The notes below the pieces were generated by a model. It saw only the letters and a program-made list of their open reading frames with translations, searched no databases and was not told where the DNA came from. From an uncultured Chthonomonadaceae bacterium (lineage in GTDB: Bacteria > Armatimonadota > Chthonomonadetes > Chthonomonadales > Chthonomonadaceae), in NCBI GenBank assembly GCA_963835065.1, contig CAWIEK010000063.1, positions 192,001 to 256,000 of the forward strand: a DNA stretch of 64,000 bases. Direction: 5' to 3'. The translations under genes were made by a program, and so were the position numbers. Positions 1 through 64,000 of the stretch are shown here, piece after piece. Positions within the stretch are counted from its first letter, which is position 1. Each line of letters opens with the position of its first letter.

Positions 1-1045
1 TACCCCGATTCACGCGCAGCAGGTCGCTCCACTTGTACGCCCAAAAATCAATGAAGGCGGGCCGGGACATCAGCGCATCGGCAAGTTTGGCGCGTTTTTG
101 CGGGTCGGTATCGGCGGCAAAGGCGCGGGCTTCGTCCGGCGTGGGCAGCGCCGCCCGTCAGATCCAGCGTGACGCGCCGAACGTATTCCAGATCGTTCGC
201 TTGCTGGCTCAGGGGCAGACGCAGGCCGGCAAGTTTGGCAAGAACCAGATCGTCAATGTAGTTGGCGCGGGGCGCGGCAGCCAGCGTTTGCGCCGTCACC
301 TTGTTCGGGAACGGAACCATCACGCGGGCAACCGCAACCCGGTCCTGATAGCCGACCATAATCGCCGTTTGTCCAACTCCGGCAATGGAAACCAGGCCGT
401 CCGGCACAACCGTTGCCACGTTTTCATCATTGGTGGCAAACCGCGCCCAATGGGTCACATCGCGCTTGCTGCCATCCGAGAAAACCGCCTGTACATGCAA
501 TTGCGTCTGCGCTTTGGGCGCAAGGGACTGCACGGGTGGCGTCACCTGCAAGCCGGTCACATGCGGGTCGCGCATATCGGGCCAGCCGCGCCCTGCCGCA
601 GCCAATTCGACAGAATGGCGTAATCCGGGCTGTTGCGGGTCAGGGCTTTGCCGCCCAGATGCGGCGTTTCCAGCAGGGGCTTGCGCAGCAGCAGGCTTTG
701 CGCGGGCAGGGCAAGGTCAACGCGCCGCCCCCGTGACTGCCGGCAAATGGCAGAATAGTCCAGTTCGGGCGCAAAGCCGCGCAGACTCAACTTGAAGCCG
801 TTTTTGCCCGCCGCCGCGCCGTGACACGTCCCGGAATTGCAGCCGTTGCGCGTCAGCACGGGAATCACGTCGTTAATAAAACTGACGGGTTTAATGACAT
901 GAGCAGGCGCAATGGCATGAGCATGAGCCGCAGCGCGTTTGTATTGCGCCGACCCGCGCAGCGCCAACAGCGCCAACAGCGCCGCCGTCATGCCGAGCAT
1001 ACGCCGACCTGATTGAAAGCCGGATGGAAGGGAAAATTGAAGCAT
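1..1045 (-). CDS. DUF1549/DUF1553 Planctomycete-type secreted protein with Ig-like (Big_2) domain; frameshifted, runs off window start
   Basis: ORF 557..1210 has signal-like N-terminus and 'SFINDVIPVLTRNGCNSGTCHG...GFKLSLRG'; continues in ORF 48..605 ('RDVTHWARFATNDENVATV', 'NYIDDLVLAKL', 'EYVRRVTLDLTG'); frame changes near 595 and 140. Confidence 0.8.
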
Positions 1046-1354
1046 AAACTCCCGGAGGTTTCCTTTAGCCGCGAATACACGCGAATGAACGCAAATAGGC
1101 AAAGACAAGAATAGAATGGTTGCGTAAAGGCTTGTGCCACAGAGAACGCTACATACAAATGCAGCACGACGCATAGCGCATTTTACCCGCGCGCTTGAAG
1201 GATTAGACACAACAAGGCCGCGCTTGTGGCAAAAAGGTGCTGCAAATTGTTCCCACTTGCGTGAAATAACTTCGATATTCCGCCCAAGCGCAGGATTTTG
1301 TCCCGCCTTTGCACAACAGCATACCGCAATACTGACACGCGGGGGATAAAAGGA

Positions 1355-1801
1355 ATGGAAATTGCAGATTTAGCGGAAATCGAGGGGCGCGCGTACCCGG
1401 CGCGGCGGCGAACGCAAAATCTGGTCGGCGGCGCGTCTCCGCTTCAGGCTGCCGCGTTCAGCATGGGCTACGTCACGCTGGAACCCAACGGCGGGCAGGT
1501 TCCGTGGCACAATCAGGAGCAGGAAGAAGTGTACTTCGTGCTGGAAGGAACCGGGGAAATGTGCCTGGGCGCAGAGCGGCAAGTCATGACGAGCGGGCAG
1601 GCCGTGTACATTCCGTCCGGCGTGTTTCATCAAATGACCAACCTGGGCGATACGCCCCTGAAAATGCTCTACTGCTACGGCCCCGCCGGCGAAGTCGCGC
1701 ACTGGAAGCAGGAACTCGACGGCACACTGCCCAAAGCCGGGCAGGACGCGCCGCCCTTGCCGGAGGGGGCGCAGCCGCAGCATACCAATGATGAGCGATG
1801 A
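1355..1801 (+). CDS. Cupin domain protein
   Basis: 'PWHNQEQEEVYFVLEG...GQAVYIPSGVFHQMTN' cupin motifs; ATG at 1355 after AAAGGA. Confidence 0.9.
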   Translation: MEIADLAEIEGRAYPARRRTQNLVGGASPLQAAAFSMGYVTLEPNGGQVPWHNQEQEEVYFVLEGTGEMCLGAERQVMTSGQAVYIPSGVFHQMTNLGDTPLKMLYCYGPAGEVAHWKQELDGTLPKAGQDAPPLPEGAQPQHTNDER

Positions 1802-1856
1802 ATGATGAGTGATGAATATGAGTTTGTTCATCACTCATCACTCATCATTCATCACT
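1787..1856. repeat. Tandem-heptamer inverted repeat (ARTGATG x4 / CATCAYT x4)
   Basis: aatgatg agcgatg aatgatg agtgatg, ~10-nt loop, ttcatca ctcatca ctcatca ttcatca; supplies the cupin stop codon. Confidence 0.9.
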
Positions 1857-1868
1857 TTGCCTAACACC

Positions 1869-3026
1869 ATGACTACAACCCACCACATCGGCATCCTTAT
1901 GAACGGCGTCACGGGGCGCATGGGAACCAATCAGCACTTGATGCGTTCCCTGGTCGCTATACGGGAACAGGGCGGCATCCCGCTTCCCAACGGCGATACC
2001 ATTCTGCCTGAACCTGTTCTGGTCGGGCGCAATGCGGCGAAACTGGAAAAACTGGCGCAGCAGGCGGGCGGGGTACGCTGGACAACCGATCTGGATACGG
2101 CCCTTGCCGACCCGAACAACCAAATCTATTTTGACGCGCAGTTGACGCAGTTACGCGCGTCCGCCACGCAAAAAGCGATTGCGGCGGGCAAGCACATTTA
2201 TTGCGAAAAGCCTACGGGTGTCAGCGTCCACGAAGCTTATGGCCTGTATCTCGCGGCGAAAAACGCGGGCGTCAAGCATGGCGTGGTGCAGGACAAATTG
2301 TTTCTGCCCGGCCTGCTTAAACTGAAATGGCTGATTGACAGCGGCTTTTTCGGGCGTATTCTATCGGTGCGGGGAGAATTCGGCTACTGGGTGTTTACGG
2401 GCGAGGATCAAATTGCGCCACAACGCCCCTCGTGGAACTACCGGCAGGAAGATGGCGGCGGCATCATCGTGGATATGCTCTGCCACTGGCGTTATGTGCT
2501 GGACAATCTGTTCGGCAGGGTGCAAAGCGTGTCGTGTTTGGGAGCCACGCACGTTGCAAGCCGCGTGGATGAGCAGGGGAAGCCGTATGCCTGCACCGCA
2601 GACGACAGCGCGTATGCTACATTTCAATTGGAAGGCGGCATTATCGCGCACTTCAATTCCTCGTGGTGCGTTCGGGTGCGGCGCGACGACCTGCTCACGC
2701 TGCAAGTGGACGGCACGAAGGGCAGCGCGGTTGCCGGACTGCGCGATTGCGTGATGCAGCCTTACAACGGTACGCCGCGTCCCGTCTGGAACCCCGACAT
2801 AGCCAGCCCCATCCATTTTGCCGAGAGTTGGATGCCCGTTCCCGCCAACCAAACCTTCGATAACGGCTTCAAAGCGCAATGGGAACTGTTTCTCAAGCAT
2901 GTGGTTCTGGATACGCCCTTCCCCTACGACCTGCGCGAGGGCGCAAAAGGCGTCCAATTAGCCGAAGCCGGAATCGAGTCATGGCATAAGCGCTGTTGGG
3001 TAGATTTGACGGAGTTACAGGTGTAA
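1869..3026 (+). CDS. Gfo/Idh/MocA family oxidoreductase
   Basis: Rossmann 'NGVTGRMG', 'KHIYCEKP', 'GGGIIVDMLCHW'. Confidence 0.92.
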   Translation: MTTTHHIGILMNGVTGRMGTNQHLMRSLVAIREQGGIPLPNGDTILPEPVLVGRNAAKLEKLAQQAGGVRWTTDLDTALADPNNQIYFDAQLTQLRASATQKAIAAGKHIYCEKPTGVSVHEAYGLYLAAKNAGVKHGVVQDKLFLPGLLKLKWLIDSGFFGRILSVRGEFGYWVFTGEDQIAPQRPSWNYRQEDGGGIIVDMLCHWRYVLDNLFGRVQSVSCLGATHVASRVDEQGKPYACTADDSAYATFQLEGGIIAHFNSSWCVRVRRDDLLTLQVDGTKGSAVAGLRDCVMQPYNGTPRPVWNPDIASPIHFAESWMPVPANQTFDNGFKAQWELFLKHVVLDTPFPYDLREGAKGVQLAEAGIESWHKRCWVDLTELQV

Positions 3027-3068
3027 GGGATAAGTGGCAAGGGATAAGTCATATAAGGAAAAGCGGTT

Positions 3069-4011
3069 ATGAATTTAACGGAAGTCCATGCGCGGCGCAA
3101 ATTGGGACGCAAAATAACGGGTATGGCGGCTATGCTGCTGCCTTTTGACGCCAACGGCGACATTGCTGAAGACGCTTATGCGGCCTGTTTGCGCGACACC
3201 GTTGCGGCGGGCTTGACTCCGGCGGTCAATATGGATACGGGCTATGTCAACTTATTGACCGATGAGGAAAAAGAGCGCGTTCTAAAACTGGCGCGGCGGG
3301 CGTTGGGCAATGCGCCGTTTGTGGCGGGCGCGTATATCGAGGGGCAGGATGGCGATGTGGCGGACTTGTACCGGCGCGAAATCGCCCGCATTGCCAAGTA
3401 TGGGGGTACGCCCATTTTGTTCCAAACCTCGCGCCTGCACGATAAGCCGGTCAAAGAGGTAGTGGACGCTTACGCCCGCGCCGTTCAGGATGTGCCGACG
3501 GCTTACGGGTTTGAACTCGGACGCATGTTCGCGCCCAACGGTGAAATCTGGACAGCCGAAATCGCCGAAGGGATTATGTCCATCCCGCAATTCAAAGGCA
3601 TGAAACACTCCAGCCTGGACAGAGTGATTGAACTGGAACGCCTTGCCCTGCGAGATCGCATACGTCCCGATTTTCAGATATTCACCGGCAACGATTTAGG
3701 AATTGATATGATCGAATACGGCAGCGATTATCTGCTTGGATTGGCCGCGTTTTCACCTTCAACGTTTGCCGAACGCGACCGCTTGTGGCAGCAACAGGAC
3801 ACGGGTTACTTCGCCATTGCCGACGCCTTGCAACTGCTCGGCAACATCGCGTTCCGTCCGCCCGTTCCCGCCTACAAACATTCCGCCGCCATTTTCCTGC
3901 ACCTGTTGGGCAAAATTCCCCACGAGCAAAACGCACCCCCGCAGCCCGGAACGCCCGCATTGGGAACACGCTATGCTCACGGATTGCGCCAAACGCCTGA
4001 ATTTGCTTTAA
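3069..4011 (+). CDS. Dihydrodipicolinate synthase-like aldolase family protein (frameshift near 3920)
   Basis: 'AMLLPF', 'GMKHSS', 'IFTGND', 'YLLGLAAF'; natural C-terminus 'PTSKTHPRSPERPHWE' lies in ORF 3736..4011. Confidence 0.8.
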
Positions 4012-4156
4012 GGATTAAGTCCCTTAAACACGGCACAATCTGGTGGCCCCAGGACAATCGGCGGCAGGCTTAACAATCAGTATTTCATATCTCATCGTTA
4101 AGGCTGGTTTACGATGAGGCCGGTTTATGATGTGGCCGGTTTCCAGAAGAACACGG

Positions 4157-7100
4157 CTAATCCACGTACACAAACTCATTGGCGCAGAGGAGTATCTGGC
4201 AATACTGCTCCCATGCGGCAGAGTCTTTCGCCGTCGCGCGGGCGCGCTGCAAGAAGGATTGGGCAATGCGGGTTTCGTCCTCACCGGCGGGGCGTCCGTA
4301 CAGCAACAGGTACGCGCGCTGGATGCGGGCAATGGCGCTGTTCGGGCCGTCGGGGATTTCCGTCGCCAATCGCTGCGCAAGGGCGCGGGTCTGGTCGAGG
4401 ACGAATGGGTTGTTGAGCAGGTACAGGGATTGCGGCGCCACTGTGGAGACGGTACGCCGATCCACGCAGGCCGTCGAATCCGCGCCATCGAACAGGGGCG
4501 CGAACCCGGCGCGATCCGAGCGAATGGTCATGTAATACAGCGTCCGGCGCGGAACGGTGAAATCCCGGTACGCCACGCCGCCCATCGTCTTGTCCAATTT
4601 CCCGGACGCGGCCAGCAAACTGTCGCGCACGGCCTCGGCTTCCAATCGCTGCCGCATCATGCGCCCCACAAGCCGATTGTCCGGGTCGGCCTTCACGGTT
4701 TCCGCTCGCCCCTCGCTCGCCTGCTGATACGTCGCCGACAGCAGTATCAGCCTGTGCAGCTTTTTGGTAGACCAGGAGCAGGCGAAGGTGTCAGGTTTCA
4801 GGTTCCAGGTATCAGGGCTTGCAGATTGAAAGGTCTTTCCTGAAACCTGAGACCTGAAACCTGACACCTGTGTGTCCTTCCCTGACCCCTGACCCCTGAC
4901 CCCTGACCCCTCCACGAAGTGGCTTGCCAGCCAGTCCAGCAGTTCGGGATGCGTGGGTTTTTCGCCGAGGAAGCCAAAGTTGCTGGGTGTGCCGACGATT
5001 CCCTTGCCGAAGTGGTGCTGCCAGACGCGGTTGACCCACACGCGGCCTGTCAGTGGGTGCGTGTCGGATGCCAGCCATTCCGCGAGTTGGAGGCGTCCGC
5101 TGCCCTGCGTGATGGGCGGCTGGTTTTCGCCCGCGATGACAACCGGGAAATGGCGCGGAACCATGTCGCCCAATCGGGCGTAACTGCCCCGGATGTGAAC
5201 GCGCACGTCATGGACGCCCGCGTGGGGGCTTTCGGGACAGCCTCCCTCCTGCGCAGCGTTGGCAAACGCGATGGGCGGAGGCGGGCTTTTGCGCAGGGCG
5301 TCCAGCTGCGTCTGCGCTTTTGCGATGGCGGCGCGGGCTTCGGGCGACAGTTGGCTTTCTTCCGCCGGGTTTTGTATCCAGAACGGGCTGCTTGCGTCCG
5401 CAGCGGTAAACGAATGGGCAAACTGCTGAATGGCCTGCTGCGCGTTGGCGGGAATTGCGGCTGCGGTTCCGCTTCCATCCGCAACGGCTTGCCGAACCAG
5501 CGCCAGGTCGGGATTGAACACCGCGTCGGGCGTGGCGTTGCGATGCCGGTCCGCCATGTCTTCAAAGCGCCACACGCCCGCGTTGCCGTAGCTGTCCGTA
5601 TGCGGGTTGCCCTTGCCGCCTTGCAGGGGATCGGCCATCAGATCACGGGCCAGATTCCAGGCGCGCATAGCCTTCACGCCCGATTGTGACAGAGAGTTGA
5701 TATTTGCCAGAACCGTTCCTGATGCAGTCGGGGATGTGCTGTTGGCAGCGCCGACTTCCGTAATGGTCAGGTCTACAACCGTCGTGTCGAAGCCGTAGTT
5801 TTCTTTGGGCAGGACGGCCAATTCGATCTGGTCGCCCTGCCGCACGGACACGGTTTTCAGATTGGCGGCAGTATGTCCCTGCGCAAAGTCCTGCTTGCCG
5901 CCATTGGGAAACTCGCCCGTCGCCAGTTCCCGCGCTCCTCCCGCGCTGCGCTGATCGAGCGCCCAGGCAATGCCGTCGCCCCCGTTGGGGTCGGCATCCG
6001 CCACGCCCCCCGTAATCTGCACGGTTCCTGTAATCGGGCTTTGCCACGCGACGACAACGCCGTTCGTCGGGCCGGGATGGACGCACACGGAACGGGGCGG
6101 GAGGGTCAGGGAACTAAGCGGACGGGGCGTGTCATTGGTGTTAATAAGCGCATTGGGGCAGTCTGCCGCGCCACGCCACGCGCTTACGCCCTTAATACCC
6201 GAAGCGTCCGCCTGTGACTGCAGCATCAGCGGGTAATCGCCCGTTTTCAAAAAATCGTTCCACTGCCGGAACGCCCAGAGTTGTAAGTTTTGCGACGCGG
6301 CAAAGGCTTCGGGTGTCTGCGTTGCCTGCCCAATCGGGCGATGCGCGTACAGCCATGTGGCCTGCGCATACCGCTCGGTTTGGGGCAGCAGGCTGCGGGC
6401 ATGGTCGCGCAGGACGTTGTCGCGCATCTGTTTCACTTGCGCCGCGCTGCTCGCCAGTTCCTGTTGATACGCTTCCCGCCGCGCTTTGGCCTGCGGCGTG
6501 TCCAGCGAAACGCGCAGGATGGACTCGCCCGCCCCTTTGGGCGACAGCTTTGGCAGGATGTGCGTGCTAAAGAAAATCCCCGCAAGCCCATAATAATCTT
6601 TGGTGGAAATAGGATCGAATTTATGATCGTGGCAACGGGCGCAGGCAACCGTCAGCCCCATCATGCCCCGGCTGATAACATCCACCTGATCGTCGGCAAT
6701 GTCGGTCAGGATTTTATCTTTGTCCGCATCCCCATTGCCCCAGTTGCCGATAGCCAGCAAGCCGGTGGCGATAATGCCATCGGGGTTAATGGTGATTGGT
6801 GGTTGGTGGTTGGTGGTTGGGCTATTCTGTTCCCTGTTTCCTGTTCCCTGTTCGCTCCCTGACCACTCTGGAAGCAAATCTCCCGCAATCTGATACTTGA
6901 GGAACCAGTTGTAGGGCAGGTCGCGGTTGAAGGCGTTGACGATCCAGTCGCGGTAGCGCCAGGCTTCGCTGATGTCGCCGTCACTGCCCGATCCCCGCGC
7001 ATCCAGGCTGTCGGCGTAGCGTACCAAATCCAGCCAGTGCCGCCCCCAACGCTCGCCATAGGCGGGGGAGTCAAGCAGGCGATTGACGACCTTTTCCCAA

Positions 7101-7564
7101 GCGTCCGGCGATTTATCTTTGACGAACGCTTCTACGTCTTCGGGGGTTGGCGGCAGACCCGTCAGGTCGAACGAGGCGCGGCGAATCAGCGTCCGGCGAT
7201 CCGCCGGGGCAGCCGGTTTCAAGCCTTTAGCTTCCAGTCCCGCCAGAATAAAGCGGTCAATCGGGTTCTTGCACCACGCCACGTTCTTCACTGCGGGTAG
7301 AGCCGGGTTCTTCACCGATTGAAACGACCAGAAGGAGGTTCGATTTTGGATTTTCGATTTTGGATTTTCGATTGCCGATTGTGAATTGGCGATTGGCGAC
7401 TGCTTGCCTACTGTTCCCTGTTCCCTGTTCCCTGTTCCCTGTCCTTTCGTCTTCTGCCCCTGTGCCAATACCGCGCAGGCGGTCAGCAGGCATAGGGACG
7501 CGCCCGCAAGCAGACCTGCAAACGGCGCTTGCTTGAAACATTGGGAAGGATGGGGAGTTGCCAT
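4157..7564 (-). CDS. DUF1549/DUF1553 (PSD1) domain secreted protein with heptamer-repeat insertions
   Basis: 'NPIDRFILAGL', 'YGERWGRHWLDLVRYADS', 'CARCHDHKFDPI', 'PTHPELLDWLA', 'RLEAEAVRDSLLA', 'LLCANEFVYVD'; signal peptide. Confidence 0.92.
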   Translation of the reverse strand: MATPHPSQCFKQAPFAGLLAGASLCLLTACAVLAQGQKTKGQGTGNREQGTVGKQSPIANSQSAIENPKSKIQNRTSFWSFQSVKNPALPAVKNVAWCKNPIDRFILAGLEAKGLKPAAPADRRTLIRRASFDLTGLPPTPEDVEAFVKDKSPDAWEKVVNRLLDSPAYGERWGRHWLDLVRYADSLDARGSGSDGDISEAWRYRDWIVNAFNRDLPYNWFLKYQIAGDLLPEWSGSEQGTGNREQNSPTTNHQPPITINPDGIIATGLLAIGNWGNGDADKDKILTDIADDQVDVISRGMMGLTVACARCHDHKFDPISTKDYYGLAGIFFSTHILPKLSPKGAGESILRVSLDTPQAKARREAYQQELASSAAQVKQMRDNVLRDHARSLLPQTERYAQATWLYAHRPIGQATQTPEAFAASQNLQLWAFRQWNDFLKTGDYPLMLQSQADASGIKGVSAWRGAADCPNALINTNDTPRPLSSLTLPPRSVCVHPGPTNGVVVAWQSPITGTVQITGGVADADPNGGDGIAWALDQRSAGGARELATGEFPNGGKQDFAQGHTAANLKTVSVRQGDQIELAVLPKENYGFDTTVVDLTITEVGAANSTSPTASGTVLANINSLSQSGVKAMRAWNLARDLMADPLQGGKGNPHTDSYGNAGVWRFEDMADRHRNATPDAVFNPDLALVRQAVADGSGTAAAIPANAQQAIQQFAHSFTAADASSPFWIQNPAEESQLSPEARAAIAKAQTQLDALRKSPPPPIAFANAAQEGGCPESPHAGVHDVRVHIRGSYARLGDMVPRHFPVVIAGENQPPITQGSGRLQLAEWLASDTHPLTGRVWVNRVWQHHFGKGIVGTPSNFGFLGEKPTHPELLDWLASHFVEGSGVRGQGSGKDTQVSGFRSQVSGKTFQSASPDTWNLKPDTFACSWSTKKLHRLILLSATYQQASEGRAETVKADPDNRLVGRMMRQRLEAEAVRDSLLAASGKLDKTMGGVAYRDFTVPRRTLYYMTIRSDRAGFAPLFDGADSTACVDRRTVSTVAPQSLYLLNNPFVLDQTRALAQRLATEIPDGPNSAIARIQRAYLLLYGRPAGEDETRIAQSFLQRARATAKDSAAWEQYCQILLCANEFVYVD
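4788..4910. repeat. In-frame heptamer inverted repeat (TCAGGTT / AACCTGA) plus CCCCTGA x4 inside a CDS
   Basis: gtgtcaggtttcaggttccaggtatcagg...cctgaaacctgagacctgaaacctgacacctg...cctgacccctgacccctgacccctgacccc. Confidence 0.9.
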
Positions 7565-7687
7565 GCGCTTTTCCTCTGGATTGATTTGCGGCCTGGATAG
7601 TTTTCCGCACAAGACATTCGTGGTACAATACACACATCAACATAAACCTGAACACTCAACGCTCAACGCTTAACAGAGACGCACCGC

Positions 7688-8641
7688 ATGGACCCGCCTC
7701 GCTGCATCGTATTTTCCACGCCATTGATTTCCACCTGGGTACTCGATGAAACCCACCGCGTTCTCTTCGACGCGGGGGATGGCTGCGCCGCCCTGCTGGA
7801 AGGCAAAATTCATAAAGCGAACTACGTGGCGCTGACTCACGCGCACCGGGACCATATCGCGGGCCTGCCGCAGCTGCTCAACCTGCGCGGCGCGGTTGCG
7901 TTCGGCGCGGGTACGCCCCTGCAAGTGCTGCATCCCGAAGGCAGCGGCTCTTTAGTGGCGTTCGGGCGGTTTTTGGCGCAGTTCGATCATGTCACGGCGG
8001 GGCAGGCGCACTGGCATTCCCTGAAACCGGGCGAACAGCGCGAGATTGGCGACGACCGTTTTCTGCGCGCGTTTTCCACACACCATATTCCCGACCCTGA
8101 CCCCACGCATCATCGCAGTTTGGGCTACCACATCGGGCGCATGGTGGATCGGCTGAAACCGGAACTGCGCGGCAAGTCCCAGGCGGAAATAGACCGTTTT
8201 CGCGCCGAACACGGACGTGACGCGCTGACCCACCGCGAGGAAGAAATTCTATTCAGCGTGTCGGGCGATACGCGCCCCCTGTCGCCGGAAACCTACGCGC
8301 AAAGCCGGTTTCTGCTGCACGAATGTACGTTTTTGGACACGGATGAAAGCGACCAGGCCGAAGCCTGCGAACGCGGCCACGCCCATTCCTGTTTGGGCGA
8401 AGTGCTGGATATGGCGCAGGCCGCGAATGTGCAGCACCTGGGATTGTACCACATCTCCAAGCGGTATACCGAAGAAGAAATCGTCCGTACCGTGCGCGCC
8501 GCCTGCGCCCGCCGCGACCTCAAAGCCAAAGTGAGCATCGCCCTGCCCGGACGCATCCACTACGACCTGTTTTCCCAAACCGTCTGGCCCTCAAAAGTGG
8601 TTGAACCGGCCCTCACCCCAACCCCTCTCCCAACTTTGTGA
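7688..8641 (+). CDS. Metallo-beta-lactamase fold hydrolase, RNase Z-like
   Basis: 'FDAGDG', 'THAHRDHIAGL', flexible arm 'LKPELRGKSQAEI', 'SGDT', 'HECTF', 'HS', 'YHISKRY'. Confidence 0.8.
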   Translation: MDPPRCIVFSTPLISTWVLDETHRVLFDAGDGCAALLEGKIHKANYVALTHAHRDHIAGLPQLLNLRGAVAFGAGTPLQVLHPEGSGSLVAFGRFLAQFDHVTAGQAHWHSLKPGEQREIGDDRFLRAFSTHHIPDPDPTHHRSLGYHIGRMVDRLKPELRGKSQAEIDRFRAEHGRDALTHREEEILFSVSGDTRPLSPETYAQSRFLLHECTFLDTDESDQAEACERGHAHSCLGEVLDMAQAANVQHLGLYHISKRYTEEEIVRTVRAACARRDLKAKVSIALPGRIHYDLFSQTVWPSKVVEPALTPTPLPTL

Positions 8642-8648
8642 GAGGGGC
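8604..8648 (+). repeat. boxC-like palindromic element
   Basis: AACCGGCCCTCACCCCAACCCCTCTCCCAACTTTGTGAGAGGGG; near-identical reverse copy at 53214-53261. Confidence 0.75.
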
Positions 8649-8737
8649 TATTCTCGAATTTTAAGGGGGACTGAATAGTTCACCAAAACAGAATTTTCCG
8701 TCCGGGACGATTGGCCGCAGGCCTGATAACCGGCTTT

Positions 8738-9700
8738 TTATAAGCCGGAATTCCCCCCGCCTTGCCGCGTGTGCCGAACGGCGCGGCGACGCAGCAGGAC
8801 GCGCAACAGCAGCGCGATGGGCAGCCAGAAAATGCCCCAGATGCCGAGCCAGATGACAGCCGACCACAGCGATTGGCCGAACTCCACCACCGAACGCGCC
8901 GCATCCGAAGCCACCTTGCCGCTGCTGAACGTTTGCGGCGGCACGATGGCCTGCGGCCTGGGCGTTTCCTGAATGGTCATATTGAACGTGGAATACGCCA
9001 CGCGGTGCGCCAGAAACTTCAAGCGGCCTTCGATTTGCTCCACTTCCTGCCGTACCCGCGTCAATTCTTTTTCAATCAGCAGGGTGTCGCTGAGTTTGCC
9101 CGTTTTGGTGAGATGATCCAGCAGGCGCATTTCGGCGCTTTTCAGATTGCGCAGCCGCGCCGATGAATCCACAAACTCTTCAGTGACATCTTCGGTATTC
9201 ACCTGTTTGTCGAGAATTTTGCCCAGCGTTTCCATTTGCTGCATCGAAACGTCGAACTGTGAGGCGGGAACCCGCACCTGTAAGGTAATGGAGCGCGTTC
9301 CCAAGCTGTCTACCGTTTCATGCGAGTCGGAAACGTAGCCATGTGCGCCCCGCGCAAACGCGATCATTTGCTCGGCGACTTTGCGCGCGTCCGGGGCTTC
9401 GATACGGACAGTGGCGTTTTTAATCAGGTAACGATCCGGCTGCGCGTCCGTCAGCGAAACCAGTTTTAGGGTTCCGTCCGTATCGGTTTTGCCGGCGGGG
9501 GATTTCCCCTCGATCTCTCCTGCGGTGGCAGCGTCTTGCGCTAATCTCGGGGCAGGCATTGGAGCCGCCTTTGGAACTTCCGCTGTACCGCTCGCCTCGG
9601 TTTTATACGCTGATATAGCCTCATGGCTCCCACAGCCTGCCAGCGTCAGCCATCCCAACAGCAGCGCCCCGCCCAATTGCCAGTGTTGCTTTCGTCGCAT
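8738..9700 (-). CDS. DUF4349 domain lipoprotein
   Basis: Lipobox LAGC; 'LIKNATVRIE', 'EDVTEEFVDSSARLRNL', 'IEGRLKFLAHRVAYST', C-terminal TM. Confidence 0.88.
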   Translation of the reverse strand: MRRKQHWQLGGALLLGWLTLAGCGSHEAISAYKTEASGTAEVPKAAPMPAPRLAQDAATAGEIEGKSPAGKTDTDGTLKLVSLTDAQPDRYLIKNATVRIEAPDARKVAEQMIAFARGAHGYVSDSHETVDSLGTRSITLQVRVPASQFDVSMQQMETLGKILDKQVNTEDVTEEFVDSSARLRNLKSAEMRLLDHLTKTGKLSDTLLIEKELTRVRQEVEQIEGRLKFLAHRVAYSTFNMTIQETPRPQAIVPPQTFSSGKVASDAARSVVEFGQSLWSAVIWLGIWGIFWLPIALLLRVLLRRRAVRHTRQGGGNSGL

Positions 9701-9784
9701 GATTTCACCCTCCCGTTGCCTGCGCCCAATTTTTTGCGTCAACGGTTTAGTTCCATGCGACGCGGCAAAGGTTCAAATGTTGCA

Positions 9785-10519
9785 TTACGGCGCGACAAAT
9801 ACTTCCAAATGGCAGAAGCGTTCGCGCAGTAGTCCGGCCAGGGCGCGCAATCCCCATTGTTCGCTGCGCCGATGCCCCACAGCAATCACGCCTATTCCCA
9901 ACGCGCGCGCTGCCGAACGCGCCGGGACGCGGAATTGTCCGGTGAGATACGCCTGCGCGCCCCGTTCCCCCGCTTCCCGTACCAGGGCTTCCGTCATCGC
10001 GCCGACAACGGCAATTCGCGTTACCCTTACCCCGCCGTTCGCAACGGCGTCTTCATGCCCGCCGAAAATCGTATCAACGGTTGCCAGAACATCCGCAAAC
10101 GGCTGCGGCTTAATGTCGCCGATCATGCCAAGCGGGCGTCCGTCCTTTGCGCCGAAAACCTCCGTGCCGCTCAGGAGCAGGGCATCGGCCAGACGCGGGC
10201 TGTCACCGGGCGTCAGATACTCATCGAACGGCAAATGATAAAACAAGACGCCTGTATTTTCCAACAGGGATTGGCGCCGGTGTTCTCCATTCTGTATAAC
10301 GCTTTGAAGCAGCGCGTCGAATTTCCACGGGCGATGCAAAAATAGAGCATCTATTTGTTCCGCTTCCATCCACGCCGGCAGATCGGGCCAGGGTTCAAGC
10401 GCAAGCCCAATGCGGCGAATAGGGCGTTCGGAGGCGTGATAAATGCCACTTCCCTCCGCGCCGTAGTCCTCAATGGCAAAGTAAGCGTTCAAAAAGGCGG
10501 CTATGTCGTACAGCATAAG
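9785..10519 (-). CDS. Nif3-like dinuclear metal-centre protein
   Basis: 'IGLALEP', 'FLHRPW', 'YHLPFD', 'YLTGQ', 'VGHRRSEQWGL'; start uncertain. Confidence 0.8.
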   Translation of the reverse strand, partial: LMLYDIAAFLNAYFAIEDYGAEGSGIYHASERPIRRIGLALEPWPDLPAWMEAEQIDALFLHRPWKFDALLQSVIQNGEHRRQSLLENTGVLFYHLPFDEYLTPGDSPRLADALLLSGTEVFGAKDGRPLGMIGDIKPQPFADVLATVDTIFGGHEDAVANGGVRVTRIAVVGAMTEALVREAGERGAQAYLTGQFRVPARSAARALGIGVIAVGHRRSEQWGLRALAGLLRERFCHLEVFVAP

Positions 10520-10677
10520 CGGTGGAGTCCCACATTGCCGGGGATTTTCAATTCCCGGCACATTAGAATGTCCTGAATTTCAAACACGCCTGCGAATTTG
10601 CCCGATAGATTGCGGCGGCAATTACGAACTTAACTCATGCCACACGTTTCTTCTTCATCTTCCGGCAGGAGATTTCT

Positions 10678-13077
10678 TTGAACAGATTGATGCTGACACG
10701 ATCCCCGGCGCGGCTGCTTACAGATAAGGTCCGAGTAGAAGCGGTTTCCGCTTGCGCCCCGATGCTGACCGCCGCGCAACTGCACGAATGTTATCTGGAA
10801 GCGGTGTACGGCTATGTGGCGCGGCGCGTGGCGCTCCGTCAGGAAGCCGAGGATATTACGGCGGAAGTGTTTGCCGCCGCCTTTGCCGGCCTGCCCGGTT
10901 TTCGGGGCGAGTTTCCCCTGGCCTGGCTGCTGGGGATTGCGCGGCGCAAAATCGCGGATGGGAGGCGCAGCCGGGAAAAGCGACGCGAAACGCTTGCCTC
11001 GGAAATGGCCTTGACGCCGGAAGAAACAAGCGCGTTACTGGAAAATTTGGGAGCCGCAGCGCCCACCCCGGAACAAGCGCTGCATCAGCAGGAAGCGCGG
11101 CAACATATCCGCGCGCTCGTGGACAATCTGCGTCCCGATCAGCGCGAAGCCCTTCTCCTGCAATACGTGGAAGAGTTGTCCATTGTGGAAATCGCGGCAG
11201 TGATGCAGCGCTCGCCCCACGCCGTCAACAGCCTGCTGCAGCGCGCCCGCGCCAACATTTTCCGCGAAGGTCGCGCGTACTTCCTGCCGGATACCACTGC
11301 GTCGGATACTACTTCTGACGAATCCCGCAACCGCCGCGAAAGGCATGGTAAAACCATGAACATTTTCGAGAACATTTTTACTCGTTTCTCGCGCCGCCTG
11401 TTTGCAGCGCCTGCGCCGTCTGTCCATTCTTCTGCGCCGGACACGGATGCAGGGCGCGAAACGACGCTGCGCGAAGTTTTGCAACAGTCGTATGCCGCCC
11501 CGGATGTGCCGAACACCCTGCGGCAGCGCGTTGCCGAATTGGCCGTTTTGAACCATCAGCGGCAGGTGATGCAGCCCATCATTCGGGCGCACTGGCCGCG
11601 CATTGCGCTTGGCGTCACGCTTTGCAGCCTGATGACCGTTGGCGCAGTGGCGTGGCCGCGCCTTCACGCCGTCCTGCTGCTGCGCCAGATGCGATTTGCA
11701 ATGCAGAACGCGCAAACGGCGCATATCGTTACCTGGCAAATGTGGTCCGATGATTGTACGCGCCACAAGCAGATCGAAGCGTTTTACAATAATGGGCAGT
11801 GGCATATCGAAAAATCGTACGGCAACTGGATACACGAACTTCACGAAAGCCTGCGCGCCCCGGATCACTCGACTGCGGTGGAAGAGGTGTTTCGCCCGCC
11901 GAATTTCAACCCTATGAAGATGCCTTCTGTGATCGCCCTGCCGGAAGAATTGATGTTTGTCGGCCTGCAATCGCGCGTGGCGACAGGAAACAAAACCATC
12001 ATACAGGGCAAATCCTGTACGGTCTATATCTGGACAATGGATAACTTGCCCCGTGAAAGTCAGGATATCACGCTGGAAGACAAAACAGGGCTGCCGGTCG
12101 AAAGCGTGTGGCGGCATCAGGATGAAAACGATGTGTGGCAGACCACCGCTATTGTGGAGTACGAGTTCAATGTTTCAAGCGCGCAATTTCCCACAGGCAT
12201 GTCCCTATCCCCTCCTCGGCGTGAAGGCATTGGAGCGACTCGAGATGAATGGGAAAACAGGCTGCAAACGCCCCGAGCCTATATGCAACGCGGCAAAACC
12301 ATTATTGCCATTCGGGATTTGCGCGTCAACAGCGATGGCGACGTGTTTGTGCTGTACACGGCGGGCCACAAGCCCGGCTGGTATCCAGAGTGGGACATTA
12401 CCGCCACCGATGATCAGGGCAACACCTATTTGTACAGCATGCGCTCACCGTTTCATCCAACCATTATGGAACACAATCGTGTGAAAGGCTTCACGTTCAA
12501 CGGCGAAGCGCTGGATGCTGCGCACCTGACGCCGCTGTATCCTTTGAAAGACACCGGAACCGCATGGAAGCCGCGTCACCTGACTATCGCATTGTATCCC
12601 CGTAACGCGGACGCCGCGCTCGCTTATGTGAATGATGGCAAACGCGACAAGTACATGCCGCTGAAGTTTACCCTGTTCGTGGAGCAAGCGGACACGCGGC
12701 GCGTTCCAGGCTACATGCCCTACATGGCGATGTCTCCCTGCGGACTCTACCCGGAGTACGGACTGCAAAGCGAGGCGGCTTGGACGCGCGCTTGCTACTG
12801 GCGGAACGTGAAACACGATCTGGCACAAGCCCTGACATGGTTCCAGCGCATGGAAAGTATTGATAATGCGGAATCACGCCTCCATCACTGGCAGATAAAC
12901 AACGTGTTCGATCTGCTGGAAGAGGCTAAACTGCAAACCTTGCTCGGCCGCCATGCAGAAGCGCGTCAAACCTTACGCCGCGCTGATGCCCGCCGCGCTT
13001 ATGCGGACGCTGCTTCTGTTCGTGAACTAGACGCCGCTTTGCGGAAGGAATCAGGCGCTAAGAGCCTATCCCAATAG
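10678..13077 (+). CDS. ECF sigma-70 factor in frame with a TM-anchored anti-sigma-like/TPR protein (fusion, or two genes joined by an indel)
   Basis: Region 2 'VYGYVARRV..RQEAEDITAEVF', region 4 'LRPDQREALLLQYVEELSIVEIA'; internal GAAAGG..ATG at 11356; TM 'IALGVTLCSLMTVGAVAW'. Confidence 0.75.
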   Translation: MNRLMLTRSPARLLTDKVRVEAVSACAPMLTAAQLHECYLEAVYGYVARRVALRQEAEDITAEVFAAAFAGLPGFRGEFPLAWLLGIARRKIADGRRSREKRRETLASEMALTPEETSALLENLGAAAPTPEQALHQQEARQHIRALVDNLRPDQREALLLQYVEELSIVEIAAVMQRSPHAVNSLLQRARANIFREGRAYFLPDTTASDTTSDESRNRRERHGKTMNIFENIFTRFSRRLFAAPAPSVHSSAPDTDAGRETTLREVLQQSYAAPDVPNTLRQRVAELAVLNHQRQVMQPIIRAHWPRIALGVTLCSLMTVGAVAWPRLHAVLLLRQMRFAMQNAQTAHIVTWQMWSDDCTRHKQIEAFYNNGQWHIEKSYGNWIHELHESLRAPDHSTAVEEVFRPPNFNPMKMPSVIALPEELMFVGLQSRVATGNKTIIQGKSCTVYIWTMDNLPRESQDITLEDKTGLPVESVWRHQDENDVWQTTAIVEYEFNVSSAQFPTGMSLSPPRREGIGATRDEWENRLQTPRAYMQRGKTIIAIRDLRVNSDGDVFVLYTAGHKPGWYPEWDITATDDQGNTYLYSMRSPFHPTIMEHNRVKGFTFNGEALDAAHLTPLYPLKDTGTAWKPRHLTIALYPRNADAALAYVNDGKRDKYMPLKFTLFVEQADTRRVPGYMPYMAMSPCGLYPEYGLQSEAAWTRACYWRNVKHDLAQALTWFQRMESIDNAESRLHHWQINNVFDLLEEAKLQTLLGRHAEARQTLRRADARRAYADAASVRELDAALRKESGAKSLSQ

Positions 13078-13157
13078 GCGCGGTATTTGCGTCTGAGGGA
13101 CGCTTGATTTTTCCTGCCGGGTATTTTCAATGCCCGGCCTATTGGGATCAGGCGCTA
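13059..13157. mobile_element. MITE-like element (TAA-GAGCCTATCCCAATAGG...CCTATTGGGAT)
   Basis: Terminal inverted repeat shared with 52729-52864; internal GCCGGGTATTTTCAATGCCCGGC palindrome. Confidence 0.6.
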
Positions 13158-13246
13158 TGTAGGCCGTTGTCGTAAGTTGGTAGTTTTCTCATGCGCCCGT
13201 TGCCCGCAAAGCCACAAAGTAAGCAGGAGCCTTCCGCCTTCGCGTT

Positions 13247-13276
13247 CAAACCCCGGCCTGGTTCTGCCGGGGTTTG
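13247..13276. terminator. Hairpin between convergent genes
   Basis: CAAACCCCGGC-loop-GCCGGGGTTTG. Confidence 0.5.
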
Positions 13277-13309
13277 CCATTTCTGAATACGCGCGCAGAT
13301 TGGAAGTTT

Positions 13310-14816
13310 CTACCACAACTCTATCTTCTCCAAAGACGCAGTTGCAAGCACAGACGTAGCCGCCACCGCTTCCTGCCAATCCCCGCCCGCATAAAACGCC
13401 AGGTTCAGCGCGTCCATATCGTCCGGCGAACGGCCCAACCGCTTTTTTGTGTCCGCTTTCGGTTCCACGACCCGCCGCCCCTGCGCATCCACCTTCCACG
13501 TCGGAGCCATCGCCTGCGCCCGCAGCAGATTGCGCGACGCTTCGCTCAGGCGCGACAAATCCAGCCGTCCTTCCGCCGCCCGCCCGCTTGCGGCAAACCA
13601 CAATTCCGTGCGCGTGTTCGGAAAACGCTCCTCTTCCAAGGCCCGGCTGCTGCTGTTCACGCCCACAAACGTAAACCCTTCCGCAAGGTCAACCACCGCG
13701 CCCTGCACGTCGTCAATACGGCACGTCACGGTTTGCGGGTCTTCCTGCGGCAGCGCGTACGTTCGGCACAACTGCTTCAAGCGCCCCGCAATCTGCCTGT
13801 TGTCCCAGCCGTTATGCGTTTCGTGCCACAGCGCGCAATTGCCCCGCCGCGCCACGATGCTCGTAAAATCATCCCCGAACCGCGCCTTATCGCACCCGAT
13901 TTGCAGCCGTTCGCCCTCCATCACCTTCTGCGGTTCCAGACATGCCAGCCACAATCCTTCCGTCCACACGCTCACGCTCCCCTGCGTGGGCCACAATCCC
14001 AGCACCCGGCTTTCAAACAGCGGGCCGGGACGATGCCATTTCCCGCTCCCGCTCGGAAACTCGAAATCCTGCGCCTGACGGTCTTCTGTCAATACAGCCG
14101 TACACCATTCCGCGATCCGCCCCTGCACCCATTCCAGCCGAACGGCGCGGGGAAACGGCGCAGGCTTGCCTTCCAGCTCCGCCGCGATATTCGGATGCTC
14201 CAAAGCCGAAATCTCCATCACATGCCACTTCTGCGTGTTCTGGCACTCCTCATACGCGCGGCTCGCCGCGTCCGTCGGGTTCAAAATCACCAGCCAGTAG
14301 CACTCCACACCCGTCATCATGCCTTCCGCCGCATCCCAGAACGCGCTGTCTACGCCCGTCGCCTCATCAAACACGATCAGCACATGCTCCGCATGGCAGC
14401 CCTGAAAGCCGCTGTCATCCCGCGCCGTATACCCGATGGCGAAATGTTCCGGGCTTGTCTCCATCCGGCAGGCGCGCGGCAGCAAAACGCCCCGCTGTGA
14501 TGCGGGGCGCTGGGAGCGTATCTCCTTCCACAAAATATCCTGCACCTGCCGCGCTGTCGGCGCAGTGGTAATGCACAAGCCCGGATCAAAGCAGTCAAAA
14601 AACCAGTTGACCAGTCCACCCGCCAGAAACGATTTTCCGACGCTGTGACTGGCCTTCACGAACACCCGCTTATGCTGCATCAGCGCCCGCGCCACCTCCA
14701 CCTGCTTGTCCCACCACCTGTACGCCCAGCACCTCCTGCGCGTACCTCACAGGATCATTGCGATACCGCGCCAATGCCGCGCTGTCCTTCCCCGTTGCTT
14801 TCTCACCACCCTTCAT
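13310..14816 (-). CDS. Phage terminase large subunit (frameshift near 14718)
   Basis: Walker A 'ASHSVGKSF', Walker B 'LIVFDEATGV', nuclease 'IGCDKARFGDD' and 'RSPDDMDALNLAF'; N-terminus 'YRNDPVRYAQEVLGVQ/WWDKQ' from ATG 14816 with RBS GAGGTGAGG. Confidence 0.85.
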
Positions 14817-15103
14817 TTCCTCACCTCAATCAGTAATCGGCAATCAATTCCTTGTGAGCAGAATACCGCGCGCCCACACGGTACATTCTCGTTTGTCTGC
14901 TGTTTTAGAAGGTCGGGTTGGAGAAATTTGGAAGTTTTTTGAAACTATTTTTGAGGTAGCCTTTGCCGGAGATTTTCTCCTTGGTAAGACAACGCAAGGC
15001 CGGGTGTTTTCAACACCCGGTAGGAAAAAACAAGCGTCTTGCAGACACGGGATTGTGCAATGTTCAAGTGGGCTGTCTATAGTATGACGAGGGGTGGAGT
15101 AGT

Positions 15104-15967
15104 TTACGGCAAGCCAAGCAACTCCGTCCAGCTTTCCACATCTATAATGCGGTCTGCGAGATCTTCGAGCGTTTCCAGCGTCGTGATTCCCGCCAGGGTT
15201 GATTGCACCGCTTCGGAAGGCGGCCCAAAGCGTTTGCCGCCCTGTCGCAGCAGCAGGCGGCGCGCTTCTTCTGCGCGTCCTTCCTGCCGTCCTTCCTGCC
15301 GTCCTTCTTCCACGATTGCTTGATACGTGACAGATTCTTTCATGTTCATTACTCCTTGTAACAGTTGCTGCGTGAACGCGGCCTCATAGCGCAAGCCCAT
15401 CAGCACATTTGTTGCTGTCCACAACTTGCCCGCTTGTTCGGGCGTGGCCTCGGCATCTATGCGCGTCTTCATCCGCTCAATAACAGCAGGCAGCTCTTCC
15501 TCCGTAACATTGGAAAGCGGCGCAAGCGGCAATGTTCCCAACCCGCCTGCCAAAACCTCTTCTACCGGCTTTTCCCACACGCGCACCACCTGATACCGGA
15601 ACTCCAGGTACACGCCCGTATCCGGCAAGCGGTACTGCAATATGCCTGTGATACTGCTTCTGTCCGCGTCCTCACTCAGCAGCAAAACCGCACTCCGAAC
15701 CGGCAGTTTATGGCGGACATGCAGCACCACGCTGTAGTGCAAAGTACGTTCCGGCAAGGTGGGATCGTGCCGGCTTTGAAACTCTATATGCAGCAGCGAA
15801 GGCGCAGCGCCCATGATGCGCAGAACCTTGTCGGCTGCCAGCGAGATTGTAGACAGTTCCGCTTCCACAACCTCCACTTCCTCCAGCGGCAGGCCAATAT
15901 ACGGCAGCCAATCCGAAGGACGCAGTTGCACAAGGTCTTTCGTCGTCGCATCGTACTTTTTCGTCAT
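15104..15967 (-). CDS. Rpn family recombination-promoting nuclease / putative transposase (PD-(D/E)XK, DUF4351-like tail)
   Basis: 'KYDATTKDL', 'ADKVL...LLHIEFQS', 'LLPLAPL'-like motif, 'ESVTYQAIVEEGRQEGRQEGRAEE', 'KRFG'. Confidence 0.85.
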   Translation of the reverse strand: MTKKYDATTKDLVQLRPSDWLPYIGLPLEEVEVVEAELSTISLAADKVLRIMGAAPSLLHIEFQSRHDPTLPERTLHYSVVLHVRHKLPVRSAVLLLSEDADRSSITGILQYRLPDTGVYLEFRYQVVRVWEKPVEEVLAGGLGTLPLAPLSNVTEEELPAVIERMKTRIDAEATPEQAGKLWTATNVLMGLRYEAAFTQQLLQGVMNMKESVTYQAIVEEGRQEGRQEGRAEEARRLLLRQGGKRFGPPSEAVQSTLAGITTLETLEDLADRIIDVESWTELLGLP

Positions 15968-16124
15968 ATATCCTTTTGCCTTTCGAGGGAACCACGTACA
16001 GTCTAAACACGCGAACACATCGTAGAGGTTCTGCTTGCTGAACCCACCTTAAAACGGGCGCAAGCAGCGCAAATCAAGGCGCAGCAAGCAGCGCCCCTAC
16101 ATAAAGGCTTTATCTTGACAGGTA

Positions 16125-17108
16125 TCAGTCTTTAGCCCAGAACATCGCGCCGGGTTTTTCCTTGACGACGGCGATTTCCAGCGTTTGCAGGGCTTTGGTC
16201 AGGCCCTCTTTGGTACTCATCATGCCGTCTTCATGCTCGATGGACAGCACCCAATCGTAGCCGGTCATTTTCAGCGTGGTCACGAAATCGTTCCACCATT
16301 CCTGCGAATGTCCGTAGCCGACCGAGCGGAACACCCAACTCCGCTCCGCAATCGCGCCGTAGCTTTTCACGTCCAGGTTGCCGTTGATGCCCGAATTGAT
16401 GGTGTCAATGCGCGTGTCTTTGGCGTGTACGTGGAAAATCGCGTTTTTGGAGCCGAGGTAGCGGATGGCGGCAAGCGGGTCAATGCCCTGCCACCAGAAG
16501 TGCGACGGGTCGAAGTTGCAGCCGATGTTTTCGCCCGCCGCTTCCCGCAATTTAATCACCGTTTCCGGGTTGTAGACGACAAAGCCGGGATGCGCTTCAA
16601 TGGCGAATTTGACCTTATGCTCCTGCAAAAACTTGTTCTGCTCCGTCCAGTAGGGAATGGCGACCTCGTTCCACTGGTATTCCAGAATGTCGCGGAACTC
16701 GTCAGGCCAGGGGCAAGTCACCCAGTTCGGGTTTTGCCCGCCCGGGCCGGAAGGACAGCCGCTGAAGCCGTTGACCACGCCGATGCCCAGTTTTTCCGCC
16801 AGCAGCACCGCGTTGCGAAACGCCGTGTGGTGTTCCTGCGCAATGGTTTTGTTCGGGTGGATGGGGTTGCCATGCACGGAAATAGCCGTCAGTTCCAGCC
16901 CCCGGCTGTCGAGCATCTGCTGAAGCTGCTTGCGCTTGCCCTCGTCGTTGATCAGGGCTTCCGGCCCGCCCACATCCTGCAAGTGCTTATCGCCGGGATA
17001 CGCGCCCCCGCCGAACTCGACGGCCTGAATGCCCGCGCCCGCAATGTAGTCCAGCGCCTCTTCGATAGGCCGGTCATGGAACAAAGCCGTAAAAATACCG
17101 ATTTTCAT
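16125..17108 (-). CDS. Sugar phosphate isomerase/epimerase (TIM barrel)
   Basis: 'HGNPIHP', 'FSGCP', 'IEAHPG', 'NFDPSH', 'HVHAKD', 'SIEHED'. Confidence 0.92.
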   Translation of the reverse strand: MKIGIFTALFHDRPIEEALDYIAGAGIQAVEFGGGAYPGDKHLQDVGGPEALINDEGKRKQLQQMLDSRGLELTAISVHGNPIHPNKTIAQEHHTAFRNAVLLAEKLGIGVVNGFSGCPSGPGGQNPNWVTCPWPDEFRDILEYQWNEVAIPYWTEQNKFLQEHKVKFAIEAHPGFVVYNPETVIKLREAAGENIGCNFDPSHFWWQGIDPLAAIRYLGSKNAIFHVHAKDTRIDTINSGINGNLDVKSYGAIAERSWVFRSVGYGHSQEWWNDFVTTLKMTGYDWVLSIEHEDGMMSTKEGLTKALQTLEIAVVKEKPGAMFWAKD

Positions 17109-17125
17109 CAATGTCTCCTTTGTCA

Positions 17126-18514
17126 TTACTTCGTCGCCACTTTCGGCGGCGCTTTTTTCGCCAGCGCCGCTTCCGTGTACTTGCAGCCGGCGTTCCACAG
17201 CAGAAACTCGTGGATGCCGAGTTCATGGAGCGCCTTGATTTGCGCTTTCACTTCCGTTGGGCCGTAGTGGGGCGGGCCGAGCGTGAAGTCCTGTATCCAA
17301 GGACGCAGTTTGCAGGTCGGTACGCTGCCAATCAGGTCTTTGGCGTCACCGACAGATTTGAGGATGATTTTGTAGGGTTCCGCGTTGGGGTTGGCGATGC
17401 CGAATTCGCCGTGCGCGTAGTGCGAGGGGTACGTCATGGGGCACATATAATCCACATGGGTCGCCATCTGGCTGAACAGCTGGCCGATGCCCATGTCTTT
17501 GGCAATCTTATCATCCTTGACACTCTTGCCTGCCATGCTCTTGCTCGTGGCGGATGCGGCAGTCAGCGTAGTTTTGCCGTTTGCAGGCTGCCCCGCCGGT
17601 TTCGGCGTTGACATCCCTGACGCGCCCGGCGCAGCATTGCCCATCTTTGCGCTTGCCCCATTCGCGTTTGCCGTTTGCGGCGTGTCTTCGCCGTGCAGGC
17701 GTCGGAAGCGGCGTTCCACTGTCGGGGTCAGGCCGAACACGTCGGCGGAGAAATACGCGCCATGCGCCCGTATCTTCTCCCCCGCGTATTTCAGGAAAGC
17801 GTTGATCTGGTCAATGCGCAGCGAACCGGGAGGCTTGCCGGGATATTGCAGCGTGGAGATTTTGCCCTCGCTTGGAAACCGGACGTAATCGAACTGTATC
17901 TCCTTGAAGCCGTGCTTGATGGCGTCCAGCGCCACATCCACGTTGTAATCCCATACCTCCTTTTTATAAGGGTTCAGCCAGTAGTGGCGTGAGCGGTCGT
18001 GCCATACCTGGCCGTCCGGCCCATGCACCGCCAGGTCCGGGTGGGATTTGGCAAGCGGCGTGTCGCGCATACAGGCAATACGGGCAATCGGCCAGATGTG
18101 GTGCTGATTGAGTGTGGCAATTACCGTATCCACTTTGTACATTCTGCGGGACGCATGGGAGGATATGGCAAGCGGAACATCCGCGTCGTAACTGAGTTCG
18201 CCGTCATCCTTGACATCAATGACCATCGCGTTGAGTTCCGTCCGATCCACCATGCCGCACAGCGCATTAAGACGGTTGTGCAGTCCCGCCGTCCAGCCGG
18301 TCAGATAAATGCCGCGAACGCCGCCTTCGGGCAGGGGCGGGAGCGGAATCGCGGCAGGGGCAGCGGCAGCCATTTTCCCGGCAGGTTTCTGCGCGGCAGG
18401 CGTGGTAGCAGCCGTGTTGCTAGTGGAACGGTGACAGCCGCTCGACAGCAGCATCGCGCCCAGCAAAGCAAAAGTGCGGCTTAACAGAAGGGAGTTCGGC
18501 AGCGCGCCGCTCAT
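17126..18514 (-). CDS. Putative glycoside hydrolase lipoprotein (DUF4015)
   Basis: Lipobox LSSGC; 'RGIYLT', 'NAMVIDVKDDG', 'EIQFDYVRFP', 'PMTYPSHY', 'RPWIQDF', 'LWNA'. Confidence 0.85.
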   Translation of the reverse strand: MSGALPNSLLLSRTFALLGAMLLSSGCHRSTSNTAATTPAAQKPAGKMAAAAPAAIPLPPLPEGGVRGIYLTGWTAGLHNRLNALCGMVDRTELNAMVIDVKDDGELSYDADVPLAISSHASRRMYKVDTVIATLNQHHIWPIARIACMRDTPLAKSHPDLAVHGPDGQVWHDRSRHYWLNPYKKEVWDYNVDVALDAIKHGFKEIQFDYVRFPSEGKISTLQYPGKPPGSLRIDQINAFLKYAGEKIRAHGAYFSADVFGLTPTVERRFRRLHGEDTPQTANANGASAKMGNAAPGASGMSTPKPAGQPANGKTTLTAASATSKSMAGKSVKDDKIAKDMGIGQLFSQMATHVDYMCPMTYPSHYAHGEFGIANPNAEPYKIILKSVGDAKDLIGSVPTCKLRPWIQDFTLGPPHYGPTEVKAQIKALHELGIHEFLLWNAGCKYTEAALAKKAPPKVATK

Positions 18515-18875
18515 TGGGCTGCGTCGCTGAAAAGTACGTCGCTGAAAAGAAGGCACATATTTCGGCATGGTTTGATTACAAACTTTCTGCGCCCGGATTG
18601 CGTCAAGAGCGCATCAATAGGAGTGAAAAGGGCGGATTGCGCGGCGCGGGGGAACACGTCAGACATAGAAACCCCTGCGCCTTTGCGGTATATTTCGGGG
18701 AAAGCCGCGCATATTCCTTTGCTTTTATGGAGGATACGTTTTCGAATTTAAGGCAGTCGCCTGAGCCGGAAATTGAAATCAACATAAGCGAACAGTGAAA
18801 ATTCATTTTTTATGACAGTCAGAGAGCAAGCAGAAACGGCGGCAAAAATAATTTTGTAAATGGGACAAAAATGGC

Positions 18876-18904
18876 TTGACAGAATCAGCAAGGTATGTTA
18901 TTGT
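18876..18904 (+). promoter_or_regulatory. Sigma70-type promoter for the RHS gene
   Basis: TTGACA-17 nt-TATTGT with extended TG. Confidence 0.55.
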
Positions 18905-18963
18905 GTAGAAGCCTGCTGGAAATACCGTATACTTTGTTCCTATTCTCAAGAGGACACACTCTG

Positions 18964-21900
18964 ATGCCGGACAACTCTTCGCGTGATCGCTCTGCCGGTA
19001 CTGGTTCTGCTAAACACGTAGACAAAAGTACCCCCCCCGAATTTTCTTCTCCTGCGGACGCCGCTTCGGGAACGGCTGACAACCCGGAAGTTAACGCTTC
19101 GCGCCGCTCGTTCCTGAAAGGGCTGGCGTCGCTTGGAACCGGCTTGGCTGCTTCCACACTGCTGCCCGCTTCTTCCGACGCGCAGTTTGGCGGCGGCGGG
19201 GGAGGAGGCGTACCCGTTGCGCCGGGTTCTCCTAAATCGTGGCAGGCGAGTGTGGGTCTCTATGGCGGCAACTTCTGCCTGAGCGCCGGCAACACGCAGT
19301 TGAGTTTGCCTGTGTGCGGCTGGGGCGGACTTGGGCGGCGGCATTTCCTTTGCCCTGACCTTCAACAGCCAGAGCAGCCGAACCAGCACCGTCGGACCCA
19401 AGTGGACGCACAGCTACAACATGTTTCTCACCGGCACATCTCCTGTTGTGCTTGTCGAGGGGGATGGAACCGAAACCGCGTATGCGGTGAGCGGAACCAC
19501 GTATACGCCGCCTGCCGGGTGCTATGACAGCCTTGTTCAGAACGGTAACGGAAGCTGGACGCTGACGCGCAAGGGTGGCGTAAAGCTCAACTTCACGGCT
19601 GCGGGCGTATTGAGCAGCATTGTGGACACCAACGGCCTGACGACTACTTTGACGTACACGGGTGGACTGTTGACAACCGTGACCGACCCTGCCAGCCGAA
19701 CCCTGACGCTTGGGTATACGAGCGGACAGTTGACAACCGTGACGGACTGCCAGAGCAAGACCTACACGCTCGGCTACACAAGCGGCAAACTGACCAGTCT
19801 GACCACACCGCCTTTGTCCGGGCAAACGTACAATCAACAGATGACCTACGACAGCAACAACAACGTCGCCTCGCTTTCAGATCGTCTTAGGCCGCACATG
19901 GGGCTATGCGTACTCCGGCAACGTCCTGAGCAGCACCACGCTGCCCGGCGGCGGCGGCGGCGGCTACATGCACATCGTTTCCGGCACGTTCGGTGGCTCC
20001 CCCTGGCCTGCCACTGCCACCAACTTCAGCCACTGGCACGACGCCAACGGCAACATCACGCAGTACGGCATGGACAACTTAGGGCGCATCGTGGGCGTCG
20101 TGGACGCCAACAGCAACATGAGCGTGTTCACGTATGACAACAGCCACAACCGCACGGCAACCCAACTCCCCTCCGGCAAAACGTTCAACTCCACCTTCGA
20201 CACGCTATGGCAATGAACTGGTGTCACAAGACCCGCTCGGACACCAGACGGTCAAGACAGTAGACGGGCCAAGCGGCAGATTGCTCACCAGTACGGACGC
20301 ATTGAGCCATGTGACGAACTATGGCTACGACACGCATGGCAACCTGACCAGTGTTCAGGACGGAAACGGACATACCACAAGCTACGGCGTCAACACGCTT
20401 GGACAGCAAACGAGTTTGACGGATGGGGAAAGCCGAACGTGGCTGACGGGCTACGATGCCAATGGCTTTCCCAACAGCTCTACGGATCCCCTCAGCCATG
20501 TGACCTCGTGGGTCAACAACAGCCTGGGACAGCAGACACAGCGAACCGATCCCCTGAGCCGCGTCACCAACTACACCCTTGATGATTGGGGCAGAACAAC
20601 GGCAGTAGCGTACCCCACGAGCGGCAACACGGGACTTGGCTTCGTGTACAATGCAGCCGGGCAGTTGACGCAAAGCAGCGATGTGACGGGTATTCGCAAC
20701 TACGGCTACAACACGCTCGGCCAGCGAACGAGCATGACCGATCCACGCGGCAACACAGCAGCCACGTATGACCCGCTTGGCAACCTACTGACACAAACCG
20801 ATGTGAGCAGCAGGCAGGTGAGCAACACCCTCAACAGCCTCTACCAACTCGCCTCCGTGTTGGACGGCAACGACAGCGCCCATGCTGACTACGCCTACAA
20901 CGTGGATGGGCTTGTCAGCACAATAACCTACCCCAACGGCACACAAACCACGTATGGCTACGATGGCGCAAACCGCCTCACCAGCCTCAGCCACAAAGTG
21001 GTGGCAACGAACACGGTTCTGGTCAGCTATGCCGCCACGTATGATGCTGCCAACCGGCTGACGAGCATCACGGAGCAGCCAAGCGGGGACGTAACCACGT
21101 TCAGCTATGACAATGCCAACAACCTTCCTTAGCGAAGTCAGGACAGGCACAAAGCCCTACAGTGGCACGTACACGTATGACAACAGCAACCGGCGCAAGA
21201 CGGCTCTTGTCGTCACCAACGGAGTAACCACGCACAACGGCGCGTACACCTACGACGGAGCCGGAAGGTTGACGCAGGTGGTGGACAGCGCCACCAGCCT
21301 GACAGAGTTGTACACGTGGAACAACGACGGAACGCTGGCAAGCGCGCCGGGAAGCGGGTACACGAAGCTGTTCCAGTATGATGAAGAGCAGCATCTCACC
21401 CGCATCCAGCACAACACCGGCAGGAACCATCACAACCGCTTACGACTACGGCTATGCGGCGGATGGCGGCAGGCGATGGAGGAAAGACTATGCCAACAAC
21501 GTGTGGACATGGTATCCCTGTGGCGTGGCCTGCAACGCGGGAGAACTCGTGGAGCAAACAAGCGACCTGACAGGCGCAACGTGGACAACAAGCGCCCTGT
21601 ACTTGAAGGCGGGAAGTGGATGCGGCACAGGCATTGTTCGCCGCAACAGTGAATACCATCACGCAGGCATTGGCGGCAACATCAATCTGGTGAGCGGAGC
21701 CGGCGCGGCTGTGCTTGCCACGCGCATTTCCAACGCTTTTGGCGTACAGCAGTATGCCAGTGGCAGCGCGCAGACACCCTGGATTACCAACGCGGTTTCT
21801 GCGGACGCAGAGGGACTGCAACTGCGCGCAAACTGCCTGCTGGTTGCGGAACGCGCTCTCAGTGTTTCTGCTGTTTGCCAGGTAGTTACTCCCGTTATAC

Positions 21901-22163
21901 CGGAAGAGGACAAAACCTGTGAGCAATTGGGCTTGCCCGAAGGCACTGGTTACAAAAAGTGGCGAGACTGTACGGGAAAACGACTGACAGATTGCGAGGG
22001 ACCTTGTGGCATTGCAGGAGGAAAAGTAAAAAAATGCTGTGAGGTTCAGACTGCCCCGATTCATGGGACAGATAAAACTATCCATCAGTCGCATTGTGAA
22101 TGTGAAGGTGTGCCAGTTCGCATTCCCGGCCAACCTACGCCCACGCCTGTTGCAGCTGTCTGA
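18964..22163 (+). CDS. Tat-signal RHS/YD-repeat protein with Cys-rich C-terminal tip (about five single-base frameshifts)
   Basis: SRRSFLK twin-arginine motif; 'GPKWTHSY'; many YD repeats across ORFs 19331, 19968, 20134, 21107 and 21378; frame breaks near 19330, 19890, 20205, 21128, 21420. Confidence 0.85.
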
Positions 22164-22174
22164 GGAGAATCATC

Positions 22175-23368
22175 ATGGTCAAACAAGGCCTAGCAGCGCT
22201 TTGCCTGTTGCTTCTGGCAGTAGCATGGTGTCAGGCAGAAGCGCAGGCAGATACCAGCCATCAGCGAAATATTCCCCTGCACAACGTGCTGGCAACCGCG
22301 AAGTCCCTAGCGTTCACCGCCAAGCTGACGTATAGCAGTTATGGAGCGCCTTCAAACGTACGCAAACAGGGGCCAACCTTCCTGGTCAAAGTCCGCAAGC
22401 CCGACTGCCTGCGCATAGAGGAGCGTCTGGAGGACCTTCGCCACGCAAAGGGCAACTTTATTGTTGTTCCTTACGACGCTCTGATCACAAATGGCAAGTC
22501 GCAAATTGATCAGAACTTAACCTCAAAGAAGTACACACTACGCCCACCAGCCAGATCATTGGCTGAGGTGCAAAGTGAAGAAGGCATTGATTCCCTCGTC
22601 TGCTGTAGCCTTCTGTTCGCGCCTGACATGCTGCGCACTACCAGTGCGAAATATGAAGGAGAGGAGGTAATTGAGGGACAGAAAGTGGCCGTATACCGCG
22701 CGCCGCCCCCACAGATCGGCCACGCGCAGTATGTACTTTACCTCGATCCCGAAAGCGGCTTGCCGCGCCGCATCTCACTGTTCGACAAAGACGCAGACGG
22801 GCATATCTTCGAGTGGGAGCGCACAGACTTTAGTGACTGGCAGCTCAATCCAAACCTGCCGGACGCCTTGTTCGACACCACGCCGCCCGCTGACTTCCAC
22901 TTGGATCCACCGGATGAACCCGCCTATGATGCCAAGTGGAAAGCGGGCATGATGCCTACACCCTTACGCGCTTCCACTTTAGGGGGCAAGCCGCTGACGT
23001 TGGACACGTACAAGGGCAAAGTGCTGCTGGTGGACTATTGGGCGTCGTGGTGCGGGCCGTGTCTTGGGGAAATACCCGATGTATTGGCGATGTACCTGAA
23101 ACTGCACAAGCAAGGCTTCGACATCATCGGCATCTCACTTGACAAACCAGACCAACGCGCCCAACTGCACGAGTACCTCAATCGAAAACAACTGCCCTGG
23201 CCGCAGGTCTGCGACTATAAAGGCTTTAACAGTCCGCTTGCCGCTGCGTATCAGGTAAACGCCATTCCGTTCAACGTGCTGATTGGGCGCGACGGCAAGA
23301 TTGCGGGCATCAACCTGCATGGCGACGAACTCAAGCAGGCCGTGCAGAAAGCGTTAGGCAGCAAATAG
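22175..23368 (+). CDS. Secreted LolA-like domain + TlpA thiol-disulfide oxidoreductase
   Basis: Signal peptide; 'YLDPESGLPRRI...FSDWQLNPNLPDALF'; 'KGKVLLVDYWASWCGPC', 'YQVNAIP'. Confidence 0.88.
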   Translation: MVKQGLAALCLLLLAVAWCQAEAQADTSHQRNIPLHNVLATAKSLAFTAKLTYSSYGAPSNVRKQGPTFLVKVRKPDCLRIEERLEDLRHAKGNFIVVPYDALITNGKSQIDQNLTSKKYTLRPPARSLAEVQSEEGIDSLVCCSLLFAPDMLRTTSAKYEGEEVIEGQKVAVYRAPPPQIGHAQYVLYLDPESGLPRRISLFDKDADGHIFEWERTDFSDWQLNPNLPDALFDTTPPADFHLDPPDEPAYDAKWKAGMMPTPLRASTLGGKPLTLDTYKGKVLLVDYWASWCGPCLGEIPDVLAMYLKLHKQGFDIIGISLDKPDQRAQLHEYLNRKQLPWPQVCDYKGFNSPLAAAYQVNAIPFNVLIGRDGKIAGINLHGDELKQAVQKALGSK

Positions 23369-23467
23369 ACATACATCCCTGCGGCTCGGCTCTTTGAAAC
23401 AAAAGTACGGGACGCAGGGATGTTGTTTTACACCGCCCCAAATTGTGAGTCGAATGACGTATCTTGT

Positions 23468-23910
23468 CTAACCCGTAAGAGGGCCGTAGTACAGGCCGCG
23501 CGCCTGCGCCAATTCCTTGCCCTTGTCCAGCAGGGCGAGGCGTTCCGCGCTCGAAAGCGGCTTGTAACTGCGCGCTACTTTGACGGCCTGCCGCACCTCG
23601 TCCGCGCTGCTGAAGCCCACTACCGCGCAGCACACGCCCTTTACGCCCAGCGAATAGCGAATGGCCTGCGCGTGGTACGCGGCCAGCGTTGCCGGGATTT
23701 TGCCGTCGTACTTCCAGCCCATGCCCCGCCCAGCACCTTCATCGCTACAACCGCCGTGCCGTGCTTTTGCGCGGCGGGCAGCGCCAATCCCTCGAAATCA
23801 TACGTGTGCCGATCCGCGAAGTTGAGCGCGTTCATCGTCGGGTCAATGTGGCCGGTTTCAATTGCCTGCGCGAACCGGGGCGGGTGCATGTGCCCGCTGG
23901 TTCCGCTGGT
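23468..23910 (-). pseudogene. Aldo/keto reductase C-terminal fragment
   Basis: 'SGHMHP...ALNFADRHTYDFE...AMKVLGG' then 'AIRYSLG...VVGF' in another frame; N-terminal half absent. Confidence 0.7.
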
Positions 23911-23944
23911 TCATGCAAGACACGATGTTTACAAACTGCTGCGC

Positions 23945-26884
23945 CTACTTGATGATGGCAATCGGGAAATCCGGTACGGAGGGGGGCTTGGTGGTGGTTG
24001 GGTGCTGGCCGCCGCCGGTCAGTTCCTTGACGCGCTCGGACAGGAAATAGTCCAGACTTGTCACCGTGACGCGCCCGTCGCCCTTCAGGTCAGCCTTGCC
24101 GCTCAAGCCTTCCAGCAGGGCTTTGGTGAACGCGCCGTGTCCCCATTTAGCGTCTTCCAGCGCATACTCCTTGCCGGTTGAGGCGGCAAATACGACCGCG
24201 CCATTTGGGGCGTCCGCCAGTTCGTTGACGATTTTCACGATGTCCGATTCCAGCCCGCGCGTTTTGCCGCCCGCGCCGCCCGAATGACAAGTATCCACAA
24301 AGAACAGCACCTTACCCGCAATGTCTTTGACGGTCTTTTCCACCTCGTAAAACAACACGCCCGTACTGCGCTTGTGTTCCATGTCGAAGTTATAGGGCGC
24401 GTAATAGTAGTCGCCGTTGCTGTCGTTAACGCCATGCCCGGACAGGAAAATCATGGCAATATCCCGCGAGGTGGTCTGCTTTTGTATCCATTCCAGCCCG
24501 TCCAGAATGGAGTCCTTGCCTGCGCCGTCGTCCGTGAGCAGTTTTACTTCCACGTCCCGGTACAGTTTGCCGCCCTGCTGTTTCAGCGCGTCTGCAAAGT
24601 CTGTCGCGTCTTTGGCAGCGTAATTAAGCGTGTAATCGGGGTTTTTGTATTTGCTGACGCCACACGCCAGAATGTAGAGTTTGGGTTTGGTAATGTCAAC
24701 CGGAGCCTTGCCCTTCCAGCGCAGGCGAACGGTTGCGGGCTGGCCCGCGCCGTGTTTGTTTTCCGCGATAATGGACAATTCGCAGTCGTGGTCAGGAAGG
24801 GTCACATCCAGCGTTTGCGTGGACTCGGCGCTCGGCTTGTCGGCCACCTCCTGTATGCGCCGCGCATTGCTCATTGGACGCCCATCTATGAGGGCGCGAA
24901 CGCCCGTGATGGGCGCGTCGGCAGGCGAGCGAACCGTAAACTGAACCTTCACGCTGGCATCGGCCTGTTCGGTATTGTTTTGCGGCGAAACAATGGCGAC
25001 AACGGGCGGCAGGGTTTTATTGACATCCGCCACATTGGTTTTGCGGCCCCGCGCCGCATCCGCCTGTTTCAAGGCCGCGTCTTCATCCCCGGTTTTGAGC
25101 ATCCGCTCCACAACATCCGGGCGATAGTACGTATCGCGGAACCGGGACGCGGGGAAAAAGTCCGCCGACTGGGCCTTACCCCGATTGATGTGCCAGCCAA
25201 TCAGGTCTTCACTGCCGACTGCCGCGTCGTAATAGCCGCTCGCGGTCCAGGCGATCCACTGTTTCTGGTCTATGTGCGGAAACACCGATAGCAGCAGAGT
25301 GGGTTCCTTGATATGAATCCAGCGAATCGTTCCATCGTTAATCAGCAGCACGGCGGTTTCGCCGTCTTTGCTGACATTGATCTGCCAGGCAACGCCGGGT
25401 GTGGCAAGCGCCCACTCCTCTTTGCCGTTCGCGTCCAGCAGGCGCAGCGCGAAATCGCCGCCGAGCAGAAATCGCTTATGATCGGGCAGAATTGCCAGGC
25501 TGCGGGCCGCTTCGTTCATGCTCAGTTCGATGGGCTTACCGTTCACTTTGGGGTGCATGCCGTTTTCCCAATCCGTGATTTTCAGTCCGGGTACGCCCAC
25601 AATAGCATCATGCAGTCCGGCTTTTTCTCCCGCCGCAAGCGCGTCCCTGGGATTGTCGGCAATGCCGGTTTCCATTTTGCGCTGTGAAGCGTGGAAGCGG
25701 ACGGTTGCTTTGTCGTTGGGCAGCGTGGAAAACTGAACGGTTTCGGCATCATCGGAAATCAAAAACGTGGTGCGCTGCATGTCAACGGTGGGGGATTCAA
25801 ACAGGCGGGCTTTATCGCCCTCCAGAACGCCCCACAGCGGATCGCCTGCCGCGTAAAGCATCGGCCCGATTTTGAGGGGACGCAGAGCCGTGATCGTCTG
25901 GCTGGATGCGGCTATGTCCACGAACTTGCCTTTACCGCCCTGATCGTAACGGCGAATGATCCGAACGGCGGTGTTGTTTTGAACCACAGCCGTTCGACCT
26001 GCCGCAAACAACGATTTGCCGTCGGCAGACCACGCCACCTCATCAAAGGCGGAACCGGGCAGTTTGACATCCTCGGTTGCGGGCGCGTACAGCAGGGACA
26101 GGTCTTTGACGGCAAGCACGTTGATGTTTTTGGTGTCGCCGAATCCGACCGCGAGTTTGTCGCCTTCGGGCGAAAACGCGACCGCATGGGGGTGTGTGCC
26201 GCCGGACGCTTTCTGGCGAATGGCGAGTTTGTAATCCGGCGTGTAGACGCGAATAAAGCCGTCTATGGCGGCAACGGCCAGCACGCCATCGGATCGGAAA
26301 TCCATCCCTACACAGTCCCCGGCATACTCTTTGTCCTCCAGAACCGTGCCGCCATCCGATACGCGCAAGACGCGCAGCCCCTGCTTGCCGGCCAGCCCCG
26401 CCGCAATGGTTTTGCCGTCGGGCGCATAGCGCAACACCTGCACGGCTTCCGGCAGGCCGGTCAGGCGGCGCGTGAGTTCGCCCGTCGTTCGGTCGAACAG
26501 GTAGATGCTGATGGCCTTATCCCACGCATAGCCCGTGATGCCGCTGCACGCGATCTGTTTGCCATCGGGCGAAATCGCAACGGAATACAACTGCCCGTCG
26601 CCGCTCCCGAAGGGAACATGAACCGTTCGCTGCAATTCGCCCGAAGCCAGGTCCCAGATACGGAGTGTGCCGTCCAGCGAACACGTTGCGAAGAACGTTT
26701 CTTTTGCGTCTACCGCCAAATCTTTAATCACGCCCGTATGGGTTTTGGTTTCCACCCGCAGCATGGGCTTTGTCGGCGGCTCGTCCGCGTATCCGCGCGT
26801 TCCGATTGCGCCGAACAGCAGGGCCAATCCCGCCAGCAGCGAACCTTTATTTACGACGCGACGCGCGTTTGTGATGCCCAACAT
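23945..26884 (-). CDS. Secreted WD40-repeat protein with C-terminal caspase-like (C14) domain
   Basis: Signal peptide; WD40 'HTGVIKDLAVD...SLDGTLRIWDL'; dyad 'FLSGHG' and 'VDTCHSG'; 'GHGAFTKALLEGL'. Confidence 0.9.
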   Translation of the reverse strand: MLGITNARRVVNKGSLLAGLALLFGAIGTRGYADEPPTKPMLRVETKTHTGVIKDLAVDAKETFFATCSLDGTLRIWDLASGELQRTVHVPFGSGDGQLYSVAISPDGKQIACSGITGYAWDKAISIYLFDRTTGELTRRLTGLPEAVQVLRYAPDGKTIAAGLAGKQGLRVLRVSDGGTVLEDKEYAGDCVGMDFRSDGVLAVAAIDGFIRVYTPDYKLAIRQKASGGTHPHAVAFSPEGDKLAVGFGDTKNINVLAVKDLSLLYAPATEDVKLPGSAFDEVAWSADGKSLFAAGRTAVVQNNTAVRIIRRYDQGGKGKFVDIAASSQTITALRPLKIGPMLYAAGDPLWGVLEGDKARLFESPTVDMQRTTFLISDDAETVQFSTLPNDKATVRFHASQRKMETGIADNPRDALAAGEKAGLHDAIVGVPGLKITDWENGMHPKVNGKPIELSMNEAARSLAILPDHKRFLLGGDFALRLLDANGKEEWALATPGVAWQINVSKDGETAVLLINDGTIRWIHIKEPTLLLSVFPHIDQKQWIAWTASGYYDAAVGSEDLIGWHINRGKAQSADFFPASRFRDTYYRPDVVERMLKTGDEDAALKQADAARGRKTNVADVNKTLPPVVAIVSPQNNTEQADASVKVQFTVRSPADAPITGVRALIDGRPMSNARRIQEVADKPSAESTQTLDVTLPDHDCELSIIAENKHGAGQPATVRLRWKGKAPVDITKPKLYILACGVSKYKNPDYTLNYAAKDATDFADALKQQGGKLYRDVEVKLLTDDGAGKDSILDGLEWIQKQTTSRDIAMIFLSGHGVNDSNGDYYYAPYNFDMEHKRSTGVLFYEVEKTVKDIAGKVLFFVDTCHSGGAGGKTRGLESDIVKIVNELADAPNGAVVFAASTGKEYALEDAKWGHGAFTKALLEGLSGKADLKGDGRVTVTSLDYFLSERVKELTGGGQHPTTTKPPSVPDFPIAIIK

Positions 26885-26894
26885 GGCGAACTCC

Positions 26895-28112
26895 TTATTT
26901 TGGCGTGGTAATGCGCAGTTTCTGAACGCGCCAGCCTTCGGGCGCATGGGAAATCTCATCCAGCAGTTGTTTCAAAGCGGAGGCAGGTTCGGAACGGTTT
27001 TCCTGATTGCCGACGCCATTGAGCATCTGAACGGACGCTTCATTCTGCTCCTGGAGGCATACACGCAGGGAATAAGCCGGCGCGCTCTGTAGCGACGGAA
27101 TAAATTTCTTCGCTATGCGCCTGCGGCGGAGTGTCCGAAGGACACAAGCGTCTGCCGTAAGGGAGTTCCGTCCGAAGGATGATTTGGCGGAACGCCGCGC
27201 AGCAAGGAAATGAATTTCCTTGCCCGCATTTAGTCGCTTGCCGGGGGCGCGAACTACATTGAAAATGTTACTTCCCGGCTTTGATGGCCCGCAGAATACA
27301 ATCCACGCCTCCCCCGAACCCTCCGGCAACAAAACCGCCTTTGATAAGGATGTTTGTCCCTTGCGAACCGTCCAACATTCGCCCGCTTCGGATAGACGCG
27401 CCAGATGAAGGCCATTGGCGGAATCACTCAGGAGCAGGTAGGCGCGGCAGGAAACATTCCGGCGGGAGCGCAGGCGGAACGAATGGCCTGCTGTAATCTG
27501 GCGCAGGGGGCGCGCTTCATCATCCGCGCTGACGATTTCCCAGAGCGCGTTTTGCGTCGTCAATTGGGACAAGAGGCGCGTCCATTGCGCCGGGACAGCG
27601 ACCGCATCGGCGTTTAAGCAGGCGACAATCCGGCTTCCCGTTTCGCCCACCAATCCCAGCGCGTGAACGCGCGGGTCGCGGCGGAGATTGACGGTCAGGC
27701 TGCGCAGGGAATCGGCGGTTCCCGCCCATTGCCCGACCAGAGCGTGGGGCGCGGACTCTCGAAACAGGCGCGTGACCAGCAGAAAACGCGCGTTTGTTTC
27801 GTCCGCGCCACCGGTAAAACTCAACTCCCCCTCCACAGTATAGCGCAGGGAAGAGGAGATTTGCTGTGAGGGCGGGCTGCCTTCCACCCCAACCTGAACT
27901 GTTTTCGGGGCGTGATCGGTCAGGAAGCGGGCAAGCGCGGTTGTCAGGCGCGCGTTCAGGCCGCGTTCCAATCCGCCGCCGTCGCGCAGGGGGCGGATGG
28001 TCAGCGTCGTTGCTTGCGCGTGTGTCCGCGTCAGGCAGGTACACGCCAACATCAGCGCCATCAGAGTTGCGCCTGCGCGTTGTATCAACACACACACGAA
28101 GCCTCGCATCAT
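26895..28112 (-). CDS. Secreted hypothetical protein
   Basis: Signal peptide ending 'THAQA'; overlaps upstream stop (ATGA-type coupling). Confidence 0.7.
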   Translation of the reverse strand: MMRGFVCVLIQRAGATLMALMLACTCLTRTHAQATTLTIRPLRDGGGLERGLNARLTTALARFLTDHAPKTVQVGVEGSPPSQQISSSLRYTVEGELSFTGGADETNARFLLVTRLFRESAPHALVGQWAGTADSLRSLTVNLRRDPRVHALGLVGETGSRIVACLNADAVAVPAQWTRLLSQLTTQNALWEIVSADDEARPLRQITAGHSFRLRSRRNVSCRAYLLLSDSANGLHLARLSEAGECWTVRKGQTSLSKAVLLPEGSGEAWIVFCGPSKPGSNIFNVVRAPGKRLNAGKEIHFLAARRSAKSSFGRNSLTADACVLRTLRRRRIAKKFIPSLQSAPAYSLRVCLQEQNEASVQMLNGVGNQENRSEPASALKQLLDEISHAPEGWRVQKLRITTPK

Positions 28113-29485
28113 TCCACTCCGAACGTCAGGCCGAACGTGTAGTAGGGCTGGCGCTGCGTTTCCGTTTCTATGATACGCTTCATTTTGCGCGGTTCCGCCC
28201 CGTCCTGCGGAAACGCCTTGATTAAGGCGGCGGCATTAGCTTCGTCGGTAAACAGCAGGGCTTTCACGCGCTCCACGCCCGGAGTGTCGGCGGCATACGA
28301 GCGGCCTGAAGCGATGGGCAGGCGAACCACGCTGTTGGCCGAAACCCGCGCCGCGTCCATGCTGCGATTGGCAGGAAACAGCAGGTACACTTTGCCATCG
28401 GTATCTTTTTCCAGCAAAACCAGCCAGCCACTTTGCGCGCCGATTTTGGCTTCAAAAGTAAACGTCTGTTTTACCTTGACCGTGTTCAATCCCGGCGTCA
28501 TGGTCAGCGCGAACAGCGCAGTATCGGTATGGTCCTGGTTGAAATCGTCCCATGCGGTGCGCTTCGGCTCCGGTTTGGGGGACGGGTCGGGTGGGGGCGC
28601 GGGCGTATCCTTGCCGTCAAAGACAGGGCGCGTGGCATAATCGGTCGGGCTGAGTTTGGGCGTTTGCGTCTGCTCCATGTAATCGGCCACTTCGCCGGTC
28701 ACGTCCTTTTGCACCTCGTTCCACAGCGTTTGCGGCGTTGTTTTTTGCAGGCGGGCTGTCAGAAAATGCGTAAACACGCCGCCGCGCTGTCCATCAAAAT
28801 CGTCCTCGCCCGAAGTCTGATTGGCAAGCGAGGCCGTGAAATACACGATTTCCGCGCCTTTTGAGATGTGGTCGTTGCTGTCGCTCTGCACTTCAAGAAT
28901 GGCGCGGCGTCCGTCATTGCCGCCATTGTTTCCGCCGTTGCCGCTTCCATTTGCCGCAGTCCCGCGCTTGTAAAAGCGAGTTTTTTTAACCTGATGTCCT
29001 AACGCGCGCCGACTTAGCCCGCCCGAAAAGCACGAGTCGAGCAGCACGGTTCGGCTGCGGGCGGGAACCGCCATCAGCGCGTTGTACAGTTCATCGCGCA
29101 GCAGGTCGCTGGCTTCTGTCTTTTCGCTGGCATCGCCTGGCAACAGGGCGGACGCGCCATCCGACCCCACGACGCCATGACCGGCAAAGTAGAATACGAA
29201 CCGCTCGTCACTCCGAACCTCGGTTTTCATTTGGGCAAGCGCGTCCAGAATGGCGCGTTTGGACGCCTGCTCGTTTACCAGCGTTTTAACGGTAAAGCCC
29301 CTTCCGGTCAGCGTCTTTTCCATGTTGCGCGTGTCGTTGACGCAGCCCTCCAGATTGCTGCCCCGCGTCAGTTTCGGGTACTCGTTGACGCCGACAAGCA
29401 GCGCCTTATCGGCCCGCGCGTTCGCCCCCACGCCCATCAATCCGCTCACCGCCGCTAACGCAAATAAACCATGCAAACATTTCAT
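28109..29485 (-). CDS. Secreted caspase-like (C14) protease with DUF4384-like C-terminus
   Basis: Signal peptide; 'KALLVGVNEY', 'LEGCVND', 'FAGHG', 'LDSCFSG'; 'GKVYLLFP...PGVERVKA'. Confidence 0.88.
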   Translation of the reverse strand: MKCLHGLFALAAVSGLMGVGANARADKALLVGVNEYPKLTRGSNLEGCVNDTRNMEKTLTGRGFTVKTLVNEQASKRAILDALAQMKTEVRSDERFVFYFAGHGVVGSDGASALLPGDASEKTEASDLLRDELYNALMAVPARSRTVLLDSCFSGGLSRRALGHQVKKTRFYKRGTAANGSGNGGNNGGNDGRRAILEVQSDSNDHISKGAEIVYFTASLANQTSGEDDFDGQRGGVFTHFLTARLQKTTPQTLWNEVQKDVTGEVADYMEQTQTPKLSPTDYATRPVFDGKDTPAPPPDPSPKPEPKRTAWDDFNQDHTDTALFALTMTPGLNTVKVKQTFTFEAKIGAQSGWLVLLEKDTDGKVYLLFPANRSMDAARVSANSVVRLPIASGRSYAADTPGVERVKALLFTDEANAAALIKAFPQDGAEPRKMKRIIETETQRQPYYTFGLTFGVE

Positions 29486-29487
29486 TC

Positions 29488-30474
29488 TTATTTCTCCGCA
29501 GGCTCTAAAATGATACTGGCCGTCAGTTGCACGGGTTTTGTCGAGCGGGCAATTGGTCCGCCTGGGCGCTGGCCCCAGCCCTCGATGGCCTGATTGGCGA
29601 CAAAATCCTCATCCAGCCAGACGAATCCCTTGTTGGCCCATTTGTCCGACCACGAATTGACCATCAAAAAGGCGTGTTTGTCTTCGTCGTAGCCCACGAT
29701 GCACACGGCGTGAAGTCCGGCCAGTTCGCCCTTTTTCTCCGTTGGTTTGTACACGAAATCAGGGTCATGGGGAACGCCGAAAAACTCCTGGTAAACAGGG
29801 ATGCCAATGACGAACGGCTGGCGGGTTTCCCACAGCCAATTACGCAGTTTGTCCGCGTCCCCGGCCTCGCCCGCAACGCTGCCTTTGAACAGGCTAACGG
29901 TTTGCCGCGCTTTGTAGCGCGCGGCCCGCGATTTGATTGCATCCGAGGGCTGGCTGTCCGGGTCGGATTCTTTCCAGGGCATGTCGGCAAGCGTGGCGCA
30001 GCCCTGTTTGGCAAGGATGTCGAATGCCTGATAGATGTGCATCCCTTTTTTGGGGTTGCCCGCATTAAACTGATGCCAGATGAACGCGGGGCTGAACTGA
30101 AAACGCGCGTCCTTGCGCTCTTCGGGCGATAATTTGCGCTGTCGCGCAATGGACGTGGAGTAGCAGTAGTACGCCGTTGACCAGCCTACGCACGACCCGG
30201 TTTCGCCCTGATTCGCCACGTCGGGCAAGTCGGCGGCAAGGCTGAATTGTTTGGGACGATCCGCGCTCCGCGTGGCGGCGATACGCGCATGGGGATGACT
30301 GGCGAACGCCTCAGCAGGGGAAGCCACGCAGCCCATTCCCTGCGCGTTACTCCGTGAAGCCAACCCCGCCATGCCCACGAACAGAAGCGCGGAAACTCGA
30401 AAATACCGCGCCACTCTGCGCGAACGTTGTGTATTATGCGAGGCGCTGCGGAAATAGGGTTTGAGTAGAGCCAT
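29488..30474 (-). CDS. Secreted papain-like C1A cysteine peptidase
   Basis: 'NQGETGSCVGWS', 'GLHAVCIVGYD', 'VNSWSDKWANKG'; signal peptide. Confidence 0.9.
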   Translation of the reverse strand: MALLKPYFRSASHNTQRSRRVARYFRVSALLFVGMAGLASRSNAQGMGCVASPAEAFASHPHARIAATRSADRPKQFSLAADLPDVANQGETGSCVGWSTAYYCYSTSIARQRKLSPEERKDARFQFSPAFIWHQFNAGNPKKGMHIYQAFDILAKQGCATLADMPWKESDPDSQPSDAIKSRAARYKARQTVSLFKGSVAGEAGDADKLRNWLWETRQPFVIGIPVYQEFFGVPHDPDFVYKPTEKKGELAGLHAVCIVGYDEDKHAFLMVNSWSDKWANKGFVWLDEDFVANQAIEGWGQRPGGPIARSTKPVQLTASIILEPAEK

Positions 30475-30760
30475 AGATATTCCCCTCGAAAAACTATGAT
30501 ATGTCGGATTTAAAGCGTGATGGTACCCAGCCAAAAATTAGGATGGCAAACGTTAGCAGCGGCGACAAAGGTTTCGGGAGCGTCATACGCGCGGCGGTAG
30601 TCGTGCCTTTACTCGCCGCCCGGTTCGCAGGCGCCGGCACAGCAAAGAATAGCCCGCTTGTATTTATTACCCTGCGTGACAAGTGACCTAGCAGGTTAAA
30701 AAAGAAGGGGATCGAAATCCGGGCGTGTTACAAAATTGATTTGGCGTAAAGCCGAGGGAC

Positions 30761-31613
30761 TCACCGGGCGGAAGCGACGTGGGTTTGATCGTTCAATTCG
30801 TTCAATTCGATGGTGGCGGCGGCGCGGCGCGTGTCTTTGCCGTTGCTCAGTTCCATGTAGATGGTCTGCTTGCCGGTGGTGGCATCCAGTTTCCAGGAGC
30901 GCTTCGCCTGAAACGGTTCCCATTCGGTCCAGTGAATGCCGTCGCTGCTGTAACGCGCCTGCTGCGCCCATTTCTCGCCATGCGCGTAAATCTGCACGTC
31001 CGGGGATTTGGTCTGCGGCACATCGTTGTTAATGATCAGCGGGAAAACGTCACGGCGCGTGCCGAAGTCCTGTACCCAATAATCCTGCAAGTCGCTGTTC
31101 GGCGCGTGGACATAAGCCACGCCGATCTCGCGGAAGTCGGGGTTCAGCAAATTGGCGCGGTGACCGGGGCTGCGCATCCATTCGACGACAACCTGCTCCG
31201 GCGATTGCTGTCCGCCCGCGATGTTTTCGCCGATCATGGCATAGCCCTTATAACCGAAGTCCGGCAGGCGCGGCTCGATGTGCCGTCCCTGACGATCCTC
31301 GTGCGCAAAATAATTATTGGTCGCCATGTCGTCGGCCATCCAATGCGCGGCGCGGGTCAGGCTGTCTTCGCGCTTGACCGGAGCGACGCCGGCTTTGGCG
31401 CGCTCCACATTGGTCAGTTCGATCACGCGGTCAATAAAGCGCGAAGCGCGGGCTTCTGCCGCCGCCGAGAGAAACCACCAGGGAAGGACGCGCTGTTTTC
31501 TGCGCCATCGCCGCCATTCCACAGCACAACAGACCGATTGCCATCAGAAGAGAGAAAGTCAGAAAAGAAACATTCCGAAAAGAAAAAGTCCGAACTCGCA
31601 TTGCACGTTTCAC
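30761..31613 (-). CDS. Secreted CAP/SCP domain protein (frameshift near 31470)
   Basis: 'VIELTNVERAKAG', 'GENIAGG', 'WMRSPGHRANLL', 'YWVQDFG'; signal peptide in ORF 31431..31613. Confidence 0.85.
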
Positions 31614-32173
31614 CTTTCAGCGCGCAGCATCAAGCCGTTTGAAATGTCGGCGGCTGCTCCCATGATCTCACAGTGTGAGTTTCACGGGAACAAGGATAAC
31701 CGCAATGCTTTTCCGTCGCCGTTACTCACGTTACATTATCAGTGTGAGACGCGGCAATCTTCAGGCATAAATGCGCGAAAAGGACGTAAAAGTATCGAGG
31801 CGCGGCCATTCCAAACCATTCAGACCCAAATGTGGCGCTGGCTGTAATAACAACGGGAAAACAAAATACAGGCGGAAAATGGAAAACGGCAGGGTGTTCC
31901 AGACAGAAGCATCGAGGCTGCTGCGTTGCGGAGCGTCAATACGGCAACGCGGCAATGACTGTATTATAACGTATAAAAGCGCGAATATGACGCGCGGAAA
32001 GCAACCAAATTAACGAAAACCGGTAAATTTACACCTAAAGGTTTACCGTCAGAATCGCCTTTGCCGCAAAGATGCAACAGACATTTGCTATAGTGACGAA
32101 TTTTGGCGGAAAGGCGCATTCAGAAAATAATGACTCTGCGGGGAACGCGCCGCCTGTTGTGTTTTGATTCGCC

Positions 32174-32202
32174 TTGACTTTCACCAAACCCTATGCTATA
32201 AT
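32174..32202 (+). promoter_or_regulatory. Sigma70 promoter of the tRNA-tuf operon
   Basis: TTGACT-17 nt-TATAAT with extended TG. Confidence 0.75.
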
Positions 32203-32373
32203 TCATTGCATACTCGGTAGAACCCAATGTTCGCCGAGTAAAACTTTGTCTGCCGACAGTGCGCACTTTTTCACAAGCCACACTGTCATGTAGATAGAGT
32301 GAGAGTGAAGCGTGAGACTGAGAGTAAAATTCACTTTTATTCTCATTACTCTCCTCTCACTGTTTGCTGACGT

Positions 32374-32458
32374 GGCGAGATACCCAAGCGGCCAACGGGG
32401 ACTGACTGTAAATCAGTTGTTTCTAACTTCAGAGGTTCGAATCCTCTTCTCGCCACCA
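32374..32458 (+). tRNA. tRNA-Tyr (GTA)
   Basis: GGCGAGA acceptor, ACTGA-CTGTAAA-TCAGT anticodon arm, long variable arm, TTCGAAT, TCTCGCC-A-CCA. Confidence 0.95.
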
Positions 32459-32462
32459 GCGT

Positions 32463-32535
32463 AGGGTATTGGGTATCGGGTGTCGGGTGTCGGAAAGCCT
32501 ATTTTCTACACCCGACACCCGACACCCGATACCCT
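32463..32535. repeat. Tandem-heptamer inverted repeat (GGGTRTC / GAYACCC)
   Basis: Fills the tRNA-Tyr/tRNA-Thr spacer. Confidence 0.9.
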
Positions 32536-32547
32536 GCCAACCACCCC

Positions 32548-32619
32548 GCCCACATAGCTCAGAGGCAGAGCACTTCTTTGGTAAAGAAGAGGTCATGGGT
32601 CCGATTCCCATTGTGGGCC
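32548..32619 (+). tRNA. tRNA-Thr (GGT)
   Basis: GCCCACA acceptor, CTTCT-TTGGTAA-AGAAG, T-arm ATGGG-TCCGATT-CCCAT, TGTGGGC; no encoded CCA. Confidence 0.9.
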
Positions 32620-32716
32620 GGTTCAACTTCTGACGCGGAACCGATTCGATTGCAGCGATGCAAAGGATTATCAACAATTTCGTGCCGGAACACTTGTTTG
32701 GGAGGAGTTTGAGGAA

Positions 32717-33916
32717 ATGGGCAAAGCGAAGTTTGAGCGCAATAAGCCGCACGTAAACATTGGAACGATTGGACACGTCGATCACGGCAAAACCAGCCTG
32801 ACCGCCGCCATCACCCGCATGTTGTCGGTGTACAACGGCAGCAAGGCGATGAGCTACGACGATATTGACAGCGCGCCCGAAGAGCGCGAGCGCGGCGTTA
32901 CCATCAACGTCGCCCACCTGGAATACCAGACCGACGCGCGACACTACGCGCACGTTGACTGTCCGGGCCACGCCGACTACATCAAGAACATGATTACCGG
33001 CGCGGCGCAGATGGACGGCGCGATTCTCGTGGTATCCGCCGCCGATGGCCCGATGCCGCAGACCCGCGAACACATCCTGCTGGCCCGTCAGGTCGGCGTT
33101 CCCCACATTGTCGTGTTCCTTAACAAGTGCGACATGGTGGACGATGCGGAACTGCTGGAACTGGTTGAATTGGAAGTGCGCGAACTGCTGTCCAAGTACG
33201 AGTTCGACGGCGACAGCGCGCCCGTTATTATGGGTTCCGCGACCGCCGCCCTGTCGAGCGAAGAGTTTGGGCGCGACGATCCCGGCCACAAGCCGATCTG
33301 GGCGCTGATGGACGCGGTGGACGCGCACATCCCGACCCCGGAGCGCGAAAACGACAAGCCGTTCCTGATGAGCGTCGAAGACGTGTTCACCATCACGGGA
33401 CGCGGTACAGTTGTCACGGGACGTGTCGAGCGCGGCACGACCAAAGTGAACGACCAGGTGGAAATCGTCGGCCTGCGCCCGACCCGCGCCACCATCGCCA
33501 CCGACCTGGAGCAGTTCCACAAGAAGTGCGACATCATCTACGGGGGCGACAACGCAGGTATGCTGTTGCGCGGTATCAACCGCGCCGACGTGGAGCGCGG
33601 CCAGGTTGTTGCCAAGCCGGGAACCATCAAGCCGCATACCAAATTCCAGGGTGAGCTTTACGTCCTGACCAAAGAAGAAGGCGGACGCCACACCCCGTTC
33701 TTCACGGGCTACACGCCGCAGTTCTTCTTCCGCACAACGGACGTGACCGGCAAGATGAACCTGCCGGAAGGCGTCGAGATGGTCATGCCGGGTGACAACA
33801 TCCGCATCACGGGCGAACTGATCCAGCCCATCGCTATGGAAGAGGGTCTCCGATTCGCTGTCCGCGAAGGTGGCCGCACGGTGGGCGCGGGCGTTGTGAC
33901 CAAAATCTTCGACTAA
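32717..33916 (+). CDS. tuf: Elongation factor Tu
   Basis: 'GHVDHGKT', 'DCPGHADY', 'NKCD', '[10 protein letters not shown]'. Confidence 0.99.
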
Positions 33917-33978
33917 TCGGTTGATTTGCGCGTAGCCGCCGGGCTTGTTTCCGGCGGCTGCGGGCATTGGATACGCAG

Positions 33979-34149
33979 ATGGCCTCAAAAGAAACTCGCA
34001 TTGTCATTAATCTGGCATGCACGGTCTGTCGTTCGCGAAACTATACGACCTCCAAGAACCGTATCAAGCATCAGGCGCGCATGGAGTTCAACAAGTATTG
34101 TCCGCGCCCGACGTGCCGCAAACATACGCTTCATCGGGAAGCGAAGTAG
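33979..34149 (+). CDS. rpmG: 50S ribosomal protein L33 (Zn-ribbon type)
   Basis: '[16 protein letters not shown]...[16 protein letters not shown]'. Confidence 0.97.
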
Positions 34150-34223
34150 GCATTAGATATTAGGCATTAGGCATTAGGAACAGAATCAGTCTCCTAATGC
34201 CTAATATCTAATGCCTAGTGCCT
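34147..34223. repeat. Tandem-heptamer inverted repeat (TAGGCAT / ATGCCTA)
   Basis: Begins at the rpmG stop; variant unit TAGATAT/ATATCTA present in both arms. Confidence 0.9.
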
Positions 34224-34228
34224 CATAT

Positions 34229-34304
<76 letters not shown>

Positions 34305-34386
34305 TTTTTCCGGCGCATTCGCGCCACGCAAACCGGGCGGGAAGTCGCTACAGGAAGATTTCCGTACGATTTCCCGCTCATTCATT

Positions 34387-34500
34387 AGGTTTCAGGTTTC
34401 AGGTTTCAGGTTTCAGGCACAAGCAACTTCTATATTTGCTGTGACATCTTATGATTGAGATGTACTTCCTGAAACCTGAAACCTGAAACCTGAAACCTGA
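34387..34500. repeat. Tandem-heptamer inverted repeat (AGGTTTC x4 / GAAACCT x4)
   Basis: ~50-nt AT-rich spacer; between tRNA-Trp and secE. Confidence 0.92.
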
Positions 34501-34515
34501 CAAACAGGTGCAGCC

Positions 34516-34743
34516 ATGTCGGTAGAACAACCCGGTCCCATTGTCGCTGAAGCCGCTCCGCAAAAAGCCAGTTACTTGCAGGAAGTTCTTACGGAACTGC
34601 AAAAGACTACCTGGCCGACGCGCCCGGAAGCCTTGAAACTTACCTATATCGTCATTGGCGTGATTGTGGTGCTTGGCATCTACATGGGCATTATGGATGT
34701 GATACTGGGCGCTATTTTCGCCCGCATCCTGCATCACGGCTAA
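34516..34743 (+). CDS. secE: Preprotein translocase subunit SecE
   Basis: 'EVLTELQKTTWPTR' plus one TM; position between tRNA-Trp and nusG. Confidence 0.93.
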   Translation: MSVEQPGPIVAEAAPQKASYLQEVLTELQKTTWPTRPEALKLTYIVIGVIVVLGIYMGIMDVILGAIFARILHHG

Positions 34744-34819
34744 TTCTGCGCGAGTTTGCCGCAACTTTTTCCGCACCCGGACTGCGCCGGAACCCGCCGC
34801 ATCGCAAGGTGGAGGAACC

Positions 34820-35374
34820 ATGCAACGACAGTGGTATGCCATACATACCTATTCGGGCCACGAGAACAAGGTCAAGACCAACATCGAGCAGCGCGCCAAG
34901 ACCATGAAGCTGGGCGAGAAGATCAACCGCATTCTCGTGCCGACGGAAACGGAAGTCAAGTCGCGCGCCGGCAAAGCCGGCAAGCCGTCCACCAAAGTCG
35001 AGGTAAAGCGCAAGCTGTACCCCGGCTATGTGCTGATCGAAATGGAAATGGACGACACGACGTGGTATCTGGTGAAATCCACGATTGGCGTCACCGGCTT
35101 TATTCCGCCCCCGCCCCCCGGCAACCGTCCCACGCCCCTGCCGGAGCGGGAAGTGAAAGAAATTTTGACCGCCATGGAAGGCACGGTTGCCATCCCGGTC
35201 ATCAAGTACGAAAAGGGCGATGTCGTGCGCGTCACCGCCGGCCCCTTCACCGAATTTACGGGCAAAATTGAAAATGTGGAAGCGGCCAAAGAAAAACTGA
35301 AAGTGCTGATTTCCATCTTTGGACGCGATACGCCTGTGGAACTGGATTTTTCGCAGGTGGAGAAAGTAGTTTAG
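34820..35374 (+). CDS. nusG: Transcription termination/antitermination factor NusG
   Basis: 'WYAIHTYSGHENKV', 'YPGYVLIEM', KOW 'GPFTEFTG', 'IFGRDTPVEL'. Confidence 0.98.
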   Translation: MQRQWYAIHTYSGHENKVKTNIEQRAKTMKLGEKINRILVPTETEVKSRAGKAGKPSTKVEVKRKLYPGYVLIEMEMDDTTWYLVKSTIGVTGFIPPPPPGNRPTPLPEREVKEILTAMEGTVAIPVIKYEKGDVVRVTAGPFTEFTGKIENVEAAKEKLKVLISIFGRDTPVELDFSQVEKVV

Positions 35375-35376
35375 GA

Positions 35377-35498
35377 GGTAGACGGTAGACGGTAGACGGT
35401 AGACGGTAGGAGTCTCATTCGCTAAACTTTCCTATGCTTATGTAGCGTTGCGAAAAACAGAGTTCCTGCCGTCTACCGTCTACCGTCTACCGTCTACC
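35377..35498. repeat. Tandem-heptamer inverted repeat (GGTAGAC x4 / GTCTACC x4)
   Basis: Between nusG stop and rplK RBS. Confidence 0.92.
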
Positions 35499-35517
35499 CC
35501 TCTGAAAGAGGACTCTC

Positions 35518-35940
35518 ATGGCAAAAAAGATTACCGCCGTCGTCAAGCTGCAAATTGCCGCAGGCAAGGCGACGCCCGCTCCCCCCGTCGGCTCCACGCT
35601 TGGCCCTTACGGCATCAATATGATGGAGTTCATCAAGGGCTATAACGAGAAGACGGCTGCGCAGGTCGGTTCGATTATCCCGGTGGAAATCACGATCTTT
35701 GAAGACCGCTCGTTTACGTTTGTTACCAAAACGCCGCCCGCCGCCGACCTGATTAAGAAAATGGCGGCGGCGGCCAAAGGTTCCGGGCGTCCCAACCGCG
35801 AAAAGGTGGGCAGCCTGACTCAAGAGCAAATCCGCCAGATCGCCGAGCAGAAAATGCCCGATTTGAACGCCAACGACATCGAAGGCGCGATGAAGATCAT
35901 TGCCGGCACGGCGCGTTCGATGGGGGTAGATGTTGCGTAG
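35518..35940 (+). CDS. rplK: 50S ribosomal protein L11
   Basis: '[11 protein letters not shown]', '[14 protein letters not shown]', 'GTARSMG'. Confidence 0.99.
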
Positions 35941-36069
35941 GTGTTCAGGTATTCAGGTATTCGGGTGTTCAGGACAATGCCGCATGGAAGTAAGTTGTGT
36001 GGGATGCACAAACTTATAATGAAGGATGTATTTACCTGAATACCCGAACACCTGAACACCTGAACACCT
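35939..36069. repeat. Tandem-octamer inverted repeat (AGGTRTTC x4 / GAAYACCT x4)
   Basis: Starts at the rplK stop; ~60-nt spacer. Confidence 0.9.
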
Positions 36070-36089
36070 GCCTGGAAAGGAGCGCCCGC

Positions 36090-36503
36090 ATGGTTGTTTC
36101 CTCTGCTGCCGTAAGTTTGATTGTGCTTAGTCTGTTTGCCATGTTCTGGATGGCGATACGTGAGCGCGTCACGCGTCTGGATGCCAGATTGCCCTATCAT
36201 CAGGCCGCCTATCAGCAGGATCGCCGCAAGGGGCGCTTTTATTTCAAGTCGGTGTGGACAGGGCTGCTGTCCGCGTTTGCGGGCATGGCCTGCCTGCAAG
36301 TGATGGCAAATACCCTGCTCAACGCCAACAACACCCGCAATGTCGTCAACGGCGCGGCCTATGGATTGGGGTTGTGGGGATTGCTGGTAATCGGCCTGGT
36401 CTGGTCGCAAATCGGCCAGCGCACCCTGGAACCCAATTCCGACGGCAAGATGCTGACACCGACCGAGGAAAGGCATAAGGCACAAGATAAAAGGCAAAAG
36501 TAG
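36090..36503 (+). CDS. Hypothetical membrane protein (3 TM) between rplK and rplA
   Basis: RBS AAAGGAG; three hydrophobic segments. Confidence 0.75.
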   Translation: MVVSSAAVSLIVLSLFAMFWMAIRERVTRLDARLPYHQAAYQQDRRKGRFYFKSVWTGLLSAFAGMACLQVMANTLLNANNTRNVVNGAAYGLGLWGLLVIGLVWSQIGQRTLEPNSDGKMLTPTEERHKAQDKRQK

Positions 36504-36554
36504 TCAGTAAATTGTACTTTTATCTTATATCTTTTGCCTTCTATCTTATGCCTT
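36470..36554. repeat. Degenerate tandem-heptamer inverted repeat (AAGGCAW / WTGCCTT)
   Basis: aaggcat aaggcac aagataa aaggcaa ... tatctta tatcttt tgccttc tatctta tgcctt. Confidence 0.75.
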
Positions 36555-36561
36555 GTATTTC

Positions 36562-36594
36562 GTGGAAGGAACCATTCGGCTCCGCTAACACCAC
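36562..36594 (+). promoter_or_regulatory. L1-binding autoregulatory RNA site upstream of rplA
   Basis: GTGGAAGGA...TCCGCTAACACCAC resembles the GTGGGAGG...CCGCTA..ACCAC L1 operator found before rplA in many non-proteobacteria; abuts RBS AGGAG. Confidence 0.65.
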
Positions 36595-36610
36595 AGGAGA
36601 CACTAACAAA

Positions 36611-37423
36611 ATGGCAGATGTAGAAACAACCCCCGCGCCGCAAGTGGCGGACGAGGGCAAAGAAGAAAAGCATGGATTATCTACCGCAGCGCGGCGTCAG
36701 GCGAAACACAACCGCGCCAAGCACAGCAAGCGGTTTACGGCGATTGCCAAAGGCGTAGATTCGATGGCGCTGATGGAGCCGGATGCGGCGTTTGCGCGCG
36801 TGAAGGAACTGGCGACCGCCAAGTTCGACGAAACCATCGAAACAGCCATCAACCTGGGCGTTGATCCGCGCCACGGCGATCAGATGGTGCGCGGCACGAC
36901 GAACCTGCCGCACGGCACGGGTAAAACCCGCGTTGTGTGGGTATTCGCGCGCGGCGACAAAGCGGCGGACGCGCAGGCGGCAGGCGCGGACTTCGTGGGC
37001 GCGGAAGATTTGGTTGAGCGTATCCAAAAAGAAGGCGGCGCGACGTGCGATATTCTGGTCGCTTCGCCGGATATGATGCCGCTCGTGGGTCGCCTGGGCC
37101 AGATTTTGAAGCAGAAGATGCCCAACCCCAAAGCCGGAACTGTCAGCCCGAACGTCGGGCAGGTGGTGCGCGATATCAAGGGGGCTACCCGCGCCGAATT
37201 TCGCGTGGATAAGAACGGCATCGTTCATGCGCCGATTGGCAAGGCGAGTTACCCCGTCGAGCATCTTCACGCCAACTTCACCGCGCTGCTCAACGCCCTG
37301 ATTAAAGCCAAGCCCGCTGCGGCCAAAGGCAAGTACGTCAAGAAGATCACGCTCACCTCCACGATGGGGCCAAGCCTGCAGGTGGATACGGCGGTTGCCC
37401 AAAAAATGGCCGAACGTCCGTAG
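36611..37423 (+). CDS. rplA: 50S ribosomal protein L1 (with N-terminal extension)
   Basis: 'AKFDETIE', 'LGVDPRHGDQMVRG', 'LPHGTGK', 'MPNPKAGTV', 'STMGP'. Confidence 0.98.
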   Translation: MADVETTPAPQVADEGKEEKHGLSTAARRQAKHNRAKHSKRFTAIAKGVDSMALMEPDAAFARVKELATAKFDETIETAINLGVDPRHGDQMVRGTTNLPHGTGKTRVVWVFARGDKAADAQAAGADFVGAEDLVERIQKEGGATCDILVASPDMMPLVGRLGQILKQKMPNPKAGTVSPNVGQVVRDIKGATRAEFRVDKNGIVHAPIGKASYPVEHLHANFTALLNALIKAKPAAAKGKYVKKITLTSTMGPSLQVDTAVAQKMAERP

Positions 37424-37426
37424 TTC

Positions 37427-37566
37427 TTACCTCACCGGACGTTCTCTTGTAAATATACCCTTCTCCTGGCCGCGCCCTTTACATGAGCGCGTTGTAAGCG
37501 AACGCGCTTCCTTACGCTAGGGGAAGGGCTTTTTATATCGATTCTCCAGCTTCGGGGGTGAGGTAA
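37427..37566. repeat. Composite boxC-like palindrome
   Basis: TTACCTCACC...GGTGAGGTAA ends; shares CTCCTGGCCGCGCC and TCGGGGGTGAGGTAAT with 57362-57415. Confidence 0.6.
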
Positions 37567-37674
37567 TCCTTTCACCTTCCTGAAACCGCTTCCGTTTCCC
37601 CGCGTAGTAGCACTGTTACCAATGTCCCTGATTAAAAGCCGGGCATTGAAAATACCCGTCTGAATGGCATTCCG

Positions 37675-37734
37675 CGTAGGGACATAACATGTTATGTCCG
37701 GGGTGCAGAGGACATAACATGTTATGTCCCTACG
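37675..37734. repeat. GTAG-type REP doublet (REPIN)
   Basis: CGTAGGGACATAACATGTTATGTCC-10 nt-GGACATAACATGTTATGTCCCTACG. Confidence 0.85.
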
Positions 37735-37971
37735 GACGCAATTCATTGACACACAGGCATTTACGTCCGCAGGACGTTCCGCCGCAGGCTATTCAGACGG
37801 TGGTTTTCAACCACCGGCCAAATGTGTCTTATTTACAGGCAGGGGAAGTCACTCTCCGTGCCGAATATCCCATTAACGTGTTGACAGCGTTTCTCAATCT
37901 GCGAACTTCGTCCGCGAAATTTCCATTTGTGAATTGTCTTTTGTTCTTTTCTTTGCAAAGGCTTGAACTCT

Positions 37972-40291
37972 ATGCGCCTGCCTCATGCCTGGCACGTTTC
38001 CCTTGTTCTGCTCATCGGGTGTACCCTGCTGCTTGGCCTGTCTTCCCCCGTCCGTGCCGTTGACATAGACGTGCTGGTTGGGTTTGGGCAGAGCGTCACC
38101 AGTGGCGCGCGGTATCGGCCCGACTCGTGGACGCCGCTGACCGTGTATCTCACAGGGCCAAGCGCGCGCGGCGAGGGACAGCTACAGATCACGCTCACCC
38201 ATGCGGGACACACGACCACGTATACCCGCCGCGTGCCCCTGCGCGACGGCGCGATGAATCAGGCCGAAGGCTTCGTCCTGAACCTGCATGGCACGGACAA
38301 CTACGGTCAGCAGGGAACGCGCGACATCGAGGTGCAACTGCTGTCGGAAGGGCGCAAACTCGCGTCCAAAAAGGTCGCGCTGTCGGCTCCCATTGATTCG
38401 GCGGCGTACACCGTTCTCGCCATGACCCGCGACAACAGCGGCTTGAACTTTCTGAACAAAAAGAAACTCGGTTTAATTCATCGGCATACCAACCCGGCCA
38501 CGCTTGCCAATGGGCGGGGCTATATGGGCGGCGAACAATCCGAGCGCAACGGCATCAATCCCCTCGCCACCCTCCAATTGCTGTATACCGATGCGCGCGC
38601 TCTGCCGTCCATGCCGCAGGGGTACGAAGCCATTGACACGCTTGCCCTTGCCGACCAGCCCATTGACAGCCTGACGGACGCGCAAACCGCGGCCATCAAA
38701 ACCTTTGTCCGGCAGGGCGGGCTGCTGATTGTGTCGGGCGGCGGGGATTTGTCGCGCCTGCGCAGCCAGTTTTTCGCGGACCTGCTGCCGCTTGTCCCGT
38801 CCGGCGTAGTATCCCTCAGTTCCCTGCCCGCATTGGAAACACGCTACCAATCCTCCCTTAACTTGTCCACTCCCACCGCGCTGACAACCGGAACGCTTGC
38901 GCCCAACGCAACGGTGTTACTGGCCGGCCCCAACGCTTCTACGCCGCTTGTCACGTCCCGGCCTTATGGCGCGGGGCGCGTCGTATTCACCAGTTTCGAT
39001 TACGTAGACCCGACGTTTCGGGGCTGGAAAGCGGCTGCCCTGCTGTGGCGCGACCTGCTGCGGACGGGCAATGAGGAGATTTCCGCCCGCTACCTGCTGG
39101 ATACCGCAACCATGCTTGGCGGTTCGGGGCAGCGCATGGTGGACGCGCTTGCGGGCAAACAGGCCAGCAGTTTCCCCGATTATCGCGTCCTGATGGCCTT
39201 TCTCATCGCGTATATCCTGCTGCTCGCCCCCATTAACTATCTGATTTTGAAGCGCTTTGACAGGCGCGAAATGGGCTGGGTTTCCATCCCGATCTTGATT
39301 GTCGGCTTCGTGGCCGCGTCGTACTTGATTGCGCTCACCATCAAGGGCGGCGCGTTAAGCGCCAACCGCGCCGTGATCGTGGAAACGCAGGCCAATACCC
39401 CACAGGCGGCGGGATACGGGCAAATGACCGTGTACTCCCCGCGCCGTTCCGCGTATGACATTGCCATCGCGTCGGAAGGCGGAACGGACGCGCAGCCGTT
39501 TGCCCTGCGGGATGCGCTCGGCAATGAGGGCGGCAGCGAACATGACCTGACGGTTGACAGCACGCTCGGTTCGCTTGCGGCGCGGGGCGCGCTGATACGC
39601 CTTTGGGATAAGCGCACGTTCGACACGCCGCTCAACCTTGCGCTTGGAAACGGCATACAGGCGCAAACCCGTTTCGTATCCGGCAAGAACGTGGAAGTCA
39701 CCGTCACCAACAACACGCCGTTTGCCCTGCGGCATTGCGCTCTGATTGCCGACGACCAGCATGTTGATGTGGGAGACGTTGCGCCCGGACAAACCGTTGG
39801 CCCCAAAACGATCAAATGGGCGCTTCGCCCCAATGCCACCAACATCGCGCTCGGTTCCCTGCCCGACAATCTGCCGCTCATAACTATGGACAGTAATGGC
39901 AACGGCAATTATAATTCCAATTATAATCCCAATGGATATGTCCCTTCGTCCTCCCCGCTTTCCACGCCGAACAAAATTACATTAGCGATGGGAAACGCGC
40001 TGGCGCAGGGCTTCGATAACAATCAATATGGCTATGGCGAAACGGGCCGGCTATGGGCGCAGCCTGAATGCGTTTGTCGGCTGGTTCGACGCGCCCCTGA
40101 TGTCGCCGCGCATTGACGGCAAGCCCGCGCAAACAGGCGAGGAGGTGAACCTGCTGGTCGTTCATCTGCCCGCGCCTTCCAAAGCCTCGCCTGCCATACG
40201 CGCCCTTGCCAATCCATTCGAGCAAACGCCCGTGCTGAATCTGGAAGACGAACTGCCGCCGGGAGCCAGAAAGATGGGGCACAATGGATGA
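37972..40291 (+). CDS. Large exported/membrane protein with glutamine-amidotransferase-like domain (frameshift near 40045)
   Basis: Signal peptide, 'YRPDSWTPL', 'GGLLIVSGG', 'GAGRVVF', TM pair 'YILLLAPINYLILKR..WVSIP'; C-terminus in ORF 40028..40291 overlapping the next ATG. Confidence 0.75.
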
Positions 40292-41109
40292 TTTCTAATC
40301 CGGTCTTGCGAAAAGAACTGCTTGTCCGCCTGCGCTTCGGACGGATGCCGCACATACAGCGCGTCGGCATTCTGATTGCCATTGCGCTTATGTTGGGCTA
40401 TGTATATTTTCAGGTCTTCAACGCCCTGCGCAGCGACCCGCTGCCTTCTACGGGGCATGGCGCGTGGGTTCTTATTCTTTGCCTGCAATTTACGTTCGTG
40501 TGCCTGCTGGCCCCGGTTATCGCCGCCAATGCCATCACGCAGGAGCGCGAACAAATGACGTGGGAAATGCTGATCTTCACGCTGTTACGCCCTTCGGAAA
40601 TCATTTTCGGCAAGTTGCTGGCGCGTATGCTGACGATTGTGGTCGTTCTGGCGTTGGGGTTTCCCGCCGCGTGTTTCGCCTGGGGCTTCGCCAGTTTTGC
40701 CGGACATGGCTCTTCAGAGTATATTTCGCCGGGGCAATTTGTGGGCGCGTATGTGACGGAATTCATCGTCGGCTTGTTTTTTGCCACGTTCGGCCTGTTC
40801 ATGTCCTGGCTGTTCAAGCGCACCCTGTACGCAATCATGGCCGCGTATACGTTCGTTGTCGCGGTGCTGATTATCGGCACAGTTCTGGTGACAAGCATTC
40901 TGTCGCAACTTGTGGGCGATTGGAACTTCCTGACAAGCTGCCCCCTGATGTGGTTCAACCCCATCATGATGATTATGGAAGTGGTCGTTCCATCCCACCC
41001 GTTCGACAGCCTGCAATTATTCTACGGCCTGGTCGGGTATTGCGCCCTGACCGCTCTGATGCTCTGGCGCATGGTCGCCGGTTTCCGCCGTTTCGCGTTC
41101 GAGAGTTAA
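40288..41109 (+). CDS. ABC transporter permease
   Basis: 'NPVLRKEL', 'AITQEREQMTWEML', 'IIFGKL', multiple TM. Confidence 0.88.
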   Translation: MISNPVLRKELLVRLRFGRMPHIQRVGILIAIALMLGYVYFQVFNALRSDPLPSTGHGAWVLILCLQFTFVCLLAPVIAANAITQEREQMTWEMLIFTLLRPSEIIFGKLLARMLTIVVVLALGFPAACFAWGFASFAGHGSSEYISPGQFVGAYVTEFIVGLFFATFGLFMSWLFKRTLYAIMAAYTFVVAVLIIGTVLVTSILSQLVGDWNFLTSCPLMWFNPIMMIMEVVVPSHPFDSLQLFYGLVGYCALTALMLWRMVAGFRRFAFES

Positions 41110-41112
41110 AGC

Positions 41113-41229
41113 GAATGATGAATGATGAATGATGAATACAGTTCCACGCTGACTTATCTGCAAATCGGCTGAAGAAACGTCCGCACTCATTGTTTTCCAC
41201 TCATCACTCATCATTCATCATTCATCATT
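41113..41229. repeat. Tandem-heptamer inverted repeat (AATGATG / CATCAYT)
   Basis: Between permease stop and ATPase RBS. Confidence 0.9.
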
Positions 41230-41242
41230 TCAGGAGTTCTCT

Positions 41243-42280
41243 ATGTCGCCGATGGTTCAGCTTCAGCATCTTCGGAAAGAGTATCGTGGGGAAGGCAAGG
41301 ACAAGACTTCGGTTGCTGTCAAGGATTTGAGCCTGGAACTGGAACAGGGCGATATTTTCGGGTTCATCGGGCCGAACGGCGCGGGCAAAACAACCACGCT
41401 GAAAATGCTGTGCGGCCTGATCGTGCCTTCGGCGGGAACCGCGCTGCTTGACGGCATAGACGTGGTGCGCCATCCCGAACAGGTGCGCAGTATCGTGGGC
41501 TACATGCCGGACGTGTACGGCCTGTATGACGACATCAAAGTGTGGGAGTACCTGGACTTTTTCGCCGCCGCATACCGCATCCCCAAAGAAAAACGCGCGC
41601 AGATCGTTGACGACGTTCTCGCCCTGACCGACTTGACCGAGAAAAAGCAGTCTTATGTCAACAAACTGTCGCGTGGTATGCAGCAGCGGCTGTGCCTTGC
41701 CAAAGTTTTAGTTCACGACCCCAAAGTGATGCTGCTGGACGAACCCGCGTCCGGCCTGGACCCGCGCGCCCGTATCGAAATCCGCGAACTGCTCAAAGAA
41801 TTGCAGTCTATGGGCAAAACCATCATTGTCAGTTCGCACATTCTGCCGGAAATGGAAGAGTTCTGCAATAAAATCGGCATCATCGAGCGGGGCGAATTGA
41901 TTGTCGCCGGCGATGTAAACACCATTGCCCGGCAGGTGCGCGGCCAGCAGGTTCTTAATGTCGGCGTGATGGAAGAAGTGGAGCGCGCGGAAGCCCTGCT
42001 GATGTCCATGCCGGAACTGGTGCGCGACGTAAAAGTAACGACGGGCCTGCGCGAAATCCCCAATCAGCCCGAAGAAGCCCGCCGCACCCAAACCCTCCAG
42101 CGCATCGAACAGTCCGGCAAGGGCGGCGTAATCCAAATCGGCTATGTGGGCGAAATAGACGAAGAATACAAAGTGCTGGCCGCGCTGGTGCAGGCGGGCA
42201 TCAAAGTGCGCTCGTTTCACACGCCCGAAACCGATCTGGAAGACGTGTTTTTGCGGGTGACGAAGGGACAAGTGGCTTGA
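41243..42280 (+). CDS. ABC transporter ATP-binding protein
   Basis: GPNGAGKT, LSRGM, LLDEP, SSH. Confidence 0.95.
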   Translation: MSPMVQLQHLRKEYRGEGKDKTSVAVKDLSLELEQGDIFGFIGPNGAGKTTTLKMLCGLIVPSAGTALLDGIDVVRHPEQVRSIVGYMPDVYGLYDDIKVWEYLDFFAAAYRIPKEKRAQIVDDVLALTDLTEKKQSYVNKLSRGMQQRLCLAKVLVHDPKVMLLDEPASGLDPRARIEIRELLKELQSMGKTIIVSSHILPEMEEFCNKIGIIERGELIVAGDVNTIARQVRGQQVLNVGVMEEVERAEALLMSMPELVRDVKVTTGLREIPNQPEEARRTQTLQRIEQSGKGGVIQIGYVGEIDEEYKVLAALVQAGIKVRSFHTPETDLEDVFLRVTKGQVA

Positions 42281-42281
42281 G

Positions 42282-42408
42282 AAAGTAGTCAGTAGCCAGT
42301 AGTCAGTAGTCAGTAGTAATGCTTGACTACTCATAATTTTGCATCATAAACATAATTTCCAATAGCCGGGTTCTCTACTGACTACTGACTACTGGCTACT
42401 GACTACTT
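42282..42408. repeat. Tandem-heptamer inverted repeat (AGTAGTC / GACTACT), 35-bp perfect arms
   Basis: Variant AGTAGCC mirrored as GGCTACT. Confidence 0.95.
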
Positions 42409-42419
42409 TGGAGTTCTCC

Positions 42420-44162
42420 ATGTCGCTAATAACGCGATTGCTGCCGGACAACCCGGTGCTGACAAAAGAATTGCGCGTACGGATGCGGGGCGCGCGGGCG
42501 TACTGGGTAATGTTCGCGTACCTGGCGTTTTTGACGCTGGTGATGCTGTCTACATACTACCCCTGGTGGAGTAACGTCAACAGCACGGGCGGGGGCGGGG
42601 CGCAGTCTTCAGAAATGGGACAACAATTGTTCTATTCCATTCTGGTGACGCAGATATTCCTTGTCCTGTTCATTACGCCTGCCATTACGAGTGGGGCGCT
42701 GACGATTGAACACGAACAGCGCACGATGGACATGCTGACCCTCACGCGAATGCCGCGCCGCTCCATTGTCATCGGCAAATTACTGGCGGCGGTGTCGTTT
42801 ACATCGCTGCTGATTTTGACTTCCCTGCCGCTCATCTCCATTTGCTTTATGCTCGGCAGCATTGACCCCGCATTGGTACTGAGCGCGTATCTGGAAATGC
42901 TGCTCGGCAGTTTTCTCGTGGGCGCAATGGGCCTGATGTGGTCGAGCATTGCCCGCACCACAACCCTGGCCGTGATTTACACGTACCTGACGATGGTACT
43001 GATGTCCATGTTAGGGATGGCCGCGTTTGGATTTTCACAGGATCGCATGGGCGGCGACATCGCGCAGAATGTCGGACAGGCAATCGGCATGACGTGGTTC
43101 GGCAACCAGTTCTTCGGTTTTCAAGTGCTGGACGGCCTGGGCTTTGTGTTCATTTGCATCCTGGGCGGTATCTTGATGGCGACCACAGCGCGCGTTCGCC
43201 TGGAAACCTACCCGGAGCGCAAAGGCTATCTGCTGCGCGGCCTGACCCTGCTCATCCTCGGTTTGCAACTGTTGAGCGCCGATTTGTGGTGGCTGAATAT
43301 GTGGTATCATCGGGGAGGGCGCGCGATACAGGTGCAAATCAGTCCGCCAACCGGCATGTTGATGCTGACGGCGATTGTGCTGCTGCTGCTGATTCCCGCT
43401 TTTGCAACCGGCGAATTAAAGCCTTCTGAGGCGCGGCATTACGGCGCGTATCTGCTGCGGGGCTGGACGCCCAGAGGACTGATGCGCGCCAAATTGAATT
43501 CCGCGCTGCCGTTTCTGCTGCTGACGTGCCTGCTATGCGTGGGCATGTACGCGCTGGCATTCGGATGGGTGGGCAAAATCGGAGATGTCAGCCGGCCTGC
43601 GGTATCGTCCGCGCTTTCGGTGGGTGTACCGGCGCAGATGCCGCCTCAGATGGTCAACGGCAAGCCCGGTCCCCCGCCGAAGCCTGATCCGATTGTTGTT
43701 CGCGCCACAAGCCCGGACTATGCGGCGAAGATCGGCGGCTTTCCGCAAATCGCGCTGATGCTGCTGGCGGTGACGGCGGGCTATACGCTGTTTTGCCTGT
43801 TGCTGTCCATCGTTTTCCGTAACCGTTGGGTGTCCTGGGTGCTGGCGTACCTGCTGATTGTGGCCGTGTGGATCGTGCCGATTACCAGTCGGGGCAACGG
43901 CCAGAGCGTGAAAACGGGCATGATGGTCAACCTGTATTATCTCGACCCCTTGCAGGCCATTTACCAGATCACGGAGCCGCTCAGTTTTTACCAGTTCAAC
44001 CATTTTCTGAACATCAAGGAAGTGGCGATGTGGCGAGCCGTCAGCCTATCGTGGCTTGGCTTGGGATTGCTGTGCTTCCTGCTCACGCTGCCCTTCGTGT
44101 CCCGTGAACGCAAGCAGAACGGCGAGGACATCCCGTTTGAAGAAACGGTTGCGGATATGTAA
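42420..44162 (+). CDS. ABC transporter permease (extended)
   Basis: 'NPVLTKELRVRMRG', 'GALTIEHEQRTMDML', 'IVIGKL', many TM. Confidence 0.88.
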   Translation: MSLITRLLPDNPVLTKELRVRMRGARAYWVMFAYLAFLTLVMLSTYYPWWSNVNSTGGGGAQSSEMGQQLFYSILVTQIFLVLFITPAITSGALTIEHEQRTMDMLTLTRMPRRSIVIGKLLAAVSFTSLLILTSLPLISICFMLGSIDPALVLSAYLEMLLGSFLVGAMGLMWSSIARTTTLAVIYTYLTMVLMSMLGMAAFGFSQDRMGGDIAQNVGQAIGMTWFGNQFFGFQVLDGLGFVFICILGGILMATTARVRLETYPERKGYLLRGLTLLILGLQLLSADLWWLNMWYHRGGRAIQVQISPPTGMLMLTAIVLLLLIPAFATGELKPSEARHYGAYLLRGWTPRGLMRAKLNSALPFLLLTCLLCVGMYALAFGWVGKIGDVSRPAVSSALSVGVPAQMPPQMVNGKPGPPPKPDPIVVRATSPDYAAKIGGFPQIALMLLAVTAGYTLFCLLLSIVFRNRWVSWVLAYLLIVAVWIVPITSRGNGQSVKTGMMVNLYYLDPLQAIYQITEPLSFYQFNHFLNIKEVAMWRAVSLSWLGLGLLCFLLTLPFVSRERKQNGEDIPFEETVADM

Positions 44163-44191
44163 GTGGGATCGTTCAGATAAGTTCAGGTAAG

Positions 44192-44326
44192 CGCCGTGAG
44201 TTGAAACTCGCGGCTGTGATAACGAAGTCCGCCTTCGCGGACTCCATCGTAGAAAGATGATCTGTACCGCCTTGAGTCCGCGAAGGCGGACTTCGTTATC
44301 ACAGCCGCGCAATTTATTGCACGGGC
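44192..44326. repeat. REP-like doublet with 36-bp perfect inverted repeat
   Basis: CGCGGCTGTGATAACGAAGTCCGCCTTCGCGGACTC (44209-44244) and exact reverse complement (44274-44309). Confidence 0.9.
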
Positions 44327-44361
44327 TGAAATCTTGAATCTGGAACCGTAGGAATCGCTTC

Positions 44362-47277
44362 ATGTACACACCGATTTGGAACGCGGTTCGCAAGCATCTG
44401 GACGCCGAGCGGATGCAGGCCGATGTTGCCGAGTTCTTTGAATTTTCGCGCTGGTCTTCCTTTGATAAGATCGTTGGCCTGGCGCAATGTATCGCCGCGA
44501 AAATGGAAGACATAGGACTGGAAGACGCGCGGCTGATTGAGTTTCCTGCCGATGGCCGAACCGCGCATGGCGGCTGGATGATGCCCCGCGCTTACGATGT
44601 GCAGGCCGCGCGCCTGACATTACTTGGGTCAGGGACGGGAACGGACGCGGCAGACACGATTCTGGCGGATTATCATGCCAATCCCGTCAGTCTCATGCTT
44701 TACAGCCTGCCCACGCCGCCCGAAGGGATTACGGCGGAACTTGTTGTTGCCGACAAACCGGAAGACATGACAGCGGAGCGCGTGTCAGGCCGGCTTGTGC
44801 TGACTTCGGGAATCGGCGTGGAGTTTAGTCAGGCGGCGATGCGGTCGGGGGCGTTGGGAGTGGTAAGCGACTGCCGCAACGCGCACCGGGTTTTCAAGAA
44901 CGGTCCCGGAGTGGACACAAGCAATGAGTGGCACAACTACACCATTGCGCCCTGGGATGATGCCAACAAGGGCTTCGGGTTTTCGCTTTCACCGGAACGG
45001 GGGCGGGAATTGCGCGGACGGATTGCCGGGGGAGAGACGCTGCGTTGCCATGCCCTCGTGCAGACGCGCCATTATGACGGGATGCTGCCGGTTGTCAGCG
45101 GGCGCTTGCCGGGGGCGGAACCGGACGAGATCGTTCTGACCGGGCATTACGACGAGTTCGGGGCAGATGACAATTGTTCACAGGTCGCTGTTGCCCTCGA
45201 AGTATGCCGCGCCATTCGGACGATGCTTCAAAACGGCGAACTTCCTCCCTTGCGGCGGGCAATTCGCGTCCTGCTGCCGATGGAGGTGCGCGGCTTCAAC
45301 GCCCTGATACAAAACGACGCCGAAATCCGCCATATACGCGCCGGGCTGAATATAGATACGGTCGGCACGGATCAAAATCAGGTCACGTCCACCTGTACCC
45401 TGTCCGACAACTTTGTGGCTCTGCCCTCCTATGCGGAAGAGTTCGCGGCGGAACTGCTAGCGCGGATTGCGGAGGAAAATCCGCTGTTTCGCTGGCGTCG
45501 TACAGATGCCGAAACCATTGACAACATTTTTGGCGAACCATTGATCGGAGCGCCCACGCCGTCCATCTGGCACTTCAGCGCCACGCACCATCTGGCAACG
45601 GACACGCCGGATCGTATTTCTGGTCGGATGCTGACGGACATGGCCCGCGTAACGGCAACGTATGCCGCGTTCCTGGCAAACTCCCAATTGCCGGAAGCGC
45701 TCTGGCTGTCGGAACTGGTGTTGGAACAGGCCAATCGCCGCATCGGGGAACTTGCAATACGCAGTTTGCGGTACGAAGCGGAAGGGGCGCAGACCGAATC
45801 AATGAAAAGGCAGTTGGAAAGCGTTTACGAGCAGTACGCGCAGAAACTGGCTTCCCCAATTGCGCTGGTTCCGTCCCTGTCGTTTGTGCCCTGCGCGGAA
45901 CTCGCAAACGCGAACAGGCAGCATCTTGTCGGCGAAGACTACCTCTTGCCGCAGGAATTCTTTCAAGCCTGCGTTGCCGCCCTTCAATCGCAGTTGGAGC
46001 GCGTTCGTGACGAGACGATAGCGCGGATAGATCGCCGCAACGGGGAATTCTCAGGGAATCTCACGGCAATAACGGTTCCAGTCCGCGCAGGCGGACTTCG
46101 TTATCACAGCCGAGGAATTTATTCCCCGGACTCGAAAAGTAACGATTTAATTGTTGAAAACCCCTTACCTGCCGCCGAATCCGTTCCTCCGGCGTTTGCG
46201 GCAAACGCTACGCCTGCGCCCGCAAGCCGCTGCGTCCCGTTGAAAACTTTTCGGGGATTTGCCGCCTTTGAGGATTTGAATGCCGAAGACAGCGCCTACG
46301 TCCGCGACGTTTTGGAAATTTCCGGCGGATGGGGAGCGCCTTCGTGGGTGCAGAACGCGCTGATGTACGCCAATGGCAAGCGTACCGCCGGAGAAATCGC
46401 TTCTCTGCTGTGGCGTCATACCGGTCACGAACTGAATGTAGAGCGCCTGGAGCAAACCTTTGCCTTTTTTGCGAAGCGCGGCATGGTTCGTTTACGTCCA
46501 TACTTAACACAGGCCGAAATCAAGGCTGCTTTGGAACAGGCGGGGCTTGTAAGCGGCGATGTGGTGTTGGGGCATTTCGCTTTAAGCCGGTTCGGATACA
46601 TTGAGGGCGGAGCGGACGGCCTGATTGACACGCTGCTTTCCATCATCGGCGCGGACGGAACGCTCGTGATGCCGACGTTCACCTTTTCCTGGATTGGACG
46701 CCTGCCCTACGATCCGCAGGTTACGCCGTCAAGAGTGGGCGCGGTGACGAATTGCTTTTGGAAGCGGGAGGGCGTACTGCGCAGCGACCATCCCACGCAC
46801 TCGTTTGCCGCAATGGGAAAACACGCAGGGGATTTGCTGGCAGGCCATGACTATACCCGTTCGCCCCTCAGCGCGGACAGCCCGCTGAGTCGCCTTGCCG
46901 ATCTGGACGCGAAAATACTGCTGTTTTCTCCTCCGACAACCAACACGATGATGCACATCGGGGAGTACCGGGCGGGACTGCCGATGCAGGATTATCTCTG
47001 CCCGATTGTGGAAGACGGTACGCGGCGCGAGGTTGTCGTGCCCGATTGTCCCTGGCATGTGCGCTTTGCGCGGGCGTATGAGAAACTGTATGCGCGTGGA
47101 CAGGTGCAGGACGTTGCGTTGGGCGAGGAAATTGTGCGAACTATGCGCTGCCGGGATGCCATTGACGCGCAGGCCGAAGTGATGCGCGAAACACCCGAAT
47201 TACTGCTTCAACCGGGCTGTGATTGCCCCTATTGCCGACAACTAAAACAGTACCTGCATATTGACGCAGCGATGTGA
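44362..47277 (+). CDS. M28/DUF4910-like peptidase fused to AAC(3)-family N-acetyltransferase
   Basis: 'GHYDEFGADDNCS', 'PMEVRG', 'NIDTVG'; wHTH 'MYANGKRTAGEI'; AAC(3) 'GTLVMPTFT', 'RSDHPTHSFAAMG', 'NTMMHIGE'. Confidence 0.85.
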   Translation: MYTPIWNAVRKHLDAERMQADVAEFFEFSRWSSFDKIVGLAQCIAAKMEDIGLEDARLIEFPADGRTAHGGWMMPRAYDVQAARLTLLGSGTGTDAADTILADYHANPVSLMLYSLPTPPEGITAELVVADKPEDMTAERVSGRLVLTSGIGVEFSQAAMRSGALGVVSDCRNAHRVFKNGPGVDTSNEWHNYTIAPWDDANKGFGFSLSPERGRELRGRIAGGETLRCHALVQTRHYDGMLPVVSGRLPGAEPDEIVLTGHYDEFGADDNCSQVAVALEVCRAIRTMLQNGELPPLRRAIRVLLPMEVRGFNALIQNDAEIRHIRAGLNIDTVGTDQNQVTSTCTLSDNFVALPSYAEEFAAELLARIAEENPLFRWRRTDAETIDNIFGEPLIGAPTPSIWHFSATHHLATDTPDRISGRMLTDMARVTATYAAFLANSQLPEALWLSELVLEQANRRIGELAIRSLRYEAEGAQTESMKRQLESVYEQYAQKLASPIALVPSLSFVPCAELANANRQHLVGEDYLLPQEFFQACVAALQSQLERVRDETIARIDRRNGEFSGNLTAITVPVRAGGLRYHSRGIYSPDSKSNDLIVENPLPAAESVPPAFAANATPAPASRCVPLKTFRGFAAFEDLNAEDSAYVRDVLEISGGWGAPSWVQNALMYANGKRTAGEIASLLWRHTGHELNVERLEQTFAFFAKRGMVRLRPYLTQAEIKAALEQAGLVSGDVVLGHFALSRFGYIEGGADGLIDTLLSIIGADGTLVMPTFTFSWIGRLPYDPQVTPSRVGAVTNCFWKREGVLRSDHPTHSFAAMGKHAGDLLAGHDYTRSPLSADSPLSRLADLDAKILLFSPPTTNTMMHIGEYRAGLPMQDYLCPIVEDGTRREVVVPDCPWHVRFARAYEKLYARGQVQDVALGEEIVRTMRCRDAIDAQAEVMRETPELLLQPGCDCPYCRQLKQYLHIDAAM

Positions 47278-47334
47278 GCCGAGTTTCAAGTCACGAGTTA
47301 ATTAGAACGATATTAGTTTCAGGAGTAGCATACG

Positions 47335-47820
47335 GTGAACGATTTTCAATCCGTTCCGCCTGCGGTGGTTTCGCGTCCGGTCAGGCGGAATACGAGCAAA
47401 CTGTTGGGAATAGGTTGCGGTGGCTGCGGCATCCTGTTTCTGCTCGCGCTGATTGGTGCTGTCCACCTGTTTCAATCCGGTTCTCAGGCGGTTGAAGGCG
47501 CGGACAAGCAGGCGGACGTATTTCTGAAAACGCTGGAAAAACCGGATTATCAAGGCGCGTACAAACTGCTGTCCCCGCAAACGCAGGCCACGACGAAACC
47601 GGAAAACATTCAGGACGTGATGGAAGCGGTTCAAAAACGCAGAGGCGCGGCAACCAGCCACGAAAAACTGCCGGGCTTCAACATCAACACTTACAACGGC
47701 GTGACGCAGGTGCGTCTTGCGTATCAGGAACACTTTCGCAACGGCAACACCTCGGTACAACTCCTGCTCACTTCTGAGCAGGGCAACTGGAAGGTAACAG
47801 CCTTCGATTTTCAGTTTTGA
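47335..47820 (+). CDS. Hypothetical membrane-anchored protein
   Basis: RBS AGGAG + GTG; TM 'GIGCGGCGILFLLALIG'. Confidence 0.7.
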   Translation: MNDFQSVPPAVVSRPVRRNTSKLLGIGCGGCGILFLLALIGAVHLFQSGSQAVEGADKQADVFLKTLEKPDYQGAYKLLSPQTQATTKPENIQDVMEAVQKRRGAATSHEKLPGFNINTYNGVTQVRLAYQEHFRNGNTSVQLLLTSEQGNWKVTAFDFQF

Positions 47821-47848
47821 CGCCATGCACGGATAGGCGGAGAATACC

Positions 47849-49668
47849 ATGAGCCTCCAAACTCCACAACTTCAGATGAACCGTATGGGAGGAACGCGCG
47901 CATCCTCCGATGCCCTGAGCGCCAAACTGCAACAGGCGCGACGGCGCATCCGCAGCCTGATGCTGCTGCGCTTTGGGTCGCTCGGCCTGCTGCTGTCCGC
48001 TCTGACCGCGCTTGTGCTTGTCGGATTGGGCAAAACGCATGTTATCGAACTGGCTGCGCCCCCGATGTTAGGACTGCTGATCGGCGTTGGCGTTGCCATT
48101 GGCTTCGCGTTCGCCTTTTGGCCGCGCTTGACGGACGTGGATGTTGCAAAACTGACGGAACGCCGCGCCGACTTGAAGGAGCGTTTGAGCAGCGCAGTCG
48201 AGTTTCAGCATCAAGGGGTTGACGCAGCCGCCCCCTTCTTTAAGGAGCAATGGACGGACGCCAATGTCCACGCGCAGGGCATCAGCATCCCCGCCCTGTT
48301 TCCCGTTCGCGTTCCCCGTACCTTTTATGGCGGCCTGATCCTGGCACTGCTGCTGTTCGGCGCGTTTTTCCTGCCCAATCTGCCCGTGTTCTGGTCCAAA
48401 GAGCGCAAAAAGGATTTGGAAGATGTGAAAGTGGCGGCGATTGCCATCCAAAAGGTTGCGGAAGACACGGAAAAATCCGCCGATACGCAAAAACTGGACG
48501 AAGCCAAAAAAGCCGCGCAGGATGTGAAGGCGCTTACCAACAAAATGAAGATGGGCAAATTGGAAAAGAAGCCCGCCCTGCTTGCCATGTCCAAGCTGAC
48601 GCAGAAACTGGAGGAGCAAAAGCAGAAACTGGAAACCGGCCTGCCCAAAAAGTCTATGGACGATGCCGCCAAACAGTTCAAGCAGTCGCTGGACAAAATG
48701 CAGCAGGATGTGGAAAAGTCGCAGCAGGACAAGCAGGCTAACGCCGCCAAACCGCAAACCAAAAACGGCCAAAAGCCAATGGACAAAACCGCGCAGAACA
48801 ACCCCGCCAACAAGCCCAACGAAGCCATGAAGCAGATGCAGCAGGCGCTTCAAAAAATGCAGCAGGCCATGCAGATGAACGATACGTCGCAAATGCAGAT
48901 GGCGATGGAAAAGATGGCGCAGCAGATGCAGCAGAACGGGCGCAAATGACGCCGCAGCAAATGCAGCAGATGCAGCAGGCATTAGCCCAACTGTCGCAAG
49001 CCCTGCAAAATACGGAAATGCAGCAAATGTCGGAGCAGATGCAGCAGCTTGCGCAGCAAATGCAGCAGATGCAGGGGCAGATGTCGCCGGAGCAGATGCA
49101 GCAACTCGCGAACGCGCTCAAGAAAATGGCCGGCCTGGCAAAAAACCCCGGCAAAGGCATGGCAAAAGGCCAATTGGACGCCAAAGCGCTGGAAGAACTG
49201 TTGCAGGCGCTCAAGGATGGCAAGCTGACGATGTGCATGGGGCAGGGAAACAAACCCGGCTTCGGGGGCAAAGGACCGGGCAAAGGCTTCGGCGGGCAGG
49301 GCGACCTGAAAAACCCCATGAAAGACCCCGGCGTCACCAAAGCCGAACTGCTCGTCGCCAACAAAAGCCAGTGGAGCAAGGCAGCCGGCAAGCAGGGCGA
49401 CCCCAAGAAGTTTGCCGAGTACCTCGCCATGTCGTCCAAACCGTCCAAACACGCCCCGAACGGCATGGTGATGGGAACCCGGACGCAGCAGGGCGACGAA
49501 CTCCAACTCAACATGACTGGCGATCCCGACCCGACCCAGAGCAGCTCGCCCTACTACAAAGCCTACGAAACCAGCAAAAAGCAGGCGGAAAGCACCCTGG
49601 ACAAAGAAGCCGTCCCCGCCGCCTACAAAAAGCAGGTGAAGGATTATTTTGATAGTATTCATCCTTGA
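47849..49668 (+). CDS. Membrane-anchored Gln/Met-rich coiled-coil protein of a MoxR cluster (frameshift near 48940)
   Basis: TMs, 'LKERLSSAVEF', QM-rich coils, C-terminal 'VPAAYKKQVKDYF'. Confidence 0.78.
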
Positions 49669-49796
49669 AGTAGTCAGTAGTCAGTAGTCAGTAGTCAGTA
49701 GAGAACCTCCTTCTATTAGCTGGTGTCACAATGAACAAGACTTTGAGTAAGCAGGCATTTCTACTGACTACTGACTACTGACTACTGACTACTTCT
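49667..49796. repeat. Tandem-heptamer inverted repeat (AGTAGTC x4 / GACTACT x4)
   Basis: Stop codon to MoxR RBS. Confidence 0.93.
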
Positions 49797-49810
49797 CCGC
49801 AGGAGAACCA

Positions 49811-50818
49811 ATGCCCGCCATCGAACAGCAAACCGTCCAATTCAAAACAGATTTTGAGCGCGTCAAGAACGAGATACGCAAGGTGATTGTCGGCAATGAG
49901 CCGATCATAGACGGCGTGTTGATCTGCCTGCTGGCGGGGGGACACGCGCTGCTCGAAGGCGTACCGGGGCTGGGCAAGACCCTGCTCGTGCGGACGCTGG
50001 CGCAGGCCGTGCATCTCAAATTCGCCCGCGTCCAGTTTACGCCCGACCTGATGCCCGCCGATATTACGGGCACGAACATTCTGGCCGAAAACGCGGCGGG
50101 GCAGAAAGAATTCCGGTTTCAGGCCGGGCCGGTGTTTGCCAACATCGTGCTTGCCGACGAAATCAACCGCGCCACGCCCAAAACGCAGTCCGCCATGCTG
50201 GAAGCCATGCAGGAGCATAACGTGACCGTAGCCGGAACGCGGCACGGGCTGGACGAGCCGTTTTTCGTCCTGGCAACGCAGAACCCGATTGAAATGGAAG
50301 GCACGTACCCCCTGCCGGAAGCGCAGATGGACCGCTTTTTGTTCAAGCTGCTGGTGCTGTCGCCCACGTTTGAAGATATGTCCGCGATTGTGGATCGCAC
50401 GACGGGCATTGCGGCTCCGCCGATTGACGCCGTGATGGACGGCGCGACTATTCTGCAAATGCGGCAACTTGCGCGGGAAGTGCCGATTTCGCCGTCCGTG
50501 CGGGAGTTCGCCATCAAGGTCGTGTTGGGAACGCACCCCGATTCGGAACACGCGCCGCCGGCGATTCGGCAGTTCGTGCGCGTCGGAGCCAGTCCGCGCG
50601 GCGCGCAGGCGATTGTGATGACCGCCAAAATCAAAGCCTTGCTTGCCGGACGGTACAACGTCGCTTTGGAAGACATAGCCTCTGTTGCCCTGCCCGCCCT
50701 ACGCCACCGCCTGATTTTGAACTTCGAGGGCGAAGCCGAAGCCATCGCGCCCGACACGCTGGTACAAGCCATCCTCGACAAAGCCAAACTCGGAACCGAA
50801 GTAAAAGTAGCCGTGTGA
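49811..50818 (+). CDS. moxR: MoxR family AAA+ ATPase
   Basis: 'LEGVPGLGKT', 'QFTPDLMPADITG', 'LADEINRA', 'ATQNPIEMEGTYPLPEAQMDRF'. Confidence 0.95.
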   Translation: MPAIEQQTVQFKTDFERVKNEIRKVIVGNEPIIDGVLICLLAGGHALLEGVPGLGKTLLVRTLAQAVHLKFARVQFTPDLMPADITGTNILAENAAGQKEFRFQAGPVFANIVLADEINRATPKTQSAMLEAMQEHNVTVAGTRHGLDEPFFVLATQNPIEMEGTYPLPEAQMDRFLFKLLVLSPTFEDMSAIVDRTTGIAAPPIDAVMDGATILQMRQLAREVPISPSVREFAIKVVLGTHPDSEHAPPAIRQFVRVGASPRGAQAIVMTAKIKALLAGRYNVALEDIASVALPALRHRLILNFEGEAEAIAPDTLVQAILDKAKLGTEVKVAV

Positions 50819-50827
50819 GTAGACGCC

Positions 50828-51297
50828 ATGGAACCAATTAGGACAGCACAACCGTCCGATTACATCGCAGTAGTGCTGAAGCCTCACGAACTTGCCTATG
50901 CTCATGCCACAGGTGTGATGCGCTACCATGAGCGCGGCGGCTCGGATTAGCAAGTGGTTATGCTTCCGAGGAACGAGATAGAGAGTCTGCGGCGGCAGAA
51001 CTGGCGTTTGCCATTGCCCTTAATTTGAGCCGCCAACTCACCGTCAACAAATTCAAAGAGCCTGATATTGCCGGGTGGCAGGTTAGAAGTACAAGGTATG
51101 TGTTCGGATGCCTTGTAGTACGGCCTGACGATGCCGATGAGGAACCCTTTGTTCTGGCGCGAGGTACTGGAAGTGGTTGGGAGGTTGTTGGATGGCTGCG
51201 AGGCAAAGATGCGAAACAACTCCAATGGGCACGTAATCCGGGAGGCAAGGGGAGATGCTGGATGGTTCCCGCCTGGGAACTGTTACCTGTGAAGTGA
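50828..51297 (+). CDS. Phage-type hypothetical protein, possible PD-(D/E)XK-like nuclease (frameshift near 50930)
   Basis: ATG 50828; after the shift 'SAAAELAFAIAL...NKFKEPDIAGWQVRST...LVVRPDD...VGWLRGKDAK...WMVP'; lower GC. Confidence 0.55.
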
Positions 51298-51385
51298 ATG
51301 ATATAATCATTTTGAGTGTTTGTACACACCTGGCAAGAGCGCGAGGTGAAAACATAATCAACCATGATTTGGCTGGAGTCCCATA

Positions 51386-51598
51386 ATGACGGTAAAGACA
51401 GTTGAAAATCTGCAAACCCCTGTACCCGTGTCAGAAGAGGAGCTTTTGGAGGCAGAGGCGGCGGAGTATCTCGAATACTTGAATGAACGTGATACGCGCG
51501 TGAGACTGGCCCGCGAAAAGTACCCGGAAGAATACGCGGAGTATAAAAGACGCGAGTTAGAACTTGCCAACCGTATCGTTGCGTCAGAAGCAACATAG
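51386..51598 (+). CDS. Small acidic hypothetical protein
   Basis: RBS GGAG, 70-aa Glu-rich helical ORF followed by a terminator. Confidence 0.55.
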   Translation: MTVKTVENLQTPVPVSEEELLEAEAAEYLEYLNERDTRVRLAREKYPEEYAEYKRRELELANRIVASEAT

Positions 51599-51674
51599 AC
51601 CTGACACATTCCCAAACGCCTAAGTCCGCAAAGCCATACAGGAAGCGTCCAACAACCAGAGTAACAACTGTAAC

Positions 51675-51714
51675 ACGCCACTTTGCCATTAGAAAGCAGA
51701 GTGGCGTATTTTTT
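51675..51714 (+). terminator. Intrinsic terminator
   Basis: ACGCCACTTTGC-loop-GCAGAGTGGCGT + T tract. Confidence 0.75.
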
Positions 51715-51909
51715 ACGAAATTTATGTGGAAAAGAAGGAATCTATTTTGCGATCTGTGAATTATGGTATGCTAGTACAGTTACCGGCTTATGCAAGATGT
51801 TTGCAGGGAAAGGAGGTTTGTTTCCATTCTATTGATGAGTTCCGCCAAAACGTTGTTCCCGTTTGCATACGATGCCCTTACCGCATCGTTATATCGAAGG
51901 AGATAGGCA

Positions 51910-52707
51910 ATGGTACTTCGTTCCAAAAACGCATTCACCCTGATTGAACTGCTCGTGGTCATCGCCATCATCGCCATCTTGGCCGCTATTTTGTTCCCCG
52001 TCTTCGCGCAGGCGCGCGAAAAAGCGCGTCAGATTTCCTGCCTTTCCAATCTCAAGCAGTTGGGCACGGGCATGGCGATGTATACGCAGGATTTTGACGA
52101 AAATATGTGCGCCCCGTTCGTCGGCGCTCCGGGACCTCTCGCCCTCACCTGGGATCGGCTGATCCAGCCGTATGCCAAAAGCACCCAGATCATCACCTGC
52201 CCCAGTGACATTTACTCGCCGTCCGTAGATGTGGCGGGCGGCAAAATTGTGGCAGGCCGCATCCAGCGCTCCTACACCATGCCCACGCAGTTGGGATGGC
52301 TGTACTGGGATGGACAGAACAACGGCTATGGAAGCGTGTTCAGCGTTCCGCTCGCCAAGATCGGCTTTCCCACCATCACCTTCCAACTGTTCGAGCGCGA
52401 CAACTGCAACGGCATCGGCGGCGATTGGAACTGGTGTTCGGTCAGCGACGGCAGCAATGAATGGGCCTATCGGCACACCGGCCGCGCCAACCTCGTTTAC
52501 ATAGACGGCCATGCCAAAAGTTCTCCCCCCGGAGACCCCGCCAAGCAGAAGTACGCCATTCTGCCCGGCTATCGCTGCTGGCCGCACCGCGCCCCCAATT
52601 CCGCCATCCGGTTCACGGGCAACTGGCATGACATCATCCCCATACATGACGGCATAGACGCGACCTGTCCCGGCGGCACGGAGGGCGACCCGAATCCGCA
52701 GCCGTAG
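51910..52707 (+). CDS. Prepilin-type N-terminal cleavage/methylation protein (DUF1559-like, H-X9-DG)
   Basis: '[34 protein letters not shown]'; '[14 protein letters not shown]'. Confidence 0.92.
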
Positions 52708-52728
52708 TTCGTTCCGTGAAACCTTCTG

Positions 52729-52864
52729 TAAGAGCCTATCCCATCAGGCGCTGCGCTGAACTAAGCGGTAGGGCACTGAAAGTTCGTAGTTCCTGCATCT
52801 CTATCAACCACGAACTATCAACTATCAACTGCTTAGAGAATTGTCCTATGAGGATAGGCTCTAA
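52729..52864. mobile_element. MITE with IS5-family-like ends and TAA target duplication
   Basis: TAA|GAGCCTATCC...GGATAGGCTC|TAA; contains AACTATC heptamers. Confidence 0.75.
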
Positions 52865-52882
52865 GGCATGGGAGCCAAAAAC

Positions 52883-53185
52883 ATGAAACAAGAGATTCAT
52901 CCTATCGCGCTTGTCGGAGCTATCGTGGTCCTCGTCGCCTTGATTGCGGTGTTTGGCTACCGCGCTCTCCAGCCCGCGCCGTATACGCCTTCGCCCGGCG
53001 TGGTTGGCGGGAGCGGAGCCGTGCCGGGCAGTGTTCAAAAATCCGCGCGCCCGTCAACGCCTGAAGCGTCCGCCACGCCTGCCGCCACTCCTGCCGCCAA
53101 TGCGTCTGCGACCAACACAGCCACCTACTATCCCTCCGCTCCCCCCGGCTCCATTCCCGGCAAGCCGGTCAACAGCGGTCACTGA
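52883..53185 (+). CDS. Small membrane-anchored Pro/Ala-rich protein
   Basis: N-terminal TM 'IALVGAIVVLVALIAVFGY'; follows a prepilin gene. Confidence 0.7.
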   Translation: MKQEIHPIALVGAIVVLVALIAVFGYRALQPAPYTPSPGVVGGSGAVPGSVQKSARPSTPEASATPAATPAANASATNTATYYPSAPPGSIPGKPVNSGH

Positions 53186-53213
53186 GGGGAGTAAGAACCT
53201 ATCCCAGCAGGTT

Positions 53214-53261
53214 CCCCTTCTCCCAACTTTGGGAGAAGGGGTTAGGGGTTGAGGGCCGGTT
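53214..53261 (-). repeat. boxC-like element inside degenerate MITE ends (53192-53274)
   Basis: Reverse complement AACCGGCCCTCAACCCCTAACCCCTTCTCCCAAAGTTGGGAGAAGGGG. Confidence 0.75.
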
Positions 53262-53299
53262 GGGAGAAGTTTAAGACGCCAGAGTTGCCCACGAACAAA

Positions 53300-53337
53300 A
53301 CTCCGGCGAGAGAATGGAAACATTCTCTCGCCGGAGT
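53300..53337. terminator. Bidirectional terminator hairpin
   Basis: 17-bp perfect stem with GAAA loop between convergent genes. Confidence 0.8.
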
Positions 53338-53393
53338 CTTATTGTTTACGCAGCCATCCTGCTATCAACTACGAACTATCAACTATCAACTGC

Positions 53394-54311
53394 TTATTTG
53401 AGGCTGTAGGTCACGCCGAAGCTGCCCAGGTTGCTCGTGCCTGCCGCGAGGAAGGCCTGGGGAGCCGTGCCCGTTGTCGCGTTCTGCGCATTGGAGCTGG
53501 AAGCGGCATTGCCGCCTGCGGAAACCTGCCCGCCCTTCAAGGATTTGGAATGTCCATCTCCCAGAGCGTAGATGCCGCCCTCGCTGTGGCGACCCTTGGG
53601 GAAGGTGGCGCTGAAGCCATTGCTGCAGGTCAGAGTGCTGGGGGGCGTGGGGTTCGTGCCGTCGCACTTGTAGCCACCGGGAACGCCGGCTTCGTACACA
53701 ACGACGCCATTATTCGGGGGAGCCGCGCCGGGCGCGAGTTCCGTGAAGTACAGCACGTTGATACCATCGCCGGCAGACGAGGAATAGCCGTTGCTGCCCA
53801 GAGGAGTTTCGCCACTGGTCACCGCGTTGGCGAGGTCGCCTTTAACTTCCGTCAGCAGCACCGTGCTGGCGGGGGCCGTCATCGAAGCCAGCGCCGCGCC
53901 ATTGGCGCAGTTGTAGTTGTAGCTGTAGGAAACCGGGTACAGAGCCGGCGTCGTCGTCGTAGCGGCAACGGGAGCCGTGGGATCATCCGGGCAGCGAAGC
54001 ACCTGCGCGTTTTTGGTGTAGGAATACGTGGAACCCGCCCAGCCGACGCCGGGAGTGATGGCGGTGTTGGCGCTGGCCTTGACGCCGCGCCCGGAGGGGA
54101 ACTGCTCATCGAAATCCTGGACGTACATCAGGATGCCCAGGCCGACCTGCTTGGTGTTGCTAAGGCAGCTGGCCTGCCGCGCCTTTTCGCGCGCCTGCGC
54201 AAAGACCGGGAACAGAATGGCCGCGAGAATCGCGATAATGGCGATCACGACGAGCAATTCGATCAGCGTGAAGCCCTGTGCGGACTTGCGGGGGGTTGAA
54301 GCGTGTGTCAA
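53394..54311 (-). CDS. Prepilin-type N-terminal cleavage/methylation protein (H-X9-DG)
   Basis: TTG start after AGAGGAG; '[14 protein letters not shown]'; '[14 protein letters not shown]'. Confidence 0.9.
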
Positions 54312-54597
54312 CGTGTCTCTCTCCTCTTGGTGTAAGAACGGAACCACAAAGGCTTTCCGTTTGGTGCGTGAAGTCCTGTGTCTAAAGATGTCTTTGTCAA
54401 CAGGGCTGTCACTCAAGCGCGCACAAAGGACCGGCGCAGACACGTCATCGTGGATTGCAGTCCATACCCGATACCGCCGTAAGAGCAAATCGGGCGCCGT
54501 ATAGGAAAATAAGTGCGGAAAAGGCCGGAGCGCCTGGAAACCGGTGCGCGTCCGCCTTCATACATCGTGTCCGCTCTTTATGCGCTATGCTGTTGGT

Positions 54598-54626
54598 AGT
54601 ATAGTGAATCCTTTCGCGTTTGTCAA
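54598..54626 (-). promoter_or_regulatory. Sigma70 promoter of the prepilin gene
   Basis: TTGACA-17 nt-TATACT on the minus strand. Confidence 0.7.
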
Positions 54627-54929
54627 GGCATTTGGAAGAAATTTATGAAAAATTCGCTTCCGAACCCCTTCGCGGGAACTTTTTTCTGTATTCATGGGAC
54701 ATAAACTTGTATTTGCGCTGTATTTTGATTTAAATATAGGCTAAATTCCGCAACGGACGCTGTAAAAAATAGTGGCTGTGAGAGAAGGAAAACGAAGCCT
54801 TCCTGTTCAATTGACGCTTTATTCCAACAGCCTCCATGCGCTTCGCGCCTTAGAGCATGAACATACTGGATTGTCCGAACACCGAATACCGAACACCGAA
54901 CACCGGCATTTGCAGCACAGGTACATTTC

Positions 54930-55889
54930 TTGGAAAACACGCGCCATCTTTTAATGGGAATAGCAACGCTGGCAGGCGCATGGCTGACGCTGAATGTGCC
55001 CGCCGCGCTTTGCGCCCGCGCCGAACCGCCTGTCCCCCGCGTTGTCACCACATTCGCGTACAGCCCGGCTCCTGACCGGGGCATGCCCCTCGTCCGCGTA
55101 CGCCTGAACAACGGACACCGCAATACCGCGTCGGCGGCCTTTGTGCTGGATACGGGCTTTACGGCAAGCTTGATGACCGACCGATTGGCGCAGGAATTGA
55201 ACATGGAGGGCGAACCGGCCCACTTCGCGGATGGCTCCCCGGCCTGCTTCGCCGATGGCAAGCCCTTGCGGCAGGTCACGGCGGGTCTGCTGATGGGCAG
55301 CCTGCAAACGGATGCGCGCAATTTTCTGGTAGTGAAAGCCTATCGGCTGGATTTGCTCGATTGTCCTCTGGATGGGGTTTTGGGAGGGGATTTTCTGGCG
55401 AATTATGCGGTTCTGTTTGATTTTCGAACGCATACGGTGACGCTGTGGCAGGGCGGGGATTTGACGGAAGCGGAGCGGCGAAGTGTCAACATGCAGGATG
55501 CTGTTACGCTTCCCCGCGCTAACAAAACACCGGAAAGTTTTGACGTCCGCGTCCGTTTAAGCAGCCCGCGCGGACAAAGAGACGTGACATTGGCAATAGA
55601 CACGGGCGGGACGCGCACATTGATTGCTCCACAGGACGCCCGCGCCCTGGAACTGGAACCGACCCGCATAGCCGTGCCGCAGCGTACCGTCTTCGGAAAT
55701 TTGAAAGCAAACGAGGCAAAAATTCCTGCCCTGGAATTCGGAAGCATCCGCATTTCCGACTTGCCCGTACGCTATCTGGTGCAGGAACACCCCAATATGC
55801 CGCCGCATCTGGGCCTCGATGTGCTTTCCCACTACCGCCTGCTCCTGGATTATCCCGCCAACAGGCTTTATCTCAAACCCAACGGGTAG
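54930..55889 (+). CDS. Secreted two-domain retropepsin-like aspartyl protease
   Basis: Two DTG motifs ('VLDTGF', 'IDTGG'), 'DGVLGGDFL', 'LGLDVL'; start uncertain. Confidence 0.85.
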   Translation: MENTRHLLMGIATLAGAWLTLNVPAALCARAEPPVPRVVTTFAYSPAPDRGMPLVRVRLNNGHRNTASAAFVLDTGFTASLMTDRLAQELNMEGEPAHFADGSPACFADGKPLRQVTAGLLMGSLQTDARNFLVVKAYRLDLLDCPLDGVLGGDFLANYAVLFDFRTHTVTLWQGGDLTEAERRSVNMQDAVTLPRANKTPESFDVRVRLSSPRGQRDVTLAIDTGGTRTLIAPQDARALELEPTRIAVPQRTVFGNLKANEAKIPALEFGSIRISDLPVRYLVQEHPNMPPHLGLDVLSHYRLLLDYPANRLYLKPNG

Positions 55890-55892
55890 GGT

Positions 55893-56003
55893 TCAGGTGT
55901 CAGGTTTCAGGTTTCAGGAAATGCTCTGCTGTTGCTCTTAATATCATAGTAACAACAAAGCGATGAAAGCATGGTCCCTGACACCTGAAACCTGACACCT
56001 GAC
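55893..56003. repeat. Tandem-heptamer inverted repeat (TCAGGTK / MACCTGA)
   Basis: Between convergent genes. Confidence 0.88.
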
Positions 56004-56010
56004 GCCTCCC

Positions 56011-57153
56011 CTACCGCCACTGCACCCCCGCCGACACGCTAAAATCCGGGCCGATATTGCTGAACGCGGGCAGATGGTAATTGTGGATGTCGCCGTTTTC
56101 GGAAAACGAGAGGGTGAGCAAATGGTGGCGATCCAGCACCCGGCGGTAACCGAAGGTTGCGGTAGACTGCCAGCCATCCGCAAAGCGGTTGCCGGTACGA
56201 ACCACGCGGGTATTGCCATCCAGTTGCAGGACAAAACTATCGCGGTTGTTGGCGCGGTATTCCAGCGCGGCCAGCGTTTGCAGCGTGTTCGGCTCCGCGA
56301 CAGGAACCCGACTTGCGTGTCCCAACAGCGCGCCGCCCACATTGGCGTACACGATAATGTCGCGTCCCAGGCTGTATTGCCCATCCACGCTCACGCCCAC
56401 ATCCACATTGCCACTGCCCATCAGCAGCGTCGGGTTGCCCGTCGGCAGTTTCAATCCGGCGCGCAGGGCAAGGGCGGCGCGGCCATTGGGCCGAAGCAGG
56501 CCACGCTTGATCGTGATATTGGTTTCGCCCAATCCGAACGCGCTGCCCTGATTAACCACAACCTGCCCATTCGCGTTCGCCAGAAACAGCGTGCTCTGGT
56601 ACTTCCGGTAAAAATCGCGCCCGGCGGGATTGTCTTCGCCGTCGCCCTGAAACCCGAAAAGGCTATGGTAGCCGCTCAGGATGCCGTCCAGAATGCCGCC
56701 GTTGCGCCATTGCAGCGGAATGGAAATGCCAAGTTCCGTTTGCCGCCCCAGCCCTCGCTTCCACGCGAACGCCACGCGCTGATACTCATTGTCTTCCCGC
56801 ACCTGCGCCCGCCCCTTGGAAGCCGGAATCAGCAGATTGTTGCTGATTTCCAATTGCAGGTTATAGGCGTTGGCGCGGGCCGGCAGCGCAACGGCTGTTT
56901 CCGGCGCAAACTGGAGAAACAGCAGATTGTACGGGCGCGCGTCCCGAACCGGAATCGGCCCGCGCGGATTGCCGTACAGCGGATTGTCGCCCGCGCCCTG
57001 CGCCTGGCAGAAGGCAGAAGACAGAAGGCAGAAGACAGAAGGCAGAAGACAGAAGGCAGAAGGCAGAAGACGGAAGATGGAAGATGAAAGATGTAAGATG
57101 AAGCGTACAAGGCGAATTGCGCAAGGCAAGAGTTGTTTGAAGCGCGATGGCAT
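56011..57153 (-). CDS. Outer-membrane beta-barrel protein (DUF3187-like) with repeat-derived signal peptide
   Basis: 'GGILDGILSGYHSLFG', 'LKLPTG', 'FSEN', 'PDFSVSAGVQWR'. Confidence 0.7.
   Translation of the reverse strand: MPSRFKQLLPCAIRLVRFILHLSSSIFRLLPSAFCLLPSVFCLLSSAFCQAQGAGDNPLYGNPRGPIPVRDARPYNLLFLQFAPETAVALPARANAYNLQLEISNNLLIPASKGRAQVREDNEYQRVAFAWKRGLGRQTELGISIPLQWRNGGILDGILSGYHSLFGFQGDGEDNPAGRDFYRKYQSTLFLANANGQVVVNQGSAFGLGETNITIKRGLLRPNGRAALALRAGLKLPTGNPTLLMGSGNVDVGVSVDGQYSLGRDIIVYANVGGALLGHASRVPVAEPNTLQTLAALEYRANNRDSFVLQLDGNTRVVRTGNRFADGWQSTATFGYRRVLDRHHLLTLSFSENGDIHNYHLPAFSNIGPDFSVSAGVQWR
57007..57102. repeat. In-frame heptamer array (GAAGRCA then AAGATGN)
   Basis: About 13 units encoding 'FILHLSSSIFRLLPSAFCLLPSVFCLLSSAFC'. 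Confidence 0.9.
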
Positions 57154-57433
57154 CCTGTTTACGGTATCCTCATTTCGTTATTTGCTTTGTTTTTCACCAT
57201 TGAGACGGCTATCTCCTAAAGATTCTCGCTTTCTTTTGCGTTGAAAGCCCCGGAAAGCAGCAAATTCGCTAAAATAAAAGAGGAGAACATACGATAAAGG
57301 GAGAACAACGCCTCACAGCCCCCATAAACTTCGTTACTGACCACATTTTACAGATAAACTGCTCCCCCTTCTGGCGCGCGGCGCGGCCAGGAGAGGGATC
57401 GGGGGTGAGGTAATTTATATTGCGGAGACCGCC

Positions 57434-58153
57434 ATGCACAATTCCCCCCAACACCGAATACCCAATACCGAATACCGAACACCCAACACCGCCTTCACCC
57501 TGATCGAGTTGCTCGTCGTAATCGCCATAATTTCCATATTGGCCGCGCTGCTGTTTCCCGTGTTCGCGCAGGCGCGCGCCAAAGCCAGGGCGACCTCGTG
57601 CGCGTCCAATATGAAACAGGCGGGTTACGCCTTTGCAATGTATGCGCAGGATTATGATGGTCTGTACCCTTGCGCCGTTGACCCCGCAGACCGCGTTACC
57701 CCGCAAATCTGGAACAATTTCCCCGACTTCAAGGCGCAAATCCCCACGCTGCCCTGGCTGCATGAAACCCTGATGCCCTACGTGAAATCCCCGGAGATAT
57801 TCCATTGTCCGAGCGATACGGGTACGCTCATCGAAGACTTCACCGGGCTGTATCTTGGAGCCGACCATTCCCTGTTTCGCAAATACGGAACCAGTTACCT
57901 GTACCGCACGGAAATCGCCCTCCGTCATTCGGGCGACGCCTTTTTCCAAACCCCCTCGCAGCTCAATGTATACATGGACGGATCGGGGCTATGGCATGGC
58001 AGCGGGGCGGACGACCTGGCTATCGGCGTGTTAAAGTTCGACCGTACCAATCCCCTGCTATTTGCGCGCCGTTTCAATACGCTGCACGGCGACGGGCATG
58101 TGAAAAGCCTGACATTCAGCCAGGTTTGGGAACTCTGGGCAACGCCGTTGTAA
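57434..58153 (+). CDS. Prepilin-type N-terminal cleavage/methylation protein
   Basis: '[29 protein letters not shown]'; 'DGHVK'; leader made of CCGAAYA repeats. Confidence 0.9.
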
Positions 58154-58332
58154 TAGTTTACTTTTGATGACGAAATTGGCTAGAATGAATCGGGCGCAAC
58201 AGTCTTGCGCAGCGACTGGCATAAGGAATGGGAAGGATGCTCTGAAAGGATGGGAGGAAGGAGGGAGCGACTGGAAAATGTCTCTTACAAGCAAGTTAAG
58301 ATAGAAAAGAAAGCCGGAAAGGGAAAACAAAC

Positions 58333-60390
58333 ATGTCTGAATACTCTCTAAGTGAGAACCGAGCCAATTACGCGCCCCAAAAAACGGAGGCCGCAGCAGG
58401 AGGGAATATGGAAGTACAAACCAGAGAAGCGCAATCTAAAGGCGCGCGGCCGGAACAGGGAAGTTCTCCCTCGCCCTTGCGCTCCGCCGAGGCTTTCGAT
58501 AGTTACTGCGTACAGGTGCAAAGCCGTCTCGCCGAACATGCGGCGCAGCGCATTCATTTTTTACAATCCGCTTTTGAACGCTTGACGCGCCTGCTGCACA
58601 CGGCGCGCGATGTAGAAGATACTTCGCTTTATAACGAACTCTGGCAGCACCGCGTTGCCGTGCGCGAACTGTTGGAGGCGCTCACGCAGGTTGGCAGTTC
58701 CGTTACAGCCGTTGCTACTTCCACTGCTTCCGCTTCCGCCGCTGTTTCCCCTGCTCCCCCCGCCTCCGGCCTGAGCCACGCGGACAGCGGTTTGGCCGGC
58801 AACAAAGCCCCTTCCAGTACGCCTCTTTATTCCCCTTCCGCTTCCTCTCCCGCCATTGCGGACAAAACAGGTTTGGACAAAACAGGGAATGACACTGCGG
58901 CTTCCACATCAGGAACAACGTATCCTGCCGTTCCCCTGCCTGCCAAGTCCCTGCCGCATCCCTCCGGCGCGGCCAATGGACACGCGCAGCGCGACCCGGA
59001 AATGGACGAGAATGACGAGCGCTCTTCGCCCAATTCCCGCGACTACAACAGGGACGGCCAATATGACAACAGAATGGAACCGGCCCCGCGTCCCCTGCGC
59101 CATCCTGTCCGCCCGCTGATGGACATCGAAACGGATGCCGTGGAACTGCGTAAGCAATTACAGGATTGGGCGAACCGCTTCCCCCTGCGAACCGCTTCCG
59201 GCAATCTGCACGTGCCCAACTGCCTGCGCCTGCGGGCGATGGCCTGCCGTCAGCGCCGCTTGGAAGAAGAAGCCGGCGATACGGAAGTGGAGGAAGTGAC
59301 CGAATTAAGCAAAGATATTGTAGATATTTTAGATCGCGCGGGCGATGAAGAATACACGGTTGCGCTGGATTACGACGTAGAGCCGCCGCCCACAGCATTC
59401 CAGTGGGGCGAACTGGCCGAGCGCTATGATGAAACGGCGATGGCGGAAGAAGCGTTCGAGTGGTGGGTTGCCAACCGCGCCATTCTGTCGGTTTCTGACG
59501 TGCAGCAGTTAGCCGAGTCCGTTGCGGCCATTCAGCAGCGGTTTAATCGCCTCCTGTTCCGCATTGGAGCGCGCGACCCGTTCCAGCAGCAATTATTTGA
59601 TGACCTGCGCGTGTGGGCTAAAGAAGCGCAGTGTTACCTGTACAGCCTCCGCCCCAAAGTGCCGATTGCGGAACTGATTGAAAAAGCGCAGATGATTGAC
59701 GAAGCATGGGAGCAGGCGCGCGAACCCGTGCGCGCGCTGGAAGAGCGGCAGCAAAGCGTAGACGCGGTTGTAGATATGGTAGCCGCGCCCGGATTTGGCG
59801 AAAACGAGGCCGAGGACGAATCACGCTTGCAGGCCGCGCTGATGCACTGCCGCGAATTGCGTATTCCCGCGTCCGACCGGCGATTGCGCGACGCGTTGCT
59901 GCCCTGGGCGGCGTTCCTGGAAGGCGACGAGCGTTTCAAAGAATTACTGCGCGAAATCAATCTGGAATGGGAGCGGCGTCAGGAAATCGGACGCCCCGAA
60001 GCCGTAGAGGAAGAGCCGTCCGGCGCTCTGGACGAACTGGCGGCGGAACTGGAAGCCGTGCGCGAAGTGACGCGAGGCAAGCGCTGCCTGCTGCTGGGCG
60101 GAACGTGCCGCGAGGAGAACCGCCGCAAGATCGAGGAAGCGCTGCAATTGTCCGAACTGGTCTGGCCCAGCACCAAGCCGTCCGACCCGCTTTCCAAATT
60201 TGACACGGAACTGCGCCATTCCGATATTTGCGCCCTGCTCACGCGCTTTTCCCGCAAGGAATGGAAGAACGCGCAGGACATTTGCGCCCGCGATGGTAAA
60301 AAGTTCGTGCATCTGACAACGGGCTACGGCGTGTCGCAGGTGGTTCGCCACTTCTACACGCAAATCGCGCCGCAGAAGGCGGGAAGTTGA
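58333..60390 (+). CDS. Hypothetical acidic helical protein with DUF2325-like C-terminal domain
   Basis: 685-aa ORF with host-like codon use; tail 'LLLGG...ICALLTRFS...FVHLTTGYG'. Confidence 0.7.
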   Translation: MSEYSLSENRANYAPQKTEAAAGGNMEVQTREAQSKGARPEQGSSPSPLRSAEAFDSYCVQVQSRLAEHAAQRIHFLQSAFERLTRLLHTARDVEDTSLYNELWQHRVAVRELLEALTQVGSSVTAVATSTASASAAVSPAPPASGLSHADSGLAGNKAPSSTPLYSPSASSPAIADKTGLDKTGNDTAASTSGTTYPAVPLPAKSLPHPSGAANGHAQRDPEMDENDERSSPNSRDYNRDGQYDNRMEPAPRPLRHPVRPLMDIETDAVELRKQLQDWANRFPLRTASGNLHVPNCLRLRAMACRQRRLEEEAGDTEVEEVTELSKDIVDILDRAGDEEYTVALDYDVEPPPTAFQWGELAERYDETAMAEEAFEWWVANRAILSVSDVQQLAESVAAIQQRFNRLLFRIGARDPFQQQLFDDLRVWAKEAQCYLYSLRPKVPIAELIEKAQMIDEAWEQAREPVRALEERQQSVDAVVDMVAAPGFGENEAEDESRLQAALMHCRELRIPASDRRLRDALLPWAAFLEGDERFKELLREINLEWERRQEIGRPEAVEEEPSGALDELAAELEAVREVTRGKRCLLLGGTCREENRRKIEEALQLSELVWPSTKPSDPLSKFDTELRHSDICALLTRFSRKEWKNAQDICARDGKKFVHLTTGYGVSQVVRHFYTQIAPQKAGS

Positions 60391-60497
60391 TAGTTTGTAG
60401 TTGATAGTTGATAGTTGATAGCTCGAAGTTCCTGTAGCGCTATCAACCGTCAGCTGGCAGCGAATAACTATCAACTATCAACTACAAACTATCAACT
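60385..60497. repeat. Tandem-heptamer inverted repeat (AGTTGAT / ATCAACT), 32-bp perfect arms
   Basis: Variant AGTTTGT mirrored as ACAAACT; spans stop codon to next ATG. Confidence 0.95.
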
Positions 60498-61940
60498 ATG
60501 ATAAACGCTAACGCTTTTCAAGGGTCTTTGCGCAATGCCGTGCTTGTGCCATTGCTGGGACTGTTTCTGCTGGTCGCCATTCTGTTTTTTCAGGTAAGCA
60601 ATCTGATGGAGGCCGCGCGTTGGACGGATCACACCTATCAAGTGATTCTGGAAGCGCGTTCGCTGCGCCTCGCCATTCAGCGTATGCAAAATGCCGAGCA
60701 GGATTACCTGCTGGCGCATGAGAAAACCTATCAAGGCCAGTACGCGCAGGCCAGATCCGACGCGAAACTTGATATTGAACATTTATTGGGGCTGGTTGTG
60801 GACAATCCGCCGCAAGTGGCGCGGATGCAAACCATCAACAGCGGTTTCGACCGTTGGCAGGCGAATGCGCAGACTGAGAAGGTTTACGATCCGAACCACG
60901 ATTACCGCGCAATGCTGGCGCAGCGGCAAAGCGCGGTAAATAGCCTGGACGCGCAGCTCAACGAATTTCGCGGCGTGGAAGAGAAACTGCTTGTGGAGCG
61001 CACAGAGGCGACGCGAAATGCGGCGCATACAACGCGGACGGTGGTAGCCGCGCTTGCTCTGCTTTTGGGCGTTGTGATGGCAATCTTCATTCGGCGGCAG
61101 TTGGTCACGCTCGCCGGCAGCTATCAGGGCGCGCTCAGTTCGGTGCAGGAACAGGCCGATGCCCTGCGCCGCAATAGTGAGGAGATTCATCGCAACAGCG
61201 AGGAGATCAAAGCCTTAAACGCCACGCTCGAACAGCGCGTGTTGGAACGCACGGCGCAGTTGGAAGCGTCTAATAAGGAACTCGAAGCCTTCAGCTATTC
61301 CGTTTCGCACGACCTGCGCGCGCCCCTGCGCAGCATTGACGGCTTCAGTCAGGCGCTGATGGAAGATTACGGCGACGTGATTGACGCAGAGGGCAAGAAA
61401 TATCTGGATCGCCTGCGCAACAACAGCCGCCAGATGGCCGGTCTGATTGACGATCTGCTGGCGCTGTCGCGCCTGACGCGGGCGGAAATGAAGCGTGTTC
61501 CCGTAGATGTAAGCGCGTTGGCGCGGAGCGTGGCGGAAGAATTGCGCCAGCGCGACCCGGAACGCAAAATTACCATCACGGTTGCCGATAATCTAAACGC
61601 GGAGGGCGACGAGCGGCTGCTGCATGTCGCCCTGGAGAATTTACTTGGCAACGCCTGGAAGTTCACGTCGAAAACGCCCGACGCGGTGATTGAAGTGGGG
61701 CAGGAAGCGCAGGACGGGCAAACCGTATTCTTTATACGCGACAACGGCGCGGGCTTCGACATGGCGTATGCCGACAAGCTGTTCGGCGCGTTTCAGCGGC
61801 TGCACGGCGTCAGCGAGTTCGAGGGAACCGGCATCGGGCTGGCAACGGTGCAGCGCGTGATACGACGGCACGGCGGGCGCATCTGGGCAAAGGGCGAAGT
61901 CGGCAAAGGCGCGACGTTCTACTTTACGCTGAGCGTTTGA
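60498..61940 (+). CDS. CHASE3 sensor histidine kinase
   Basis: Two TMs, 'WTDHTYQV', H-box 'SYSVSHDLRAPL', 'NAWKF', 'DNGAGF', 'GTGIGLA'. Confidence 0.95.
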   Translation: MINANAFQGSLRNAVLVPLLGLFLLVAILFFQVSNLMEAARWTDHTYQVILEARSLRLAIQRMQNAEQDYLLAHEKTYQGQYAQARSDAKLDIEHLLGLVVDNPPQVARMQTINSGFDRWQANAQTEKVYDPNHDYRAMLAQRQSAVNSLDAQLNEFRGVEEKLLVERTEATRNAAHTTRTVVAALALLLGVVMAIFIRRQLVTLAGSYQGALSSVQEQADALRRNSEEIHRNSEEIKALNATLEQRVLERTAQLEASNKELEAFSYSVSHDLRAPLRSIDGFSQALMEDYGDVIDAEGKKYLDRLRNNSRQMAGLIDDLLALSRLTRAEMKRVPVDVSALARSVAEELRQRDPERKITITVADNLNAEGDERLLHVALENLLGNAWKFTSKTPDAVIEVGQEAQDGQTVFFIRDNGAGFDMAYADKLFGAFQRLHGVSEFEGTGIGLATVQRVIRRHGGRIWAKGEVGKGATFYFTLSV

Positions 61941-61942
61941 GA

Positions 61943-62041
61943 AGTTGATAGTTGATAGTTGATAGAGACGCGCGGACGGTTAGCTGAACGCCCATCCTGT
62001 CAGAAGTACCGATGTTACTATCAACTATCAACTATCAACTA
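61943..62041. repeat. Tandem-heptamer inverted repeat (AGTTGAT x3 / ATCAACT x3)
   Basis: Between kinase stop and regulator RBS. Confidence 0.9.
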
Positions 62042-62054
62042 CATTGAGGGCCGC

Positions 62055-62516
62055 ATGGACAACAAAATGATACTGCTTGTTGAAGACAATCCCGACCACG
62101 AGCTTCTGACCGTCCGCGCCTTGAAAAAGAACAACATCGCGGGCGGCCTGGTCATTGCGCGGGACGGCGCGGAAGCGCTCGACTTCTTGTTTGGAACCGG
62201 GGAACACACAGGCCGCGACATGAGCCAGATGCCTGAAGTGATTTTGCTGGATTTGCAGCTTCCCAAAATCGGCGGATTGGAAGTGCTGCGGCGTTTGCGC
62301 CTGGATCGGCGCACCCAATTGCTGCCCGTCGTGATTCTCACGTCTTCGGACGAGGAGCGGGACATGATTTCCGGCTACAAATTCGGCGCCAACAGCTACA
62401 TCCGCAAACCTGTGGAGTTTGAGAATTTCATTGAAGCGACGCGACAATTGGGCGTCTACTGGCTGAACCTGAACGAAGCGCCGCCGAAAGCGGGGGACGA
62501 CGGGGAGTTTGAATGA
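62055..62516 (+). CDS. Single-domain response regulator
   Basis: 'LLVEDN', 'LLDLQLPK', 'LTSS', 'ANSYIRKP'. Confidence 0.95.
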   Translation: MDNKMILLVEDNPDHELLTVRALKKNNIAGGLVIARDGAEALDFLFGTGEHTGRDMSQMPEVILLDLQLPKIGGLEVLRRLRLDRRTQLLPVVILTSSDEERDMISGYKFGANSYIRKPVEFENFIEATRQLGVYWLNLNEAPPKAGDDGEFE

Positions 62517-63955
62517 ACAAGCCGATCCGCGTTCTTGTCGTGGAAGATAACGAGGACGACGCGTTGCTGCTTGTGCGAACTCTGCGCAAAAGCGGGTATG
62601 ACCCGGAGTACATTCGCGTGGATAACGGCCCGGACATGCAGCAGGCGCTGGACACCCATGCCTGGGATTGCGTGATTTCGGATTATTCCATGCCGCAATT
62701 CAGCGCGCTTTCCGCGCTGAATATGATCCGCGAAAGCGGGCGCGATTTGCCCTGCTTTATTGTATCCGGCACGATCAGCGAGGATATGGCGGTGGCGGCG
62801 ATGCGGGCGGGCGCGCACGACTACCTGATGAAAGGCAATTTGCAGCGGCTCGGACCGGCCATTGACCGCGAATTGCAGGAAGCGGCGTTTCGGGCGCAGC
62901 GGCGGCAGGCGGACATGGCCCGGCAGGAAAGCGAAGAGCGGTTTCGCGCCACTTTCAATCAGGCGGCGGTCGGCATCGGGCACGTGTCGCCGGAGGGCGA
63001 ATGGCTGATTGTCAATCAAAAACTGTGCGACATTTTAGGTTACGCGGAGCCGGATTTGCGGGCGCGAACCCTCCCGGATGTCATACACACCGCTGACCGC
63101 CCGGCTTATGAAGCCAACGCGAAGAAGCTGCTGACGGGAGAAAGCGACACGTACTCGCTGGAAACGCGGATGCTGCGGCAGGGGAGTGTGGAAGCCTGGG
63201 TCGAATTGACGGTTTCGCTTGTTCGAGCGGCGAATAGGGAGCCGAAATACTTTATTGCTGTCATGGAAGATATATCGGGGCGTAAGATTGCCGAAGAAGC
63301 CCTGCGAAGCAGTCAGGCGCAATTGGAAGCGCTCAATATCCGTTTGAAGCGCGCGATGGCCGAAACGCACCACCGCGTCAAAAACAATTTGCAGGTGATT
63401 TCCGCCCTTGTCGAACTGCAAATGCAGGAAGGCGTAGACATGGTTCCTGTCAGCGCATTGGCGCGGGTGGGGCAGCATACGCGCGCCCTCGCCCTGCTGC
63501 ACGACCTGCTCACCTCGGAAGCCAAAGGCGAAGCGGAAATGGATACCGTTTCCTCCCGCGAAGCCATCAATAAACTAATCCCCATTATTCAGGCGGCGTC
63601 GGGAGGCCGCAACATTCTCCATAACGATGTGGAGGACGTGGCCCTGCCGGTAAAAGCGGGCGCGTCCATCGCGCTCTTAGTCAATGAACTGGTAAGCAAC
63701 GCCATCAAGCACGGCAAGGGCGACATCGAAGTGGCGCTGACAACCGCCGACGACATGGTTACACTGGAAGTATGCGACGATGGGCCAGGCTTCCCGCCCG
63801 GTTTCAACAACGCCAAAGCCGCCAACACGGGCCTGGAACTGGTAGAAAGCATCGGCAGATGGGATTTAAGCGGCCAAACCGCCTATGAAAACCGTCCCGA
63901 AGGCGGCGCCCGCGTTCGCGTCACCTTCGCCGTACATAATACGCCCAACACCTGA
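62513..63955 (+). CDS. REC-PAS-HisKA_2 hybrid histidine kinase
   Basis: REC 'ISDYSMP', PAS 'FRATFNQAAVGI', 'ETHHRVKNNLQ', 'NELVSNAIKH'. Confidence 0.93.
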   Translation: MNKPIRVLVVEDNEDDALLLVRTLRKSGYDPEYIRVDNGPDMQQALDTHAWDCVISDYSMPQFSALSALNMIRESGRDLPCFIVSGTISEDMAVAAMRAGAHDYLMKGNLQRLGPAIDRELQEAAFRAQRRQADMARQESEERFRATFNQAAVGIGHVSPEGEWLIVNQKLCDILGYAEPDLRARTLPDVIHTADRPAYEANAKKLLTGESDTYSLETRMLRQGSVEAWVELTVSLVRAANREPKYFIAVMEDISGRKIAEEALRSSQAQLEALNIRLKRAMAETHHRVKNNLQVISALVELQMQEGVDMVPVSALARVGQHTRALALLHDLLTSEAKGEAEMDTVSSREAINKLIPIIQAASGGRNILHNDVEDVALPVKAGASIALLVNELVSNAIKHGKGDIEVALTTADDMVTLEVCDDGPGFPPGFNNAKAANTGLELVESIGRWDLSGQTAYENRPEGGARVRVTFAVHNTPNT

Positions 63956-64000
63956 CACCCAACACCGAATACCTGAACACCTGAACACCCGAATACCGAA
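63946..64000. repeat. Mixed 7/8-mer C-rich array (CCRAYAC / CCTGAAYA), runs off window
   Basis: caacacctgacacccaacaccgaatacctgaacacctgaacacccgaataccgaa. Confidence 0.8.

Follow-up and report, generated by a model that had tools for sequence, protein, structure and literature searches.

Tandem-heptamer hairpins of an uncultured Chthonomonadaceae bacterium as probable gene-less copies of a PF05635 cassette

Results

The window analysed here, 64,000 nucleotides of contig CAWIEK010000063.1 (positions 192,001 to 256,000; assembly GCA_963835065.1, 92%-complete) from an uncultured Chthonomonadaceae bacterium, carries a cupin gene, a DUF1549/DUF1553 gene, tRNA genes, rpmG, secE, nusG, rplK, rplA, ABC transporter genes and a MoxR AAA gene, and between or within them lie hairpins whose arms are built of short tandem repeats (Table 1). 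The original prediction listed 14 such hairpins, all of which are present: TRF recovered period-7 arrays on both arms of each, with period 8 on both arms of the one at 35939, the single 8-mer element. The list of the window's 25 longest inverted repeats includes about 12–13 of the 14; those at 36470 and 61943 fall outside that list, and TRF still saw both of their arms. Inverted-repeat scanning and folding revealed a long stem formed by the terminal inverted repeats, and the eight elements that were folded gave z = -5.4 to -13.7 relative to shuffles. A chance origin of the 14 hairpins is excluded. We refer to elements as loaded when their arms surround a gene and as empty when they are gene-less; all 14 are empty, and there is no PF05635 ORF in the window. 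None of the 14 lies in rRNA, Rfam finding just 3 tRNAs in the window.

Table 1. Repeat elements and lone arrays in the window, with the state of the site in the sister genomes G001 and G002 where it was compared
Feature	Coordinates	Context
Empty hairpin, AATGATG/AGTGATG arms, 10-nt loop	1787..1856	Overlaps last codons of cupin gene (1355-1801, + strand)
Empty hairpin, AGGTTTC/AGGTGTC arms	4786..4870	In frame within DUF1549/DUF1553 gene (4157-7633, - strand)
Lone CCCTGAC array	4880..4911	Stacked by the 4786 element, DUF1549/DUF1553 gene
Two stacked unpaired arrays (TGGTGGT, CTGTTCC)	6790..6853	In frame, DUF1549/DUF1553 gene
Stacked unpaired arrays (TTCGATT type, CTGTTCC)	7339..7442	In frame near 5' end of DUF1549/DUF1553 ORF
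Empty hairpin, GGGTGTC arms	32463..32535	Gap between tRNA-Tyr and tRNA-Thr; AGGGAGT arms in G002, none in G001
Empty hairpin, AGGCATT arms	34147..34223	Starts in rpmG TAG stop and precedes tRNA-Trp; both G002 and G001 have different words
Empty hairpin, AGGTTTC arms, 50-nt loop	34387..34500	After tRNA-Trp, before secE; AGGGAGT-type arms in G002
134-bp insert at nusG TAG stop	35373..35506	GGTAGAC arms at 35377-35409 and 35469-35498
Empty hairpin, 8-mer AGGTGTTC arms	35939..36070	Starts in rplK TAG stop; AGGTTGTT arms in G002
Degenerate hairpin, AAGGCAW/AAGATAW arms	36469..36558	Overlaps end of ORF 36090-36503, before rplA
Empty hairpin, AATGATG arms, 60-nt loop	41113..41229	Between ABC-2 permease and ABC ATPase genes
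Empty hairpin, AGTAGTC arms, mirrored AGTAGCC variant	42282..42409	57-nt loop of the AGTAGTC loop family
Empty hairpin, AGTAGTC arms, AGTAGTC-family loop	49667..49795	Before MoxR AAA gene
Lone pyrimidine arm (CTATCAA), likely relic	52801..52830	
Lone CTATCAA array	53362..53391	On - strand, purine arm directly after stop of gene 53394-54311 (- strand)
Lone pyrimidine arm (CCGAACA), likely relic	54875..54905	
Empty hairpin, AGGTTTC/AGGTGTC arms	55884..56011	Between convergent genes
Lone array (CCCAACA/CCGAATA)	57447..57490	In frame at start of ORF 57434-58153
Empty hairpin, AGTTGAT arms, mirrored AGTTTGT variant	60385..60499	GGTGGTT-type arms in G002
Empty hairpin, AGTTGAT arms	61943..62041	G002 junction without array
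Mixed 7/8-mer pyrimidine arrays	63944..63997	Window edge

The window hairpins are members of one genome-wide family. We counted 2,332 period-7, 591 period-8 and 179 period-9 arrays in the genome, compared with 1, 1 and 2 in a codon-block shuffle, along with only 19 period-5 and 53 period-6 arrays. Neighbouring arrays no more than 150 nt apart formed 525 inverted pairs and only 30 direct ones. Paired period-7 arrays of about four units stand near stops, as in STRR and Xanthomonas-type heptamer repeats, and five AG anchors were the commonest arm count (451 of 1,050 arms).

The paired elements use 63 different units; those of the window had been described as unrelated in sequence. That description does not hold: AG is found in the 5' arm unit of 464 of the 525 pairs and in the 3' arm unit of 1 of 525, and identical words come back at dozens of loci. 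Arm variants are recurrent words rather than scattered point changes, and they are mirrored in register in 169/267 pairs versus 125/439 at shifted registers; the arms of a pair undergo mutual correction. G-quadruplex formation was rejected for most words, the most abundant paired words being without GGG, which is confined to minor classes (e.g., AGGGAAC); AGTAGTC, AGTTGAT and AGGCATT contain no G-tracts. Nor do three copies of a word supply stops in every frame as a rule, because AGGTTTC and AGGGAAC arrays contain no stop codon and run in frame through protein-coding genes.

The spacers, previously taken to be unique, are homologous in 66 of the 70 AGTAGTC-class loops; 352 of 436 loops are without any neighbour above 70%. 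Loops vary with an ordinary, transition-biased spectrum, near-fixed length and few indels. Substitution values in the loops, which are not adenine-specific (C>T 0.21, G>A 0.22, T>C 0.16, A>G 0.13) led us to reject mutagenesis of the type seen in diversity-generating retroelements. A loop HMM found no source of the AGTAGTC loop outside the elements at E < 1, and the same search rejected its derivation from the four-helix ORF.

When the count was limited to the 141 elements whose intergenic region leaves 40 nt or more to spare, 62 were found to start no more than 6 nt from the stop upstream, against an expectation of 8.7; gene calls came from our own script. In the window, the expectation that most elements start near a stop was correct for only 9 of 14 (about 6 nt or less). 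The element at 4788 sits in frame in a gene, those at 32463, 34147 and 34387 adjoin tRNA genes, that at 55893 separates two convergent genes, and those at 1787 and 36470 run into the final codons of the gene upstream. The adjacent stop was TAG in 193/323 cases compared with 1,767/6,868 genome-wide, and TAG was already enriched at the empty orthologues in G002 (26/56 versus 73/266, p = 0.007). Elements prefer transcribed, co-oriented junctions. Loop orientation was random with respect to transcription (30 same, 28 opposite), which leaves the suggested RNA-level role unsupported as far as the loop is concerned. Well within 280 predicted genes lie 605 arrays. Hairpins with the same arms fill inserts in the 16S and 23S rRNA of this genome; a 135-nt AGTAGTC element occupies the loop of the 23S hairpin at RF02541 position 1218, which we take to be helix 45, and others are found in 23S and 16S.

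The proposal that these elements are the empty shell of a cassette, with TIGR02436 four-helix genes as a guessed cargo, was borne out elsewhere in the genome, where 3/3 such genes are framed by inverted arms. The accompanying guess of GxxExxY genes was supported by one of three, which has clear 9-mer arms; GxxExxY genes with 9-mer arms of their own occur in the present genome (G000), G001 and G002. Nineteen ORFs were found between matching arms, the clear cargoes being PF05635 (IVS protein) and GxxExxY, and none of the 19 looked transposase-like on reading. In the loaded copy of the C8 protein clade the arm unit is AGTAGTC, as it is in window elements 42282 and 49667; arms of the same kind are common to loaded and empty forms. 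This cassette is missing from the equivalent operon junction in both G001 and G002. Only 3 loaded four-helix genes were found for the 63 units, and most classes are therefore without a resident master in the assembly. The four-helix gene is not sufficient for spread: 40-kb samples from six relatives that have it contained 5, 5, 6, 0, 0 and 0 arrays of 7/8-mers, mostly around the gene. It may not be needed for persistence of the elements either, as G001 has no PF05635 match, yet 9 heptamer arrays in 160 kb. No catalytic activity is known for PF05635.

Sister genomes and strains revealed both turnover and copying. A G002 hairpin is present at 42 of 98 orthologous sites, in 0 of the 42 with an identical unit, and G002 has an array at 54/118 junctions where G000 has one compared with 19/194 where G000 has none. 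The two sites that hold loaded cassettes in G002 hold empties in G000, whose classes are unrelated to those of the cassettes and in one case a 9-mer, and most G002 orthologues of GTAG-class sites carry GGTAGAT, the word of its C8-type cassette. Established sites come to be occupied by a different word class. Loop orthology was clear at only 4/31 shared sites; two heptamer-type sites have retained their loop between species with altered arms. At the rplK locus, arrays were found in none of 27 loci outside the genus and, at strict threshold, not in the G001 locus, where alignment makes degenerate arms visible. Whole elements are copied to unrelated sites: two complete elements separated by 3.9 kb have 54-nt loops that differ at a single nucleotide, and another six loci have loops that are 82–90% alike; in neither case are the flanks related.

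A comparison of near-identical strains (runs X1 and X3), covering positions 32000-38000, caught one element, at a TAG, that one strain carries and another lacks with precise boundaries. Contigs of both runs join 35372 to 35507 exactly, as G002 does, so that the 134-bp insert is absent; the join, at this one site, has a 2-nt AG direct repeat or overlap. The assembly contains no donor loop for this strain-specific element (best match 47%), and its absence in the other strains could be a precise deletion.

At the level of sequence, protein clade tracks word class over 155 loci. AG-n-AG units flank 50/62 C8-clade loci from 8 phyla versus 5/71 C25-group loci, and period 8 is seen in 33/39 C33-clade arms versus 2/113 C25 arms. 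The Mantel rho between protein and word was 0.21, with a shuffled maximum of 0.055; the associated p-values overstate the match because the three groups come from different collections, kin included. In the quick tree, 78/152 branches are open. Joint inheritance of gene and arms is also expected to give such covariation. The four-helix protein has a relative of known structure, 2GSC (E 1.5e-18), with 5 chains.

Discussion

A different word at equivalent spots in sister species, arms that frame a four-helix gene, and the rRNA inserts make it likely that these hairpins are gene-less copies of a poorly known mobile element. Specifically, we propose, with a probability of roughly 0.58, that they derive, without the gene, from a mobile cassette of IVS type; in its loaded form the same arms surround a PF05635 gene, whose protein is the predicted reader of the five AG-anchored words in an arm. 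Conserved architecture without conserved sequence, as the hairpins were originally characterized, is contradicted by the shared AG anchor, by words that track protein clade, by the common source of loops within a class, and by the copying of whole elements.

We infer that the pentamer would bind the repeat arm and guide host recombination or repair. The hairpin would be copied either into (T)AG sites or on top of an element already there, and its arms would later be made uniform, both through fold-back copying and through exchange of words with other copies, so that empties would acquire the same word as the loaded cassette resident in the genome. A separate horizontal arrival may then be recorded in each unit class. 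Insertions would persist because they keep the stop and RBS, permit in-frame read-through or lengthen an rRNA stem; copies in rRNA stems might be cut out by RNase III, whose cleavage of the stems is plausible by analogy with the Coxiella IVS. Plain copy-paste explains the diverse loops (352/436) and the donorless 35377 element poorly.

Parts of this picture have precedents. In Coxiella burnetii, the helix-45 23S IVS has tandem heptamers before its S23p ORF (PMC4990558), and it resembles the present elements in its terminal-inverted-repeat stem and in the tandem heptamers around a PF05635 ORF. Like rRNA IVSs, gene-less hairpins here also sit in 16S and 23S stem-loops, and the optional PF05635/S23p loop ORF has its counterpart in the 3 loaded copies. 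In contrast to the Coxiella IVS, there are hundreds of copies here, with many words and word swaps at fixed sites, and nearly all lie outside rRNA, at stop codons, between tRNAs or in frame in proteins. GGGAATC heptamers with inverted pairs in Xanthomonas, and GGGGA(C/T)T in Nostoc (PMC4692102), share period 7, a preference for four units (with 70–75 convergent pairs in Xanthomonas), arrays directly downstream of stops with their purine strand as the sense strand, and positions conserved between species. Unlike here, those genomes have one word each, interpreted as G-quadruplexes, and the text mentions neither 'four-helix' nor 'intervening'. Geobacter metallireducens has paired tandem hepta- and octanucleotides annotated as 'global regulator binding sites' (PMC2700814), similarly with 3–5 tandem 7/8-mers, opposite-strand pairs, variable spacing, and several intergenic and intragenic word classes per genome; the excerpt reads them as sites for unidentified regulators and, unlike our proposal, invokes neither cargo nor mobility. 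Finally, the Avd protein of diversity-generating retroelements has a related pentameric four-helix-bundle fold and binds structured RNA between protomers (10.1101/2023.10.23.563531, PMC10053308), holding flipped-out bases there according to the former; unlike those retroelements, our elements have neither a linked RT nor adenine-specific mutagenesis.

One alternative is that slippage and fold-back template switching generate the hairpins, which are kept after stops as RNase III or mRNA-stability signals with the four-helix gene as a passenger. Mirrored arm variants, ordinary transition-biased loops of near-fixed length, strong stem folding, sites conserved between species and the two sites that keep their loop under changed arms are all in its favour, and Xanthomonas repeats are, according to Rehm et al. 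(PMC4692102), mostly at conserved positions and not IS-linked. We nevertheless consider it unlikely: slippage leaves unexplained the 66 loci that have homologous loops but are otherwise unrelated, the copied pair that is nearly identical, the 134-bp insert that is cleanly present or absent, the loaded cassettes at conserved junctions, the 464:1 AG polarity and the occurrence of the same word class next to one protein clade in 8 phyla, and random loop orientation also speaks against this alternative.

About as unlikely is movement in trans of MITE/REPIN-like elements by a separate enzyme, such as an HUH/Y1 transposase or the nuclease-like GxxExxY protein, for which the four-helix gene would be mere cargo. 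REPINs and MITEs are short, non-autonomous, intergenic inverted-repeat elements with a gene-bearing relative, and our short non-coding elements in loaded and empty forms resemble them in this. The genome also has four Y1 transposase (PF01797) matches, GxxExxY genes have their own 9-mer arms in all three genomes, and G001 has elements and 6 GxxExxY matches in the absence of a PF05635 match. However, 0/4 Y1 loci are framed by an inverted array pair, no transposase lies between arms, the tandem-word arms change between sister species, word class follows the four-helix clade, and one transposase would have to accept 63 terminal words. Nor was general target duplication seen: flanking direct repeats of the 525 elements showed no excess over shuffled pairings, in a test whose reach ends above a 2-nt overlap such as that at the one precise empty site.

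Similarly unlikely is an RT writer, in which an Avd-like pentamer and an RT make arms from a short template or copy the element via RNA while mutagenising the loop; although Avd and PF05635 are described as homologous in PMC10053308, a weak bAvd-like match exists (below cut-off, E 2e-5 to 4e-4), loops combine great diversity with few indels, a young element is without donor loop, and transcribed, co-oriented junctions are favoured, loop changes are not adenine-specific, loop orientation is random, and 0/2 RT genes lie by a four-helix cassette, one adjoining cas-like genes.

Beyond gene-less copies of an IVS-type cassette, we tentatively entertain a wider claim, to which we give less than even odds: that these elements form a distinct, transposase-free class of mobile element with a recognition code, whose pentameric four-helix-bundle ring would read five AG-anchored 7/8-mer words, one per subunit and clade-specific, and would install or overwrite hairpins at TAG stops, in-frame sites and rRNA stems, with rRNA IVSs, the cyanobacterial and Xanthomonas heptamers and the Geobacter pairs all as its products. 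The Xanthomonas, Geobacter and Coxiella pieces were published separately, and our literature search found no link among them. The clade-word match is testable with C8, C25 and C33 proteins and oligos of AGTAGTC, AGGGAAC/AGGTTAC and AGAAAAGG, all from this genome; if the correspondence holds, the protein would amount to a small reader of repeats that can be reprogrammed.

The elements also rewrite the junctions of operons and supply proteins with extra peptide loops. If the wider claim is true, the word spectrum of a genome would be a record of successive invasions, the widespread PF05635 family of unknown role would gain a function and rRNA intervening sequences an origin, and the excess of heptamer repeats that has long been remarked on in bacteria would find an explanation.

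Results

All 14 hairpins of the original prediction were confirmed, each with a tandem array in either arm, and folding of 8 of them gave z scores of −5.4 to −13.7. The assembly containing the window (G000; 8.0 Mb, 57% GC, 71 contigs, 92% complete) held 2,332 period-7, 591 period-8 and 179 period-9 arrays, compared with 1, 1 and 2, respectively, after codon-block shuffling; once merged, the arrays numbered 3,084. Neighboring arrays at most 150 nt apart formed 525 inverted and 30 direct pairs, while 598 were of another word (the 7- or 8-mer unit), and the loop between inverted arms measured 50–59 nt in 198 of the 525. The hairpin family is real and highly non-random.

The units had been described as unrelated in sequence. 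There were indeed 63 units among the 525 pairs, yet the 5′ arm unit contained AG in 464 of them, and the 3′ arm unit in one. Arms had a median length of 4.3 units, most often with five AG anchors (451 of 1,050 arms) and next with four (260). A small set of recurring words accounted for the variant units, and some of these words differed from the main unit at two positions; among 69 variants of AGTAGTC, in which positions 1, 2 and 4 were invariant, 34 were AGTAGCC and 13 AGAAGTG. When both arms carried variants, 169 of 267 pairs showed them mirrored at matching positions, compared with 125 of 439 registers when one arm was offset by a unit; the two arms have thus been either mutually corrected or copied jointly. 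Arrays of different words lay within 25 nt of each other in 420 cases. One 8-mer subclass is built of ACACAGAG arms: its 15-nt outer stem is fixed, its purine/pyrimidine inner arms are long and nested, and it retains its word between the assembly and the sister-species genome (G002) better than the heptamer classes.

Nor are the spacers unique, as had been supposed, since 66 of 70 AGTAGTC loops scored above the shuffle threshold. Most of these loops span 54–59 nt; indels are few, and the median pairwise identity is 50%. The changes among them favor transitions and show no adenine specificity. Their orientation is random relative to transcription (30 same, 28 opposite, 12 mixed). The loop profile also picked up 12 loops whose arms consist of other words, plus a single G002 loop bounded by mosaic arms; loops of other word classes mostly did not match the AGTAGTC family. 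Whole elements have been copied: one pair differs by 1 nt and has unrelated flanks, and a few more are 82–90% identical. No neighbor above 70% identity was found for 352 of 436 loops.

Scored on gene calls made within this analysis, 418 of the 525 pairs lay between co-oriented genes, 54 between convergent and 27 between divergent genes, 19 within genes and 7 at contig edges. Between co-oriented genes, 260/418 started −8 to +6 nt from the stop codon and 242/418 ended 5–25 nt ahead of the next start. Where at least 40 nt of room was to spare, 62 of 141 elements hugged the stop (8.7 expected). In the window, 9 of the 14 elements started at or near a stop; among the others is 4788, which lies in frame within a DUF1549/DUF1553 gene; three window elements flank tRNAs. 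Genome-wide, 605 arrays lay well inside 280 predicted genes. The adjacent stop was TAG in 193/323 cases versus 1,767/6,868 genome-wide, and TAG was already favored at empty G002 orthologues (26/56 versus 73/266, after discarding 113 mappings off a stop).

Four-helix-bundle (TIGR02436/PF05635) genes had been guessed as cargo or driver, and all three in the assembly (C8, C25 and C33) were framed by inverted arms. For the companion guess, GxxExxY, clear 9-mer arms occurred at one of three genes, and the other two had degenerate arms, judged by eye. Neither gene type was found inside the window. The C8 cassette occupies an operon junction that measures only 22–33 nt in G002 and in a further relative (G001). 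Gene-less hairpins of the same words also interrupt rRNA. The 16S gene carries one with AGGCATT arms, whose counterpart in G002 has AGATATT, both 23S copies carry such hairpins, and a 135-nt AGTAGTC element sits inside a 23S hairpin loop at model position 1218. The genes (16S, 1,696 nt; 23S, 3,223–3,224 nt) exceed the Rfam models by ∼160 and ∼300 nt, with at least one and at least three repeat-bearing inserts, respectively.

Features with their locations
Feature	Location	Strand	Description
C8 gene			TIGR02436/PF05635; arms AGTAGTC
C25 gene			TIGR02436/PF05635; arms AGGGAAC/AGGTTAC
C33 gene			TIGR02436/PF05635; arms AGAAAAGG
rRNA genes	L371, L376, L377		16S and 23S
Toxin-antitoxin-like gene pair	G000:C24:82671-83578		follows empty AGGCATT element; G002 site has loaded four-helix cassette
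8-mer subclass, examples	G000 C2:73893, C11:139100, C32:11531		ACACAGAG arms
Reverse transcriptase L007	G000:C49:681456-682613
Reverse transcriptase L008	G000:C50:52482-53912
DUF1549/DUF1553 gene	window 4157-7633	−	three in-frame heptamer inserts, encoding low-complexity peptide loops
Predicted membrane protein	window 36090-36503	+	137 aa, between rplK and rplA; also in G001, G002; no Pfam match
Inverted repeat	window 44194-44324		51 nt, internal palindrome, not heptamer-built
Fusion protein	window 44362-47277	+	971 aa; M28 peptidase region, aminoglycoside 3-N-acetyltransferase-like domain

One arm of the 51-nt inverted repeat matches 25 places in the genome. All of these lie more than 1.5 kb from the 4 Y1 (PF01797) transposase matches, and the repeat appears to represent a distinct family of REP type.

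We collected relatives of the four-helix proteins (C8, 80 loci; C25, 80; C33, 29). An arm adjoined 62/82, 72/82 and 22/30 genes in the respective groups, and 27/80 C8 loci had a matching inverted pair of arms. Among 155 rows kept, AG-n-AG units occurred at 50/62 C8-clade loci, from 8 phyla, versus 5/71 in the C25 group; period 8 characterized 33/39 C33-clade arms versus 2/113 C25-group arms. Loci with more similar proteins had more similar units (Mantel rho 0.21; shuffled maximum 0.055), with kin included and groups from different collections. Because of this sampling, and because gene and arms travel together, the data show clade-word coupling rather than binding. Many of the window's words (AGGTTTC, AGGTGTC, AGTAGTC, AGTGATG) recur adjoining four-helix genes in other organisms.

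From G002, whose flanks are ∼83% identical, 1.77 of ∼7.5 Mb was compared; from G001, 0.16 Mb. The same five positions in the tuf-rplA region carry hairpins in G002 too, built of different words. Of 98 orthologous sites, 42 had an inverted pair in G002, 23 a single array and 33 no array; among the 42, no unit was identical, 5 differed by one change and 37 by more changes or another period, whereas 3 of the 23 single arrays had an identical unit. Across 312 shared junctions, G002 had an array at 54/118 where the assembly has one versus 19/194 where it does not, with a shared unit at 11 of the 54. Each genome has its own word dialect: AGGCATT occurs at 29.7 per Mb in the assembly and 0 in G002, CGAGATA at 0 and 19.7.

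Two turnover processes separate these genomes. One is replacement: G002's two loaded cassettes occupy sites where the assembly has empty elements from unrelated classes, and the 420 closely spaced arrays of unlike words also point to it. The other is rewriting in place: the orthologous loop ranked first in 4/31 cases, in two of which it was kept while heptamer-type arms changed around it, and 7/17 GTAG-class sites show in G002 the GGTAGAT-type word of its own C8-type cassette. Near-identical strains supplied an empty site. In sequencing runs X1 and X3, which belong to two studies, one contig each passes directly from 35372 to 35507. Precisely the nusG-rplK element is missing, and an AG at the junction is compatible with either side; the junction in G002 is identical. 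The best loop neighbor of this strain-specific element in the genome is at most 47% identical. Spread outside the genus is slight, with arrays in 0 of 27 rplK loci and 0–6 per 40 kb in ten genomes, whether these have the four-helix gene or lack it.

Discussion

We favor the reading that the hairpins are empty copies of an IVS (rRNA intervening sequence)-type cassette (probability about 0.58), on the strength of shared arms, copying, precise presence/absence, TAG preference and site reuse, together with arm-to-arm correction, ordinary loop variation and clade-word coupling. The closest solved relative of the four-helix protein, 2GSC, has five chains, and the related Avd pentamer of diversity-generating retroelements is described as gripping flipped-out RNA bases between protomers (10.1101/2023.10.23.563531). 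A four-helix pentamer might read five AG-anchored words and steer host repair or recombination, such that the hairpin would be copied into new or occupied sites; the arms would afterwards converge on the word of the resident cassette.

Several observations count against the cassette reading. The four-helix protein is not known to have catalytic activity, general target duplication was not found at elements, most words have no resident four-helix gene in the genome, G001 has some elements yet no PF05635 match, and most loops lack a donor. First among the alternatives, though unlikely, is slippage with selection on RNA stems, to be weighed against the copying and the exact empty site; next, and also doubtful, comes mobilization in trans by another enzyme, to be weighed against the clade-word coupling. 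Improbable too, and last, is a reverse transcriptase writer: the genome has two such enzymes, and no tie to hairpins was found at either locus. One lies amid cas-like genes; the other has a long N-terminal extension and defense-like neighbors.

Parts of this architecture are known. In the Coxiella IVS, as described in PMC4990558, a stem and tandem heptamers accompany an S23p ORF, and RNase III cleaves the IVS; in contrast, the elements here reach far beyond rRNA. Accounts report GGGAATC inverted pairs of four units near stops in Xanthomonas (PMC4692102), paired 7/8-mer arrays interpreted as regulator sites in Geobacter (PMC2700814), and CPR rRNA inserts at scattered sites encoding a four-helix protein (10.1101/2024.02.27.582315). 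Within the literature covered, which included few subscription papers and no supplements, no paper joins the four-helix gene to genome-wide repeat hairpins or ties it to word swapping or a clade-word code. The family is probably one of IVS-type cassettes spread far beyond rRNA, and its homologous loops, strain-level precise empty site, TAG preference and clade-word coupling make the mechanism directly testable.
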